Notes: generated by a model from the letters alone, not told the origin. A stretch of 64,000 bases of DNA from Ginglymostoma cirratum (GCA_024137785.1 JAHRHZ010000102.1:132901-196900); one strand, 5' to 3'; positions 1 through 64,000 are shown, counted from the first letter of the stretch. Numbers and translations: made by a program.

Positions 1-157
1 TAAAAAAAAAAACAGAATTAGGTGATTTGGCCAATCAGATCTGATATGCTGTTCAATAATGTCTTATATGTTTCTCAACATCATTCTCTAGCCTTCCCCC
101 ATAACCCTCGACCCCCCTATTACTGAAAAACGTATCTATCTCTGTCTTAAAGACACT

Positions 158-430
158 AGTGTCTGTGTCTCTGCGTCTGTATGTGTGCGTGTGTCTCTTT
201 TTTCATATGTTTCTGTGTCTGTGTAGTTGTGTCTATGGCTGTGCATCTGTCTATCAGCCTGTGTGTTTCTGTGTGTGTTTATGTCTATTTGTGTGTGATT
301 GTATGTGTCTCTGTGTAGGTCTACATGTGTGTGTGTGTATCTCCGTGTACGTATTGTGTGTGTTAGTACATTGGGTTGTTTACCAATGTTTCTGTGTATT
401 TCTGAGTCTGCATATCTGTGCAATGAGGTA
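158..430. repeat. Degenerate (GT)n/(GTCT)n microsatellite
   Basis: Runs of gtgtgt/gtct; explains the spurious ORFs at 136-498. Confidence 0.85.
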
Positions 431-1289
431 TCTGTTTTGGGAGTGAGACAACTGATGTTGGAAATCACAGTGGGGTTAATGTGAGAATTGCCCTTCACTG
501 AACAAAACTCCTTACTCAGTTGGTGGAGTGTCGATGTTTCAGAATCTACACATGAGTCACTCCGGTCATCTCCAGCTCATGCCAGGTCAGCTCAACTCTG
601 CGGGAGGTGGGGGGGTGGTGGAAACAGGAGGAGGGTAAGGGGACAGGTGTCGGGCACTCCACCACACAGTTTGACTCTTTTTATCCTTTTACAGGCTGTT
701 TCTCCTCGAATAAGGGAAAGGGAGGTTGTGAGTGAAGGTGAAAGGATGGCACTGCTGTAAGAGCTGGTGTAGGTTGGGCGAAATGGTGAAGTGTTCAGAG
801 TGAGTCAGTCCACGGTGTTGAATCCATGCAGTGTTATTTTTGCAGGGGTATTTCCTAGATGAAAGTGAGTGTGAGTCAAGGATGGTATTGCATTCAGTAG
901 TGTGAGTGTTAAGGGTTTCAGCCTTATTTGGTGATATAATGTGAACCTTGTTCGGAGTTAGGTGCTATAACAGATATAGAATGAATGTGAAGGAGCAGAA
1001 AGAATAGAGCGGCACTTATCCTGGCAGAAATGGGAAGGTTACTGATACTAGTCCGATATTTCTGAATGTTTCATCAGATCATATCATCAAGGTGAGCAGC
1101 ACCGAATGGCTTATCCAAGTCCATCACTAATATTGCCACAGGCTACGTCCCTCAGATTCCACTGAATCAGTTTGGGTGGAATTTACAAATAGCAAGAAGA
1201 AGCAAGTATTATTATGTTATATATCTAAACTAAAACTGTAGCACGAATTTTGTGAATCTCGTACTTGGAAAATCAGATATGCAAGTATT

Positions 1290-3100
1290 GTGGATGCTGC
1301 AGTAATAATGAATTACCTCAAGTTGCATCTAAACTGCGTCAACTAAATGACTGCTAATGCAGTGAAGAATAAAATCCATACATGTATATGAGGTAGGTTG
1401 AAGAGTATGTTGTGAACCAAACCAGGGACCAGATAATATTGACCTTGGTGTTGTGTGGTCAGAAGAGCTAATTCATAACTTCGCTTTGAAGCAGCTTTTG
1501 AGAAATAGTGACAAAAATATATCGCACATTACATGGCGTCTGCATAAACGTCGAATTTTTCAATGTAACTGTCAAACATCATGGAATCCACGAGGTTAGA
1601 TTGTCGAGTTAGCTGTAATGAATTGGGAAAGTTCGATATAAAATTTAGTGGCAGGCAGGCAATGGTTGTTATTTCTAGAAATACTGCAAAGTCTGAAAAA
1701 TAGATATATTTCCCTCAGGTACAATCGGCAAAGAAAGGGAAGGTGACTCAACGATGATTAGCACACAAAATTAAAGATTGTATTAAATCAAAGGAAGTGG
1801 TTTCAGAGGAATTCCAGATATTGTGGAAACCTGAGAATTCTGAGAAATTTATGACCGAGAAAAGGAGGGCCCCGAAACTGATGAGGAAATCAAAAAGAGA
1901 ACTTGAATACAAAAGAACAGGAAACACAAAGTCTGACTAAATTTACTATCTATTCATCAATGAAAACAATATAAAAGCAAGATTAAACATGGACGATTAG
2001 CAATGGGGACTGGATAATTCATTGTGGAGAACATGGAAATAGCAGAGAAACTAATCAGTTACTTTGCATCTGTCTTCATGAAGGAAGATCCAGAAAATCT
2101 CTCAGAAGCACGAAGTGCTATTATAGCACTTTTGGAACTAATGACGTAAAGTCAATTTATATCAATGACAAGGTAGTATTTGGAAATGCAGCTGGACTGA
2201 GTCTTGCAAAATCTGATGAACCAGATGTACCTCATGTCAAAATACCAGGAAAAGAAAGCAGAAATAGAATTATTAATTACGCTGTTAATGACTATGTTTT
2301 ATTTTCCTGTACATTTTGCAACGGGTGGAAGCCATTGTAGATAACTGGAAGGTAGTAAAAAATATCCAACCATTTGCAAGAGGGTGAAGGGATAATGTGG
2401 AGAACTGCAGACCAATTATCTTGATATCGGTAAGGAAACTGTTGGAATCTATGATGCAGGATGTGATACTGGATATTTAGAAATGAGAAGCACTGGAGAG
2501 AATCAGTGTGCATTTCTGAAAAAAGAAATCATGCTTGACAAGCATCAGAACTTTTGAAGTATTTTCGTTCAGGATAGACAATAGAGAACCAGTGGAAGTG
2601 GTATATTTGGAGTTTCAGAAGGCTTTCTGCAAGGACTCACACCATGAGTTCAGAAATAAAATTAGTTAAAAGAGTATTTGGAGGAATACGTGTAAAAAGT
2701 TAGGTTGGCCATCATTTAAGGGAATTGGAATATAGAAGTAAAGACATCCTGCAGCAGTTGCATTGAGTGTTGGTGAAACTGTACATTGAGTATTGTGTAC
2801 CGTTTTGGTGATCCAATCTAAGAAATAATATACATACCCCACATGAAGTGCAATAAATGTTCTCCAGATTGATCCCTCAGATGGCAAGATGGTCTGATGA
2901 GGAATCTCGACCTATGTTCTCCACAGTCTCAAAGACTATGAGGTGATCGCAGTGAAATGTAGAAAATTCACAAAACATGTGACAAGTTGGAAATAAACAC
3001 AATGTTTCCCTGGTTGTCTACTCCACATTGAAGGTAAATAACGGCTGAATAAAGGCAGGTCATTTAAGCTGCAACAAGGATAAAATTCTTCACTCGGAGG
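1290..3100 (+). mobile_element. Decayed CR1-type LINE ORF2 fragments
   Basis: Remnants of RT motifs: aaatcatgcttgacaa (KSCLT, ~2526) and gtggtatatttggagtttcagaaggcttt (VVYLDFQKAF-like, ~2598); many stops and frameshifts. Confidence 0.8.
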
Positions 3101-3259
3101 GGATAGACTAGCATGGATAGACAGGGGCATGGAAAACTTCTGGCAGGCAAGATGAGAGATAATCCCTAGATATTATACAAGTATGTCAAGCAGAACAGAA
3201 TAATCAGGGAGCCCCTTACTGACTTGCGAAGTTTGATCCAAAATCTACTTTGTGTCAGG

Positions 3260-4270
3260 AGACAGAGGATGACAGTAGATGGCTGTTTGTGTGACTGGAA
3301 GCCAGTGTCCAGTGGTATAAGACAAGGATCAGTGCTGTGTACCTTATTATTTGTGGAATTCATAAATGATGTATATGTGAATGTGGAGCGGGTGTAGGGG
3401 GATGTGCATTAAGTAAATTTGTGTTTGACACAAGGATTGGCTAGATGATTCGTAGTGAGGAGGAAGTTCTTATGTTACAGGAAGATAGTGATAGAAAGAT
3501 CAGATAGGCAGATCAATGGCAGATGGAATGTAATACTGATAAATATGAAGTGATACACTTTGGGAGAAATAACCAGACAAGGGGAGTACTCAATGAATGG
3601 CAGCACACTAGGAAGTTCAGAGGGCACTTCTCCACACATCCCTGATGTGACTGGACAAGTTATTAGGCTAGTTAACAAGGCATAAGGGACTGTAGGCATA
3701 GCCTTTATTCATCAAGGCATAGATTGTAAGAGTATACCGGAAACTGGTTAGGCCAAGATTGAATACTGTTTGTACTTCTTGATGCCACGTTATAGGAAGG
3801 ATAAGGTTGCACTGGAAGGAGTGCAGAGGAAATTCACCAGGATGTTCTCTGCGATGGAGCACATCAGTTCTGAAGAGAGGCTGTTTAATGTCGGGTTGTT
3901 TGCCTTGGAGCAGTGAAAGTTGAGCGGGTAAGTAATTCAGGTATACAAGATCATGAGAGGTATGAACGGATGATTAGAAAGCAACTGCTCCTTTCAGTCA
4001 AAAGGCCAAGAGAAAGGAGCACACTTTTCAAGTGAAGGGTTTGAGAGTTAACGAAAATTTAGGAATTGTTTTCACCCAGAGAGTACTCGGGTCTAGAATG
4101 CACTTTCTGAGAGGGAATTGTCATGGGTAACCTCACAACCATTGAACAGTATTTGGATGAGCGCTTGACGTGTCATAATATTCAGGGCTACAGGCCTCAT
4201 GTCAGAAAGTGGGACTAATGAAGGTCGCACTGTATTTCTGACAGTACACAGACTATGCTTCTGTGATTGT
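3260..4270 (+). mobile_element. Decayed CR1 LINE, RT C-terminal part and 3' end
   Basis: tggaagccagtgtccagtggt...caaggatcagtgctg (W-PV-SG--QGSVL), caatggcagatggaa (WQME) and aggaaattcaccaggatg. Confidence 0.8.
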
Positions 4271-4399
4271 ATGGTTGTGGAAATTCAACCATTGAACAGC
4301 ATAAGACAGGAATTGTTGGGTTTGTGGGGATTATAATAACAAGGGCTATGACAATGAACTGCAATTGCTTCTAAAAGGATCCCAATAGGGAACGTATGA

Positions 4400-6010
4400 G
4401 AAAACAGTCTGAAACCAGAGAGTGGAGAATGAATAACAAGAAAATGGCAGAACTACAACAGAACTACTTAATTTCTGTATTCACAGAAGAAAACATAAAA
4501 GAAAAACTTCTGAGCAATAATAGGAAACCTAAGTGTGGTGAGAAATAGAAATAGAATGGAATTACTGAATAAGCTAATTTGGAGAAATTATTGCAACAGG
4601 ATTTAATGGGCAGAGACGAAGTCAATGTCGGTTTATGATCTGGGAATCATATTTGAGAAACCAACAGGAAGATAAATTATGGAGAAGGAATGGATGCACT
4701 GCATTTGGATTTTTGGAAAGATTTTTGATCGAGTACCAAGCCGAGTGTGCAAAGTAAAAACTCGTGGGATTGGGCCAAATATGTGGATAGGGTGTCATAA
4801 TAGGGGAGTTGACAGGAGGTCTAGGCCCTCAACGTCAGCCTTCCCGTCCTCTGATGCTGCTTGGCCTGCTGTGTTCATCCAGCTCTACACCTTGTTATAG
4901 CAGGAATAAATGGATTTTTTTTTTAATTGAAAGTTTCATGGTGTAAATCAGGGACTCCAGATATTTACAAAACATATCAAAAATTTGGTTGAGGGAATCA
5001 AATGCAATGGGTCCAAGTCTGCTGACAGTACAAAACTGGGATTGTGAATGGTGAGGAGAATGTAAAGATGCTCCAAGGCGATTGAGATAAGTGGAATGAC
5101 GGGGAAAATATATGGAAGATGAAGAGCAATGCAGATGTATGTGACATTGTGCAATTTGGTGAGAAGTAATTGAACAGCAGCGTAATATCTGAACAGAGAC
5201 TGTTTGAAAAATATTGATCTATGAAGGGACTTGTGCTCCTTGTCTTTTGTGTTCTTCTGTGCAGACCTTTGAGATCAATGCAGGGCAGTAACTTCTGAAG
5301 CCAGAAGTCAATACTGTGAATGGCATTGGTACGCTGGTCAGTGCATATAGACCCACCAAGTGGGCAATCATAATTCTGAAAAGGATCTGGATGTCCTTGT
5401 ACATCAACAATGGAAAGAAACAATGCAGGATAAATGGTGGATTGATATTCATTTCAAAGAGTGTCGTGTAGAGGAGTAAGGCCGTCTTACTGTGGCTGTA
5501 CTGGTGAGATCTCATCATGAATATTCTGGGGTATTATGTGCAGTTGTAGTCTCCGTACCTACCAAAGGACACACTTCCGCCAGAGGAATATAACAAAGGA
5601 TAACCAGACTGATCTTTGTGATGATAGGTTGTTTTGTGAGCGGAGTTTGAGTTGACTGGGGCTGTATTCAATGAGGATTACAAAAATGAGTGGAGATCTC
5701 AGTAAAACATATAAACCCTGTCAGGGCGAAGGAGAATGGAAACAAGGATAATGATTTCCTGGCTGGATTGTCTTAAAGAAGGGGTTACAGTCTTAGACAC
5801 AAGCAGATCACTCTGCATTGAGATGAGAATAAATGTGTTCACTCAGAGACTGGTGAACCTGGGAAATTTACTTCCACAAAATGCTGTGGAAGCCCAGGCA
5901 CAGAATATCAATTTGAATCAAGTGGATGGATTTATCAAAACAAAAGGGATGCGGATAGAGCAGGAGTATAGTGTGGGTGTAAAGGATCAGCTATCATTAT
6001 ACTGACGAGG
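4400..6010 (+). mobile_element. Decayed CR1 LINE fragments
   Basis: ttggatttttggaaagatttttgatcgagtacc (LDF-K-FD-VP), tccaagtctgctgac (SKFAD-like), 3' region ttcactcagagactggtgaacctg. Confidence 0.7.
4815..4898 (+). mobile_element. Short Penelope-like pLTR fragment inserted into CR1
   Basis: ggtctaggccctcaacgtcagcc...tctgatgctgcttggcctgctgtgttcatccagctctacaccttgttat; same family as 21890, 39233 and 59155. Confidence 0.7.
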
Positions 6011-6029
6011 GGAGCAGGTTTGATGGATC

Positions 6030-6742
6030 AAGAAGGGGACATTGTTTGAAATATTCCAGCACTCTCTGTATTCTGTGAATGTTCCAACAAAACTGAAAAA
6101 CCTCTATTATGACGTTGGTCGGTGTAATGAGTATAGGAACTGGTACTTGATGTTGCGGCTGTACAGGACAATGGTGAGGCCACTTTTGGAATACTGCATA
6201 TAATTCTGGTCACCCTGCTACACGAAAGATGTTGTGAAATTTGGAAAATATTCAGAAAATATTTGCAAGGATGATGCCAGGATTGCTGTTATATTGAGTG
6301 TGAGTTACAGAAAGGCACTGAATAGGCTGGGCTTCTTTTTTTCCCTGGAGAGTCAAACGCTGAGGGTGACCATATAGAGGTTTATAAAATCATGAGGGGC
6401 ATGGATATAATGAATAGCTTCGGCAATTCCCCCAGGGTAGCAGAATCCAAAACTAGATGGCATAGGTGTAAAGAGAAACAAGAAAGATATAAAAAGGACC
6501 TGAGGGGTGACTTTTTCCACACAGAGTGTGGTGCATGTATGGAATGAGCTGCCAGTAGAAGAGATGGGGGCTGGTTAAATTACATTTTTTAAAAGGCACA
6601 TGGATGGTTATGTGAATAGGAAGGGTTTAGAGGGATATGTGCCAAATGCTGGTAAATGGGACGATATCAGATTGAGATATCTGGTCAGTGCAGAAGAGTT
6701 GCACTGAAGAGTCTGTTTCTGTATTGCAGGATTTTATGACTC
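6030..6742 (+). mobile_element. CR1 LINE 3' end
   Basis: ggtgaggccacttttggaatactgc (VRPLLEYC), ctgagggtgaccatatagaggtttataaaatcatgagggg, tail ending in atgactc. Confidence 0.85.
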
Positions 6743-6929
6743 AATAACACGTAGCTTCAAGAAGAGGGGGAGACAGAAAGCAGGAGCTGATAGGCAGGTT
6801 AGCCTAACGTTTATCATTGGCAATCTGCTGGACTCCATTATTAAGGAAAGGACTGGAGGACATTTAGAGAACCATCCTGCAATCGGAGTCAACATGGATT
6901 TGTGAAAAGGAACTGATGTTCTGCCATGT

Positions 6930-7360
6930 AAAATCATGCAAAGTTTTACTGTAGTTCCTTGATAAAATAACAATGTCAAATGCAAGGGACAATAGAAACT
7001 TTAATGACAATGAAGAAACTACAAGTCAGATACCAGTCAAGGTAATGGCTGAGGATAAGATATAAGTCTGCATGAAGTTATACTTGATAATGAGATATGT
7101 TAAGATGGTGTCATTGGCTGAACACAGTAAGGTAACAAAGCAAAATAATCAGAATTACTGACTGTGATTGGATATTGATAACCATAAAATAGGTAAATAT
7201 TTTTCATTGGTCTGTGTAAAGTGTGCTTATGATTACGTTCACGTATAAAGCTGATGCAATATATTGTTTGGAGAGTCCGTTCTCATGAGAAATGGCTCTC
7301 GAACACGTGCTTGAAGAAAACTGGTGTAAAAAGTGTCTATGAGTCATCTGGTCAGTTACA
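6930..7360 (+). mobile_element. Possible solo LTR
   Basis: AT-rich, TATA-like gtataaa at ~7243, ends ...cagttaca (CA); 5' boundary uncertain. Confidence 0.3.
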
Positions 7361-7464
7361 GGAACATGGGGAGTTGAATGACTGAAAGTTCATCTGAGAT
7401 GGAGCTCAGGACACAATCTGGTCTGCAACGTGCTCCATGCTGAACAGATATTTCATCTGGGCTT

Positions 7465-7816
7465 ACAGTGATGGCCCAGGGTATTATTGCTAGGTTCTTA
7501 ATCCAAAAACGCATGTAATGCTCTGGGTCTCTGAGTTCAAATCCTGCCAAGTGAGATGTTGGAATTTGAATTCAATAAAAATCTGGAATTAAAAATTGAG
7601 TGATGAAGATGAAACCATTGGCAATTGTAGGGAAAATCCATCTGATTCACTCATATCTTGTAGGGAAGGAAACTGCCATTCCTCCCCTGCTATGGCCTAC
7701 ACGTGACCCCAAACACCCAATAATGTCACTGGTTCTAACTACCCTCTGGGCAATGAGGCATGGCAATAAATGTTGGCCCAGCCAGTGAAACCCACATCCT
7801 GTGAGTGAATAAAAAA
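7465..7816 (+). mobile_element. tRNA-derived SINE
   Basis: B-box gagttcaaatcc, core gaatttgaattcaataaaaatctggaatt, tail gtgaataaaaaa; second copy on the minus strand at 18722-19088. Confidence 0.8.
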
Positions 7817-8539
7817 GGTGTCCGGGCTGGTTCTGGGAGGTAAATTAAGAATGTGATCTAACTAACCGTTTCAGCTAATCTGAAAATACCTTCATTTAAT
7901 GTTTTCGTACTTGTGATTGAACCCTTCAAACTCTCACTCCATTAATATTGCAGTGTGACCATGCACAGTACATCATGTTGGTGAATACTCACTGTCCTGG
8001 CAACAGCCACAGCCTCTTCATTCAGAAGCAGGCAGCCATTCCCACTAGCTTCGTGTCTATATGTCAAGAGAAAGGATGGTATCGTGGATAAAGGCCGTTC
8101 CCTTCATACACTGTCCAAAACATCCTACACCTCACCACGCCCCACCGCTAACCAAACACGTCAAAGCATCCCGTGTGTACTGAGAGTAATGAGGCAACTT
8201 GGAACATCAGGGAGTAGAACATCAGGATGGTAGAGCAACACTTCCAATGTCTGAAAGTTTCAGAGTGAACCCTCTAGTACACACTGTATCACTAAGTCCC
8301 ATAATCTCCCTCCATTTATGTAATATATAGCCTTTTATTCTTGCTGAAAATCTCACAGGTTCACAGTTACCAACGTTATGTTACATCTACCAAATTGCTT
8401 ATCCATTTACGTTCTCTCTACCTCCTCCTGATATCTTGATTTCCTGCTTCTCATAGCATCATTGACAAATTTAGTTCGAATACATTTTGTTGCATTTATC
8501 TAAACCATTGATATAGGACAATGCCCATATATAATAGCT

Positions 8540-8672
8540 CACTTCCCGGCTCGCGCTCTCACCACTCCCGCCACTCGAATCAAGTAGGCCGTCGACTCAC
8601 GAGGTAAGTTTTTAAAAGCAGAAGATTGCCTTCCCGGCTGCCCCCGTCTCACGCTCTCACCACTCCCTCCAA
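8540..8672 (-). mobile_element. Probable CR1 5' UTR fragment with an internal direct repeat (cttcccggct...cgctctcaccactccc x2)
   Basis: Direct repeat is visible; the minus strand reads ttttaaaaacttacctcg, which I recall from shark CR1 5' ends. Confidence 0.45.
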
Positions 8673-9254
8673 AATCGTAAATCTTGATTGGAAATTGTTG
8701 ATGACCTCACACTGGCCCCTGAGGAATTCCATTAGGTACAGCTTTCCAAGGTAAAAGTAAATAGTTATTTCTGCTCTGTATTTAATTTTAGCAAACCGGG
8801 GCTCCGTTTTCCTCTGTCACAGCCTAGAAAGGTTGCATGGCCCCCTCCTGTGGTGTGTAGCTGGTTATCGAGGTGTTTCTGAGCTCCGCAATTCACCATT
8901 AGGGCCATTTGTTGTCAGAAAATCAGGTAGAGGTTGTACTGTTAATGATACTGATGCTTGCGCAATTAAAAGACAAGCACAGAACATAGACGAACACTTG
9001 AGAAGAATGCTGCATCGTCAAAAATGCTGTCCTTTAGATGCAGCAACAAATCTTGTCTGCCCTTTCAATGGGGTGCTCAATTTTCCCCGGACACGTATTG
9101 AGGAGTAGGGGAGATTTCCTATTAGCCTGGTTTACTTTTGTCCCTTTAACAACACCACCAACACAGATAATCTTAATAATTAATATCATTTTTGGCTGTG
9201 GGTGCTGTGTTGAAAGATTGCTGCAGTCCCTACACAACAAAATAAACAATTGTC

Positions 9255-9635
9255 ATTCAGGGGTGACCTTCTTGAGGTTTACAAAACCATGGTAAATCAG
9301 GGTAAAGTGTCAAGATCTTTTTTCCTGGGGTGGGGAGTCCAAAACGAGAGGGCACAGATTAATATGGGAGGGAAAAGATTTTAAAGCAATCTAAAGGGCA
9401 ACATTTTCATGCAGAGGGTGGTGCGTGTTTGGAATGAGCTGCCAGAGGAAGTGGTAGAGGCTGATACAGTTACCACATTTAAATGGCGTCTGGATGGCTA
9501 GCTGACTAGGGAGGGTTGAGAGAGATATGGACCAAATGCTGGCAAATGGGGCTAAATTCATTCAGGATATATGAATAGCATATATGAGTTGTACCAAATG
9601 GTCTGTTTCCATGCTGTATATCTCTATGACCCCAT
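9255..9635 (+). mobile_element. CR1 LINE 3' end
   Basis: Homologous to 6360-6740; ends tctctatgac. Confidence 0.85.
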
Positions 9636-10424
9636 GACTGAATATTTCATTCCATTCCTATGTTATTCCTTTGGGGGCAGAACGGCCTCCTTCTATCTCT
9701 CATGATCCTGGCTTGCTGAACGGGTCTTCCTTTACCTCTCTCGCATTTTTGAGGGTTGGAGTGAGATAATAACACATCAGATAGGAACTGTAGTTGGCCA
9801 TTTGGGCACTCGAGCCTGCTGCTCAATTTAGAAAAATCATGGCTGAACTGTTTATGTCTGAACACCCCTTTCTTGTTTATTCCTAATAAATATCGACTCT
9901 GCTGAACATCAAAGGTCAGTTGAGGTCAGCATTAAATATCTTTAATAACCGAGTCTTCAATGTTCCCTGGGGATGAAAACATTACAGACAGCGCAATATT
10001 ATAGAGAAAGCAAAATCCTTATCTCGGTCTTAATTAGGAGACTCCTTAAAGTGTGTTAACCTGACAGCAAGTCACCTCCTCTTTAAAGAGCACAAAAATA
10101 GGAGTAGATGAGACCATTCAGCCCCACAAACCTATTCCACATTCCCACTACTCTGTTCCGTAAAGTATTTATCAATCTCAGCCTCCACTGCTCTCGTGGG
10201 AAAATATTTCTGATACCTTAAGACCATACAGAATAAGACATTGGAGCAGTCTGCTCTGCTGTTCGATCATGCCTGGCATGTTTCTCAACACAATTCCACT
10301 GCCTTCTGAACATAACCCTTGATCCCCTTATTCATCAAAACTTATCTATCGCTGTCTCAAAAACACAACTGTATCTGTATCCCTATATGCCTGTGTGTGT
10401 GTTTCTGTGTATTTCTGTTTAATG

Positions 10425-10660
10425 GCTGGGGACAGGATGGCCGTGGAGGGTTGTTTCTTGGACTGAAAGCTTATGACCAGCCGTGACCACAGACATCGGT
10501 GCTGGGTCTACATTTGTTTGTCATTTATGAAAATGATTTAGGTGTGAATTATAGAAGGCACAACCAACAAGTTTGCGGACGACACCAAGATTGGTTTTAC
10601 AGTGGACAGGGAAGAAGGTTATCTAAGATTACACAAAGATCTGAATAAGTTGGATGAGTG
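10425..10660 (+). mobile_element. CR1 RT fragment
   Basis: aagtttgcggacgacaccaag (KFADDTK, RT catalytic motif). Confidence 0.85.
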
Positions 10661-10669
10661 AATCAAAAA

Positions 10670-11000
10670 GATGGGCAGCATGGGAACAAACGCTTCAGTC
10701 CAACTTGTCCATGCTGACCAGATATCTGAAATTAATCTAGTCCCATTTGCCAGCATTTGGCCCATATTCCTCTAAACCCTTCCTGTTCATGCACCCATCC
10801 CGATGCCTTTTAAATGTTGTTTTTACCAGCCTCCACAACTTCCTCTGGCACTTCGTTCCTTACACGAATCATCCTCTGCATGAAAAGGTTGCCTCTTGGG
10901 TCCTTTTTAAGATTTTCTCCTCTCACCTTAAACCTTCTAATTTTGGACTCCCCTACTCTTCACCCTGTCCATGCCTTCATGATTTTACAATCATCTAATA
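10670..11000 (-). mobile_element. CR1 LINE 3' end, inverted
   Basis: Reverse complement of the 6400-6720 type sequence (cccatttgccagcatttggcccatattcctctaaaccc). Confidence 0.85.
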
Positions 11001-11528
11001 GGTGCAAATTTTACTCAATCAACACGAATGGCTATGATTTCTGTCGTCCCATGCCTTCACCCTGAAATTCAAAACTGATGCCTCTTCCTCCTCGATCAAG
11101 TCACAATTCTAAATAATTTTAACCAACTTGTTTAGATATATTATGAAGCACCTCTGGGGTTTTGAATCTAGACCTTTGGGCCCACAGGTGGAGACACTAC
11201 AACCACAATGCAATAGCCCCTTAATCTGCATCATTATTCTCCTGTGTGTTTGCTCATCAACCTGTTCTGAAATGCCGTGACACACCTCTGAAACATGCAG
11301 GACTTGAATCCAGAACTTCTGTTCCAGAGCTGGAGACATCACCACAGGTTCAGGGGTAGAAATCAAATACAGCGCACTGCCTCAGTGGCCTGGGCGCTAC
11401 CCACTGCACAAGACCTAAACCATGCCCAGATTTTGGGTCACTTTTTATGTGCTAGTTTTCAACTAAGTTTGGATTTCTTAACTTCTGGTTAATATTATTG
11501 ATTTGCCGTGGGAGTCCATTCATATCAG

Positions 11529-11777
11529 GAACAAAAATAAAGTTACTGGAAAAGCTAAGTAGGTCTGGCAGCATCTGTGGAGGAGAAAACAGAGTTAACG
11601 TTTCGGGTCCGGTGATACTTCCTCAGAACTGAGGGAAGGTTCTCAATTCTGAGGAAGGGACACCGAACCCGGAACGTTAACGCGGTATTCTCTTCCACAG
11701 ATGCTGCCAGACCTGCTGAACTTTTCCAGCAATTTTGTTTTTGTTCCTGATTTACAGCATTCGCAGCTCTTTTGGTT
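11529..11777. mobile_element. Palindromic Penelope-derived mini-element with hammerhead motifs on both strands and a 14 bp TSD
   Basis: Inverted arms of ~100 bp around 11630-11645; TSD tccattcatatcag at 11515-11528 and 11778-11791. Confidence 0.8.
11592..11630 (-). ncRNA. Minimal type I hammerhead ribozyme motif (helix II partly mutated)
   Basis: Minus strand reads agtt CTGAGGA agta tcaccgga ccc GAAA cgtt aact: core boxes, palindromic ACGU helix III, helix I agtt/aact. Confidence 0.6.
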
Positions 11778-14320
11778 TCCATTCATATCAGCTCGACATA
11801 AAAGGGAGATGGCATCAGGACCACAGCTTCTAAGTTGTGCCAGGGGGAAATGGAACTGACAGTGTGTTTGAAGTGGGAATTACCCTTCACTGAACTTTGT
11901 TCCTTACTCTATTTGTGGGACGGCGATGTTTCAGAATCTCCACACGGGTTGTACCTGTTCTCTCTGGCTCGTACCAGGCTTATCTCCACATGCAGGGGCA
12001 GGGGTGGACAGAAGAGATGTCGGGCACTCTAACACCCGGCTTGGCTCTTTCCGTCCTATTCCAGGCTGTTTCTCCTGGAGTAAGAGAAAGGGAGGGAGGG
12101 AGTGAGGGTGAAAGTGGTTGATCCTGCTGTTCGTGATGGTGTAGGTTGGGGGGCGGGTAGGATGTGAGGTGGCTGGAGTGAGCCAGTCAACAGTGTTCAA
12201 TCTATGCAGTGTTTTCAGTGTAGGGGAGCAGTGGAGGCTTGACAGAAAGGGAGACAGACTGAGAAAGAGAGGGAGCAGAGAGAATACGGTGAAACTTATC
12301 CTGGCAGGGTGGGAAAGGTTACTGATCCTTGTACTGTACTGCTGGACATTTCTTCAGACTGCAGATACTGCACTGAGCTGGGTGGTGAGCTCAGACATTG
12401 CACGATGGGTCTGGTGGTGTGGACTACTCTGAGAAGAGAATGGTCCTTCTATGTACTGGCCCATCTATCAGGACCTCCGTGCCCTTTTCGACAAATCTTG
12501 GTGCAATTGCCCCTTATCTGCCAGGCCCGGGGTAAACTGTGCAGGGCGGCTCCGAACTGACAAAGGTCAAATGTCTGCCCATTGGCCTTTTAAAGACTGC
12601 ACCTCTGCCAGGAATCATGGATTACCCGGGCCATCCAGGCAATGAGAACTATTACCAGCCATGATGGGTGGGAGAATCAGGCTGGCATTGAATGAAAGGA
12701 ATGTCATGTGCTGGGGTAGGTAGATCATGAGGGGAGTTTGATAAGATAACACCAGAAAACTAGCTTGGCCACCTGCAGACTATCCCTCTGTCACACTCAA
12801 TTAAAATGTCACTGGGACAAGTTATTGTTAGATTCAGCCCAGTGAGTCAAAGACTGTGCTCACCACACTCTCAGTCACAAATGCAGAGCAAATACTCATT
12901 CAGAACTCCCCATAATCTGAACTCACAGCAATATCCTATTCATGCATCATTCCTGAAAAACTGACCCATGTTGCAAGATGCTATCAAAATGTCTACATTT
13001 CAGCATTCTAAAACTTGTGATCATATCCTTCCATGACACTGTCTCTCAATCTCGCCTTTCTGAATATTTGTTGGTATCTAAACTGATTCCCCACCATTTC
13101 TCTCTGGCAGTGATTTTCACATCCATGGCACCCCTTGTCATGGCACATTGGAGATATGGAGCTGCAAATGGATGGGAGCCCCACATCCTGTCACTTCCAG
13201 CATGAGCTGCAAGTTTCCCCAGGCTGGGCAGCGATTTAACTCAGCATTACCGAGCACAGCACTGGGGTGGTCTGTACAGATCTGTAGGCTGCCAGGGTGA
13301 CTGCTCCGGGTTTACAGATCAGTTCAATGGAGCTCTCTTCGCAGTCCCCCGTGCTGGAAAGATATCGCGTCCGCATTTATAAATCAATGCATTGGTGTGG
13401 TCTGCACAGCTCTCTGTGCTGGACTGATGTCTCGTTAATGGTGATTGTTGCACACTGTCCAACTCTGGACAGATTGCCGGTTTGTATTGAGTAGTACACC
13501 GCCCTGGTCTGCACAATGGTTCATCCTGAACTGGTATTTCATCTGAATTTGTGGTCTCTGGGCTGGTTCTGTGAGATGGATTGAGAATGTAAGATAACTC
13601 ACCATTTCAGCTGATCTGGCAATGTCTTTAATTTGTATTTGTGTGGTGAGTTGAGTTTGGGGAGAGATTTCCACCGGGAGGCTGATTGGGTCTCAGCAAA
13701 ACTGATGGACAGAAGGCCCTTTGTGATGTGGATCTTCATGACTCCAGCACATTCTGTAACCGACATTATTTATGAACAGTTGGATGTCATTTAATTGAAC
13801 AAAAGATAAGATCCCAAGGGAAAGACCCCGTTAACTGCAGAAGGAGACACTGTTTCAAAATGGTTTCAGGCAGTTAAAGGGCTGAATACATTTTCCCTGT
13901 GTTCATGTTTCTTCACAAGCGAAAATTGACCATAATTTAGACTAAAAGACAGAAATTTCCAAGGAACCTATCTTTAAGGTCTTCAAGGAACTGAATCCTT
14001 CATTTTGGCAACCTTTTCACCCTCCATATGAGAAACTGTACAGAAGTGACCTTTGTCTGGTCTCGAGTGATCGAGTGTGTGGGAATGTTCGAGAAACCAT
14101 CTGTTCTTTTAGATGTGCGTTTGTGTCTTTAGGGAGAGTTTGTTCTGTTTTACGTTACGTTTTTTGTAAAAAAAATTGAGACATTACTATTTGTTATTTC
14201 AGTTTCATTTGTTTTTCAATAAATCAGTGATACATTTGAAAATGTCACTGGGTCCTCAATCAAACTGGTAACTTTAGCTCCAAGCTGATGTAAAGTTTGT
14301 TTTGTTTTCCTTCTTCACAG

Positions 14321-15228
14321 TTAACGTAGTGACGATCTACGTCCTGCTTTGTAAAGATTGTGGATTGTCTCCATGTGTCAGACGTTACCTGGGGGCCATG
14401 GCAGTGGCGGATCTACTGGTCATTATCCTCGATCTGATATGGAGACACATTCCCATTGTTTATAAGGAACAGTTTTATTTTCTGAAGTCCATCCCCGTGT
14501 GTAATATCCACGCCGTCCTGCTTTATGCAGCCACTGACTGTTCTGTCTGGTTCACCGTCACTTTCACCTTTGATCGATTTGTGGCCATTTGTTGCCAGAA
14601 GCTGAAAAGTAAATATTGCAGTGAGAAAACGGCGGCTGTGGTTCTGGGAACAGTGACTGTGCTGAGCTGTTTAAAGAACATTTTCTGGTATTTTATGCTC
14701 ACAACTCGCTATTTGATGAGGAATGCCCCCTGGTCTTGTGCTCTAACAGACGATGTTGCATTATCTCGTGTCTGGGTCACAATCGAGTTCCTCCACCACA
14801 TTCTAACACCGGCTCTTCCATTTCTCCTGATTCTGCTGCTCAATGTTTTCACCGTCAGACACATTTTAGTGACCAGCAAAGCCCGCAGGAGACTCCGGGC
14901 TCACACGAACGGGAAAGGTCAGTGTGACGCAGAAATGCAAAATCGGAAAAAATCCATCATTTTACTGTTTGTGATCTCAGCCAATTTCATCCTGTTATGG
15001 TCAACGTTAATGGTGTATTCTATATGGGCCCGGATATTTGATTTAGGCTTTCAGTCTATGTACGTAGATCTCTTTGTGCAGGAATTGGGCTTCATGCTGC
15101 AGCTCCTCAGTTGCTGCACAAACACCGCGATTTATGCCGTAACCCAGACTAAGTTCAGACAGCAGCTGAAGAATGTGCTGAAATATCCCTTTACCCAAAT
15201 TCATCAATCAATCAGATTCACTCGTTAA
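14321..15228 (+). CDS. Terminal coding exon (end of TM1 to C-terminus) of a class A GPCR, GPR139/GPR142-like family; first exon not located
   Basis: Open frame with hydrophobic helices and family motifs YLGAMAVADLLVII (TM2), CSVWFTVTFTFDRFVAIC (DRF, TM3), SANFILLW (TM6), LQLLSCCTNTAIYAVTQTKFR (TM7). Splice acceptor ttttccttcttcacAG ends at 14320 (phase 1, G|TT AAC = V-N). Stop TAA ends at 15228. Confidence 0.9.
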
Positions 15229-15429
15229 TCAATCCATCCATGGTTTTCTCATTTCTGTTCGTTGTTTGAAGCAATGAAGCAGCCTGTCGCTCTGGTAACA
15301 GACTGAGGATAATGCTCGTTTATACAACCTTATTCCACAGGGGGTTCCAGGGATACATTTCAACGTTTCTCTTAAATCACAGGAGAGTGAGAAATGGCAC
15401 CTGACTGTCTATAATGTCACTTTGTAATG

Positions 15430-15435
15430 AATAAA
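15430..15435 (+). promoter_or_regulatory. Candidate polyadenylation signal of the GPCR gene
   Basis: AATAAA about 200 nt after the stop codon. Confidence 0.5.
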
Positions 15436-15589
15436 AAGTTCATTAAAAATGCCAAGCAGCAGAAGGAAAACTATACCGTTATTTGTCTTTGTGTTGAAGA
15501 AGCTGAGCTGGAGAGATACAGACTTGGCCCCAGGTCGTGGTCCTCAGGGAAAGGGAAGGAATCTGGGCCAGGCTGAGGAGTTGGGTTTA

Positions 15590-16430
15590 AGTCACTCTAT
15601 CCTTCCGTTCACTTCTGGTATCTCTCTCTCTCTCTCTCTCTGTATCCCTCTGTCTCTCCTCTCTGTCCCTCTTCACACTGTCTCTTCCCCGCTCCCACTC
15701 TGTCCCCCTCTGTTTCCCCAGTCTCTCTGCCTCTATCTCAAACCTCTCTGTCTCTCTTTCTACACCCCTCTCTCCAAAGCCGTCCTTCCCTCTCTCTGCA
15801 TCCTCTCTCTCTCTCCCCCACAAATGCCCGTGCCTCTCCTTCTTTCTCCCTCTGCCCACGTCAGTCCTGAACCCCCTTTCTCTATCCCTGCCTCTTTTGC
15901 CATCTCTCCCTAATCCCCGTCACACTCTCTCGCTCTCTCTCTTTTCCCCTCCCTCTCTCGCCATCCTCCTCTATATCTCTCTCCATTCCCCTCTCTCTCA
16001 GTCTCATCACTTTCTCCATTATCCCCTCTCTACTCTTCTGTCCCCCTCCTCTCTCCCCTTACTCCTCGCGCTCTCTTTCCCTCTATGGGCCCTGTCTTTC
16101 TCCCTCTCCCCTTTCCCCCTCTGTTCCCTCATATCTCTCACTCTCTCTTCCCGCTCTCAACACACTTCAGTCTGTCTCCCCCACTGCCGCTCTCTGTATC
16201 TCTTCCCGCACTCCCAGTCTCATTCTCTCCCATTTGCCCCATCTCTATCTCTCTCTCCATGAACTACACACACTCTCTCTCTGCTCCACCGCCTCTCTCT
16301 TGTCCTCCTCTCTCCCTGTGATTCCCCACTTCTCTCTCTCTATCTCTTGCTCTATCTCTGGCCTTGTCTCTCTGTTGCACTTATTCTACCTCCAAATGTC
16401 CCTCTTCACCACTTCCCTCACACTCTCAAC
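15590..16430. repeat. CT-rich polypyrimidine low-complexity tract
   Basis: ~840 bp dominated by ctct/cccc runs. Confidence 0.9.
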
Positions 16431-16432
16431 AT

Positions 16433-19400
16433 CTGGGATAGGTGCACATGTCATTACTACGAGAACAAATTGAGGATGGGTTCATAGGCAATTGCAAGGA
16501 GAACAGAGTCAGGATGGGTTCACAGGCCATTGCTAGTGAAAAGAGTAAGGAAGACTTCACAGGTCTTTGCTAGGGCAAAAGAGTGGGGATGGGTTCGCAG
16601 GCAGTTGCGAGAAGAACCAGTGAGGATAGGGTCACAATCCATTCCTTGCAGAACAGCGTGGGAATGGGTTAACAGCCTGTTGCTATGAGAAAAAATTGGG
16701 GATACATTCAAAGGTCATTGCTGTGTGTATAGAGTGGAGATGGGTTCACAGACCTTTGCTAGGGCACAGAGTGGGGATGCATTCACAGTTCAGTTCCAGG
16801 GAGCAGATTGAGGAAGCAATTGCAAGTATTTTCTAGGGGGTCAGTATGAGGATGGGTTCACAGGGTGTTGCTAGGGAATAGAGTGGGGATGTGTTCACAG
16901 GTTTCTGCTTGGCTAAGAGAATGAGGATTAATTAATAAGTTGTTGCTAGGGGAACAGATTGCGGATGGGTTCGCAGGCCATTCATGGAGGAAGAGTGTGG
17001 GAGTATGTCAACAGGCTGTTGCTAGGGAAAAAGAGTGGGGATGGTTTGGTAGGCTGTTCCTCTGAACACAGATTGAAGATGGGTTTATAGGCCATTACAA
17101 AGGGAAACTGACTATGAATGCGTTTACAGACGATTGATAGGGGAATATATCAAGGAAGGGTTCACAGGCCATTGCCAGAGCAACAGAGTGAGGATTGTTT
17201 CACAGGCCATTGCAAGGATAAGAGAGTGGGTATGGTCGACCAGTTCGTTACTAGGGAAGCTGAGGAAGGATGGGTTCACAGACTGTTGCGACGGTCAAAC
17301 ATTGGAGACGCATTCAGAGATCGTTGCGAGGGCAACAGAGGAAGGATGAGTCCACAAGCCATCGATAGGAGAACAGATTGGGGATTGTGAAGAGGCTGTT
17401 GCTTGGAATACAGAGTGGCGATAGGTTCACATGACATTGTTAGGGGAATAGAGTGAGGATGGATTAACGGGCCATTGCTAGGAGAACTAAGGAAGGATGG
17501 GCTCACAGACTATTGCGAGAATACAATGGAGACGTGTTGACAGGCCGTTGCTCGGATGACACAGTGGGGATAGATTCACAGCAAATGTTACGGGTACAGA
17601 GTGGGAACTTGTTCACACGCTTTTGCTATTTGAAAAGAGTGGGGACCGGTTCACAGGCTGTTGATAGGAGAACAGAGAGGGGATGAATTCACAGGCAGTT
17701 GCCAGAGGAACAGAGTAGGTACGAGTTCGCAAGCTGTTGCTAGGAGATTAGAGTGGGGATCGGTTCACAGGCCTTTGCTAAGAAATCAGAGCAGGGATGG
17801 GTTTACACTTCATTAGTAGGGGGAAAGATTGGGGATGAGTTCACAGGCTATTTTGAGAAGTTCAGTGTGGGTGTGGGTTCACAGGCCACTGCACGGGCAC
17901 ATACTAGGGAAGGGTTCTCTGGCCTGTGCTAACGCAACAGAGTGGGGGTGGGTTCACAGGCAGTTCTAAAGTAGAACAGTGTGGGAATGTGTTAACAGTG
18001 TGTTTTCTACGGGAACAGTTTCAGGGTGGGTTCGCATGTCATTTCTAGGAGAACAGAGTGAGGATGGGTTTCTCGGCCATGACTAGAGTAACATGTTTAG
18101 GATGGGACCATATGCCATTGCAAGGAGAACACAGTGGGAATAGGTGAACGAATTGTTGCTAGGGGGACAAAGTAAGAATGGGCAAAATTGTTAGGATGGT
18201 TTCACAGGCCATCACTAAGAGAACAGAGTTTGGATAGGTTCACAGGCCATTGCTCGAGGAACAGACTGAGGATGGGATCAAAGGCTATTGCAATAAGAAC
18301 AAATTGGGGTTGGTATCCCAGATCACTGCTAGAAGAACAGAGTGGGATTGGGTTCACAGCCTGGTGCTAGGGGAACAGTGTGAGGACTGGTTAACAGGCC
18401 GTTGCAGGTGAACAGAGTGGTGATAGTGTTACGCATCATTGCAAGGTGAACAGATTGGGGATGGAATCACGGGCTGTTGCTCGGTGAACGAGTAGGTATG
18501 GCTTCACAGGTGGGGAACAACTTAAAGAAGGGTTCCTAAGCCTTTTCTAGGGGATCCGATGGGGGACGGGTTCACAGGCAGTTGCTAGGGAAACAGATTG
18601 GGGATATTTTCTCACACAATTACTAGAGGAACAGACTAAGGAAGGGATAACAGGCCTTTGCTGGGGGAAAAGAGTAAGGATGAGCTGACAAGCCGCTACT
18701 AGGGGACAGAGTGGGGATACATTTTATTTCTTTATTCATCCACGTGATGCATGTATCGCTGGTGAGGAAGAATTTATTGCCCATATCTAATTACCCAGAG
18801 GACAGTTCAGGGTCAACCACATTGCTGTGGGTCCGAAGTCACATGTAGGCCAGACTAGGTAAGGATGGTAGTTTTCTTCCCTAAAGGATGTGAGTGAACC
18901 AGATGGGTATTTCCCCAACAATCGACAATGGATTCATTGTCATCATTAGACTCTTAATTCCAGATATTTATTAAATTCAAATTCCACCATCTGCCATGAT
19001 GGGATTTGAATCCAAGACCCCAACACATTATCTGGGTCTCTAGATCAGCAGTCCAATGATAATACAATTAGGCAATCGCCTCTCCATGCAGGTTGTTCAC
19101 AGGCCGTTACTAACAGAACAGAGTAAGGGTTGGTTCACAGGTCGTTGATGTATGAACAGAGTAGCGAAGGATTCACAGGCCATTGTTAGGCAAAGAGAGT
19201 AGAGCTTGGTTCACTGGCCATTATTAAGAGAACAGAGGAACGATAAGTTCACACATAGTCACTATGAGAACATTTTGGGAATGTATGACTGGCTGTTGCT
19301 TAGGATATACTGGTGGTGTTGTCACAAGCAGTTGCTATGAAAACAAATTGTGACTGGCTACAAGCCTGTTGATCGGGGATGAGAGTGGGGATGGGATTAC

Positions 19401-19555
19401 ATGCCATTGATAGGAGAACAGAGGAAGGATGTGTTCACAGGCTGTTGCTAACAGAACAGTGGAGATGTATTAACAGGCCATTGCTAGGTTGACTGTGTGG
19501 ATCAGGTTCTCAGGCTTTTGCTATTGGAGAAGAGACAGAAAGGGTAAACTTGCTG
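16433..19555 (+). repeat. Diverged minisatellite, 38-39 bp unit, roughly 70 copies, consensus ~GGAGAACAGAGTGGGGATGGGTTCACAGGCCATTGCTA
   Basis: Recurrent gaacagagtg / gatgggttcacaggcc / ttgctag with ~38-39 nt periodicity; interrupted by a SINE. Confidence 0.9.
18722..19088 (-). mobile_element. tRNA-derived SINE inserted in the minisatellite
   Basis: Reverse complement of the 7465-7816 family (ttattgcccat..., aattcaaattccaccatctgccatgatgggatttgaa). Confidence 0.85.
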
Positions 19556-20125
19556 TTTATTCATCGAAGTATAGATTACAAGAGTTATAGTGGTCTTTGA
19601 TTAGGTGACAGAAGGAATATTATGTTTAGTTCTGGGTACCACATTACCGGAAGGATGCGATTGCACTGGAGGGGATGCTGTGGAGATTCATATGTTGTGG
19701 AGCTTATCAGCTATGAAGAGGGGCTGGGTAAACTCGGGTTGTTTGCTTTTGAACAGAGAAGTCTGAGGAGGATGTGACTCAGAAGTATAAGATTATGAGG
19801 GGCATGGACATAGTGGACAGACAGCAGCTGTTCCTTTTAGTAAAAGGGATAATCACAAGGCAGTACATTTTTAAAGTGAAGGTTTTGAGGTTAAGATAGG
19901 ATTGAAGATTGTTTTTAACCGAGAAGTCATTGGGGTGGTCTGGAATGCACTTCCTGAGGGGGTAGTTGTCACAGGTAACCTCAAAACCATTAAAACGTAC
20001 TTGGACAAGCACTTCAAGTGTCACCACATTCTCGGCTAAAGGCGCCGTGTAGGAAAATGGGCTCAATGAAAGATCATACCGTATTTCTGACGGTATAGAG
20101 TCGATGTTTCTGTGATTGTATGACC
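19556..20125 (+). mobile_element. CR1 LINE 3' fragment
   Basis: Homologous to 3700-4270. Confidence 0.8.
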
Positions 20126-20744
20126 AATCATTGAGCAGCTTAAGACAGGAATTGATGGATTTCTGAAGAGTATATTAACAAGTGTTATAAGAGTAAACTG
20201 TTATACCTTCTAAATTTATGCCAATGGGAAAGGTAAGGGAAAAGAAATGCAGCTTAGTTCGAGGAGCTCCACAGTCTCGAAAAAGCTGCGTTTCCCTTCT
20301 GATCAACAATGCGGGTGTGCCGGCACAGGCGCGATTGCAGCGGATCGAGAAGGCAGCTCATCAGCTCCCTTCTACAGGACAGAAATGAAGGAAATAAGAG
20401 AAACTTAACAAACTTTCATAATTGCAGTTACCCTCCTTTTCGCCACAACAGCAAATAACTGCGATTCGAATTCAAGCAGGATTTGATTTCACAGCAGCAG
20501 TGGCATAACAGTCTCCATTCGCTTTCAGTGGAAAGCGTGAACAACGTAAGTTGCCTGGAACTTGAAGCAGCAGTGCAACCTGCTTGTGCCCGAAATCATG
20601 TGGGGCCATTGCATGCCACAGCATCATGGAAACACAGTTTGGACGCTGACCCATTGGAGGATTTGTGCTGTCCGACATCATATATCAGTTTGCGAACAGC
20701 AACACATTTTGTTGCGTTCAACTTAAACGTAGATCCTCCCCACC

Positions 20745-20816
20745 GTGCTTCTACACAACCCATGCCTCCTAAGAGACTGGAACCTCAATCCTGCACCTCA
20801 GACCACAACGATCCAT
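20745..20816 (-). pseudogene. tRNA-Leu-derived remnant
   Basis: Minus strand gtggtctgaggtgcaggattgaggttccagtctcttaggaggcatgggtt matches the Leu(AAG/TAG) anticodon and variable arm. Confidence 0.6.
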
Positions 20817-21889
20817 TTGCTCAGATATGACATTTTCCGATGTTGCTACTGCAACACAACAACAGCGGAGGCACAGGGAAAGGCTTCGAGGATCCTTATC
20901 TCTGTCGTACATTTTCTGAGCTATGCGGGTAAGCCCGGTTACAATATCAATTTCCCACCAGATGCCGATAGCCCATCCATCAAAACAAACATCAATGCAA
21001 AGCTGAATCTACCTCGTGAGACTCGGTCGAGCAAAAAATATAATGCATCTTTGAGAAACTGTCTTCGGTTATGCTTCGATAAAGAAAGTATGAACTGCAC
21101 GAAATTTCTGGAACATAGATTTTCACTTTGGAGAATGATTTCGCTCATTGTTCGAAGCAGAACAGCTGTCGCGTTTATAAGTATTATTAATAAATAAAGA
21201 AAATAAAGCCCTTTCCTCACAGTTTGAACATGTGTTAAAATATGCACCATTCCAACGGCTTGCAATGTGCACAAGACTGGGAAGAGTAGAAGAAGATAGT
21301 GGGCACTGGGCACATTCTTTTTGTAACTCATATATTGGAGAAACAGGAAGATCAGCACCTTCTGTTATTTGTACTGCCATCTGTAAGCTTATGACTTTCT
21401 GTCTTACATTCCCACTCTTTGCTTTCCAGTTAAAGCTTGGATTCACCATCAGTCTGTATTTACACCAAGCAGCTAACTAATATGATAACTCTAGAGGCAG
21501 AGGGATGTCGAGTTAAGTTCGGGACAGAAGCAGGCAGCGAATCAGAGAGTGGGTAAATTGATATCAAGTATGACAACCAGAAAAAAAAATTATAACGGAT
21601 AATCTTGACGCATTGAATAAGATGCAGGAGCCAAAATAAATCACATGGTCCATTCTATCTGCTACCCCATTCCACGAGATCATGGATAATCTGATTAATC
21701 CGGAGACACGACTTGCATGCCTGGTCCACTTAATCCTTCATATCCTAAATAAGTAAAAATGTCTACTTGAGCTTTGATTATACTTATCGACCCAGCCTAA
21801 CTCTGTAGTGAAGAATTCCACAGATTCATCGCCTCTGAGAGAAAATGAATCCTCCTAGTCTCTGTCCTAAGTGGGTGACTCCTCAGAAC

Positions 21890-22033
21890 TGTTTCTTCAG
21901 AATTCTGAAGAAGGGTCTAGGCCTGAAACATCAGCCTTCCTGCTCCTCTGATGCTGCTTGGCCTGCTGGGTTCATCCAGCTCTATACCTTGTTATCTCAG
22001 ATTCTCCAGCATCTGCAGTTCCTACTATCTCTG
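21890..22033 (+). mobile_element. Penelope-like pLTR fragment with hammerhead-like motif
   Basis: ttCTGAAGAagggtctaggcctGAAAcatc preceded by the inverted ttcttcagaa; pLTR body follows. Confidence 0.75.
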
Positions 22034-22873
22034 ATGTGAAATCATGTTGAACAATCTGCAAGAATTCAGAATTATGTCCCTGATGCTCTCGTGTTTTCGT
22101 CTCGATACAACACGGTCCCCGGTCATGGAATAATGCCTTGTTTATTTTGTGCATATTCTCTGAAGGAAGGTGACTTTCAAAGCGTTTGAAAACTAAATGG
22201 TCACATTAGTTCTGGCAGAATCATTGGAGTGAGAGTTCAACTTTCACATCAGAGCTAGAGATCCCAGTCAGACATCAGATTGAGGAACAACACGGAAAAG
22301 AGGCTTTGGAGTTAAAGAGGAGGAAAAGCGAGGGACATGAAATCTTGGAAAACAGCACATGGGATCTGTCTCAAGAGTTGGAGCTCGAAGGCTCATAGTG
22401 GGTGCTAACTGGTCAGAATCTGCTGCCTGCAAGTTAAATCGTCCTGTTTTAACAATTACAACTCGCTTCAATTCGAAACTTTCATGAATGTTGCTGTCCC
22501 AAAATGATTCAATCATTCGCAAAATGGGAAACGCCCTTGGCTGGTGGGTTATTGTCACTCCTCAGAACTTTGTCGCACTCAGTGGATATATGTGAGTGCC
22601 TCTCTGTCGGTATCAAGTGGAGGAGAATTGAAATGTTGACTGAACAGCTACTTCAGTCAGTGTCGAGCCAGTTGGTCAGATTGATCCAAGTGCAACAAAT
22701 CGCTCCCCACCATCTTCTCAGGGGCAACTGGGAAGTTGCAATAAATGATGAAGTACTCACAGTCATGGGAAGAATTTAAAAGAAATGAGAAGCTCGAAGT
22801 TTCTTCAGATTGATTAATATTCTAATTCACTAAAAACACTAGTCATGACGATTTTGGCGCCTCAGCTTCGTTT

Positions 22874-22955
22874 TGTAGAGTGGCCGGTTGGTCTATGGCC
22901 CTGGATTTAAGTGCCAGTCTCTGTTGAATCGAGGGCTCGAAACCCACTGCTGTTA
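22874..22955 (+). pseudogene. tRNA-Leu(TAG-type) pseudogene, anticodon now reads TAA
   Basis: gtagagtggccggttggtctatggccctggatttaagtgccagtctct...gggctcgaaacccactgctgtta aligns over full length to vertebrate tRNA-Leu. Confidence 0.8.
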
Positions 22956-24885
22956 GAGTCGCTTGTGCCGTAAGCTGGGCAAGGCTAACTTTGTTATGTC
23001 GACTTATTTTCTTGGTCTTTGCAGTTACTCAGACCTTTGTCAGTTTCAGTGATGAAAGCGGTAAAATGAGCAACCGGGACTATAAACAGTGAGAGCTCCT
23101 CCTCAGATCTCTGCTGAGGGACCTTGCATGCCATGTTGGCTCCAGTTTCTGTGTCTCAACTGGTCAGTGGCTGAAGAAACTGTGGCTCGATACCACCCAC
23201 ATAGACAACCTCAGCGATTTCAGATCAAACAATTTACCGACCATGAACCTCCATTTCACCCACTAGAACGGGATGATGAGATTGGATTGAAACAGCGCCA
23301 TCAATGATTTACCTCAGCTCCAGTCGGAGTGGGACACGGACAAGTAACAGGCTCTGATGCCGTACTCTCAATCAAAGAGTGGTGTGACCCTTTGATGTTT
23401 TAGTTATAAACTGTCTGTCTGACACCTCTCTCACTGACACCTGATGCAGATACAGTGCTTCAGTTGCTTTGGGTCAAATAATTAAGGCTCCAAGTCCTTC
23501 TATTTAACCCGGTCAAATTCCAAGACAAGATTGAATTCAAAACACACCCATCAAAGACTCTCTCTTCCCCTGATCCACACAGAATGAGACAGAGACAAAC
23601 AGCGGGAGTTGACACTTCTCTCCAATTTCCCGCTGCCAGCAGAAAGCGGACACTGCAGCTTCAATCAGCGGCTTCCTGTCCATCCTGGGACACAGTTTAA
23701 AGAAACTCATTCTTCATGAACGTTTTCTCTTATGTAAAAGAGGCGAAGTAACTTTTGTTAAAATTGGCAATGACTGCAACAGATTCTCCTTGTCTTTAGA
23801 AGCTTTTTGACCAAATCCCTGCCTCCAAATTAGAAGCGGCAAGATTTTGTAATGTGAACAGCGATATAAGAACGAAGTCTGTTCACATTTAACGAAAAGT
23901 GGGAAAAAAACACACCTTGTTTGGATAATGAGGCAGCAGTGCTGTGAGGCGAATGTAGTAACCAATACACTGCAGAAACACAGCGGGCCCACCGACCCTA
24001 TTTTACATTGTCTTGGTCTATGATGCACAGGCTATCCAATCATCAATGACATTGCAGTTTCTAACGCATGAGACCTTCTCTCAGAGGACACCCACGCCTG
24101 CAGTGTTGGGTCTGTAGTTTGGTGATTCACCGAGTGGCTGGGAGTTCATTTATTTCTGGGGAAAGCGAGAATTGTCACCACCTGCTGCATCCAACATGTG
24201 AAGGAGCTATTTAAATGTCATTTGAAATTATTTCTGATACAACAGTATTAACACCGCCATGTCCCTTCCTCCACCAGCCAGAAATGCGTTTGAAATGCCA
24301 CATTTCTGTTTGTCCTTCCAGGTATTTAAGAAAGAACTTACAGAACCAGCTGATGTGAGCAATGTTCCAGTTTGGAAGGAAGACTGAGGTGGAGCTGTAC
24401 AAATTGCAGAGTGACCTGGAAAAAATGGGGCAGTAACACAGACAGTGGAGTGGCCGAATTATTACATTCTTTGCTCTAACTAGACTATGATTTTGAAGTC
24501 TGAAATGAAACAATATAAGCCAGGTTGGTGAAACCCTTGCTTTCTGGGGGTTGGTCTCTCCTGAGACTTCGTCTCTTCTTAGGCCTCTGTCACTAAAAGG
24601 GGAATGTGTCTGATCGCTTCCTTTTGTGGGTGAAAATGAGGTTCAGTTCCCCGAGATGGACATGAACAATTTTACCATCTCAAACTTCAGTCCCATTTAT
24701 TGTGTCTTTTGGAGATTAAAACATCACAGTGAAACCAAGATTGAGATGAACGCTTGAAACGTCAGAGCATACAAGGCCAATTTAAACGATGGGCACATAA
24801 AAACTCGATGATTTGACGCTTCGTAAGAGAAAAAAATATTCAAAGGCTGCATCACTAAGTAATAATGCACGTGCTTCTGTCCTCA

Positions 24886-24957
24886 TTCACGGTGGTCTAG
24901 TGGTTAGTATTTGGCACTTTCACCTCCGCGGACTGGTTGTCATTCTCGGTTAAGGAA
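24886..24957 (+). pseudogene. tRNA-Glu(TTC) pseudogene
   Basis: ggtggtctagtggttagtatttggcactttcacctccgcgg...cggttaaggaa; T-loop corrupted. Confidence 0.85.
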
Positions 24958-25449
24958 TCAGGATTGATTGTTCCTGACATGGACAATGGTAAAGGTGAAG
25001 CAGTTCTGACGGGAATCCTTTCGGATAAAGTAATGTCCCCGAGAACATGAGAGTCAATGCCCCAGCCTCTTAAAGAATGAAGTGGTGCCCGAACCCTCTC
25101 TGTTCAATCAGACAGTTCACCGTCCATTCTCCTCTGATTCTACTTCCCAAACAGATTCTAAAGATTCTTGAAGCTGAGACTGGGCGATTTGTTTTGTTTC
25201 TTTGCTTTTCCCTCGAGCAGCAATGATTGGGTCTATGGCTTTTGGAAACTGCAATGTACCCATGAGCAGCTCGTGGGACTATTCCAGCTTCCCCTTCTCT
25301 GACGAAGCCTGGGACATTGACTCTTGACATGTCACTGGTGACATTCACTGATAGGCGACAATGAAAGGGCTCTCGTTCCTGTAGAAATCAAACGTCATCG
25401 TGGCTTCAGAGAAGTGAGAAAGAGGTGTAATAAATTTGTACTTTGCACT

Positions 25450-25522
25450 CGAGCCATGTAGGAGTCAAACCTACAATCTTCTAGTCTGTGATCAGGCACG
25501 TTATACATTGCACTACTGGCCC
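25450..25522 (-). pseudogene. tRNA-Arg(ACG)-derived pseudogene
   Basis: Minus strand gggccagtagtgcaatgtataacgtgcctgatcacagactagaagattgtaggtttgactcctacatggctcg. Confidence 0.85.
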
Positions 25523-26599
25523 CTTGTGTGCTTTGCTTTTACATGCTATAGCTATGATGTTAATACAGATATAAGCAGCAATGGTAACATTCACAAGGTG
25601 AGCAGCCAGCAAATATAATCACAGTCACTGCTACACTTTGACAGCCCCGACTTTTTAATGCGGTGAGTTTCATTGGCAAAGAAGACATATTTGTACTCAT
25701 GGAACTGCCATTCAACTTATCGAGTTCGCTCAGCCATTCAATGAGATCACCACTGTTCTGATAAATCTCAACTCCACTTTCCTGCTTTTTCTCCACAACG
25801 TGAGATAAACTCGAGCCGACTCACTATACTGGATATCCTATTATTTTTCGGTAGTTTAGATTGATTTTAATGACCTGTGCGTATTTGCAGGAAATTGAAC
25901 AATATGAAACCAGTTGAAAAGCTCAGCTTGTATCTTCGCGGTTAGGCCACTGAGATTTTCTGCTTCCGGGCCCGGGAATTGGAATTATGTAATCGTCTGC
26001 AGCAGTGGTTACTTCCCTGTGTGAGAGAAATAGTGAAGTAACCGATGTAAAACTTGATTGAGGAAATACATCCAAGGTCGTAGCCCAGAAAAACTATATT
26101 ATTTCCACCTGAGTAGGATTTACATTTACCAAGTGAAAATAAGAAAAAAAGAGTTTTCATTTTGAAACATAACAAATGCGATACAACCGCTCAGCCCATA
26201 GAGCCTGCCACGCCATTCGATGAAATCATGGCCGGCCTCGTACTTCAATGCCATTTTTCTGCACGATCCCGAGGGTTCTTGATGTTTTTAATTGATTGAA
26301 ATCTGTCAATCTCAGTTTTGTTCAGTCTGAATGCTACACCTTCACAGCCTCCATGGCCCCGAATTCCATTAACTTTCTCCACTCATTTAATTCTGCCATT
26401 TGGCAAGAATTTCTATTGCGTACCTGGTGCTCCTCCTGGCATGCCCTCCAGCACTGTACTTATTTTGCTTTTCCTCGGGGCTCTTTGTGAAGCTTCATGG
26501 TCAGTACTCGACATTGTAGCCACAGCAACCTTTTCTCAAATCCGAATCACAGGAGTGTTTATTGACCCCGTTTTTTCCCTCTTAATATGTTCAATATTA

Positions 26600-27000
26600 A
26601 CACAGTAGAGGATCAATTAATATTGCAAGAAGGCATACAGAGGCATGTGAAATACTGAGGTTGTGGTGACATTTGTTCAATGGTTGTAGATTACCTTGAT
26701 TGAACAGATAGGGGTGTAGAATCTGTTTGGGTAGAGATGTGGAATAGTGAGGGAAAGAAGTCACCAGTTCGTGTAGTTTACAAGCCCAATAACAGAATAC
26801 ACAATATGAAACAAAACGTGTAAGAAAAAGGCAGTGTGTGTGAGAGATAAAGGGATGGCAATAATCAGAGCTGACCTTAATTTCTCCCCTCCCACTAACG
26901 GCTCTATTGCAAATAAAGTTTGCAGAACCATAAACGGTACATCAAATATGCCTGAGAGAACAACACTAGATATATCCTGGTTTTAGATTAATTTACAGGC
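26600..27000 (+). mobile_element. CR1 endonuclease-region fragment
   Basis: gaatctgtttgggtagag...gtagtttacaagccc (ESVWVE...VVYKP). Confidence 0.65.
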
Positions 27001-27059
27001 TACTTAGTTTCAGTCTTTTCCTGGGAAACCATCACTTTCATTGTGAGCGTTAGGAAAGG

Positions 27060-27780
27060 AGGCCATTACTTTGCCAAAAATTAAATATCATTAACGTTTG
27101 TTTGTTTTATGCACAATAACACCGAGATTCCACTGCACCATACCTTTTTTGATGTTTCTCTCGATTTTAATAGTCGCCTGGCTTTTCACTCTTGCTACTG
27201 AAATACATGATCTCACTCTCCCGGCATGAAACTGCATCCGCCAAGGTTTTGACCACTCACTCAAACTATCTGTATCCCTTTGTAGATTCCCACATCCTCA
27301 TCATAATATGCCCTCCTACCTATATTGTATCTTCTGCAAAATTGGATACATTATGTTCTGACAATGCCTCCAAATCATGAAGACAGAGATAAATAATTGC
27401 AACCCAATAACTGACCATTCTGGCACTCCACAAAGTACATCTTTCCAACTCGAAAAATATCCTTTCATCCCAATTCTGACTCTTCCATTACTGAAACAAT
27501 ACGCAGCCCATGCTCATTTAGACTCGAATCTCCTACCTTGTGCAGTGGCCTTTTAAATGGCCTCTTATTGAGTGCCTTCTAAAAGTTCAAATACACTTCA
27601 CCTACTGGCTCATTTAACAACTGTGCTTGGAATATTACTGAAGAACTCCAGAAAATTTGTCAAATGTGATCTGCCTTTCAACAAACGTTGTTGTCTCATT
27701 CTGACTGCAACAATCTTTTCTCAACATCCCCAATTTCTTCCTTCATAAGGGTCTCGAGCATTTTTCAAATGGCAGGCAAT
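27060..27780 (-). mobile_element. CR1 RT fragment
   Basis: Minus strand tatccaattttgcagaagataca (SNFAEDT) and ttgaactttagaaggcactcaataag. Confidence 0.65.
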
Positions 27781-28344
27781 ACATGGAAACAAATAGAAGT
27801 TATTTGCTTCATCAGGTCAATTACATCTTTAAATGAGATCATAGCAGATTTAATAATCCTCCACTCCACTTTTATGCCTTATCACCATGGTCCTTGAATC
27901 CCGAAATGACTAAATCTCTGTCTGTGTCAGCCTTGAATACATGGCACTCTGTTGGAAGAATTCCACAGATTTGTTACCTTCTGAGCAGGAGAACATCCTC
28001 CTCAATCTGTATTAATTGGCAACCCCTTCCCTTGAGATTACCCACCTGGGTGCAAATCAGAGCACAGAAAAACAGCCAAATCCCCTAAGAAGGAACAGGT
28101 GCCGTATCCAGCGGCAACTGAGTATTTGAAACGTTTTCATTTTTTACCTCTGGTTAAACAAACTGCCCTGATTTGCACATGAGATTGGCCAATGACAAAT
28201 CTGTTACAAAAGTGTTTCATTAGCTGTGATTTATATGGTGGTGAAAGGCGTTTACAAAATACAAAGACATCTTTCTTTCTGGATCCATCGCCCTGACTAC
28301 TAATCTCTCTGATCATGGAAATCGATCCGTCCCATTCACTCAAA

Positions 28345-28875
28345 GATATGAAGAACTGCAGATGCTGGATTCAGAGATAACACAGTGTTGAGCTGGAAGA
28401 GCACAGCAGGCCAGACAGCATCAGAGGAGCTGTAAAGTTGATGTTTCGGGTCTGGACTCTTCTTCTGGAATGGGGGAGGGTGAAAGGAGCTCCGAAATAA
28501 ATAGAGGGAAGAGGGGTGGGGCTGGGATGGAGATAGGTGAGTGACCTGTGATAGGCCTTGGGAGCCTACAATCCAGTGGTCTCATTGTGGATTTTACCAG
28601 TGTCAAAATATTCCCACCCTGGCCTCATCCCATGACCAACCCTTCCTCTCAGACCACCTCCTTGACCTGACACAACCTATCCATCTTCTCTCCCACCTGT
28701 ACGCTTCTCCTACCTCACGAACCAATCTTCATCACTGCCTACCTTCACTCACCTGTCACCCTCCCACCGACCTTCCCCAGCCCTACCCCTCCTGTCTATT
28801 TATTTCTGAGCTCCCTTCCCCCTCCCCCATTTCTGAATGCTGCCCGACCGACTGTGTTCCTCCAGCTCCAATATG
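28345..28875. mobile_element. Penelope-like element end with inverted pLTR arms
   Basis: gaactgcagatgctgg...gtttcgggtctggactcttcttctggaatggggg, mirrored at 28775-28870 (ccccattt ctga). Confidence 0.7.
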
Positions 28876-29125
28876 TTAACAATGAAAACATTCAAAACGT
28901 TTGGCTGAAATCAATGTTAAAACAGGGAGCAGTCCGAAAGCATCATAGGTTCACACTAGTTCTCAATAATGTAGTTCAATTCAATCTCCCAGCATCCTAC
29001 TTCATTCTGATCAAATGAAGCACGACAAGAAATATAAGGAGAGTGGCACGGGCAAGACAAACCGAATGTTCCTCTTTCCTGTTGGAACCATTCCATGAGA
29101 AATCATAAACAGTACCTTTGCTTCT

Positions 29126-29207
29126 GTCGACATGGCCGACTGGTTAAGGCAATGGTTTAGAAATCCATGGGACTTTCCCCAAACAGATTTGAATCCTGCT
29201 GACTACG
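29126..29207 (+). tRNA. tRNA-Ser(AGA)-derived gene, probably a pseudogene
   Basis: gtcgacatggccgactggttaaggcaatggtttAGAaatccat...gatttgaatcctgctgactacg, 82 nt; mutated T-loop and stems. Confidence 0.8.
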
Positions 29208-30241
29208 CTTTCACAACCTGCACTTTTCCAACGATTCCCTGATGGATGAGCTGTCTCTCACACTCTGAAAAATCCATCTCACAAACCCACTTCAGAGTCT
29301 GAGCGTTTATTGACGTTGAGGAAACACAAGTTCTGAACAAGAATGCTGCCATACTCAAAACCTTGCCTCTGTTTCTCTTTCCCCAGGTACCACTAAACGT
29401 GTTTAGGTACTTCAGTATTCTCTGCATTTAATCTACATAAATGATCTTGCTTTAAATAGCTTGAACACCAGTCCCCTCGCAAATGACCCTGTTCAGTGGC
29501 TGCAGTTTCTCTCGACATCATCCCACTCATCCTCACCACTCCCTTTCCCACTGTTATAAACCGCCGGAGGAAATCTCCTCTTAAACTTCTTTGCTCCAAA
29601 GGGAACATTTCCGACTTCGGGAATCCCTTCTTTAAAGGGGATTTCCTCATTCCTGGATATGTTGCAAGGTGGAGGATTGGAAAAAGATTTTGGGAAAATA
29701 TTGTCAGTTGGTGGGGGAAGGTAGGGGGAACGTTATGGAAGAAAAACAGAAAACCTTGACTCCACCTTTGCAAATCTTTAGAAACACTTAGGAACCGGAA
29801 TCACAGGAGATTGAAGGGTGAACTTTCCGACTGAGCGCAAACAGTCGAGACACCCAACCCTTCTTTAATTGGCCGGGACATTGACTCTGATGTTCTCGGG
29901 ACATGAAATGACCTGAGACATGGAAATAATTCTCCTTCCTGCACATCAGGGATTCAAAACTTCATCTCGGGTCCAAGACAATGAGAAAACTCGGTAATAA
30001 ACAAGACACTGAAAGGCTCAAAGGGAGACGGCCCTGGATGTAGGAGAGCGATTCCCGGTGACATGGATGTGTCTGCGGAGGGTAGGGCCAGACTGTTCCC
30101 ATGCCTCCACAATGAATATGGCAGGCTTCATTTGGGAAAAGTAAAACTGATAGAGAACAATTGTGCCTCCAAGAGAGGCAGGCTGAAGCTTGAATTCACT
30201 AAGAACCTACTTTAAGGGATCGTGCGAGTCAATGGTAGTTA

Positions 30242-30315
30242 AACTCTGAGAAGGAAGTGGTCAGCGTGTTTGGCTTTTAAGTGAGAAGTCGAACATTCGA
30301 GGCCACACACGAAGA
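30242..30315 (+). pseudogene. Highly decayed tRNA-Asn-derived copy
   Basis: ctctgagaaggaagtggtcagcgtgtttggcttttaa...ttcgaggccac aligns loosely to Asn(GTT). Confidence 0.5.
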
Positions 30316-30757
30316 AACGATTAAAGTGTTCTTTGTTCCGCCGTTCCGGGCTTTTAATACGGTTAGGAAAGTGTACCTGAAATGGAAATCTTATCCAGTG
30401 AGTAACCACAAAGATGTCTCAACATTGCTTTAATGTCTAACGCAGAGAGCTGCAGATGTTGAGAATCTGAAACAAGTACAGATGCTGCTGGAGAAACTCA
30501 ACAGGTTTGGCAGTGCCTATGGGAGAAAACAGAGTTCTGAAACGTTGACTCTGATTCTCTACAAGATCTGCTGAGCTTTTCTTGAAATTTATGCTGTTGT
30601 GTTCAAATGGATATTTATCCCATCTAATGGGATGAAACAACCAGACTCATTATGCATTGAATTTAATCCTTCAGAAATCTGAGAAGTGATTGGATTCAAA
30701 CAAACCTACTAATGATTCAGTCTTCCTCATCCCCATAGGCAGAAAGATCTGGAAAGG

Positions 30758-30836
30758 GGAGTCGCGGTAGTGGTTAAGGCAACAGACGTCAAATACATTG
30801 GGATGTTTTGTGCAGATTCGAATCCTGCCGACTACG
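30758..30836 (+). pseudogene. tRNA-Ser pseudogene
   Basis: agtggttaaggc...aaatacattggg...gcagattcgaatcctgccgactacg. Confidence 0.8.
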
Positions 30837-31319
30837 GTTGAGTGCTTCAGGCAAATAAGAAAGGAGTTTAGTCCCCATATCCTTGTTTGCGAAAGGAATC
30901 ACAGGAGGTAGGGGACAAAATCATTTCACTCAGATTGCCAAAGGTAGGAATATGCATTTCACTGCCTCTCAGAACAGAACAAGCAGAGACTTTCGTATGC
31001 GTCCTGACCTGAAGCATAAAACTTCCTGCTTCTCTGATGCTGCCTGTCCTGCTGTGTTCCTCCAACTCCCCTGACTGTGTTATCTCTGACTCAAGCATCT
31101 GAAATTCTGACTGAGTTATTTAGATGGACATTTGCATTTCTCAACTTGTTGAGGCTAAAAGCCAAGTGCTGGGCAGTGAGACAGGAACAGTCAGGGTCTG
31201 GAGTTCACCTGGCGCAGACATGATGGGTTGAAAGGTCATTTTCTTTGCTGAAGACCTCTATGACCAGCTGTCGTCAACTCAGCTGTGAAGTGATTGGACA
31301 ACATTTGCAAAATACACCA

Positions 31320-31392
31320 GAGTCAGGAAGGGGTCGAACCGACTCTCCACTGATCTGGCTGTCAGAAATGTTATCCATTGGGATTGGGGATA
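31320..31392 (-). pseudogene. Decayed tRNA-Arg copy
   Basis: Minus strand caatggataacatttctgac...gatcag...ggttcgacccc. Confidence 0.55.
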
Positions 31393-32329
31393 ATTGGCTC
31401 TATGCATATTCCTGGAATCAGTAACTGGGAGAATCAAGAAGATGCAATGCTGATGTCTCTGTGTACATCCGTGTGCAAACCCATTGCTTCTCTCTCCCTT
31501 TCTTGTGCCTTACATTCTATGTACCTGCTATCAAGGTAAAGATTTACTTCACAACCTGCCTGTGTTTGTATCAAGCATCTCATTGACCTTGGAGCTGGTC
31601 GGTCAGAGAGAGCTAGAGGTGAGACACGGACACAGACAGGAAGAGATGCGACATGAAAGTGTTTAGAGTCTGTCGTGTGTCAATTGTTTTTAGTGAGGGT
31701 TTTCTGCCGGGCGCTGTCTTGTTGGATTCCCAGGAGCTGCAGTGATTGGTTTGATGAGTTTTCGAAATTGAAAGTTGCACTTGATCAGTCCGTGGGACTA
31801 TTTCAGCTCACTGTCCATTTCATATCCCAGCTCACAGAAACATTTCTCATTGTCTGGAGAAGTCACTTGTGATCCACCAAAAGCTGCCTTTTGTCGCAGG
31901 AACGTTTGTGTGGGGACGGAGAGCGGACGTGAAGGTTGTGGAGCGGTATAATCCTGAGATGTCTGTCACTTTCGGGGATGTATCTGTGTGTGTCCCTCTG
32001 TGGATGAAAATGAAGCGGAGCTCCTCAAGGAGGTATTAACATAGTTTTACCATCTCAAACTTCAGTCCCATTTGATGCGTTATGTGAGATTAGAGAGATA
32101 AACTCATTGACATTTGCCTTGCAAAGTCAGAGCACACAAGGCTATGAACCAAATGCTGGAAACTAAGACTCGAACGGTTTTGACCTGCACTGAAACGGTG
32201 GGCCGAATGGTCTTCTTCCACGCTGTACAATGAAAATTAGTGATGGAGAAACTGATCTGCAGCGAAAATGATCACACATGACAACGCAAAAGCCGGTCAC
32301 GAAGAAAAGATACGACTTCTTGTTCGTGT

Positions 32330-32398
32330 TCCTTGGTAGTCTCTTGGTTAGGATTCAGCACTTTCACCGCCATGGCCTGAGATCCTCCCCACAAGGAA
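32330..32398 (+). pseudogene. tRNA-Glu(TTC) pseudogene
   Basis: tccttggtagtctcttggttaggattcagcactTTCaccgccatggcc; T arm damaged. Confidence 0.8.
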
Positions 32399-33720
32399 AT
32401 AGATGTTCTGTTGTAATACTCTTTGTTCGTGATGGCACTTCTGACTGATTTTCCAGCAGTTGACACCGAATCTGTTTTGTCCCAAAAGTTATCAATTAAC
32501 ATAAAAGAAAGAACTGTGACAATCTGACACAAAAACAGGAATTGGTAGAGAAACTCAGCAGGCATGGTAGCATCTGCAGAGGGAAACTGTTAACATTTCG
32601 GATCCATTTACCGTTCATCACTACCAGGTTAGCTGTGCATTTCTATTGTATAATACCAGGAGACATTATAAACTTTATCTTTCGAATCAGCATATCTTTC
32701 AAAATCACACACTCTCATTAGCTTACAAGCGTTAACTTTTCAACTTTATAGGGACTTGATCAGCACTCATGCTCCTTCTGTTGCCCTGAAGTGGTGCAAT
32801 CCTCTGCTTTTTTCCTGTTCATTTCGGTCAGTTAGCAGCCATGTCGAATGGAGAGCTGGTCCTTTCAGTATCTACAACAACATGTGCTTCTATTTGTCTC
32901 TCTTTGTCTCTGTGTATCCACCTGGACTTCTTTCACATTGTTCGACACTCCATCTGTATATACCCCTCATTTCCCATTTATGCTCTGTGCAAAGTCTGAA
33001 ATTAGGAGACACTTTGAGAATGGAGTGTTTCGTACTGGACTCACGTTCCTTGGATAATGTGTCTTTCAGTTATGACTGAAGTAAGGAGACATTTCTCGTC
33101 TCAAAAGATAATGAATCTTCAGAATTCAAAATTTAATTCCTAATCCACCAGAAAAAAAAAACACAATGCTGCCACAATTATAGGATTATAGCGATGTCTT
33201 TAGAGTTGGTGTAAAAATGTTTGAATGATGACAGCAGAGAATGAGAGTGATCAACTCGTGGTCTCTTTGCCATGACCACAACATTACACGTTAAGGCTGC
33301 ATTTTATCCTGCTTCACCTCATTATTCCGACCAAACTGAGAATGAAGGAATGAGAATACAAGTCAAGGAGAAGCAGAAGTGCTTGTGGAAGGCCAGAAAG
33401 GAACTTCATGACAAATACAGCAGTAAAAGAGGAGACCCCGAAGCAGCCTCCTGATGACAAATGTGTTTTCTTTGCCAGTAAAACTCACGGCCTCTCAAAG
33501 CGGGGACCATTGAAGTGAAGCAATGACGGATATTATCTTTGCTGGTTGTTCACACTGTGAATGTAACCATTGTTGCCCATGTTCGTGATAACACCACAAC
33601 TCTGCTGCATGTTAGCATCACACATAAACTGGAGATGGGCGCTGAAAACTGAGAGACCTCCAGCTGCGCAATGAGGCTGACTCCCTGGATTCGGAGCCTT
33701 GCCAGAGCTTCATGTTAATA

Positions 33721-33793
33721 GCTTCGGTTTTGCAGTTGGTCAGTGCATGTGGTTACTGAGAGAAAGATTGGTGCTTCGAGACTACCCAGAAGC
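33721..33793 (+). pseudogene. Highly decayed tRNA-Asn-like copy
   Basis: gcagttggtcagtgc...gaaagattggtgcttcgagactacccag. Confidence 0.5.
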
Positions 33794-34888
33794 TCAGCCT
33801 CTTTTGTTTTACTACCCTATGAGGTTTTCGGTGATACAGAAGATTGTCAATCGGGATTGTGCCTTCAGGAGATAGCTTTGAAACTGTGTCAGCTCCACTG
33901 TTTTCCAGTCAAACCCCAGACATGCAGGTTTTAATGCAGTTATTCTCAACATTGTGATCTAACAATTAAACCAGCTATGTACCTGCATTTAATTCATAAA
34001 AGTTTGCGAAGAGATTGGAATCAAACGGACCCATTCTAATGATTGTCTCTTCCCTTGCTCCATGCTGAGTGAGACAGGGACAAGCAGTAGGATTTGACAT
34101 CACTTTCTCCAATCCTCTGCTGTCAGCAGAACGTGGCCACTGCACCTTCAATCAGCCGCTTGCTGCTCATCCCTGGAAGGCAAGATCCTACAAGCAGGGC
34201 CAATCTTCCCCATCCACTGAACACAGGATCAAGAAAAAACAGGGAGATTTCACCCGCCTAGTAAACCCCAGAACAGCATTGACACAATCTCGAAGTGAGT
34301 GGAATTTTCTCTCAACTCCACTTGGGAAAACTCAACTGACACAACTCGTGGAAACCCGTTCCTTCTGAACGGTTCTTCCCCTGTGAAAAAGGGCGAAAGT
34401 CCTTTTACATTTCACAACGGCTGCAGCAAATGCTTCAGGATCTTCGAATCTTTTTAACTGAACTCCGAAAATCCAGTCCCCAAATTCGAAGCTGCAGAAG
34501 TTGCTGATGTACTGAGCAAACAAGGTGCTGAAAATATTGAGGGAGACTAGGCAGACAGATACACATTTCACACAGTCTGTAACAGAAATGACTGGGTTTT
34601 TCTGAAACAGATTCACTGTCTCTCAGAGTGACTGACAGTCATATGGGCAGCTAAAGATGAGGGCACCGACATTAAAATATGAATTTTGAATGCTAAATGA
34701 CAATGGATTATAATGACCTGAAGGAGTAACAGCTGAAAAGTGGAAGATGTCAATGATGTTATTTGTGATTTAGAGGAATGAACTGGAAACTTGTGATTTT
34801 CGAGGTGGATCATCTTTAGCATATTGAAATGAGGTTGCAGGGGATTTGGAACGTTGTGAAACGGGAAAACCAGTAGCTTGTCTCCCAA

Positions 34889-34961
34889 GCCTCGCTAGCT
34901 CAGTCGGTAGAGTATGAAACGCTTAATATCAATTTCGTGAGTGCGAGCCCCGTGCTTGGCG
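34889..34961 (+). tRNA. tRNA-Lys(CTT)-derived gene, probably a pseudogene
   Basis: gcctcgctagctcagtcggtagagtatgaaacgCTTaatatcaatttcgtgagtgcgagccccgtgcttggcg, 73 nt; perfect A box, mutated B box. Confidence 0.85.
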
Positions 34962-35781
34962 TCTTTGCTTCTTACAGCCTTGCTTCCTGAAGTGAAGTGC
35001 AGCTCTCCAGCGCTATCAGTGAAATGAGCAGCTTCAGCTATGCCGAAAGCATGGCTTCTCTTCTGCTGCTTTGATTAAAATACTGGCTTCCAGTTTTGCA
35101 GTGAAAATTGTTTCCACTGCACTGGAAATTCCAAAGATCAGTTTGTAGGTGCAGCTGCTTGCATAATAAATGACAGGACTTGCAAAGGGGCAAACCCAAC
35201 TCCAATCCTGATCCAACAAGACTGTTCAGAGACACAGAATGAGCATGGTCACTTCCTGGGCAGCTCCATGTCAAATAGAGCTGAACCAGAATTAACTAAC
35301 TGTGAGGATACCACGGAAAACATCAGTGAAGTGTACTTGAACGTTACTCAATTGAGGAGGAAAATTATCTTCTTTTGTGACCACATGGGTTTATTCATTA
35401 ACATTTTCATTCTCGGTAAAAGAGGGGGAAAATTGTGAGCTTTCAGTGTGAGACAGAAGTGATCTGGGTGAACTCAGAAATGTGGGGCAGTCATGTGTTC
35501 TTTATCAAAGTATAAATGAACATACTTTCTTACAGGCACATGACATTTTTGGAACAACCGAATCTCGCAAGATGCGTTCAGCTTTCCGTTGGTGTTTGTA
35601 TTCGTTTAAGAGCTATCGGCATCTCGTGCGAAATTAATATTGTAACCAGGCATTGCCGAGCAGCGAAGAAAATGGACTAGGAGGAGAGCTTTCCTCCAAG
35701 CGTTTCCCTGTGCCTTCGCTTTAGTTGTGTGCAGTAGCAACATTGGAAAATATGGAAAATTGGAAAAAAACTGTAGGGTCT

Positions 35782-35864
35782 GGTGGTGTGGCCGAGCGGT
35801 CGAAGGCCCAGGACTACGACTGCCAATTTCTGAGGTAGCGTCGGCTCGAATCCTACTGCTGCCA
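35782..35864 (+). pseudogene. tRNA-Leu pseudogene
   Basis: ggtggtgtggccgagcggtcgaaggc...ggctcgaatcctactgctgcca. Confidence 0.8.
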
Positions 35865-35979
35865 TCCCTTAGGCCATAGATACGCTGTGTAGTCTGTGTT
35901 TAGATTGTCTTTGGTTCACGCAATGCAATGTTTGATGTGGGAGAACCTAAAGACTTCATCGGGTCAGCATCCACTGCAT

Positions 35980-36010
35980 GATTCCATGGTGCAGTGGTTA
36001 ACACGTGCTG
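35980..36010 (+). pseudogene. 5' half of tRNA-Val within the repeated module
   Basis: gattccatggtgcagtggttaacacgt; paralogs at ~47724, ~51131 and ~20610 (minus). Confidence 0.5.
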
Positions 36011-36744
36011 AATTCCCCCAGCGGGAACAAGCAGGTTGGGCTGCTGCTTCATGCTCCAGGCAAGTTGCGTTGCCCTCCCTTTTGCAGCAAGTGAATGCAG
36101 ATCGTTATTTCGCTGCTGCTGTGAAACAAAATCCTGCATTGAACCTAGATGCAGTTATTTGCCGTTTTTGATGAAAAGGAAGGTAATTGAGATGTGAAAT
36201 TTCTTTCACTTCCTTCAAGAAGCGAGTTGATGGGCCATTTCCTTGATAAGCTGAAATGGTTGCTTTACAGGCACACGCACGTTGCTGACCAGCAGGGACA
36301 CCTAATCTAATCGTGATTGTGATTGTTTGCATTCACTTTTCGTGGGAAGTTCTTACTCTTGTTCTTTTATTTCCAGTAAGTGGCGTTGCACTAAATCTCC
36401 AGCGCATTTGGAGGAGCAGTTGGGAATTGCCCCGATGCCAGTGGTGTGAGTAGTTCATAACGCAGAGAACTGGAAGTGTTTCACTGAAAGCATTCGTGCC
36501 TCGATGTGTGTGGAAATGTGTTTGCCTTGTCATTTTTGCCTCTGTTGCGCGTTAAGATCTGTCTGTTTTGGGATTCGCTCGAGACCTGGGGTGCAAACAC
36601 GGTTTGTGAGGAATCTTCCTGAATCCAAAATCCTCACTGACAACCTGGGAAGGTGGCACAGAGAATGGTCACTTTCTGCAAAAGTGAACGAACACATCGC
36701 CTGTGCGAGGCTTTCATTCCTCTTAGCCCAACCGATTCAGAAAC

Positions 36745-37090
36745 GCATTCAGGTGCCTTTGAAACGTTATAATTTTTATGAGCCTCCACCCCTTCCTCTG
36801 GCAGTTCACTCCATACACGCACCACATTCGGCGTGAAAAATGCCCCTCAGAACTCGTGTAATTTATTCTCCTCTCATTTTAAATATATGCCCTCTCGTTT
36901 TGCGCTCGGGCCAACTCTTGGAAAATGACATTGACTACTCCCCCTATCCATATTCCTCATGATTTTGCAGACTTTTACCAGGTCGTTCCTCAGCTTGTGA
37001 TTCTCCAGGAAACATTGCCCCATTGGGTTCAGCCTCGCCCAACACTCCAAACCCTGCAACTCTGGCAACATCTTCGTGAACATTTTCTGG
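36745..37090 (-). mobile_element. CR1 3' fragment carried inside the duplicated module
   Basis: Same fragment and context at 48620-49040 and 52020-52390. Confidence 0.75.
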
Positions 37091-38391
37091 CCAAACAGTA
37101 GCACTTCACTTATTATAGCAACAGGTTTCTGCATTTCCGCGGACAGAAGTACCTTGCCTTGCTCTTGTTGTCAGCGAGCCTTTCATTCTGTTAAAACACC
37201 CAAGACTGCTGCAGTCATAACCGCTTTTTCGTGGAAAGAAGGGTAATTCCAATGCATTGCAATGGAATGCTTTGTTAAATTTCTCTCCTTCTTGCTCCTG
37301 AATTTGGGCCGTTTTGCAGAGCACAGGTGCTCAACATTTTTAAGAGTGTATTTGGCTTGCCCGTATTTTTTTTCTGTCGTGCAGTCGTGTCGCTTTTGCT
37401 TTAAGTGCGAAAACTTCCTGGCGCAAAGTCAAGGAGAAGCCTGATGTGCTGGTTTCGCAGTGCGCCACTCATTCATGATTTACCCTCTCTGTGAAATGCA
37501 TCTCAAAGTATTCTCTGACAGGCTTAATTCTGCAGCTGTTTGTCCTGTCTGGAAAGCTCTGCAGGCAAATGCACAGCTGAGGATAAAGACAAGGAAAGTG
37601 GCAACTTGTACCTACACCAAGTATCGAACGTCCTCGCAATGTTCTCGGATTCTAATGCTAATTCAGCTTTTCAGATGAAGGTTTATTTCTGAGCCACTTA
37701 TTCTGCAAAACAGTAGTGCCTGGCCCGCTGTGTTCGTCGAGCTCCACACTGTGTTATCTCTGACTCCAGCATCGGCTGTTCTCCTCGTGGTAACTGTAAG
37801 TATGCTGAACGGTGTGATCTTGTGCACGGCTTGCTCGGCTTTGTGCATTTTCACTGCAGTCCGATATTTTTCAGGTTATCTGTAAACGCGAAAGCATACA
37901 CGTTTATAGTTTCTCACAGGCACGTTGTATTAGATGTTCAAACGAGTCTCGAAATATGCATTCAGCTTTCCATTGATTTTTGTTTTGATTAAAGGGTTAT
38001 CGGTATTTGTTGGGAGGCTTTTCCCTTTGCCTTCGGCTTTTTGGTGTGTTCCAGTAGCAACATTGGAAAAATCATCGCCCAAAAGCGGTAATCTTCACCG
38101 GAATACAGCCGGCTGAGCAGAAAGACAAGGAAAGTGAAAGGAAGTATGTTAATGCAGGTCGTACCTGCACTGTCTTTAAAACAATTTCGCAACGGGATCT
38201 GCCTTTCTCGGATTCTGAACTCGCTCGCCATTCGAGACGAAGGCTTTTTTTTCGGAGCCGCTTATTTTGCCATGCAGGCTTAGCAACTGCAAGTATGTTG
38301 CACCGTATCATCGTGTACACGGCTTGCTCGGCTTTGCACATTTTCCCTGCAGTCTGGTGTGATCATGTTTCACTTACAAATGCGAGACCTG

Positions 38392-38434
38392 TACAGTATC
38401 CGAAGGAAGAATCATGCCTCTAGACCAACGAGCC
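38392..38434 (-). pseudogene. 5' half of tRNA-Pro(CGG), truncated just after the anticodon
   Basis: Minus strand ggctcgttggtctagaggcatgattcttccttCGGatactgta. Confidence 0.8.
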
Positions 38435-39232
38435 GCTCCCATTGTTTTCTTGCTCAGCTCTGAATCAGCTGAGACTTGCTCAGAGCGAAGTACCTTGGAT
38501 GTTGCTCCAGGAATTCGAAGCAGCAAACAGTTTCAAGAACATTTCCCTCTCATTCTGTCTCCCTGCTCCCGGGCCGTTGCTGTTGGTCCTTTCCCCGGAA
38601 CTGGGTTCTCTCCATTGGTGAATTAAATCAATTTCTTCCACTTGGATCACAGAAGATTTTGATAGAGTCTCAAAGCTGGAGACTGAGTTTTTGTTTTTCT
38701 TTTCCTTTCCAAGTTTCCACCTACCAATTGATTTTTCCTCCAAAATCTCATCGTAATCCGCCGGCTTCATCATGCCCAGGAATGAGGGAATTCAGTTTTA
38801 TGGAGAGATTCCAGAGGCCGGGATTGTTCTGTTTAAAGCTTTTAGTATTAAATGGACTTTTGATGGCGCGAGTGTTTGGATGAAACCGACAGCAAGAAAC
38901 TGTTTCGAGTGAACTGGCATTTTAGAACATAGAAAGATAAAGAAGGTTGCGTTAATATGGGACTTTTCCGAGCTGTGAGGTGGTCTTTCTGGAAGTCACA
39001 GAGAGGTGGCTGTGATCTGAAACAGCGTGGGGTGTTACTGCAGGGAGCCCTGTCTCAGACACACTGCACCTGAAGTGCATAAACATCACCACGTCATTCT
39101 AAGCTCAGAGAATAGATCTTTTTATTCAAACCATCCCGGCGTGACAGAGAACGGGAAAAGGCATCACCATCCATCATCCTGACTGCTCCAGGAGAGAAAA
39201 GGGATGTGTGAGAGCGAACAGCCTCAACTAGT

Positions 39233-39849
39233 CACAAGCAAGGGGCTGGATGAACACAGCAGGTCAAGCAACATCATAGGAGCAGGAAAACTTGACGTCA
39301 AGTTTTCCTTCTCCTATGATGCTGCTTGACCTGCCGTGTTCATCCAGCCCCATGCTTGTTATCTCGGATTCTCCAGCACCTGCAGTACCTTTTATCTCTG
39401 ATACAATTTTAACCCCACTGCGAAGCCTCTTCTAAGGATACCTACCCTGAAGAAGTTACACTCCTCCCTCCGGACAAACCTCAGGGAATCTCTCTCCCAC
39501 TGCAACTCTCTCATAACCTCTTCGGCCTTGAAACTGCTCGACCACGTCCTGAAGCAAACCAGGTACGACAGCGACATCACCTTTCTTAGTACCTGCCTAC
39601 GGAACCAAATCATCCCCAATGGACTACAATCCACATTCAAGCCTTCCCAATTTGGCCCCAACCGTTACAATATACACATGGAGAACATTGAGAGCCTCCA
39701 GAAGCGCTTCTCCCTGCGACTCCTGAAAGAAGGATCTAGGCCCGAAACGTCAAGTTTTCCTGCTCCTATGATGCTGCTTGACCTTCTGTGTTCATCCAGC
39801 CCCATGCTTATTATCTCGGATTCTCCTGCATCTGCAGTACCTTTTATCT
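39233..39849 (+). mobile_element. Truncated Penelope-like retroelement: inverted pLTR, pLTR, ORF N-terminus, second pLTR; ~14 bp TSD
   Basis: Direct repeats 39295-39398 and 39748-39850, inverted copy 39236-39300. Peptide KLLDHVLKQTRYDSDITFLSTCLRNQIIPNGL resembles PLE ORF N-termini. TSD cagcctcaac(t/a)agt at 39219 and 39850. Confidence 0.8.
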
Positions 39850-41118
39850 CAGCCTCAACAAGTACATATTTTCAGCATTTACAACCTTGACCTATGTGAC
39901 GATGAAATCAATTTCAGAGATTGATTCAGTTACCTGCAGCAGGAAACAGTTGAGGCTGTGTCTGTCTTCTTTCCGAAAACTGTTGAGTAAACCTTGCAGA
40001 GCAGCAGATACTTCTCCCTGTTGTTAGTGAAATGATAAACAGCAGAGGACGGTTTTCAGAGTATGGTGTGATTTCTGGGTCACGGGCACAGCTCGCTCCC
40101 ACTGTGACATTCTGTTTGCATGAGCTAAACACAAATAAAGAAATTACTCAGTGACGAGATCTGTTGAGTCGAATTCTGTGAGGAATTCAACACGATTGAA
40201 TGAAAAGCTCCGTGATAGCGGGGAAGTAACATTTTTTTGTGAAGAATTGTTTCCCAGGTTCGAGGAGAGTGCACAGTGTTGTTCTAAGGTTTATATCTTG
40301 AGATTACCTCTCTTTTGGGAGGATGTTCTGACACGCACTTTATTCAGAGTGGACAATTACTGAATCTTAATTTACAAAATTCTCGTAAATAAATCGTGCA
40401 GAAAGCCACAGGAACTGTTTTTTTTTTGCAATAAATCTTCCACTGGCTGGTCTGAAGCTGGAACATTCTAGATGTGAGAGCGGCGGAGCAAAGCTGATGA
40501 GTTGATATTCAGTGGTGTCAATTCACATTGTCCTCATCATGTCGTTTAAAACTCTCCACCAACAATAACGCTGAAAAATAGCAACAAGCCTCACCATTCG
40601 ATCCAGTCATGGCTGACCTGTCAGTTCAATAACTTTCTCCACACCATCCACACGACGCTGTCTGCAATTGGGAATCAGACAATTATCGATCTCCATCTTC
40701 AAAAAAAAATTGAAAATAACAAATTGATTGTAGAAGGGAAGATTTGTGTTGGGAACTGGTTGGGCTTCTTCACAAACTGTGCAGGTTTATCGGGTGAGCA
40801 GCTGATTCTTGTCCGATCATGTTTGAAACAATATTCTAAGGAAGGGTTACTGGACCTGAAATGATTCTTGGCTTAACCATACGTCCAGGCAGTGAATTCC
40901 AGAAACCCAGAACTCTCTGGGGGAGAAACACATCTTCCTTAAATTTCCTCTAAGTCCTCCGTCCCTTGCCTTTAATCAATATCGATGGTTATTCATCCTA
41001 TTCAATTAAATGACGTTTATTACAATCTCCTATATCTATCCCTTTATAATTTTGTGCACGTTAATAAGTTCCCCTCAAACTTTCTTTGTTCTCAGAAAAA
41101 CAACTTCAGCCTAGATTG

Positions 41119-41254
41119 GAGATAAAAGGTACTGCAGATGCTGGAGAATCCGAGATAACAAGCATGGGGCTGGATGAACACAGCAGGTCAAGCAGCATCA
41201 TAGGAGCAGGAAAACTTGACGTTTCGGGCCTAAACCCTTCAAGGGTTACTTGTT
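41119..41254 (-). mobile_element. Penelope pLTR insertion with a 16 bp TSD
   Basis: Nearly identical to the 39233 pLTR; TSD acttcagcctagattg at 41103-41118 and 41255-41270. Confidence 0.85.
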
Positions 41255-42089
41255 ACTTCAGCCTAGATTGTCTATCTTCACAGAGGATGTGGTCCATCCC
41301 AGACTATAACCTGGTCAATTTTCTCTGTATGCCCTCAAAGACAATTGCACCTTTCCTGCAGTCCAGCAATCAGACCGACCAAAGTTTTCTGAACAAAAGC
41401 ATCAATTTCTGGAGAAATGCAGCACGACTGGCATTATCTGTGAACATAATTGACTGGTTTTCAGGTGTACTGGAGAACAATATAAAGCTTTGTTTCCAAG
41501 TAGGATAAGCAGATCATTGTACGAAAGGAAGTACTGATCAGAGGTTGTAAAAAGATTGAGACAGAGGCATACTGGTTACATTGCGCAGGGCTTGCACTAA
41601 GCAACATCAACGTTAGCAAGACCAGCATTATTTGCTGTCCTGGGTCTGTGAGTCAAGCGTCGTCAGTACTTGGATCTGTACGACTGTGGCATCCTTAAAC
41701 CTGTAACGAGATTTGAAAGAACATTATTAGTAATTCTTTCAGACTTAGAATTAAGTTTAAAGGTTACGACAGTAAGAAGAAAAGTTAGGGTGGGTTAGAT
41801 CTGCTCTGGGAATGTTATAAGAAGTCGCATGATGTCAGTGCCATCTTGAAAGCAGAGTTAATGCTTCAAGTCCAGCGACTCTTCTTCAGAACTGATAGTA
41901 CTGATGAAAAGGTGGTATAGAAAACGTGCTCAACTGAGCAATGTGACCTGTGTGTACATGTCTGAATATGAATATCTTTGTGGAACTCTTATTTCAAGTT
42001 CATCTTATCTTTACATTCCTTCCTGAGACGTGGTTGGTGTTTCATTCTCTTCGACTCTTCCTGACTGGAATGTAGCTTTTTAAAGTGTT

Positions 42090-42500
42090 TGAAATACCTC
42101 CTTAAATATTTACCATTACAAGTCTACTGACTCGCTCTTAACCTAATTTTCCACTTCATTTCAGCCAGCCCTAACTTCGTACTGTTATCATTTTCCTCAA
42201 TTTGGTTTTATGCGCTCATCTTAGAACCAACGTTCCCTTCCTCAAAGTAAATATAAAACTCGGTCACACTGCGATAACCGCTACCCAGGGGCGTTCTTCA
42301 CTATGAGGTCAATAATGAATCCTGTGCCATTGCATAATACCGGATATCCTGCTCTCTGGTTGCTTCTGGAAAGTATTGTTCATATAAACTGCCCCAATAA
42401 CACCTCAACAACTCACCATTCAAAGTACATTTGTTGATCTGGCGTAGCCAATTTCTATCATCATTAGAATCACCAAAGATTATTGCTGTACCGTGACTGA
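42090..42500 (-). mobile_element. CR1 endonuclease-region fragment
   Basis: Minus-strand peptide GTAIIFGDSN...NW...YEQYFPEATREQDI resembles CR1 IMGDFN...PTRE-AILD. Confidence 0.65.
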
Positions 42501-42604
42501 AAAGAGGAAGGTACTTTAACTGGGGCAGCGGTGGAATGACAACCGTCCAGAGTCCAACAGCTAGCAACGGCACGCACTTTGGTTCAGCAATTGATAACCA
42601 ATGC

Positions 42605-42677
42605 TAAGTAGAATCGGGGATTAAAATCATTGTTTCCCGTTTTTGAGACCAGTGTCTTTCCACGAGCCACCACAAAC
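42605..42677 (-). pseudogene. Decayed tRNA-Thr(CGT)-like copy
   Basis: Minus strand gtggtggctcgtggaaagacactggtctcaaaaacggg...ttttaatcccc. Confidence 0.45.
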
Positions 42678-44811
42678 TTGCAGTGCCCAGGTGTTGCGAA
42701 ACTACTGCATTCTATCAGTTTGATACACACATGTCAGATTGTTTGAAATATTTGGAACTGTGCGTTCAGACAAATTTGAATGTAATTGTACACAGTAAAG
42801 TACAGGCTACCATGCACAGACAAACGATACGGAGAAATGTAGCTTTTTGGTTAACCTTTGTTGGAATCAGATTGTGAAAGCTGAATATGAAAGACTTGCT
42901 GCAATTGCCTTGGATGTAATGAACCCACAAATGCAGGTTCTGGCAGTAATGATCTCCCTAAACCGGAGAAGGAATTACTTGCCTTCAAAGTCACATCGGG
43001 AATGTCCATTCGATTCATCTCAAGGATGAGAGGACTGTATTCCAGGTGCATACAAGTAACATCAGTTTGTGCTCCAACGAGTTCAGAATAATGAGAGATG
43101 AGGGAAATGTCTTAATTAATAAATTAATCATTAGGTCGAATTCAATACAGGGACGCACAAAGTGATGAACAAAGGGGACATGAATATGTACAGACGATAC
43201 ATAATAAGTAGGGCAATTCTTCTTGAAGCTTTTAGATCTCAGGTCCACGATTAACTTTGGCTAAGTTATTTACTGTCCTGACCCAGTCAGTCCTGGAAGT
43301 GACTGGAGCCCCAAGGAGAGGTGGTTGAGATCACAGTACAACCGTAACGTCTGTAGTTCAGCCTCACTTGGAGCATTGTGTGTAATCCTTATCAGCACTC
43401 TTCGCCACAAAGATGTAAACAGATTAGCAAAAACGCAGATGGGGTATCCTGGGATTTAAAGTCACTGGAACTGACACAGACAGGTTTTATCGGGATGGTG
43501 GGAAAGTTGCAGATTATATTCACGAGATGTTGGGAAAATTGGAAATGCTGTAACTGACACAGAGAAAATTGGGAAATAAAAAAATGGGGATATGTCAGAT
43601 GATACGAGGTTTGAAGTTTCTAAATAAGATGAAAATTCCCTCTTTCGAGTGAATCAAAGTCAGAGAGGTCAGAAATTCAAAAGTGTTGTAGAATAATAAA
43701 GGAAACATTGGAACAGAGTTTCTTTCCGTCGGAGAGATATTAAAATCTGCAAAAATAATTCAGAAACAAAGGTAGTGAGTGATTCCAGTACGTTTTAAAG
43801 GACATATGAGCAAGCATACAAGAAGTGTATTTAACAAGGGGAGAAAATCTGTAGTTGGGGCTGGGTGGGAGAAGTGGTGGGATGGCGAGTTGTGTGGGTG
43901 GGGAATCAATTTGACTTTGAATGACTTCAGATGTGAAGAAATTTCATGAACAGCTGATTAAAACTGATTATAAAAAAAATAGTTTTGGAAGGCGTGGCAT
44001 ATTATTTGATGTGAAGCATTATAAATTATGAAACAACTGAGAGGATTTTAAAAATTACAGAAAGGAAATTTAGATATCAATAAATTTCGTGAACACGTGC
44101 AGTTTAATAGCATCGACTATAAAAATTCATATGGTTTTGGAACGTGTGGCATAAGATTTCCTGTGAAGCTTTACAAATGTAACAGAGCTCTTTTATTAAT
44201 TGGTAAGTTACGTTATACCGTCATAATCAGGAAGTGAACCGTCTCTCGGAGATGGAATTTCTGATTTTATCTTGCTGCTTAAAGTTGTGACCACATTTAT
44301 CATGATTTTGCGTCCATTTCATACGTATTGATCGCTGCTGAAGAAATCCACTGACTAGACTCTGCCTTTTTGTATTTTCAAGCCTCGGTTCTTCTCAGCA
44401 GCACTTGATTTCAATGAATTCCGACAAAAGTTCAATGCACCAGTCAAACAGGACAATGAGATAAATTTAATTCCTTTATTTAAAGTTATTGTCATAGATT
44501 CTGCCAGTTAGCAGCAAATTGAGTAATATGAAACAGACTGAACAACTTTTTTTTTCCCATTTTTCCCAGGGTGCCACCAATGCAGGGTCAGTCATGTAAA
44601 AAAATGTTATCGAGCTGAAACATCACATTCGGTTTTCTGTCCACAGATGTTCCCACACGCATTGAATGTGTGCTGGATATTTGTTGATTATTGAGATATT
44701 TCCCACGGAAAAATTCATTTCTCAATCCACAGAAACAGACCTTTCCAATAAAATGGAATTTGCTCAGCATGGCCCTGATCCTTAGAATTCTATCCCCGTG
44801 TCAGTAAAAGC

Positions 44812-44905
44812 TAATCCACGTAAAGCTCGAACTCACAGCGGGTGTTTCATAGGTCTCTACACTATCATATAACTATCACGCACTGACCGATTGTGCCACT
44901 GGACG
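44812..44905 (-). pseudogene. Intron-containing tRNA-Ile(TAT) pseudogene
   Basis: Minus strand tccagtggcacaatcggtcagtgcgtgatagtTATa, then a ~20 nt intron, then gctgtgagttcgagctttacgtgga. Confidence 0.8.
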
Positions 44906-45974
44906 CACGTTTTCCACGTTACGTGCATCGTTTAGAATGTACGTAATGAATTTTCCACAACAGGATTACTTGGCAAATAACGGACGGAGATGTGGAAATG
45001 TCAGAGTGGGACAAACTTTAGAATTCGGTAACCCAGAGGCTGTGGTAGGGTCAGTCACTGAGTCTGTTCAAGACTGAGATTTCAAAACATCACAAGTTTA
45101 GGGGATAGTGCAGGAAAATGTTGAAAATGCATTTTTCAAAAAGAAATGCAGTTTAACATCGATTACTTCACCAGTTCCCTCACACAAGGAAGTAGCCACC
45201 GCTGCAGATAACCATATAATCCCAGTTCCCAGGCCCGGAATCAGAGAAACTCAGTGGCCCAGCCGCAAAGATACAACCAGAAATGGGGATGGCAACGAGC
45301 GCGTGCAGCAGCTTTATTTGACATGGACCAACGTTTAGTGGGACATCAGGATTTGGGAAAGCAATTTTAATTTAAAGCAAATAGCTTTTGGCAGCACAGA
45401 TGTTTGTGGATTGAGGGAGGATGTGTCCGTGAAAATGTCTCAATTATTAAAAAAAATGCTGCAAATATTCAACTTGTGAAGAGAGATATCTGTGCAGGGA
45501 GAAATTGAGGTAATGTTTTCGTTCTCTGAACTTTCTCATATGTTTGTTTCTGCACTGGGATAAATTGCAGGAAGGGCTTTTTCGCTCGTTTCGTATTATT
45601 AAATAATCTGCAAACACACAAAGGCCATTAAACTCATCTAAATTTGAGAAAAGTAACGCGAATATACGATGTCATAATTAGGCTCGAGTTTTCATCACGT
45701 TATGGAGGAAAAACAGGAAAGTCGAGTTGAGATTTATTCGAACAGTAGGGATCTCACTGAATAGCCGAGCGTACTGGATACGGTGAATGGCATCTCCCTC
45801 AGTACAAATGTGTTTTCTTTGCCAGTGAAACTCGCTGCATGGCAAAGTCGGGGCCATTGAATTGAAGCAGTGACAGTGATGAACTTTGCTGTCTGTTTAT
45901 GTTGTGAATGTTACCATTGCTACTCATGTCAGCGTTAAAACATAATTGCAGTGTGTAAAAGCGCAGCACGGCAC

Positions 45975-46048
45975 GGGCGAGTGGCGCAATGGGGAAGGCG
46001 CCTGACTACGCATCAGGCGGATAGTCGGCTCCTTTCCTACCTGACTCG
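45975..46048 (+). pseudogene. tRNA-Arg(ACG) pseudogene
   Basis: gggcgagtggcgcaatggggaaggcgcctgactACGcatcag...ctcg; T arm destroyed. Confidence 0.8.
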
Positions 46049-46129
46049 AGCGCAGTCTGAAAAATAATTACACCTCCCAATGAAACTTTCTCATTGCTCT
46101 GAAACAAAATCCCCTAATGCGGAGATGTC

Positions 46130-46216
46130 AGTGTTGAACTGCAACATACCAAGTCAGAAATCACACAATGCCGGCTGATAGTCCAGCTTTCGGAGTCTCA
46201 CTTCTTCATCAGGTGT
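46130..46216 (-). mobile_element. Second Penelope pLTR family fragment with hammerhead core
   Basis: Minus strand cac CTGATGA agaag tgaga ctcc GAAA gct; relatives at 59515-59598 (minus), 63168-63258 (+) and ~23438 (+). Confidence 0.65.
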
Positions 46217-46690
46217 TCGTCAGAGAGGTGTCAGACGCAGAATATATAACGAAAAGATCCAAGATGGGACGGTACACTGACATAGCCTGCCACTTGTCCT
46301 TGTCCCCGTCCTATTCTGAATGGAGGAGAGGTGAATCATTGATGGTGCTATTTCATTCTAATGTGAAATATACGCATGTGGTCAGTATAATTGTATGATC
46401 TGAAACCGTTGAGGCTGTGTACTTGGGAGGTCCCGAGCCACAGCTCATTCAGCAACTGACCATTTGAGACTCAGAAATTGGTGACAACATACATTGAAAA
46501 ACCCCAAGCAGAGATCTGAGGAGGACCTGTACAGCTGGACCTCTCGCTGTTTTTAGTACCAGTTGCCCATTTTCCCACTTTCCTCACCGAAACTGCAAGA
46601 AGCCCGAAGTAACTGCAAACACCAGGAAGAAAAGTAGATGTTAAATAAATGACCTTGTCCAGCTTTCACGAAGGTGAATCACAAACGATT

Positions 46691-46760
46691 CTAGCAGCGA
46701 TGGGATTCGAAACCGCGACTCATTAGAGAGTGGAACTTAAATCGACCACTCAGCGAACGT
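46691..46760 (-). pseudogene. tRNA-Leu pseudogene with internal deletion
   Basis: Inverted paralog of 22874-22955 with the same flanks; gtttcgaatcccatcgctgcta. Confidence 0.7.
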
Positions 46761-47089
46761 TGTGCATGACATGAAAACGCCAAAATCGGCATGATTAGTG
46801 TTGACAGTAAATTCGAATACTTGTTGTAGAATATTTATCAATATGATTAGCGTGAAGAAACTTCGAGATTCTCTTTTTTTTTAAAAAAAGTTCTTCCCCT
46901 GGATTTGAGCACTTCAGCATTTGATACAACTTCTCGGTTGCTTCTGGGAGGATGGTGGGGAGCGGTTTGTTTCAATTGGATCAATCTGAACAACTAACCC
47001 AATATTGTCTGAAGGAGCTGTTCAATCAACATTTCAATTCTCATCCAATTGATGCCGACCAAGAGGCACTCAGATAAATGGAATGCAAG

Positions 47090-47246
47090 TGGCGCGATGG
47101 CTCAGTGGTTAGCACTGTTACCTTACAACAGCATGAACCTGTGTTTGATTCCACCTTCGGGTAAGTCCCTGTGCTGAGTTTACAAGTTCTCCTGAGTCTG
47201 CATGGGTGTGTTTAGGTTTCCCCAGACATTCCAAAGATATGCAGGC
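47090..47246 (+). mobile_element. HE1-like V-SINE 5' fragment
   Basis: ggcgcgatggctcagtggttagcactg...gagtttacaagttctcc...tccaaagatatgcagg. Confidence 0.75.
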
Positions 47247-47265
47247 AACATCACAGGTAGCCTTG

Positions 47266-47339
47266 GCGTGTTCTGCAGCGTATCTTTTACGCATTTGCTT
47301 TCCATGCCGAGGCGTTCTGGTTCAATGCCTCGGAGAAGC
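47266..47339 (+). pseudogene. Very decayed tRNA-Val-like copy (paralog at ~49521-49592)
   Basis: ttctgcagcgta...ttctggttcaatgcctcggagaagc; B-box-like ggttcaatgcc. Confidence 0.35.
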
Positions 47340-48448
47340 CTGATTTGCTGCTGACACAGTGCACCAAGGATTCCTGATTCACCCACTCTTTCAAATGCAT
47401 CTGAAATTAATCTCTGAAAGGTCTAATTCTGATGCTGTATGCTGTGTCTCAATGTGTGTGAATCAAAACTAGAAGTCCTCAATCATGTTTTGGAGTCGAG
47501 AAATATGTTGACATTTCTTTGCGCATGAGCATCTCATTCAGTCAACAACGAGAATGAATGGATTTCCGGACTCTGATAAACCAACTGATTTAAGCTTGAC
47601 CCAGTCACTAATAGGAAGTTGCGCTCTAAAATCGAAGCGTTGTTGCAATTGAAACTAAAGTAAAGACGTTCCGACTGCCCAATAACATGGTATCCAATTT
47701 TGAGACATCACAAAAAAGGCCGTGTTTCCATTGTGCAGTGGTTATCGCATGCGGAATGCCCCCAGCATGATGTTGGGAACAAGAAGGCTGCGCTGCTGCT
47801 TCGTGTTCCAGGCAAGATGCGTTGTTCACTATTTTCACTGAAAGAGAATGAAAATCGCTGTATCACTGCTGCTGTGAAATCATATCCTGCATTAATTCTA
47901 ATTGCAGTTATTTGCTGTGGTGGCGAAAAGGAGGGTAATTGCGATGTGAAATTTTGTTAAATTTCTCTCATTTCCTTTATTTCTGTCCTAGAGAAGGGAA
48001 CTGATGAGCCGCTTTCTCGATCCGCTGCAATCGTTGCCGTGCAGGCACTCCCGAATTGTTGATCAGAAGGGAAACCCAGCCTCTTTGAGACCGCGATTGC
48101 TATTGGTCAATTTTCATGGGTCATTCCCACCCTGATTTTTTTTCCTTATTTGAGCACTTCGCAGAAATTGCGTTGGACTAAACTCCCAAGATATTTGGAA
48201 GCGCAGTTTGGAATTGCCCTGCCACCACTTGTGCGAGTGGTTCGTGACGCAAACAAGTCGAGGTGTCTCACTGACAGCATTCATGCGTTGCTGTGTCTGC
48301 AATTGCATTCGCCTTGTCATTTTTGATTCGGTGGCTCGGAAAGACCTGTCTGTTTTGGGCTTCGCTCTATTCGTGAGGAGCAAACACGGTTGTCTTCTTG
48401 CAGCCAAAATACCTCCCTGATAGCGGTCATCGGTGTTAAAAGTGAAGG

Positions 48449-48521
48449 CACCTTTGGCAGGGTCGAACCACCAGCCTTTGGGTTAATAGCTGAACGTGCT
48501 GACCAATTGCACCATAAAGAC
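48449..48521 (-). pseudogene. tRNA-Asn pseudogene (anticodon mutated to ATT)
   Basis: Minus strand gtctttatggtgcaattggtcagcacgttcagctATTaacccaaaggctggtggttcgacc. Confidence 0.85.
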
Positions 48522-49190
48522 CGACGCAAGTAGCCCCTGCAAACAAACAATTAAATCGGGGTTCAGCAACTGTCGCGTCGCCCGGATGGTCAGCGCGAAA
48601 AGAGAAACTTCGGAAACCTCGTCCACGCCGGCAAGATATCCTAAATTAATTTAGCCCCATTTGCCAGCATTTGGTCCTTATTCCTTTAAACCCTTCCGGT
48701 TCATGCACGCATCCAGGTGCCGTTGAAATGTTGTCATTTCTCCAGCCTCCACAACATCCTCCGTCAGTTTATTCCATACATGCAGCAGCTTTTGCATGAT
48801 AAATGCCCCTCAGCTCCCATTTCATTTTCCCCTCTCACCTTAAATATATGTCCTGTAGTTTTGGACTCGCCCACCCGGTGAAAAAATATCTTGACGATTC
48901 ACTCTGTTCATATCCCTCATGACTTTATAAATTTCTCTAGCTTCTCATCCTCCGACCCTGCAGGGAAAGTTCGCCCAGCCTCTTCAGCTTCGCCCTAAAG
49001 TCCAAACCGTGCAACCCTGGCAACCACATTGTGAATATTTTTTGAGTAATTTTACGTGACTTTCTTTATTTCTCAATAATGGCAGTAAGGTTGGACAACA
49101 TCAATCTATTTGAAATTGAAAAGTACTACGTGATGGGCTGCAAATTTCAATGCTGTACGAAAATCAGCGGGCCCGACGGCAGAGTATCAT

Positions 49191-49263
49191 GTTTCTGTGA
49201 TGCAGTGGTTATCACATTCGCCTCACACGCAGAATGTACCCTATTGGAAACCACGCACAAGCT
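49191..49263 (+). pseudogene. tRNA-Val(CAC) pseudogene
   Basis: gtttctgtgatgcagtggttatcacattcgcctCACacgc; T arm degraded. Confidence 0.8.
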
Positions 49264-50945
49264 GTAGGGTTTGCCCTGCCATTACCAATAACAGGCTTCT
49301 GCACTGATGTTGACAGAGCTTTCCTGTTTGCTCTTCTCGTCAGCCACCCTTGTTTTGAATGTATTCGGACATGTCTGTGGTTGTGTCGAAATGGAATACA
49401 ATTCCACTGAATTGCAGTGCTATTTTTCGTTCAGTTTCTCTCCTGCTTGGTTCTGAATATGTGCTGTTTGTACTGCACAGATGGTAATCATTTTTAAACG
49501 TACACTTGGAGTGTCCTGATACTTTCTGCAGAATAGTCGTTCTGCATTTGTTATCCGTGCAAAGGCATTCTGGTTCAATGCCAAGTGGAAGCCTGATTTT
49601 GCTGGTGTCATAGTGCACCACGGAATCCTGATTTACCCTCTCTTTCAAATGCACCTTAAGTTAGTCTCTGAGAACCTACTTCCGATACTGTCTGCCATGT
49701 CCCAAACTGAATGAATCAAATCTAGAAGTCCTCAGTCACGTTTTGCAGTCTAGAAACATGTTGGCATTTTTTAGCACTGGACACATTAGCGTCTCATAAA
49801 GTCAACGAGAATGAATGGATTTACGGACTCTGAAAAACCTCTTGACTCACGCTTTCGTTAAGCCCCTAATATTCAGGCATGCTCTGAAATCTAAGCCACG
49901 TTGGAATTGAAGCTGAGATCAAGACTGTCAGGCTACCAAATGACATTGTATCCATTTTGTCATGATATCACAGAGGAGTAATAAAATGCAAATAGCCAAG
50001 AATCAGAAAGTGAGGCACATGCGGCTCTGGTGAAGCAAATTCTATCTCATTTAGTCAGAAACAAGGTACGTTAAGGTGACCTAGAGCTTTTCACATCCAG
50101 AAGAAAGTACTAACACGTGATGTTAGCACCTCATTTAACAAATCTCATCGCAGCTTACGTTCTGTTAATACGTTTAGAAACTGCCTTTTGTGCATCTCTA
50201 AATAAGCACCGTGGAGATTAATAAAATGTCGTGAGTCGCATTCCTTCATTTCCCACAGAGGTTTCCAATGCAGCGGCAGCCATCAGACATTTGCTCGTGT
50301 CCAGGACGGGAAAGCTCCGCAAACAAAATTGCATGGTTAAGGATAATGACAAGGGAAATGGCAACTGATTCCTGCATCAGGGATCGAACAGCCACGCAAA
50401 CTGATCTGTTGTTCTCGGATTATAATCCGAACTCAGCTTTTGAGATGGAGGACTTTCTTTGAATCATTTATTCTACAAAACAGGCGTGATAACTGTAAGT
50501 ATGCTGCAAGGTATTATTTAGTACACGATGGCCTCCTCAGCTTTGTGCATTTTCCCTGTAGTCCGGTTCTTTTCATGTTACGTGTAAACGCATCAGTTCT
50601 TCTGTTTTGAACAATGACAGAAACCATTTTCCAAAGCGAAAATCTAAATTACAGAAATGTCGTGATGTTCATGCTGTCTTTACCGAAGCAAAACCGAAGA
50701 CAGTTTCTCAAAGATGCATTACATTTGTTGCTCTAACGATTCTCACGAGGTAGATTCAGTTTTGCATTGATGTTTGTTATGATTGCTGGGCTATCGGTAA
50801 CTGGTGGGAAATTTATATTGTTGCCGGGCATTGCCTGCAGCTACGAAAATGTGCGAGCGGGATAGGGATCCTCGAAGCCGTTCCCCATGCCTTCGCTGTC
50901 GTTCTGTCAGAGTCGCAACATCGGAAAATGTCATATCTGAGCAAG

Positions 50946-51015
50946 TGGTTCGTCGTGGTCGTCGGCGCTGGATTGAGGTTCCAGTCTCTGAGGTGGCGTG
51001 GGTTATGCCAAAGCA
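50946..51015 (+). pseudogene. tRNA-Leu remnant
   Basis: ggcgctggattgaggttccagtctctgaggtggcgtgggtt. Confidence 0.65.
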
Positions 51016-51848
51016 CGGTCGGGATGAGCTGCGTTTATGTTGAAAGCAACAAAATGTCTTTGCTGCTCGCAAACTGATCTCAGATGTGGGACATCTCAGA
51101 CCCTCCAGCGGGTCAGCGTGCAGACCGTGTGTTTACATGGTGCAGTGGCATGGAATGTCTCCAGTATGATATTGGGCACAAGCAGGCTGCACTGTTGCTT
51201 CATTTTCCAGGCAAGTTGCGTTGTTCACCCTTTTCACTGAAAGTGAATGAAGATCGCTATACCACTGCTGCTGTGAAATCAAATCCAGCATTAATTCTAA
51301 TCGCAGTTATTTGCTGTGGTGGTGAAAAGGAGGGTAATTGCGATGTGAAATTTTATTAAATTTCTCTCATTTCCTTCATTTCTGTCCTGAAGAAGGGAAC
51401 TGATGAGCCGCCTTCTCGATGGGCTGCACTCGTTGCCGTGCGGGCACACCCGCATTGTCGATCAGAAGGGAAACCCAGCCTCTTTGAGACTGTGGTTGCG
51501 AATCGCCACTTTTCATGGGTCATTCGAATCCTGTTCTTTTTTTTTCTTTATGAGCATTTTCCGGAAAGTGGCGTTGGACTAAACTCCCAGTATATTTGGA
51601 AGCGCAGTTTAACATTGACCTGCTGCCACTTGTGCAAGTGGTTCGTGACGCAAACAAGTCGAGGTGTCTCGCTGACAGCATTCATGCTTTGGTGTGTCTG
51701 AAACTGCGTTCGCATTTTCATTTTTGCTTCGTTTGCGCGTCAAGACCTGTCTGTTTTGGGCTTTGCTCGAATAATGAGAAGCTTACACGGTTATCTTCTT
51801 GCAGCCAAAAAACCACCCTGCTAGCGGGCATCGAAGTTAATGGTGAAG

Positions 51849-51922
51849 GAGCCCTTCATGAACTCAAACTACCAACCTTTTGGTTAACAGCTAAACTCGC
51901 TAACCAATTGCGCCACAGAGAC
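51849..51922 (-). tRNA. tRNA-Asn(GTT)-derived gene, probably a pseudogene
   Basis: Minus strand gtctctgtggcgcaattggttagcgagtttagctGTTaaccaaaaggttggtagtttgag; 3' arm mutated. Confidence 0.85.
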
Positions 51923-52641
51923 ACCTTCCAGGAGATCCTGCAAACAAACAATTAAACCGGGGTTCAGCAACTGTCGCGTCGTCCGGATTGACAGCGTGAA
52001 AAGAGACACTTCGGAAACCTCGTCCATGCCGGCCAGATATCCTAAATTAATTTAGCCCCATTTGCCAGCATTTGGTCCTTATCTCTCCAAACCCTTCCGA
52101 TTCATGCACGCATCTGGATGCCTTTGAAATGTTGTCATTTCACCAGCCTCCACAATTTTCCCCGTCAGTTCATTCCATACACGCAGCAGCTTCTGCATGA
52201 AAAATGCCCCTCAGCTCCCATTTCATTTTTCCGATCTCACCTGAAATATATTCCCTGTAGTTTTGGACTCGCCCACCGGTGAATAAAGACCTCGACCATT
52301 CACTCTTTTCATGTCCCTCATGACGTTGTAAACTTCTGTAAGTTCTCATCCTCCGACGTTGCAGGGAAATTTCGCCCTCCAGTCCAAGCCGCACTACACT
52401 GGCATGAACGTGATTGACAGAATGATACAGGCTGGAAACATGAAAGGCTCAGAGAACAATGCAGGAAAATACTGAAAATGTGTATAGCAGTAATCAATTC
52501 AATTTAGCACTCTGTAGTTCAGCAATTTCTTCAAAAACAGTCAGGAACCACTTGTCAAGATATTCATATAATACTGGTTCACAGCTGATTTGTCAACCGA
52601 TAAGGGATAGTCGGGATTATGGAACCTTTACAGCAAGTGTC

Positions 52642-52737
52642 ACTCCAGTAACAGAGTTAGTTAACGCACTGTGTTTATAGGAGAGGGTAGACGTGTGGGC
52701 AATACCGAGGAAGTGAGTTCATGCCTGTGCTGGTGCA
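52642..52737 (+). pseudogene. Intron-containing tRNA-Ile(TAT) pseudogene
   Basis: actccagt...gttaacgcactgtgttTATa, then ~21 nt, then aataccgaggaagtgagttcatgcct...tggtgca. Confidence 0.65.
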
Positions 52738-53479
52738 GTTTTAATTTGTCGTGGGATAAGACCCGAAGGAGCACCGACAATTTTGAACAATGTTTATGGG
52801 AAATTACCAGTTTCTGAGGTTTTGGAAATGACTCAACGATCAACAAACGTCTTGGAAACGTTCGAAATATCAAAAAATATTTGCGGAGAGAGAATAAATA
52901 CGATCTTTTTTTCAGATCACAAACGGTTCTCATGTGGCTATTTAAAATTGAGTTAAATTGCGGGAAAAAGCTGTTTAACCGGCTTCAATTCATTCATTTT
53001 GCTGTAAACTCCACAAGTCATTCAAACATTCAGAAAGGAATTAGAATTATCTCATTGAGACGTGCGAATATTATGTTCAACTATGGTCAGAATTTTTATC
53101 AGCTTAAAGTAAAGAGCTGCTGAGAGGAAGGGAGGGTTCAAACCGCAAAGAGACAGAGCATTGTTTGTGGATTTCTTGGGTGGATTTCAGACTGTATGAA
53201 ACGTACCTGACATCATCGGAATGTGGTCGAATCATTAAGGTACCATTTCAAAGCAGGGATTGCGTCTCAGAGCGACAGTTTCCTTCCAACTCGAGAGGGT
53301 CTAACTTTACCTTTTAAATGAAAAAAAATGTTCAGTTGCATTTATAGTTCTGAACGGAGAATGAGGTACCGATCTTATTCACCTGTATGTGTACAATAAA
53401 TTTCTTTAGACGTAAAGTCAAAGAAATTCGTAACTATTCCCCACCCGCTCACAGACTTTGTTTCACTGTTCAGGTGCCT

Positions 53480-53945
53480 CCTTCGGGACCTAGGGGTGCA
53501 AGTTCAAAAAAAGCATTGAAGTCTACATCAAATATAGACAGAGAAGTTAAATAGACTTTTGGCACGCCTGCCTTCATTGCTCAACCGTTTCAGTTTAGGA
53601 GTTGGGAAGTAATGTTGAGGTTGAACAGGATGTTGGTGAGGCCTCTTCTATAATACAGTGTGCAGTTTCTGTCGCACAATTACAGGAGGCATATTCTTAA
53701 GCTGGCGATCGTTAAGAAGAAGTTACCAGGAAGTTGCCTGGTATGAAAAGTTTGATTTGTAAAGAAAGGTTGGATCGACTTGGACTTTTTTTTGCTGGTG
53801 CTTCGGAGGTTGAGAGGTGACCTGTTAGAAGTTCATAAAATAATGTGACGTGCAGATATTAGTTGACTTTTCCCTCAGATGGGAGATTTCAAGAGTAGGG
53901 GACATTTTAAAGTTGCGTCGAGATAACTAAAACAAATAGGAGAGG
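53480..53945 (+). mobile_element. CR1 RT C-terminal fragment
   Basis: ggacctaggggtgcaagttc (DLGVQV), ttggtgaggcctcttcta (LVRPLL), gagaggtgacctg (RGDL). Confidence 0.8.
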
Positions 53946-54212
53946 CAGAACTTTGCAAAGGCTGTGAATAAAACGATGGCAAGTCCTAGCAGAGAAACGG
54001 GTGGCAGAGAAATGGGTGACAGTGGAGCAAGCATACAAGAACAAATATTTTTCGTTTTCCAGTGAAATTCGCCGCTTCACAAAGTAGAGAACATTGAAAT
54101 GTAGCAGTGACCGTGATGATTTTGCTGGATATTCACATTGCGAATGTTTTTTTCCGCCGGAATCCCTGATTACATCACAAGTCGACAGAATGAAAGCTGC
54201 AGCAAGACGTGT

Positions 54213-54286
54213 GGAGCCAGTGGTGTAATTGATATGACGAATGACTTTCGTGTGGAAGATTGAAATGTTGTATCTTCACTCGCTCA
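54213..54286 (+). pseudogene. Decayed tRNA-Arg copy
   Basis: gagccagtggtgtaattgata...tgact...gaagatt; upstream flank is paralogous to that of 45975. Confidence 0.55.
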
Positions 54287-54639
54287 AGTGAAGTTGACAG
54301 CTTTTCTACCCTTGCAAATTGACAGATGCTTCCGAAGAAGAATTTATGCCCAGCGCTGTTTTTGTCAGATTCCAAGAAGCTGAAGTGAGTGGATCGCGGG
54401 GTTGGGAAATAGAAAATTGAAACTAAAAGGTTAATGATTAACATGACTGTGGGGCTACTTCAGCTCACTATTTCATATCCCAGCTAATGGCAAATGTACC
54501 CATTGTCAGAAGAAACTGCTTGTGTTCCACATAAAGCTGCGTTTTGTCGGGGAATCTTGTGTACGGCGGGAGAAGCGGGGAGAACAGTGTATGTATAATA
54601 TCACAAAGACTGGCACTGACACAATAAACGGCGAAGTTG

Positions 54640-55412
54640 AGATTGTGAAGCTCCTCTCCCAGCTGGCTTGTTTTCGTTGAGATGTTTGGTCACCATGCTA
54701 GGCAACATCACGAGTGAGACTTCCGATCAAGTGATGCTGTTCTACTCCACTTGGAATTAGTATTGTCCAGTCTGTTGCGGTGATTTCTGTCATTTCCGGT
54801 TCTGTTCTGTATGGGTTGGATGTGGGGTCCAATTCTATATGTTTGTTGATCGCATTATGGATTGAGAACCATGTCTCTAGGAATTCCCATGTCTGTCTAT
54901 GATTGGCTTGAGCTACGACAGTTATGTTGTCCCAGTTAAACTGATGGCCTACATTTTCCGAGTGTACTGATATTCGGGGAAGTCTGTCGTGTCAGTTTGC
55001 TGCTAGCTGATGTTCATGTATTCTGATGGCTAGTTTCCTTCCTGTCTGTCTGATATAGTGTTTGTGGCAGTCAATGCAAGGTATCATGTAAACTATGTCG
55101 CTTCTGCATTTTGTGGGTATGGGGTCTTTCATCCTTGTGAGTGCTTGTCGTGGCGTGGCTTTGGGTTGTGTGCTACCGTTATTCCTTGTGTTCATAGGAG
55201 TTGTCAGTTCTTATATGTTGTTGACGTATGGCAGTGTAGCCAGTGTGTTCGGGCATAATGTGTCCTTTTTGTGTTGCTATTTCGTAGGCACCTGCGAATG
55301 AAATTGCAGGGATATCCGTTCAAAACGAAGATTTTGTATTGGTGTTCTTCCTCTTTCTGTATAGTTCTGGGTCGTTGCAATGAGTGTGGCCCATTTAAAT
55401 AGTGTCGGAGCA
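54640..55412 (-). mobile_element. Penelope-like retroelement 3' part: RT thumb/linker plus GIY-YIG endonuclease, frameshifted
   Basis: Peptides EEEHQYKIFVLNGYPCNFIRRCL and DPIPTKCRSDIVYMIPCIDCHKHYIRQTGRKLAIRIHEH; downstream REFLE-W remnant and a degenerate hammerhead at ~54678-54716. Confidence 0.9.
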
Positions 55413-56068
55413 CAGCTTAGTTTTTGGACCACTGACCTGAGTTAGTTGCCAAATTAAAAGTTTCCGAACCCCTCGAAGCACTGAACCGAGTTGTGATGTG
55501 CAAAGGACAACACACAAAGGAGAGTCCTTGTGTGATTGATCCAATGTGATCTGTACACCAGGGTAAACAGTGAAGACTGGTCTTCAGCACTCACATTGAG
55601 CCTGGCTCCACTCGGCCTACAGTCAACTCTCACAAACTACTATTGCCCTTCACTTTACCTGACCACCGATCTATTCTTGTTTTATACGGATTGCACTTCA
55701 GGCAGTTGCAGCTGGCATTACTGATGTGGAAATGTAACACGGCTGGATCAATTTTGCCTGGTCCATGACATCATTCTGCTTCCAAAGATCATTCAATATT
55801 TTATATTTATTACTGTACGTGATAACCAATAACAGGCTATGGCAGTGTCGGCACAGAATCATAATGACTCGACTGCTAGGAAAGATCTGTTTATGTCAAT
55901 CAGGACACTGTCTGATTCAGCCTTGCATTATCCCGTCCTTCTGCACGTGATGCCCCTCTACTCTGTTTCGGTTTTGTTTCGTCTTGGTTTCTAATACTCA
56001 AGGTTTCCAATTGTCTATTAATTTGTCGTTTCCAATACACGACACCCTCTTTCCATATCTCCATGATT

Positions 56069-56142
56069 GAGTCCATAGCTCAGTGATTAAGAGTGCTGGC
56101 CTTGTTAACCAACAGTCACGAGTTTGAATCTCACTAGAGCCT
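56069..56142 (+). tRNA. tRNA-Thr(TGT)-derived gene, probably a pseudogene
   Basis: gagtccatagctcagtgattaagagtgctggcctTGTtaaccaacagtcacgagtttgaatctcactagagcct. Confidence 0.8.
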
Positions 56143-56863
56143 CTGGCAACTTTGGTACACCAGCTGCTTCCAAGATCGAAACAAGCCCTTTAAATATTAG
56201 TTGAAATTATAACAATATCATTTCGTCCACAGCCCAGAAATGTGTTCGAAATTCTACCTTCCCGTTTGTCCTTCCACGGACTTGAGGAAGACCATTCGGA
56301 AAGACAGAAAGCAGCGATGTGAGCAATGTTTGGCTGGAAGAGCGAGGCGAAGCAGGAAAACTGCAGAGTGACAGGTAAACAACGGCAGAGGAACACAAAC
56401 CAGGGGCAGCCGCCGAATGCTCCCTTTTGTTGCTGTAAACAGATTCTAGTTTTGAAGTCTGAAATGAGACATCAGATCCAAATGAGTGAAATTTTGCTTT
56501 CTTGGGCTTGCACTCTCCTAAAGCCTCTGGCACTCTCGTGGAAAGTGTCCTTGTTTGTTTCCTTCTGTGGGTGAAAATGGGGTTCACTTTCCCAAGTAGG
56601 CATGAACATAGTTTTCCCATTTCAAACTTATGTCCCATTGGTAGTGATGTGAGATTAAAATGTTACAGAGAAAATAACATTGAAATGAACACTTGAAAAT
56701 GAGAGCACATAAAGCTAAAAGGCCAAGTTCTGGAAACTGGGACTATCGGCCTCTTTCCATGCTGTAGAAACTCAATGATGCGATCATTTTTCAGAAGCAA
56801 CTAATTACCAATAAAATAAAAGCCAGAAGCTGTGTTATTCAGAAATGACGCAAGTCTGCTTGT

Positions 56864-56935
56864 TTGGAGGTTGTCTAGTGGGTAGGGTACAGGACGTTCA
56901 CCACTGTTGCCTGGGCTCGAGCCCTGCTTCGGGAA
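56864..56935 (+). pseudogene. tRNA-Glu(TTC) pseudogene
   Basis: ggttgtctagtgggtagg...TTCaccac...gggctcgagccc...gggaa; same flanks as the 24886 copy. Confidence 0.7.
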
Positions 56936-57404
56936 TGAAGATTTCCTATCCTCACAACGTCACAGCAAAGGCCGGGAAGTGTCTGGCGAGACTCTTTTCA
57001 ATGTCTCGGATCAATGAATGTCCTGGCCCCTTAAAGGAGGGAAGGTCGTTTGACTGTTTTTGCTCAGTCGGACAGTTCACCATTTATGCGCCTCTGATTC
57101 TCAGTTCTAAAGATTCACAAAGTTGAGATTAGTGGATTTCTAAATTCTGTTTCGTTTCCATTCCAGGGAACTGCAGTGATTGGATAGTTTGGGAAATTGA
57201 AAGGTGCGAAAAAACAATGTTTTGTACTACTTCAGCTTCCCCTCCTCTGATGACGCTGGGACACTGACTCCAACGTTCTCAGTGATATTTAATGATGTGA
57301 GGCAGTGAAAGTATTCCAGGTCCTGCAGATCAGATACAAACCTGACCAGGGCATGAGAACTGTTAGAAAGATGAGGTTGGTAATTTAAAGAAGATGCAAA
57401 TTGC

Positions 57405-57479
57405 GCTTCATCCAGTTAAGAATGAACCTCCAGTCAGCTGATTCAAACCCAGGCGCGTGATCTGTTGCACGGCTGGCTC
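57405..57479 (-). pseudogene. Very decayed tRNA-Arg copy
   Basis: Positional paralog of 25450-25522 within the duplicated module. Confidence 0.45.
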
Positions 57480-59154
57480 TCTACATATCTACTGTTAACA
57501 TGCTACAGAGTTGTGGTATTAACAGGGACATGAGTAGCAATGGTAACATTGAGCAACCAGCATTGAACAATATTGAACATACAGCAAAGATAATCACCGT
57601 CACTGCTTCAATTCAATGGTCCCTACTTTGTGAAGCGGCGAATTTCACTGTCAAAGGAAACACATTTGTCCTCAGGTGCCTACTTCGGTGCCGCCTGTTT
57701 CTCTGCTGGAACTTCCCATCGTTTTACTCACAGCCAGTCCAGTATTTTATGCTCCAATCCAGTGAAATGTGTTCTCATGCTTTGTGTGATGGTCTGTTCA
57801 AGTCATGACCCAGAACAAATTCGGTGAGAAGTTTCTGGTAATTTATAACCTGGCCCCTGAAATCAGACGAGTTGAACAATAACGTTAATGATGCTGGCTT
57901 TTCACTGCAGCTCAGTGCCTCCAAACAGGACCCAGTTGGCATCAGCTTGTTCTCTACCTTCCTGCAGTACGTCTGCTGAACAACACCAGATTATCACATC
58001 TCCACTTTCTTTACATTGAAACTTGGGTGACAATATGAATCATTTCAAAGCTTAGGGAGAGAAACATTTCTTGTGAAGGTGGTTCTGATGTGAAGAAATG
58101 ACACAAAAACTTGTTCAATCAGGTCGCAAGGGTTACTGTCAGTATATCTGGTATTCCAGTCAGGATTCAGAGCTTGCGTCAACAAGACTTGGGCACAATT
58201 CAAAGTCCGGAAATGAAAATTATTTTCTCACGTCTGAATTATCTGAAAGAAAAAAGAATTCCTGATTACAAAGAGAACACTCACTCTGAATCTGCCAGAA
58301 TCAGCCAAGTGAGAGTTTCTTTCAGTCTGAAAGGACAATGACGACACATACGCAGTAAAACTGTCACTCCAAGCAACTCACCAATCTGAGTTGGAAATAC
58401 ACCACTGTTCCTTCAGTGTACCTGGGTGTAAATCTTGGAATTTCTTCCCTAATGGCAAAGTGGCTGTACTTACATGCCAAGAAGTTCAAGAAAGTGGCTC
58501 ATCACCTCTACCTATGCATTAATGAGGGATGGACAATCAAATTTCGGATTAAGATTGTGATTTCACACAAATAGTAATTATCCTTTGCCAGTTTTACTTC
58601 TCCAGAATAAAGTCTGGGTCATTCATTGTGGAGACACGGAAACAGTCTTATCCCACCCACTGCAGAGACATCCGCGTCACAAGAAGCCAGCTCTCCTCAA
58701 CCCAGGGCCACCTCCTTTCGAGCCTTTCCACTTCTTGTCTGTTCCCTAATATCTGATCGTGCCAGAGCCGAGACTCTACTTGTATTCCTGATCTTTACAT
58801 TGAATTCTGATTATTTCAATGTCTCAGATCAGGTAATGACACTGAGAACATCAGAGTCAATTTCCCCACGCCTTAAAGAAGGGAAAGGGGCCTTGACTTA
58901 TTCTGCTCAATCAGAAAGTTCACCCTTTACTTTTCCTTGAGTCTGAATCACAAAGTCTGACGAAAGATTTATGAAGCAGGAGACTGGGTTAACTCTTTTG
59001 TTTCATTTCCACGTTTGCACCAACCAAATGACAACTTTGGAGCTGTTCATATTGTTGGTGGTGGGTAGTGATGGGGTTTGGTAGTTTGATTAAACTGATA
59101 GCGAGAAATTCTTTCCATTGACCAGAGTCAGTAAACGGAGTACTTTCATTTAAG

Positions 59155-59375
59155 ATAACAAGGTGTGGAGCTAGATGAACACAGCAGGCCAAGCAGCATC
59201 ATAGGATCAGGAAAGCCTGCGGTTTCGGGCCTAGACCCTTCACCTGAAAAAAGGGTCTCTGCCCGAAACGTCAAGCTTTCCTGCTCCTATGATGTTGCTT
59301 GGCCTGCTGTGTTCATCCAACTCTACACCTTGTTCTATCGTATTCTCCAGCATCTGCAGTTCCTATTGTCTCTGA
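59155..59375. mobile_element. Palindromic Penelope pLTR insertion with a 14 bp TSD and hammerhead-like motif
   Basis: Inverted arms 59155-59240 and 59246-59338; TSD tactttcatttaag at 59141-59154 and 59376-59389; ctgaaaaaagggtctctgcccGAAAcgtc. Confidence 0.85.
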
Positions 59376-59721
59376 TACTTTCATTTAAGGCTAAAAAAAG
59401 AGACGGAGTTGCATTTTTATCGTGCTTATAATCACCAATGAGTACGCCAGTTTACCATGAGCAGACATCATTTGAAACTTGATTCATTATCCTCCGAATG
59501 TGATATAAAGTCATAAGTCACACAACACCAGATTACAGACCAACAGGTTTATCTGAAACCAGGAGCTTTCAGAGTATGGTTCCTTCCACAGGTGAAGTGG
59601 ATGCATGTAATATATTCTCAGCAAAGACCCTTTCCGGTCATAATCTGAAATTGAGTTCATAAAGAGCTGCCTCCATGTTCTCCCAAACATTTACAACAAA
59701 AACCTATGTCAAAAACAACAA

Positions 59722-59806
59722 AGCCTCGTACAGGATTCAAACCGGCAACTTCTCGCACTCACGACATCGAGCTGAAGTGACAATCAGACCACGAGACCAA
59801 CGACCC
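59722..59806 (-). pseudogene. tRNA-Pro-derived copy with a 13 nt insertion at position 37/38 (59758-59770)
   Basis: Minus strand gggtcgttggtctcgtggtctgattgtcactt CAG c [tcgatgtcgtgag] tgcgagaagttgccggtttgaatcctgtacgaggct. Confidence 0.8.
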
Positions 59807-60719
59807 AGACTGATGAAGTCCCACTTAACAATAAATCAGACGCCACTCAGGTAGTGATAGTGTCCCAACCTGAGATGTAGGAGACCAGAGTTCAAGTTCT
59901 AGCTGCTCCAGAGTTGTGTAATAACATATCTGAACATGTTGATTGGACAAAAATAATATTCCCCGTTGCTTCAGGCAGTGAAAGCAGCAAAGATCATCTT
60001 CTCGTTTTGAACCCTGGGACGGTGCTATTTGACCCTTCCGCTGGGACAGGGTTCTCTCCATTGGCAGATGCACTAAATCATTTCCCTCCACGGGCAGGCA
60101 GTGCTGGGAGATGGTATATACTCTACAGCACCCTCTCAAGCGCTGGAAGAGAGATGGAACAGAACGGTGGAATCAGGCTTGTGCAGCAAGTAATAAATGG
60201 CAGTTTGGAACTTCCGTTGAATGACATTTATCAGAGACAGAGAGAAGCTTGGAGAGCTGCTGAGAAACAGAGAACACGAAAATGGAGATGAGTCACTTCA
60301 GCAACTTACAATGGGATTTTTCTGTGCATGCTGTTTGGTGTTCAGATTTCGTCTGCACACAACAACCCTGCAAGTAACACTTTGGCAAGGCGGAAGTCTG
60401 TTCCTTTGCTGCATCCAGAGCAGGAGTTAAAATCTGTCACCAACAGTCTCAGATTAACAGAATCTGAATGAAACACTGACTCACTAATTATCATCCCCAA
60501 CGGCCCTGAGTTGCGGGGCTGCAAACAGTACAACGCGGAAGGGAGGTTTAAAAATGAGCCTTTGTTTCTCCCTCACCCGATCCGTCTCAAAGGCTGGGAG
60601 TGTGACGTCACCAGCGCAAGGCCATTCAGCCCATCGAGCCAGGGCGACCCTAAATCTCTTGTAATTTCCCTGAAGTAACGGTGATATATGTCCCCAATAG
60701 TGGTGTACGCACCGTAATG

Positions 60720-61012
60720 CTCATAGAATCCCTACAATGTGAAAACAGACCCTGCATTCCAACAATTTTAGATCACACCACAAAGCATCTCACCCATTCC
60801 CATTCCTCCCATAATCCACACATCGCCGAACACTGCGGGCAATTTAGCCTGGCCAAGCCATTGAACCTGCATATCTTTGGACTGTGGGAGGAAACCAGAG
60901 AACCCACAATAAGCAGGGAGAATATGCAAACTTCACATAGACAATCTCCCAAAGGCCCAATTGAAGCCAGGTCTGTGGCGCTGTGAGGCAACAGTGCAAA
61001 ACACCGAACCAT
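60720..61012 (-). mobile_element. HE1-like V-SINE
   Basis: Minus strand: tRNA head gcactgttgcctcacagcgcc, V-domain ggtttcctcccacagtccaaagatatgcaggtt, CR1-like tail tgtagggattctatga. Confidence 0.85.
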
Positions 61013-62447
61013 TGTGCCTTCGGATGCTGTCTCCGACATGCTGATCCTTTTATCATTCACATCTGAAACGGCGTGTGGAATTACTGCCAGGCATGGAAAA
61101 AAACTGCACCTGATGTGTTTCAACTTCCCCAGTTTATTCTCATCTCAGATAAGAGGTTTTACTATTGAGTATACAGCAGATGACAGAGAACAGCAGAAGA
61201 CCTTCATAAGCATGTCACCTCCCCTGTGTAAACTTGGCCAGTGTATCAATATGAGATATTTATTTTGGACGCATGAAGCTGTGGGAAGCGGAAAACTGAT
61301 CAAAATACAGATTGCAGCACGGAACACCAGAGGCCTGTAACAAATAGCAGAGATTAGTTTCGAGTTTTCGATCGCCGGAGTATGGTTCTAGCACGTTCTC
61401 GCTGCGTCACTCTGTTGGTCTAGCATGTAGCTTTTTTCAACAAGTATTCAGCTTTTCATCTGCTGTGTGGCACGTACCTTACAGAATGATGTCAAAAGAT
61501 CTTCACTGTTGTTATGTAATATTCTGTTGCTTAGACATGTCGCGCTTGTGTAAATATTACCTTTGTCTAAGTTCCCACATTCTGTTGGTCGAGCTGTGAT
61601 TCCACGCAGAATCACAAAATTTGTCAAAACGTAGACGGAGGTCATGCAGCTTGCCTCAGCTGTGGGTGCGCCAGGTCTCCACAATAAGTACACGTGTGTC
61701 TGTTTTAATATCAGTCTCTTGCCTTCTCCCTGTAACTCTGCATATTGTGACTTTTAACAGAACCATCGAATTCCATTTTGTGTAGCATGAATATGCCTCT
61801 TTGTCGCAGTCAGACAGGGATTTACAGATCCACTTAGTCATTGCACAAAAACGTTCTTTGTCATGTATTCCTTACTTCTTTTCCCCATGACTTTAAACCT
61901 GTGCCTAATCGGTTTTGATCTTTGCAGGTGTGTGAGCATTTTCACCCCTTTATTTCCTCTGCTCACACCCGTCACAACTTGGAAAGCTTCAATCAGAACA
62001 GTTTTCCTTTCCCCAAGGAGAACTATCTCAACTTTCCAATCTATCTTTCTGGCTGACATTCTTAACACACATCACCATTCAAGCGAACCTGTTCAGCACT
62101 GTCTCCAATCACTTTCTGTCTCAGCTTCCTGAAACTTCACACAGACATAATTGAGCAATAACGCAGCAGCGAATTCATTCTGATGAATAGTCTTGGCCCA
62201 GAATGCCAACTCCTGTCCTCCTCTGATGCTGCCTGATCCGCTGTTTTGCTCCAGCTCCACACTGTCGCGATTCTGTCTCCAGCACCTGCAGTTCTTACAA
62301 TCTCCAGATTGCATGGCAAACATCGAGAAACACTCTTTTTCGCTTTGAACAAGTGTTTCTCTGCTCTGTGTTCACTGTAATGTGAGACCGGACTCATTTT
62401 TTGGAAAGCTGATCTGGTAGTTTAGTGAAAGCTGACATAGGAAATCT

Positions 62448-62537
62448 GGGCTCATCCGCGATTCGAACGCAGGATCTTTCGCACGTCAGCGGCATACAAG
62501 ACCCAAAACGAGAATCACTCCACTACTCCAACGAGCC
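62448..62537 (-). tRNA. tRNA-Pro(TGG)-derived gene with an 18 nt intron-like insertion at 37/38 (62484-62501); probably a pseudogene
   Basis: Minus strand ggctcgttggagtagtggagtgattctcgttt TGG g [tcttgtatgccgctgacg] tgcgaaagatcctgcgttcgaatcgcggatgagccc = 72 + 18 nt. Confidence 0.85.
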
Positions 62538-64000
62538 ATCTTGCTTGAAGCTGGCTTTCTTCTTCCCCGTGTACGATATATTCACTGCAAACACTCTCAG
62601 GGATATCAGATTGAGCTCGATCTCATTGAAATCAGATCGCATCATTTTGATGTGTTTTGATCTGCTTCCCGTAAGTCCTTGTACCCGAAATAAATATCTC
62701 ACATTGATACATGGACCAAGTTTACACAAGTGAGGTGACATGCGTCTGAAGGTCTGAATGGCCTTCTCCTGCTCTGTGTCGATCTGCGATGGTCTTATTT
62801 GTTAAAACTGTTCTATGAGATCGCAGGAATAAAGTGTTGAATTTGAAAAACATCAGTTGTAGTGTTTTACGAGCAAAGGACGCCCTACAGTAATTCCCCA
62901 TGTCGTTTCAGAAAGTAGCATCCTTGAGGTGAAATGAAAAGTTGTGAATGACAAGAGGATCGGAGACAGCATGAAGACACAGATACAGTTCAGCATTATT
63001 AGGACGGATATCACCGATTATGAATAACCACGGAGAGATACAATTGAAAGAGAATCGCCGTGGACTCGATGGGCTGAACAGCTTCTTTCTCCCCAAGAAT
63101 GACGCCATGGGATTATGACGTCACTCTCCCTGTCTCTGTGATGTCGAGATGCCGGTGAAAAGTGTCACTTCACCTGACGGAGGAACAGCGCTGTGAAAGA
63201 GTGTGATTTCACATAAACCTGTTGGACTATAACCTGGTTTCATGTTACTTCTGATTTGGTTCACTGCCTCTGTGACAGAGCAGGCGAGTGAGAAACAATG
63301 GCTCATTTTTAACCCTCCCTTCCGAGCTGAACTGTCTGCAGCTCCACAGCTCAGGAACTTTGGGGATGACTCTCAGTGAGTGAGTGTTTCACTTGGATTC
63401 TCTTAATCTGGGACTGTCGGTGTCAGATATTAACCTCTGCCCGGTCATAACAAAGAAACCGACGTCCGCGTTGCAAAAGACTTTCTGCAAGATTGCTGTG
63501 TGAAGTCGAATCCTGAAAACCACACAAGCTGCTCAGAAAGATCCCGTGTAAAGTTTCTAAAGGGAATAGTCTTCTGTTTCGATTTCTCTCTTTTCTAGCA
63601 GCTCTGCATCCGTCTTTCTGTCCCTGATTAATGTCATTTGATGAAAATTCCCAATCGTCGTTTATAATTTCCTGACGTCTGATTCTGCCTCTTCTGCTTC
63701 TTCACTCTTCCAGTGTTCAAGAAGGAGCTGCAAAACGTATACCATCCCCAGGCACTGCTTGCCCGTTGAGGGAAATGGTTTGATCCATCCACAATTGAAG
63801 ACTGCCCAGTGCTTGGGGAAAGGAGCAAATAGCAGCAGCCCGGGAGCAGGGACAGAGTGGGAAAAAGATGTACGTTGTTGCTTTCACTGCCCGAACTGAG
63901 ATTTTTTTTTAATGTAAGCAGCCTGTTCAAAGATGTTATTACATACCTCTGGAGCATATAGAACTTGAAACCGGTCTCCAATATCCAAAGATCACTGTAT

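Follow-up and report, generated by a model that had tools for sequence, protein, structure and literature searches.

Birth-and-death evolution is the standard model for tRNA gene clusters (PMC2888827, PMC4981973), and the available text of these vertebrate surveys describes rapidly turning-over clusters of mixed isotypes in both orientations, shaped by local duplication and pseudogenisation. The loci surveyed there are those detectable with tRNAscan-SE, with pseudogenes lying amid live genes, and many genomes are described as lacking large numbers of partly degraded tRNA copies (PMC2888827). Sharks have many tRNA loci, which are clustered, and clusters of the same animal group, such as that on chromosome 28 of the red stingray, have been presented in a preprint whose available text also reports that tRNA loci with introns are abundant in sharks (bioRxiv 10.1101/2025.06.08.657570). 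Loci scoring below 50 were dropped in that work, so that relics like those described here were left out. The window analyzed here, a stretch of 64,000 nucleotides from Ginglymostoma cirratum (GCA_024137785.1 JAHRHZ010000102.1:132901-196900), resembles these systems in its clustering, in its mix of isotypes and of orientations, in local duplication and pseudogenisation, and in intron-like insertions, but it differs in that none of its 34 copies is alive and nearly all are sub-threshold, and in that no histone gene was seen in the window, in contrast to the elasmobranch clusters. A literature search, with subscription papers mostly outside its coverage, turned up no account of a vertebrate tRNA cluster that is entirely dead. 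As judged from its sequence, the region is very probably a former multi-isotype tRNA gene cluster, now wholly pseudogenised and decaying neutrally, where neutrality would follow from the decay itself rather than from comparing species.

Little of this cluster is visible to generic tools. ARAGORN called a single gene in the window and Rfam gave six tRNA matches in total (20.1-29.6 bits). With introns allowed and thresholds lowered ARAGORN returned noise throughout, and without introns it rose above shuffled sequences solely at 85-90% of threshold (16 vs 0-8 and 7 vs 0-1). Scanning viral contigs for a motif gave no match. Only the intact tRNAs in a set of retrieved metagenome loci went into the isotype profiles; these tRNAs provide close references for Ser, Leu and initiator Met only and do not include the shark parent genes. 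The profiles gave 23 matches of at least 12 bits, every one within 20,300-64,000, against one match of 9.3 bits in positions 1-20,299. That the hits might be chance matches or SINE heads, as the initial annotation had itself considered, was tested: none of six null sequences reached 12 bits, and one of the 23 matches (47,095) proved to be a SINE head and not a member of the cluster, and another (30,260) is open to doubt. Of 36 candidates, 29 scored at least 12 bits in a leave-one-out test and the reversed window topped out at 8.3, with models that take in other copies of the window, so that close paralogues back each other. Thr 56,069 is among the seven candidates below this cut-off and passes by Rfam and isotype profile. 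Neither the profile search nor the leave-one-out test revealed any tRNA relic in 1-20,299. Candidates at 30,243 and 42,600 were unsupported and stand outside the count of 34, an Arg candidate at 33,620 was dropped after alignment, and two Rfam miRNA matches (39,233-39,360 and 59,183-59,308), far under the cut-offs, are palindromes of a retroelement end.

The initial annotation had proposed about 30 decayed tRNAs of ten classes, none intact, on both strands from 20,300 onwards at a spacing of about 1.5 kb. This was borne out, with approximately 34 relics (19 on the plus and 15 on the minus strand) spread over 20,575-62,537 (42 kb), one per 1.2 kb. All ten classes were recovered, although the count was incomplete, initiator Met being an eleventh; the tally is Leu 8, Val 6, Arg 5, Glu 3, Pro 3, Ser 2, Asn 2, initiator Met 2, and one each of Lys, Thr and Ile. 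Thirty relics are supported by profile tests, three (Val 20,575, Arg 54,215 and Arg 57,408) by paralogous flanks plus alignment, and one (Ile 44,810) is graded as probable, being clear by eye and marginal by score and against the null. The relics, with the uncounted pieces, are as follows:

20575..20640, minus: tRNA-Val relic, internal deletion common to three paralogues (alignment, paralogous flanks; leave-one-out 4.1 bits)
20740..20822, minus: tRNA-Leu relic, T-arm lesion common with 50,942 (22.2 bits)
22875..22956, plus: tRNA-Leu relic (profile 37.5 bits)
23910..23980, minus: tRNA-Val(CAC), 5' half (10.6, 15.2, 12.8 bits)
24886..24958, plus: tRNA-Glu(TTC) relic (profile 13.7, leave-one-out 27.0 bits)
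25450..25522, minus: tRNA-Arg relic (Rfam 25.3 bits, leave-one-out)
29126..29207, plus: tRNA-Ser(AGA) relic (Rfam alignment, profile; 17/82 positions differ from fetched reference)
30243..30313, plus: doubtful tRNA-like piece, uncounted (profile 12.9 bits; leave-one-out not above reversed window)
30758..30836, plus: tRNA-Ser relic (profile; 17/79 positions differ)
31320..31392, minus: tRNA-Arg relic, damaged 5' end, perfect B box (profile, leave-one-out, box scan)
32329..32400, plus: tRNA-Glu(TTC) relic (profile 22.8 bits)
34889..34961, plus: tRNA-Lys(CTT) relic (profile 29.1 bits)
35782..35864, plus: tRNA-Leu relic (Rfam 27.0 bits; 19/82 positions differ)
35979..36045, plus: tRNA-Val relic, shared internal deletion (profile, alignment, leave-one-out)
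36362..36440, plus: tRNA-Leu relic, heavily decayed, 3' three quarters (leave-one-out, backed mostly by two paralogues)
38365..38434, minus: tRNA-Pro(CGG), 5' part, without 3' end (profile 25.0 bits, alignment)
40041..40116, minus: initiator tRNA-Met relic (25.8 bits; leave-one-out 25.4 bits)
42600..42671, minus: doubtful tRNA-like piece, uncounted (by eye; no profile or leave-one-out match)
44810..44904, minus: probable tRNA-Ile(TAT) relic, some 20 additional bases following the anticodon, putatively a retained intron (alignment; 8.9 bits)
45975..46048, plus: tRNA-Arg(ACG) relic (profile 20.4 bits)
46692..46775, minus: tRNA-Leu relic, D-arm deletion (profile 23.0 bits, alignment)
47090..47250, plus: tRNA-headed SINE, outside the cluster (depth 8,133 in run X1)
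47724..47790, plus: tRNA-Val relic, shared internal deletion (alignment, flank paralogy, leave-one-out)
48148..48227, plus: tRNA-Leu relic, heavily decayed (leave-one-out, reference comparison)
48448..48521, minus: tRNA-Asn relic, best preserved (ARAGORN, Rfam 29.6 bits, fold, box scan)
49190..49262, plus: tRNA-Val(CAC) relic (profile 25.0 bits)
50942..51022, plus: tRNA-Leu relic, T-arm lesion common with 20,740 (22.3 bits, alignment)
51130..51190, plus: tRNA-Val relic, shared internal deletion (alignment, flank paralogy, leave-one-out)
51548..51628, plus: tRNA-Leu relic, heavily decayed (11.1, 12.2 bits)
51848..51921, minus: tRNA-Asn(GTT) relic (profile 26.7 bits)
54215..54287, plus: tRNA-Arg relic, heavily decayed (paralogous upstream flank, alignment; leave-one-out 1.0 bit)
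56069..56142, plus: tRNA-Thr(TGT) relic, isotype from anticodon (Rfam 20.1 bits; Ile profile 17.8 bits)
56864..56936, plus: tRNA-Glu(TTC) relic (profile 13.4, leave-one-out 21.6 bits)
57408..57480, minus: tRNA-Arg relic (both flanks paralogous; 9.6, 7.6 bits)
59722..59806, minus: tRNA-Pro relic, 13-base insertion in anticodon loop (profile 18.8 bits, alignment)
61345..61416, minus: initiator tRNA-Met relic (profile 14.2, leave-one-out 21.2 bits)
62448..62537, minus: tRNA-Pro(TGG) relic, 18-base insertion directly 3' of the anticodon, perfect B box (Rfam 23.7 bits)

A further candidate stretch, outside this list of 34 relics, lies at 59,841-59,919. None of the 34 is intact: the top Rfam score was 29.6 bits, compared with 41.9-71.2 bits for intact genes (29 Rfam matches in 4 reference loci), three Rfam alignments of relics show broken pairs, and none of four copies folded gave a cloverleaf. 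The differences from fetched references amount to 21-46% of positions in 12 copies. CpG sites were changed in 42 of 103 cases and other sites in 127 of 522 (8 copies), and the rates of C>T and G>A (30/169 vs 33/209) revealed no bias between the strands.

Of 51 same-isotype pairs 21 have paralogous flanks, compared with 17 of 510 pairs that differ in isotype, the latter being mostly cassette neighbours or shared repeats. Self-comparison revealed a patchwork of direct and inverted blocks of 0.3-1.3 kb with identities of 60-88%, without any duplication above 88% identity around a relic within the window and without a tandem head-to-tail period up to period 500; the word "array" used in the initial annotation therefore overstates the order. 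The main blocks are:

47722..48976: youngest of the duplicated blocks (Val, Leu, Asn, CR1 end), 85% identical to its partner at 51,129-52,377
20269..21183: Leu-Val cassette, inverted duplicate of 50,579-51,495, 84%
35,475-36,582: third Leu-Val cassette copy, 66%
22586..23450: Leu block, inverted duplicate of 46,203-47,079, 69%
24266..25699: Glu-Arg cassette, duplicate of 56,222-57,674, 64-71% in pieces

The tRNA-TE units of Antarctic notothenioid fish (PMC12527291) are likewise multi-gene cassettes copied with their flanks beside a protein-coding cluster, but they are near-perfect recent repeats, in contrast to the 60-88% identical, dead blocks of the shark. The long paralogous flanks claimed earlier for the copies hold for the 20 of 34 loci tested that have a same-isotype flank paralogue, and not for the remaining 14, for which none is present within the window; these unpaired loci may also have originated by duplication at the DNA level.

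We favor an ordinary relic cluster produced by birth and death, with duplicated cassettes in which all copies are dead, in line with the earlier proposal. Genes and flanks were multiplied together through duplications of 0.3-1.3 kb, local and either direct or inverted, which date from different times (60-88% identity), and many copies, judging by the inner-flank signal described below, may have remained under Pol III transcription once the older of these duplications had taken place. tRNA structure is gone from every copy, and B box and terminator from most. Some dead genes were recopied as passengers, as shown by lesions shared between paralogues: a T-arm lesion is common to Leu 20,740 and Leu 50,942, and an internal deletion to four Val copies. 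Selection would have been lifted through redundancy with live clusters elsewhere, and methylation-type CpG decay together with ordinary mutation would have erased the genes while retroelements kept inserting. No present function would be attached to the relics.

Retroposition, either as tRNA-derived SINE heads or as processed tRNA retrocopies, has to be considered, given that SINEs also contain tRNA-like sequence of attenuated structure (PMC8450103, available text), that more than 9,500 high-scoring tRNA-Ala repeats are described in elephant shark in the same source, and that two true SINE copies do lie in the region, one of them scoring as a tRNA. SINEs exist in many copies that share a single type of head and the same tail, while the relics belong to eleven isotypes without a common tail. 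Neither CCA nor six or more A followed any of the 30 3' ends read, intron-like insertions were retained, and upstream flanks are paralogous. Copy number is also low: in one related run, which covered 44,600-52,400, depth was 0-32 in the bins of relics and flanks but 8,133 in that of the SINE, with SINE and LINE ends also very deep; zero depth on several relics was not taken as absence. We take the SINE at 47090..47250 to be HE1/V-SINE. As to target-site duplications, a word of 6-9 bases was common to the upstream and downstream sides in 11 of 30 copies, approximately the chance level by estimate, and old duplications would be eroded. Where 5' flanks are paralogous retroposition has been refuted, and it is extremely improbable for the set; spread at the DNA level, as initially annotated, is supported by the flanks, the 3' ends, the retained insertions and the low copy number. 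A second alternative is that relics have been retained because they bind TFIIIC and serve as barriers or insulators next to a receptor gene, since tRNA genes can serve as chromatin barriers (PMC2888827, available text):

14302..15228, plus: GPR139-like receptor reading frame (7tm_1)

This frame lies 5.3 kb from the first relic and is 84-87% identical to carpet-shark proteins, and the host is carpet-shark-like by this comparison. Three of 29 relics have a perfect B box (vs 290 of 318 references), so that the initial claim of stem or B-box damage in each copy stands for the absence of intact genes and not for every B box, and nine more have one mismatch. However, the window as a whole contains 10 perfect B boxes against 9.39 expected, just 3 of them inside relics; both boxes are perfect in 1 of 29 copies, with about 0.8 expected from the separate rates; and TTTT occurs within 40 bases downstream in 7 of 30 copies, against a background of 20%. 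The two relics closest to the receptor gene have a destroyed or missing B box, 16 kb separate the gene from the closest perfect box, and the receptor is a member of a large multigene family (2,083 matches). With B boxes at chance and terminators at background, the insulator role suggested initially would appear very unlikely. Residual Pol III transcription could concern at most one copy, Asn 48,448, which has perfect A and B boxes and TTTT 7 bases downstream, together with the anticodon ATT and a broken anticodon stem. A different matter is whether the relics are the decaying edge of a live tRNA array continuing past base 64,000, which is compatible with a dead cluster and concerns its context only. 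Paralogous blocks do reach the window end (59,874-60,594 with 63,266-63,985), and elasmobranch clusters can comprise more than 300 loci over many megabases in the available preprint text (bioRxiv 10.1101/2025.06.08.657570). On the other hand, preservation shows no gradient toward either end (Spearman -0.29, p 0.20, 22 copies), none of the 34 copies is young, and duplications above 88%, expected beside an expanding array, are lacking around the relics. We consider such an edge possible, although somewhat doubtful.

Returning to the dead cluster, the 20 bases 5' of the gene were more diverged than the outer flank in 7 of 7 paralogue pairs (73 differences in 140 positions vs 34 expected), an excess absent in pairs that were dead before copying. 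It resembles the known scar of tRNA transcription, and the DNA just 5' of many copies seems to carry the mutational mark of past transcription. Transcription-associated mutagenesis likewise raises divergence in the 20 bases 5', with a smaller rise 3' (PMC6130373; PMC6961574). The published comparisons were of orthologous, living genes from human, mouse, fly and Arabidopsis, in contrast to our seven pairs of dead paralogues, and the transition bias of the published signature is missing in the shark pairs. What would be new here is the presence of such a resembling signal between dead paralogues, as a testable fossil. A bolder reading holds that transcription of the genes continued after selection had lapsed and that they gathered mutations at a higher rate than nearby DNA until the internal promoters failed; such hypermutation would account for the lack of any intact copy. 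In five pairs with two-sided homology the bodies differ in 118 of 357 columns and the outer flanks in 555 of 2,503 (p no higher than 0.006 with any of four alignment settings); the excess persists at sites not prone to CpG decay (81/236 vs 521/2,228, in 8 pairs that reuse copies), flank divergence is nearly independent of GC, and the Asn pair, which lies in a block 12% divergent, shows 22 differences, each copy having changes private to it. Nevertheless, one of the five pairs shows no excess, transversions are raised as much as transitions, unlike in the published signature, and parent isoacceptors within a pair may have differed. The statement that pairs dead before copying lack a body excess was weakened by comparisons of alignment settings and with gaps counted, as these pairs also show some (0.18 vs 0.12 with gaps counted; p 0.008-0.36 by setting). 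We regard this self-extinction as speculative and rather unlikely. The same low confidence applies to the wider proposal of a switched-off cluster whose flanks would tell which of its copies had been transcribed, and at what time, whose bodies erased themselves via Pol III, and in which a Pro family with canonical introns is preserved.

The relic cluster would display the death half of tRNA birth and death at unusual density, in DNA that standard annotation discards, so that shark tRNA turnover is probably undercounted. Should the upstream scar be borne out, dead paralogues might allow past Pol III activity to be read from sequence alone, and the rate at which tRNA genes decay once selection stops could be measured, which living genes cannot show.

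A canonical tRNA intron lies one base 3' of the anticodon, and the purine third from the intron end pairs with base 32; the four human intron families listed do not include Pro (PMC10275265), and a literature search, with subscription papers mostly outside its coverage, returned no report of Pro introns in sharks. The insertion of Pro 59,722 falls 0-5 bases from the canonical site, varying with the reference, and its likeness to that of Pro 62,448 is not significant (p 0.12). In small-window Rfam scans Ile 44,810 and Pro 59,722 were unmatched, while Pro 62,448 was matched. The 18-base insertion of the latter is placed directly after the anticodon with 8 of 8 references, within one base of the canonical intron site, and by reading it has an A at the place of the pairing purine.

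The cluster of tRNA relics (decayed tRNA genes, designated here by isotype and start position in the window) is real and unusually dense. Generic detectors recovered only 1-6 of them. Isotype profiles were built from the intronless standard genes among 462 ARAGORN genes, found in 121 metagenome loci that had been retrieved by a tRNA motif. A scan of the whole window with these profiles gave 23 matches of at least 12 bits, every one beyond 20,300, and no match of that strength was obtained in six null sequences. Weaker copies were added by a second profile round and flank projection. In a leave-one-out test 29 of the 36 candidates passed, although the models contain other copies from the window, so that three faint Leu relics (36,362, 48,148 and 51,548) and the Val halves are partly mutually supporting. 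Two candidates were rejected in the final tally, which comprises 30 relics by score, three by paralogy and one probable. The isotypes were named from profiles and anticodons, with Thr and Ile assigned partly by what we take to be the corresponding vertebrate genes. The initial annotation had counted about 30 decayed tRNAs of ten classes, none intact; the decay and the absence of an intact copy hold, while the numbers become 34 relics of 11 classes, spread over 42 kb.

The highest Rfam score among the relics was 29.6 bits, whereas 29 matches across four reference loci scored 41.9-71.2, and none of four copies folded alone formed a cloverleaf. Twelve copies differed at 21-46% of positions from the nearest retrieved Ser, Leu and iMet genes; as those genes are not the actual parents, the values for Leu and iMet are upper limits. 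A perfect B box was present in 3 of 29 relics (290 of 318 references) and a perfect A box in eight (283 of 318). Both boxes were perfect only in Asn 48,448, with anticodon ATT and a broken anticodon stem.

Several results agree with the earlier proposal that the genes spread by DNA-level duplication rather than retroposition. Self-comparison revealed blocks 0.3-1.3 kb long and 60-88% identical, in direct or inverted orientation, within 20,269-63,985, and the cassettes Leu-Val-(Leu-Asn-CR1) and Glu-Arg were seen repeatedly. A paralogous flank shared with a same-isotype partner was found at 20 of 34 loci, a set that includes two doubtful, uncounted candidates (30,243 and 42,600) and one faint Leu relic and leaves out the other two; by pair, flanks were paralogous in 21/51 same-isotype versus 17/510 different-isotype comparisons. 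Neither CCA nor a poly(A) run followed any of 30 3' ends. Read depth, in one run from a related organism and over 44,600-52,400, reached thousands on SINE and LINE ends versus 0-32 on relics and their flanks. Pro 62,448 carries 18 extra bases immediately 3' of the anticodon with eight of eight references, the anticodon loop of Pro 59,722 is longer by 12-13 bases, and Ile 44,810 probably retains an intron, all consistent with copying of DNA and not of mature RNA. One deletion is common to four Val copies and one T-arm lesion to two Leu copies, which were therefore copied when already dead.

The LINE 3' end, presumably CR1, lies in the identical place in all three Leu-Val-Asn cassette copies (36,716-37,089, 48,618-49,044 and 51,991-52,340) and is therefore older than the first duplication; the copy at 36 kb has lost its Asn gene. 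An Arg-family upstream flank at 33,418-33,617 has no recognisable adjoining gene, which seems to have been deleted or erased. The inverted duplication 59,874-60,594/63,266-63,985 (72%) contains no assigned relic and adjoins a weak tRNA-like or SINE-like head at 59,841-59,919 (+).

Divergence between paralogues, in a pattern absent from the initial annotation, is highest in and next to the genes, reaching about 0.34 over the 20 upstream bases, 0.33 within gene bodies and 0.31 immediately downstream, compared with about 0.20 for the outer flanks. With each copy used once, the 20 upstream bases were less similar than the outer flank in seven of seven pairs, and under three settings 73, 76 and 58 of 140 were unmatched, against 34-38 expected (p <=0.001). 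In three pairs sharing lesions, already broken when copied, 8-10 of 60 were unmatched versus 8.6 expected, with an excess in one of them; the pairs are few, the groups were assigned with lesion alignments and flank results already known, and Leu 50,942 counts in both. The inner flank at active tRNA genes diverges about four-fold faster (PMC6130373), and from the inner-flank excess we lean towards many copies having been transcribed after duplication.

Bodies also diverge more than flanks (118/357 versus 555/2,503), which is odd for formerly selected genes and suggests fast decay once they were released. Continued Pol III transcription could have mutated the unselected bodies until their promoters broke, but we regard this as rather unlikely because the pairs that were dead first carry part of the body excess, CpG sites in the relics were altered more often, and transversions were raised equally with transitions.

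The sequence shows that local duplication multiplied the genes, that structure and promoters were lost, that already dead genes were copied again, and that young retroelement copies (94-97% alike) inserted later. In the history we propose, the genes may have been transcribed for a time and would have been redundant with clusters located elsewhere, their decay was perhaps driven by methylation, and the locus would be neutral at present. The residual boxes had also been suggested as insulators beside the GPCR locus, a role the sequence argues against: the window holds 10 perfect B boxes versus 9.4 expected, three of them inside relics, relic terminators do not exceed background, and nothing at this level suggests selection on relic promoter elements. 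The relic region had further been read as the decaying margin of a large tRNA array; preservation scores showed no trend along it. The CpG observed/expected ratio is 0.58 in 20,300-64,000 versus 0.35 in 1-20,299, as if the relic region had been unmethylated or protected during part of its history.

Fast turnover of clustered tRNA genes is already known (PMC2888827, PMC4981973), and sharks have been described as having large clusters and numerous loci with introns (bioRxiv 10.1101/2025.06.08.657570); the dense relic cluster is a further case of this kind of locus. What makes it interesting is the fossil transcription signal, together with the possible introns of the Pro relics. The shark study excluded loci scoring under 50, and Pro introns may already appear in its supplements and in its figure on isotypes with introns; the introns listed for human are in Tyr, Ile, Arg and Leu (PMC10275265). 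In the literature searched, no vertebrate tRNA cluster was described as entirely dead (related work includes PMC8450103, PMC10485636, PMC11417395, PMC12527291, PMC6961574, PMC4090602 and PMC13034040).

The first 19,500 bases hold LINE fragments, a rhodopsin-family receptor and a 38-base minisatellite. The receptor frame (14,302-15,228, +) is open over 308 codons without an ATG, is probably a second exon, and belongs to a very large shark receptor family. Among 2,083 protein matches, the best near-full-length ones are 'probable GPR139' of whale, zebra and bamboo sharks (84-87% identical), so the window comes from a carpet-shark-like genome. The decayed minisatellite (>50 copies, 16,453-19,486) lies between the receptor gene and the relics. 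A palindrome at 11,524-11,751 (228 bases, 83% self-complementary) is possibly a miniature DNA transposon.

A young retroelement fragment at 39,233-39,850 contains a palindrome (126 bases), a direct repeat (104 bases) and a reading frame of 120 codons for which Pfam gave no match. We take it to be Penelope, the repeat presumably holding the hammerhead-ribozyme-like core typical of Penelope-like elements. The SINEs listed below we assume to be HE1/V-SINE.

Other elements in the window (copy depth refers to 47,090-47,250 only)
60,780-61,020, - strand: tRNA-headed SINE, from sequence
47,090-47,250, + strand: tRNA-headed SINE, from sequence and copy depth
4,818, 21,908, 28,340, 31,001, 37,717, 41,119, 59,153-59,378 (palindromic too) and 62,177: further copies of the 39,233-39,850 retroelement

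Five eukaryotic metagenome contigs of 5-8 kb (L004, L010, L040, L063 and L068) each carry 32-47 tRNA genes with almost all anticodons once each, a near-complete tRNA set in a single compact block.
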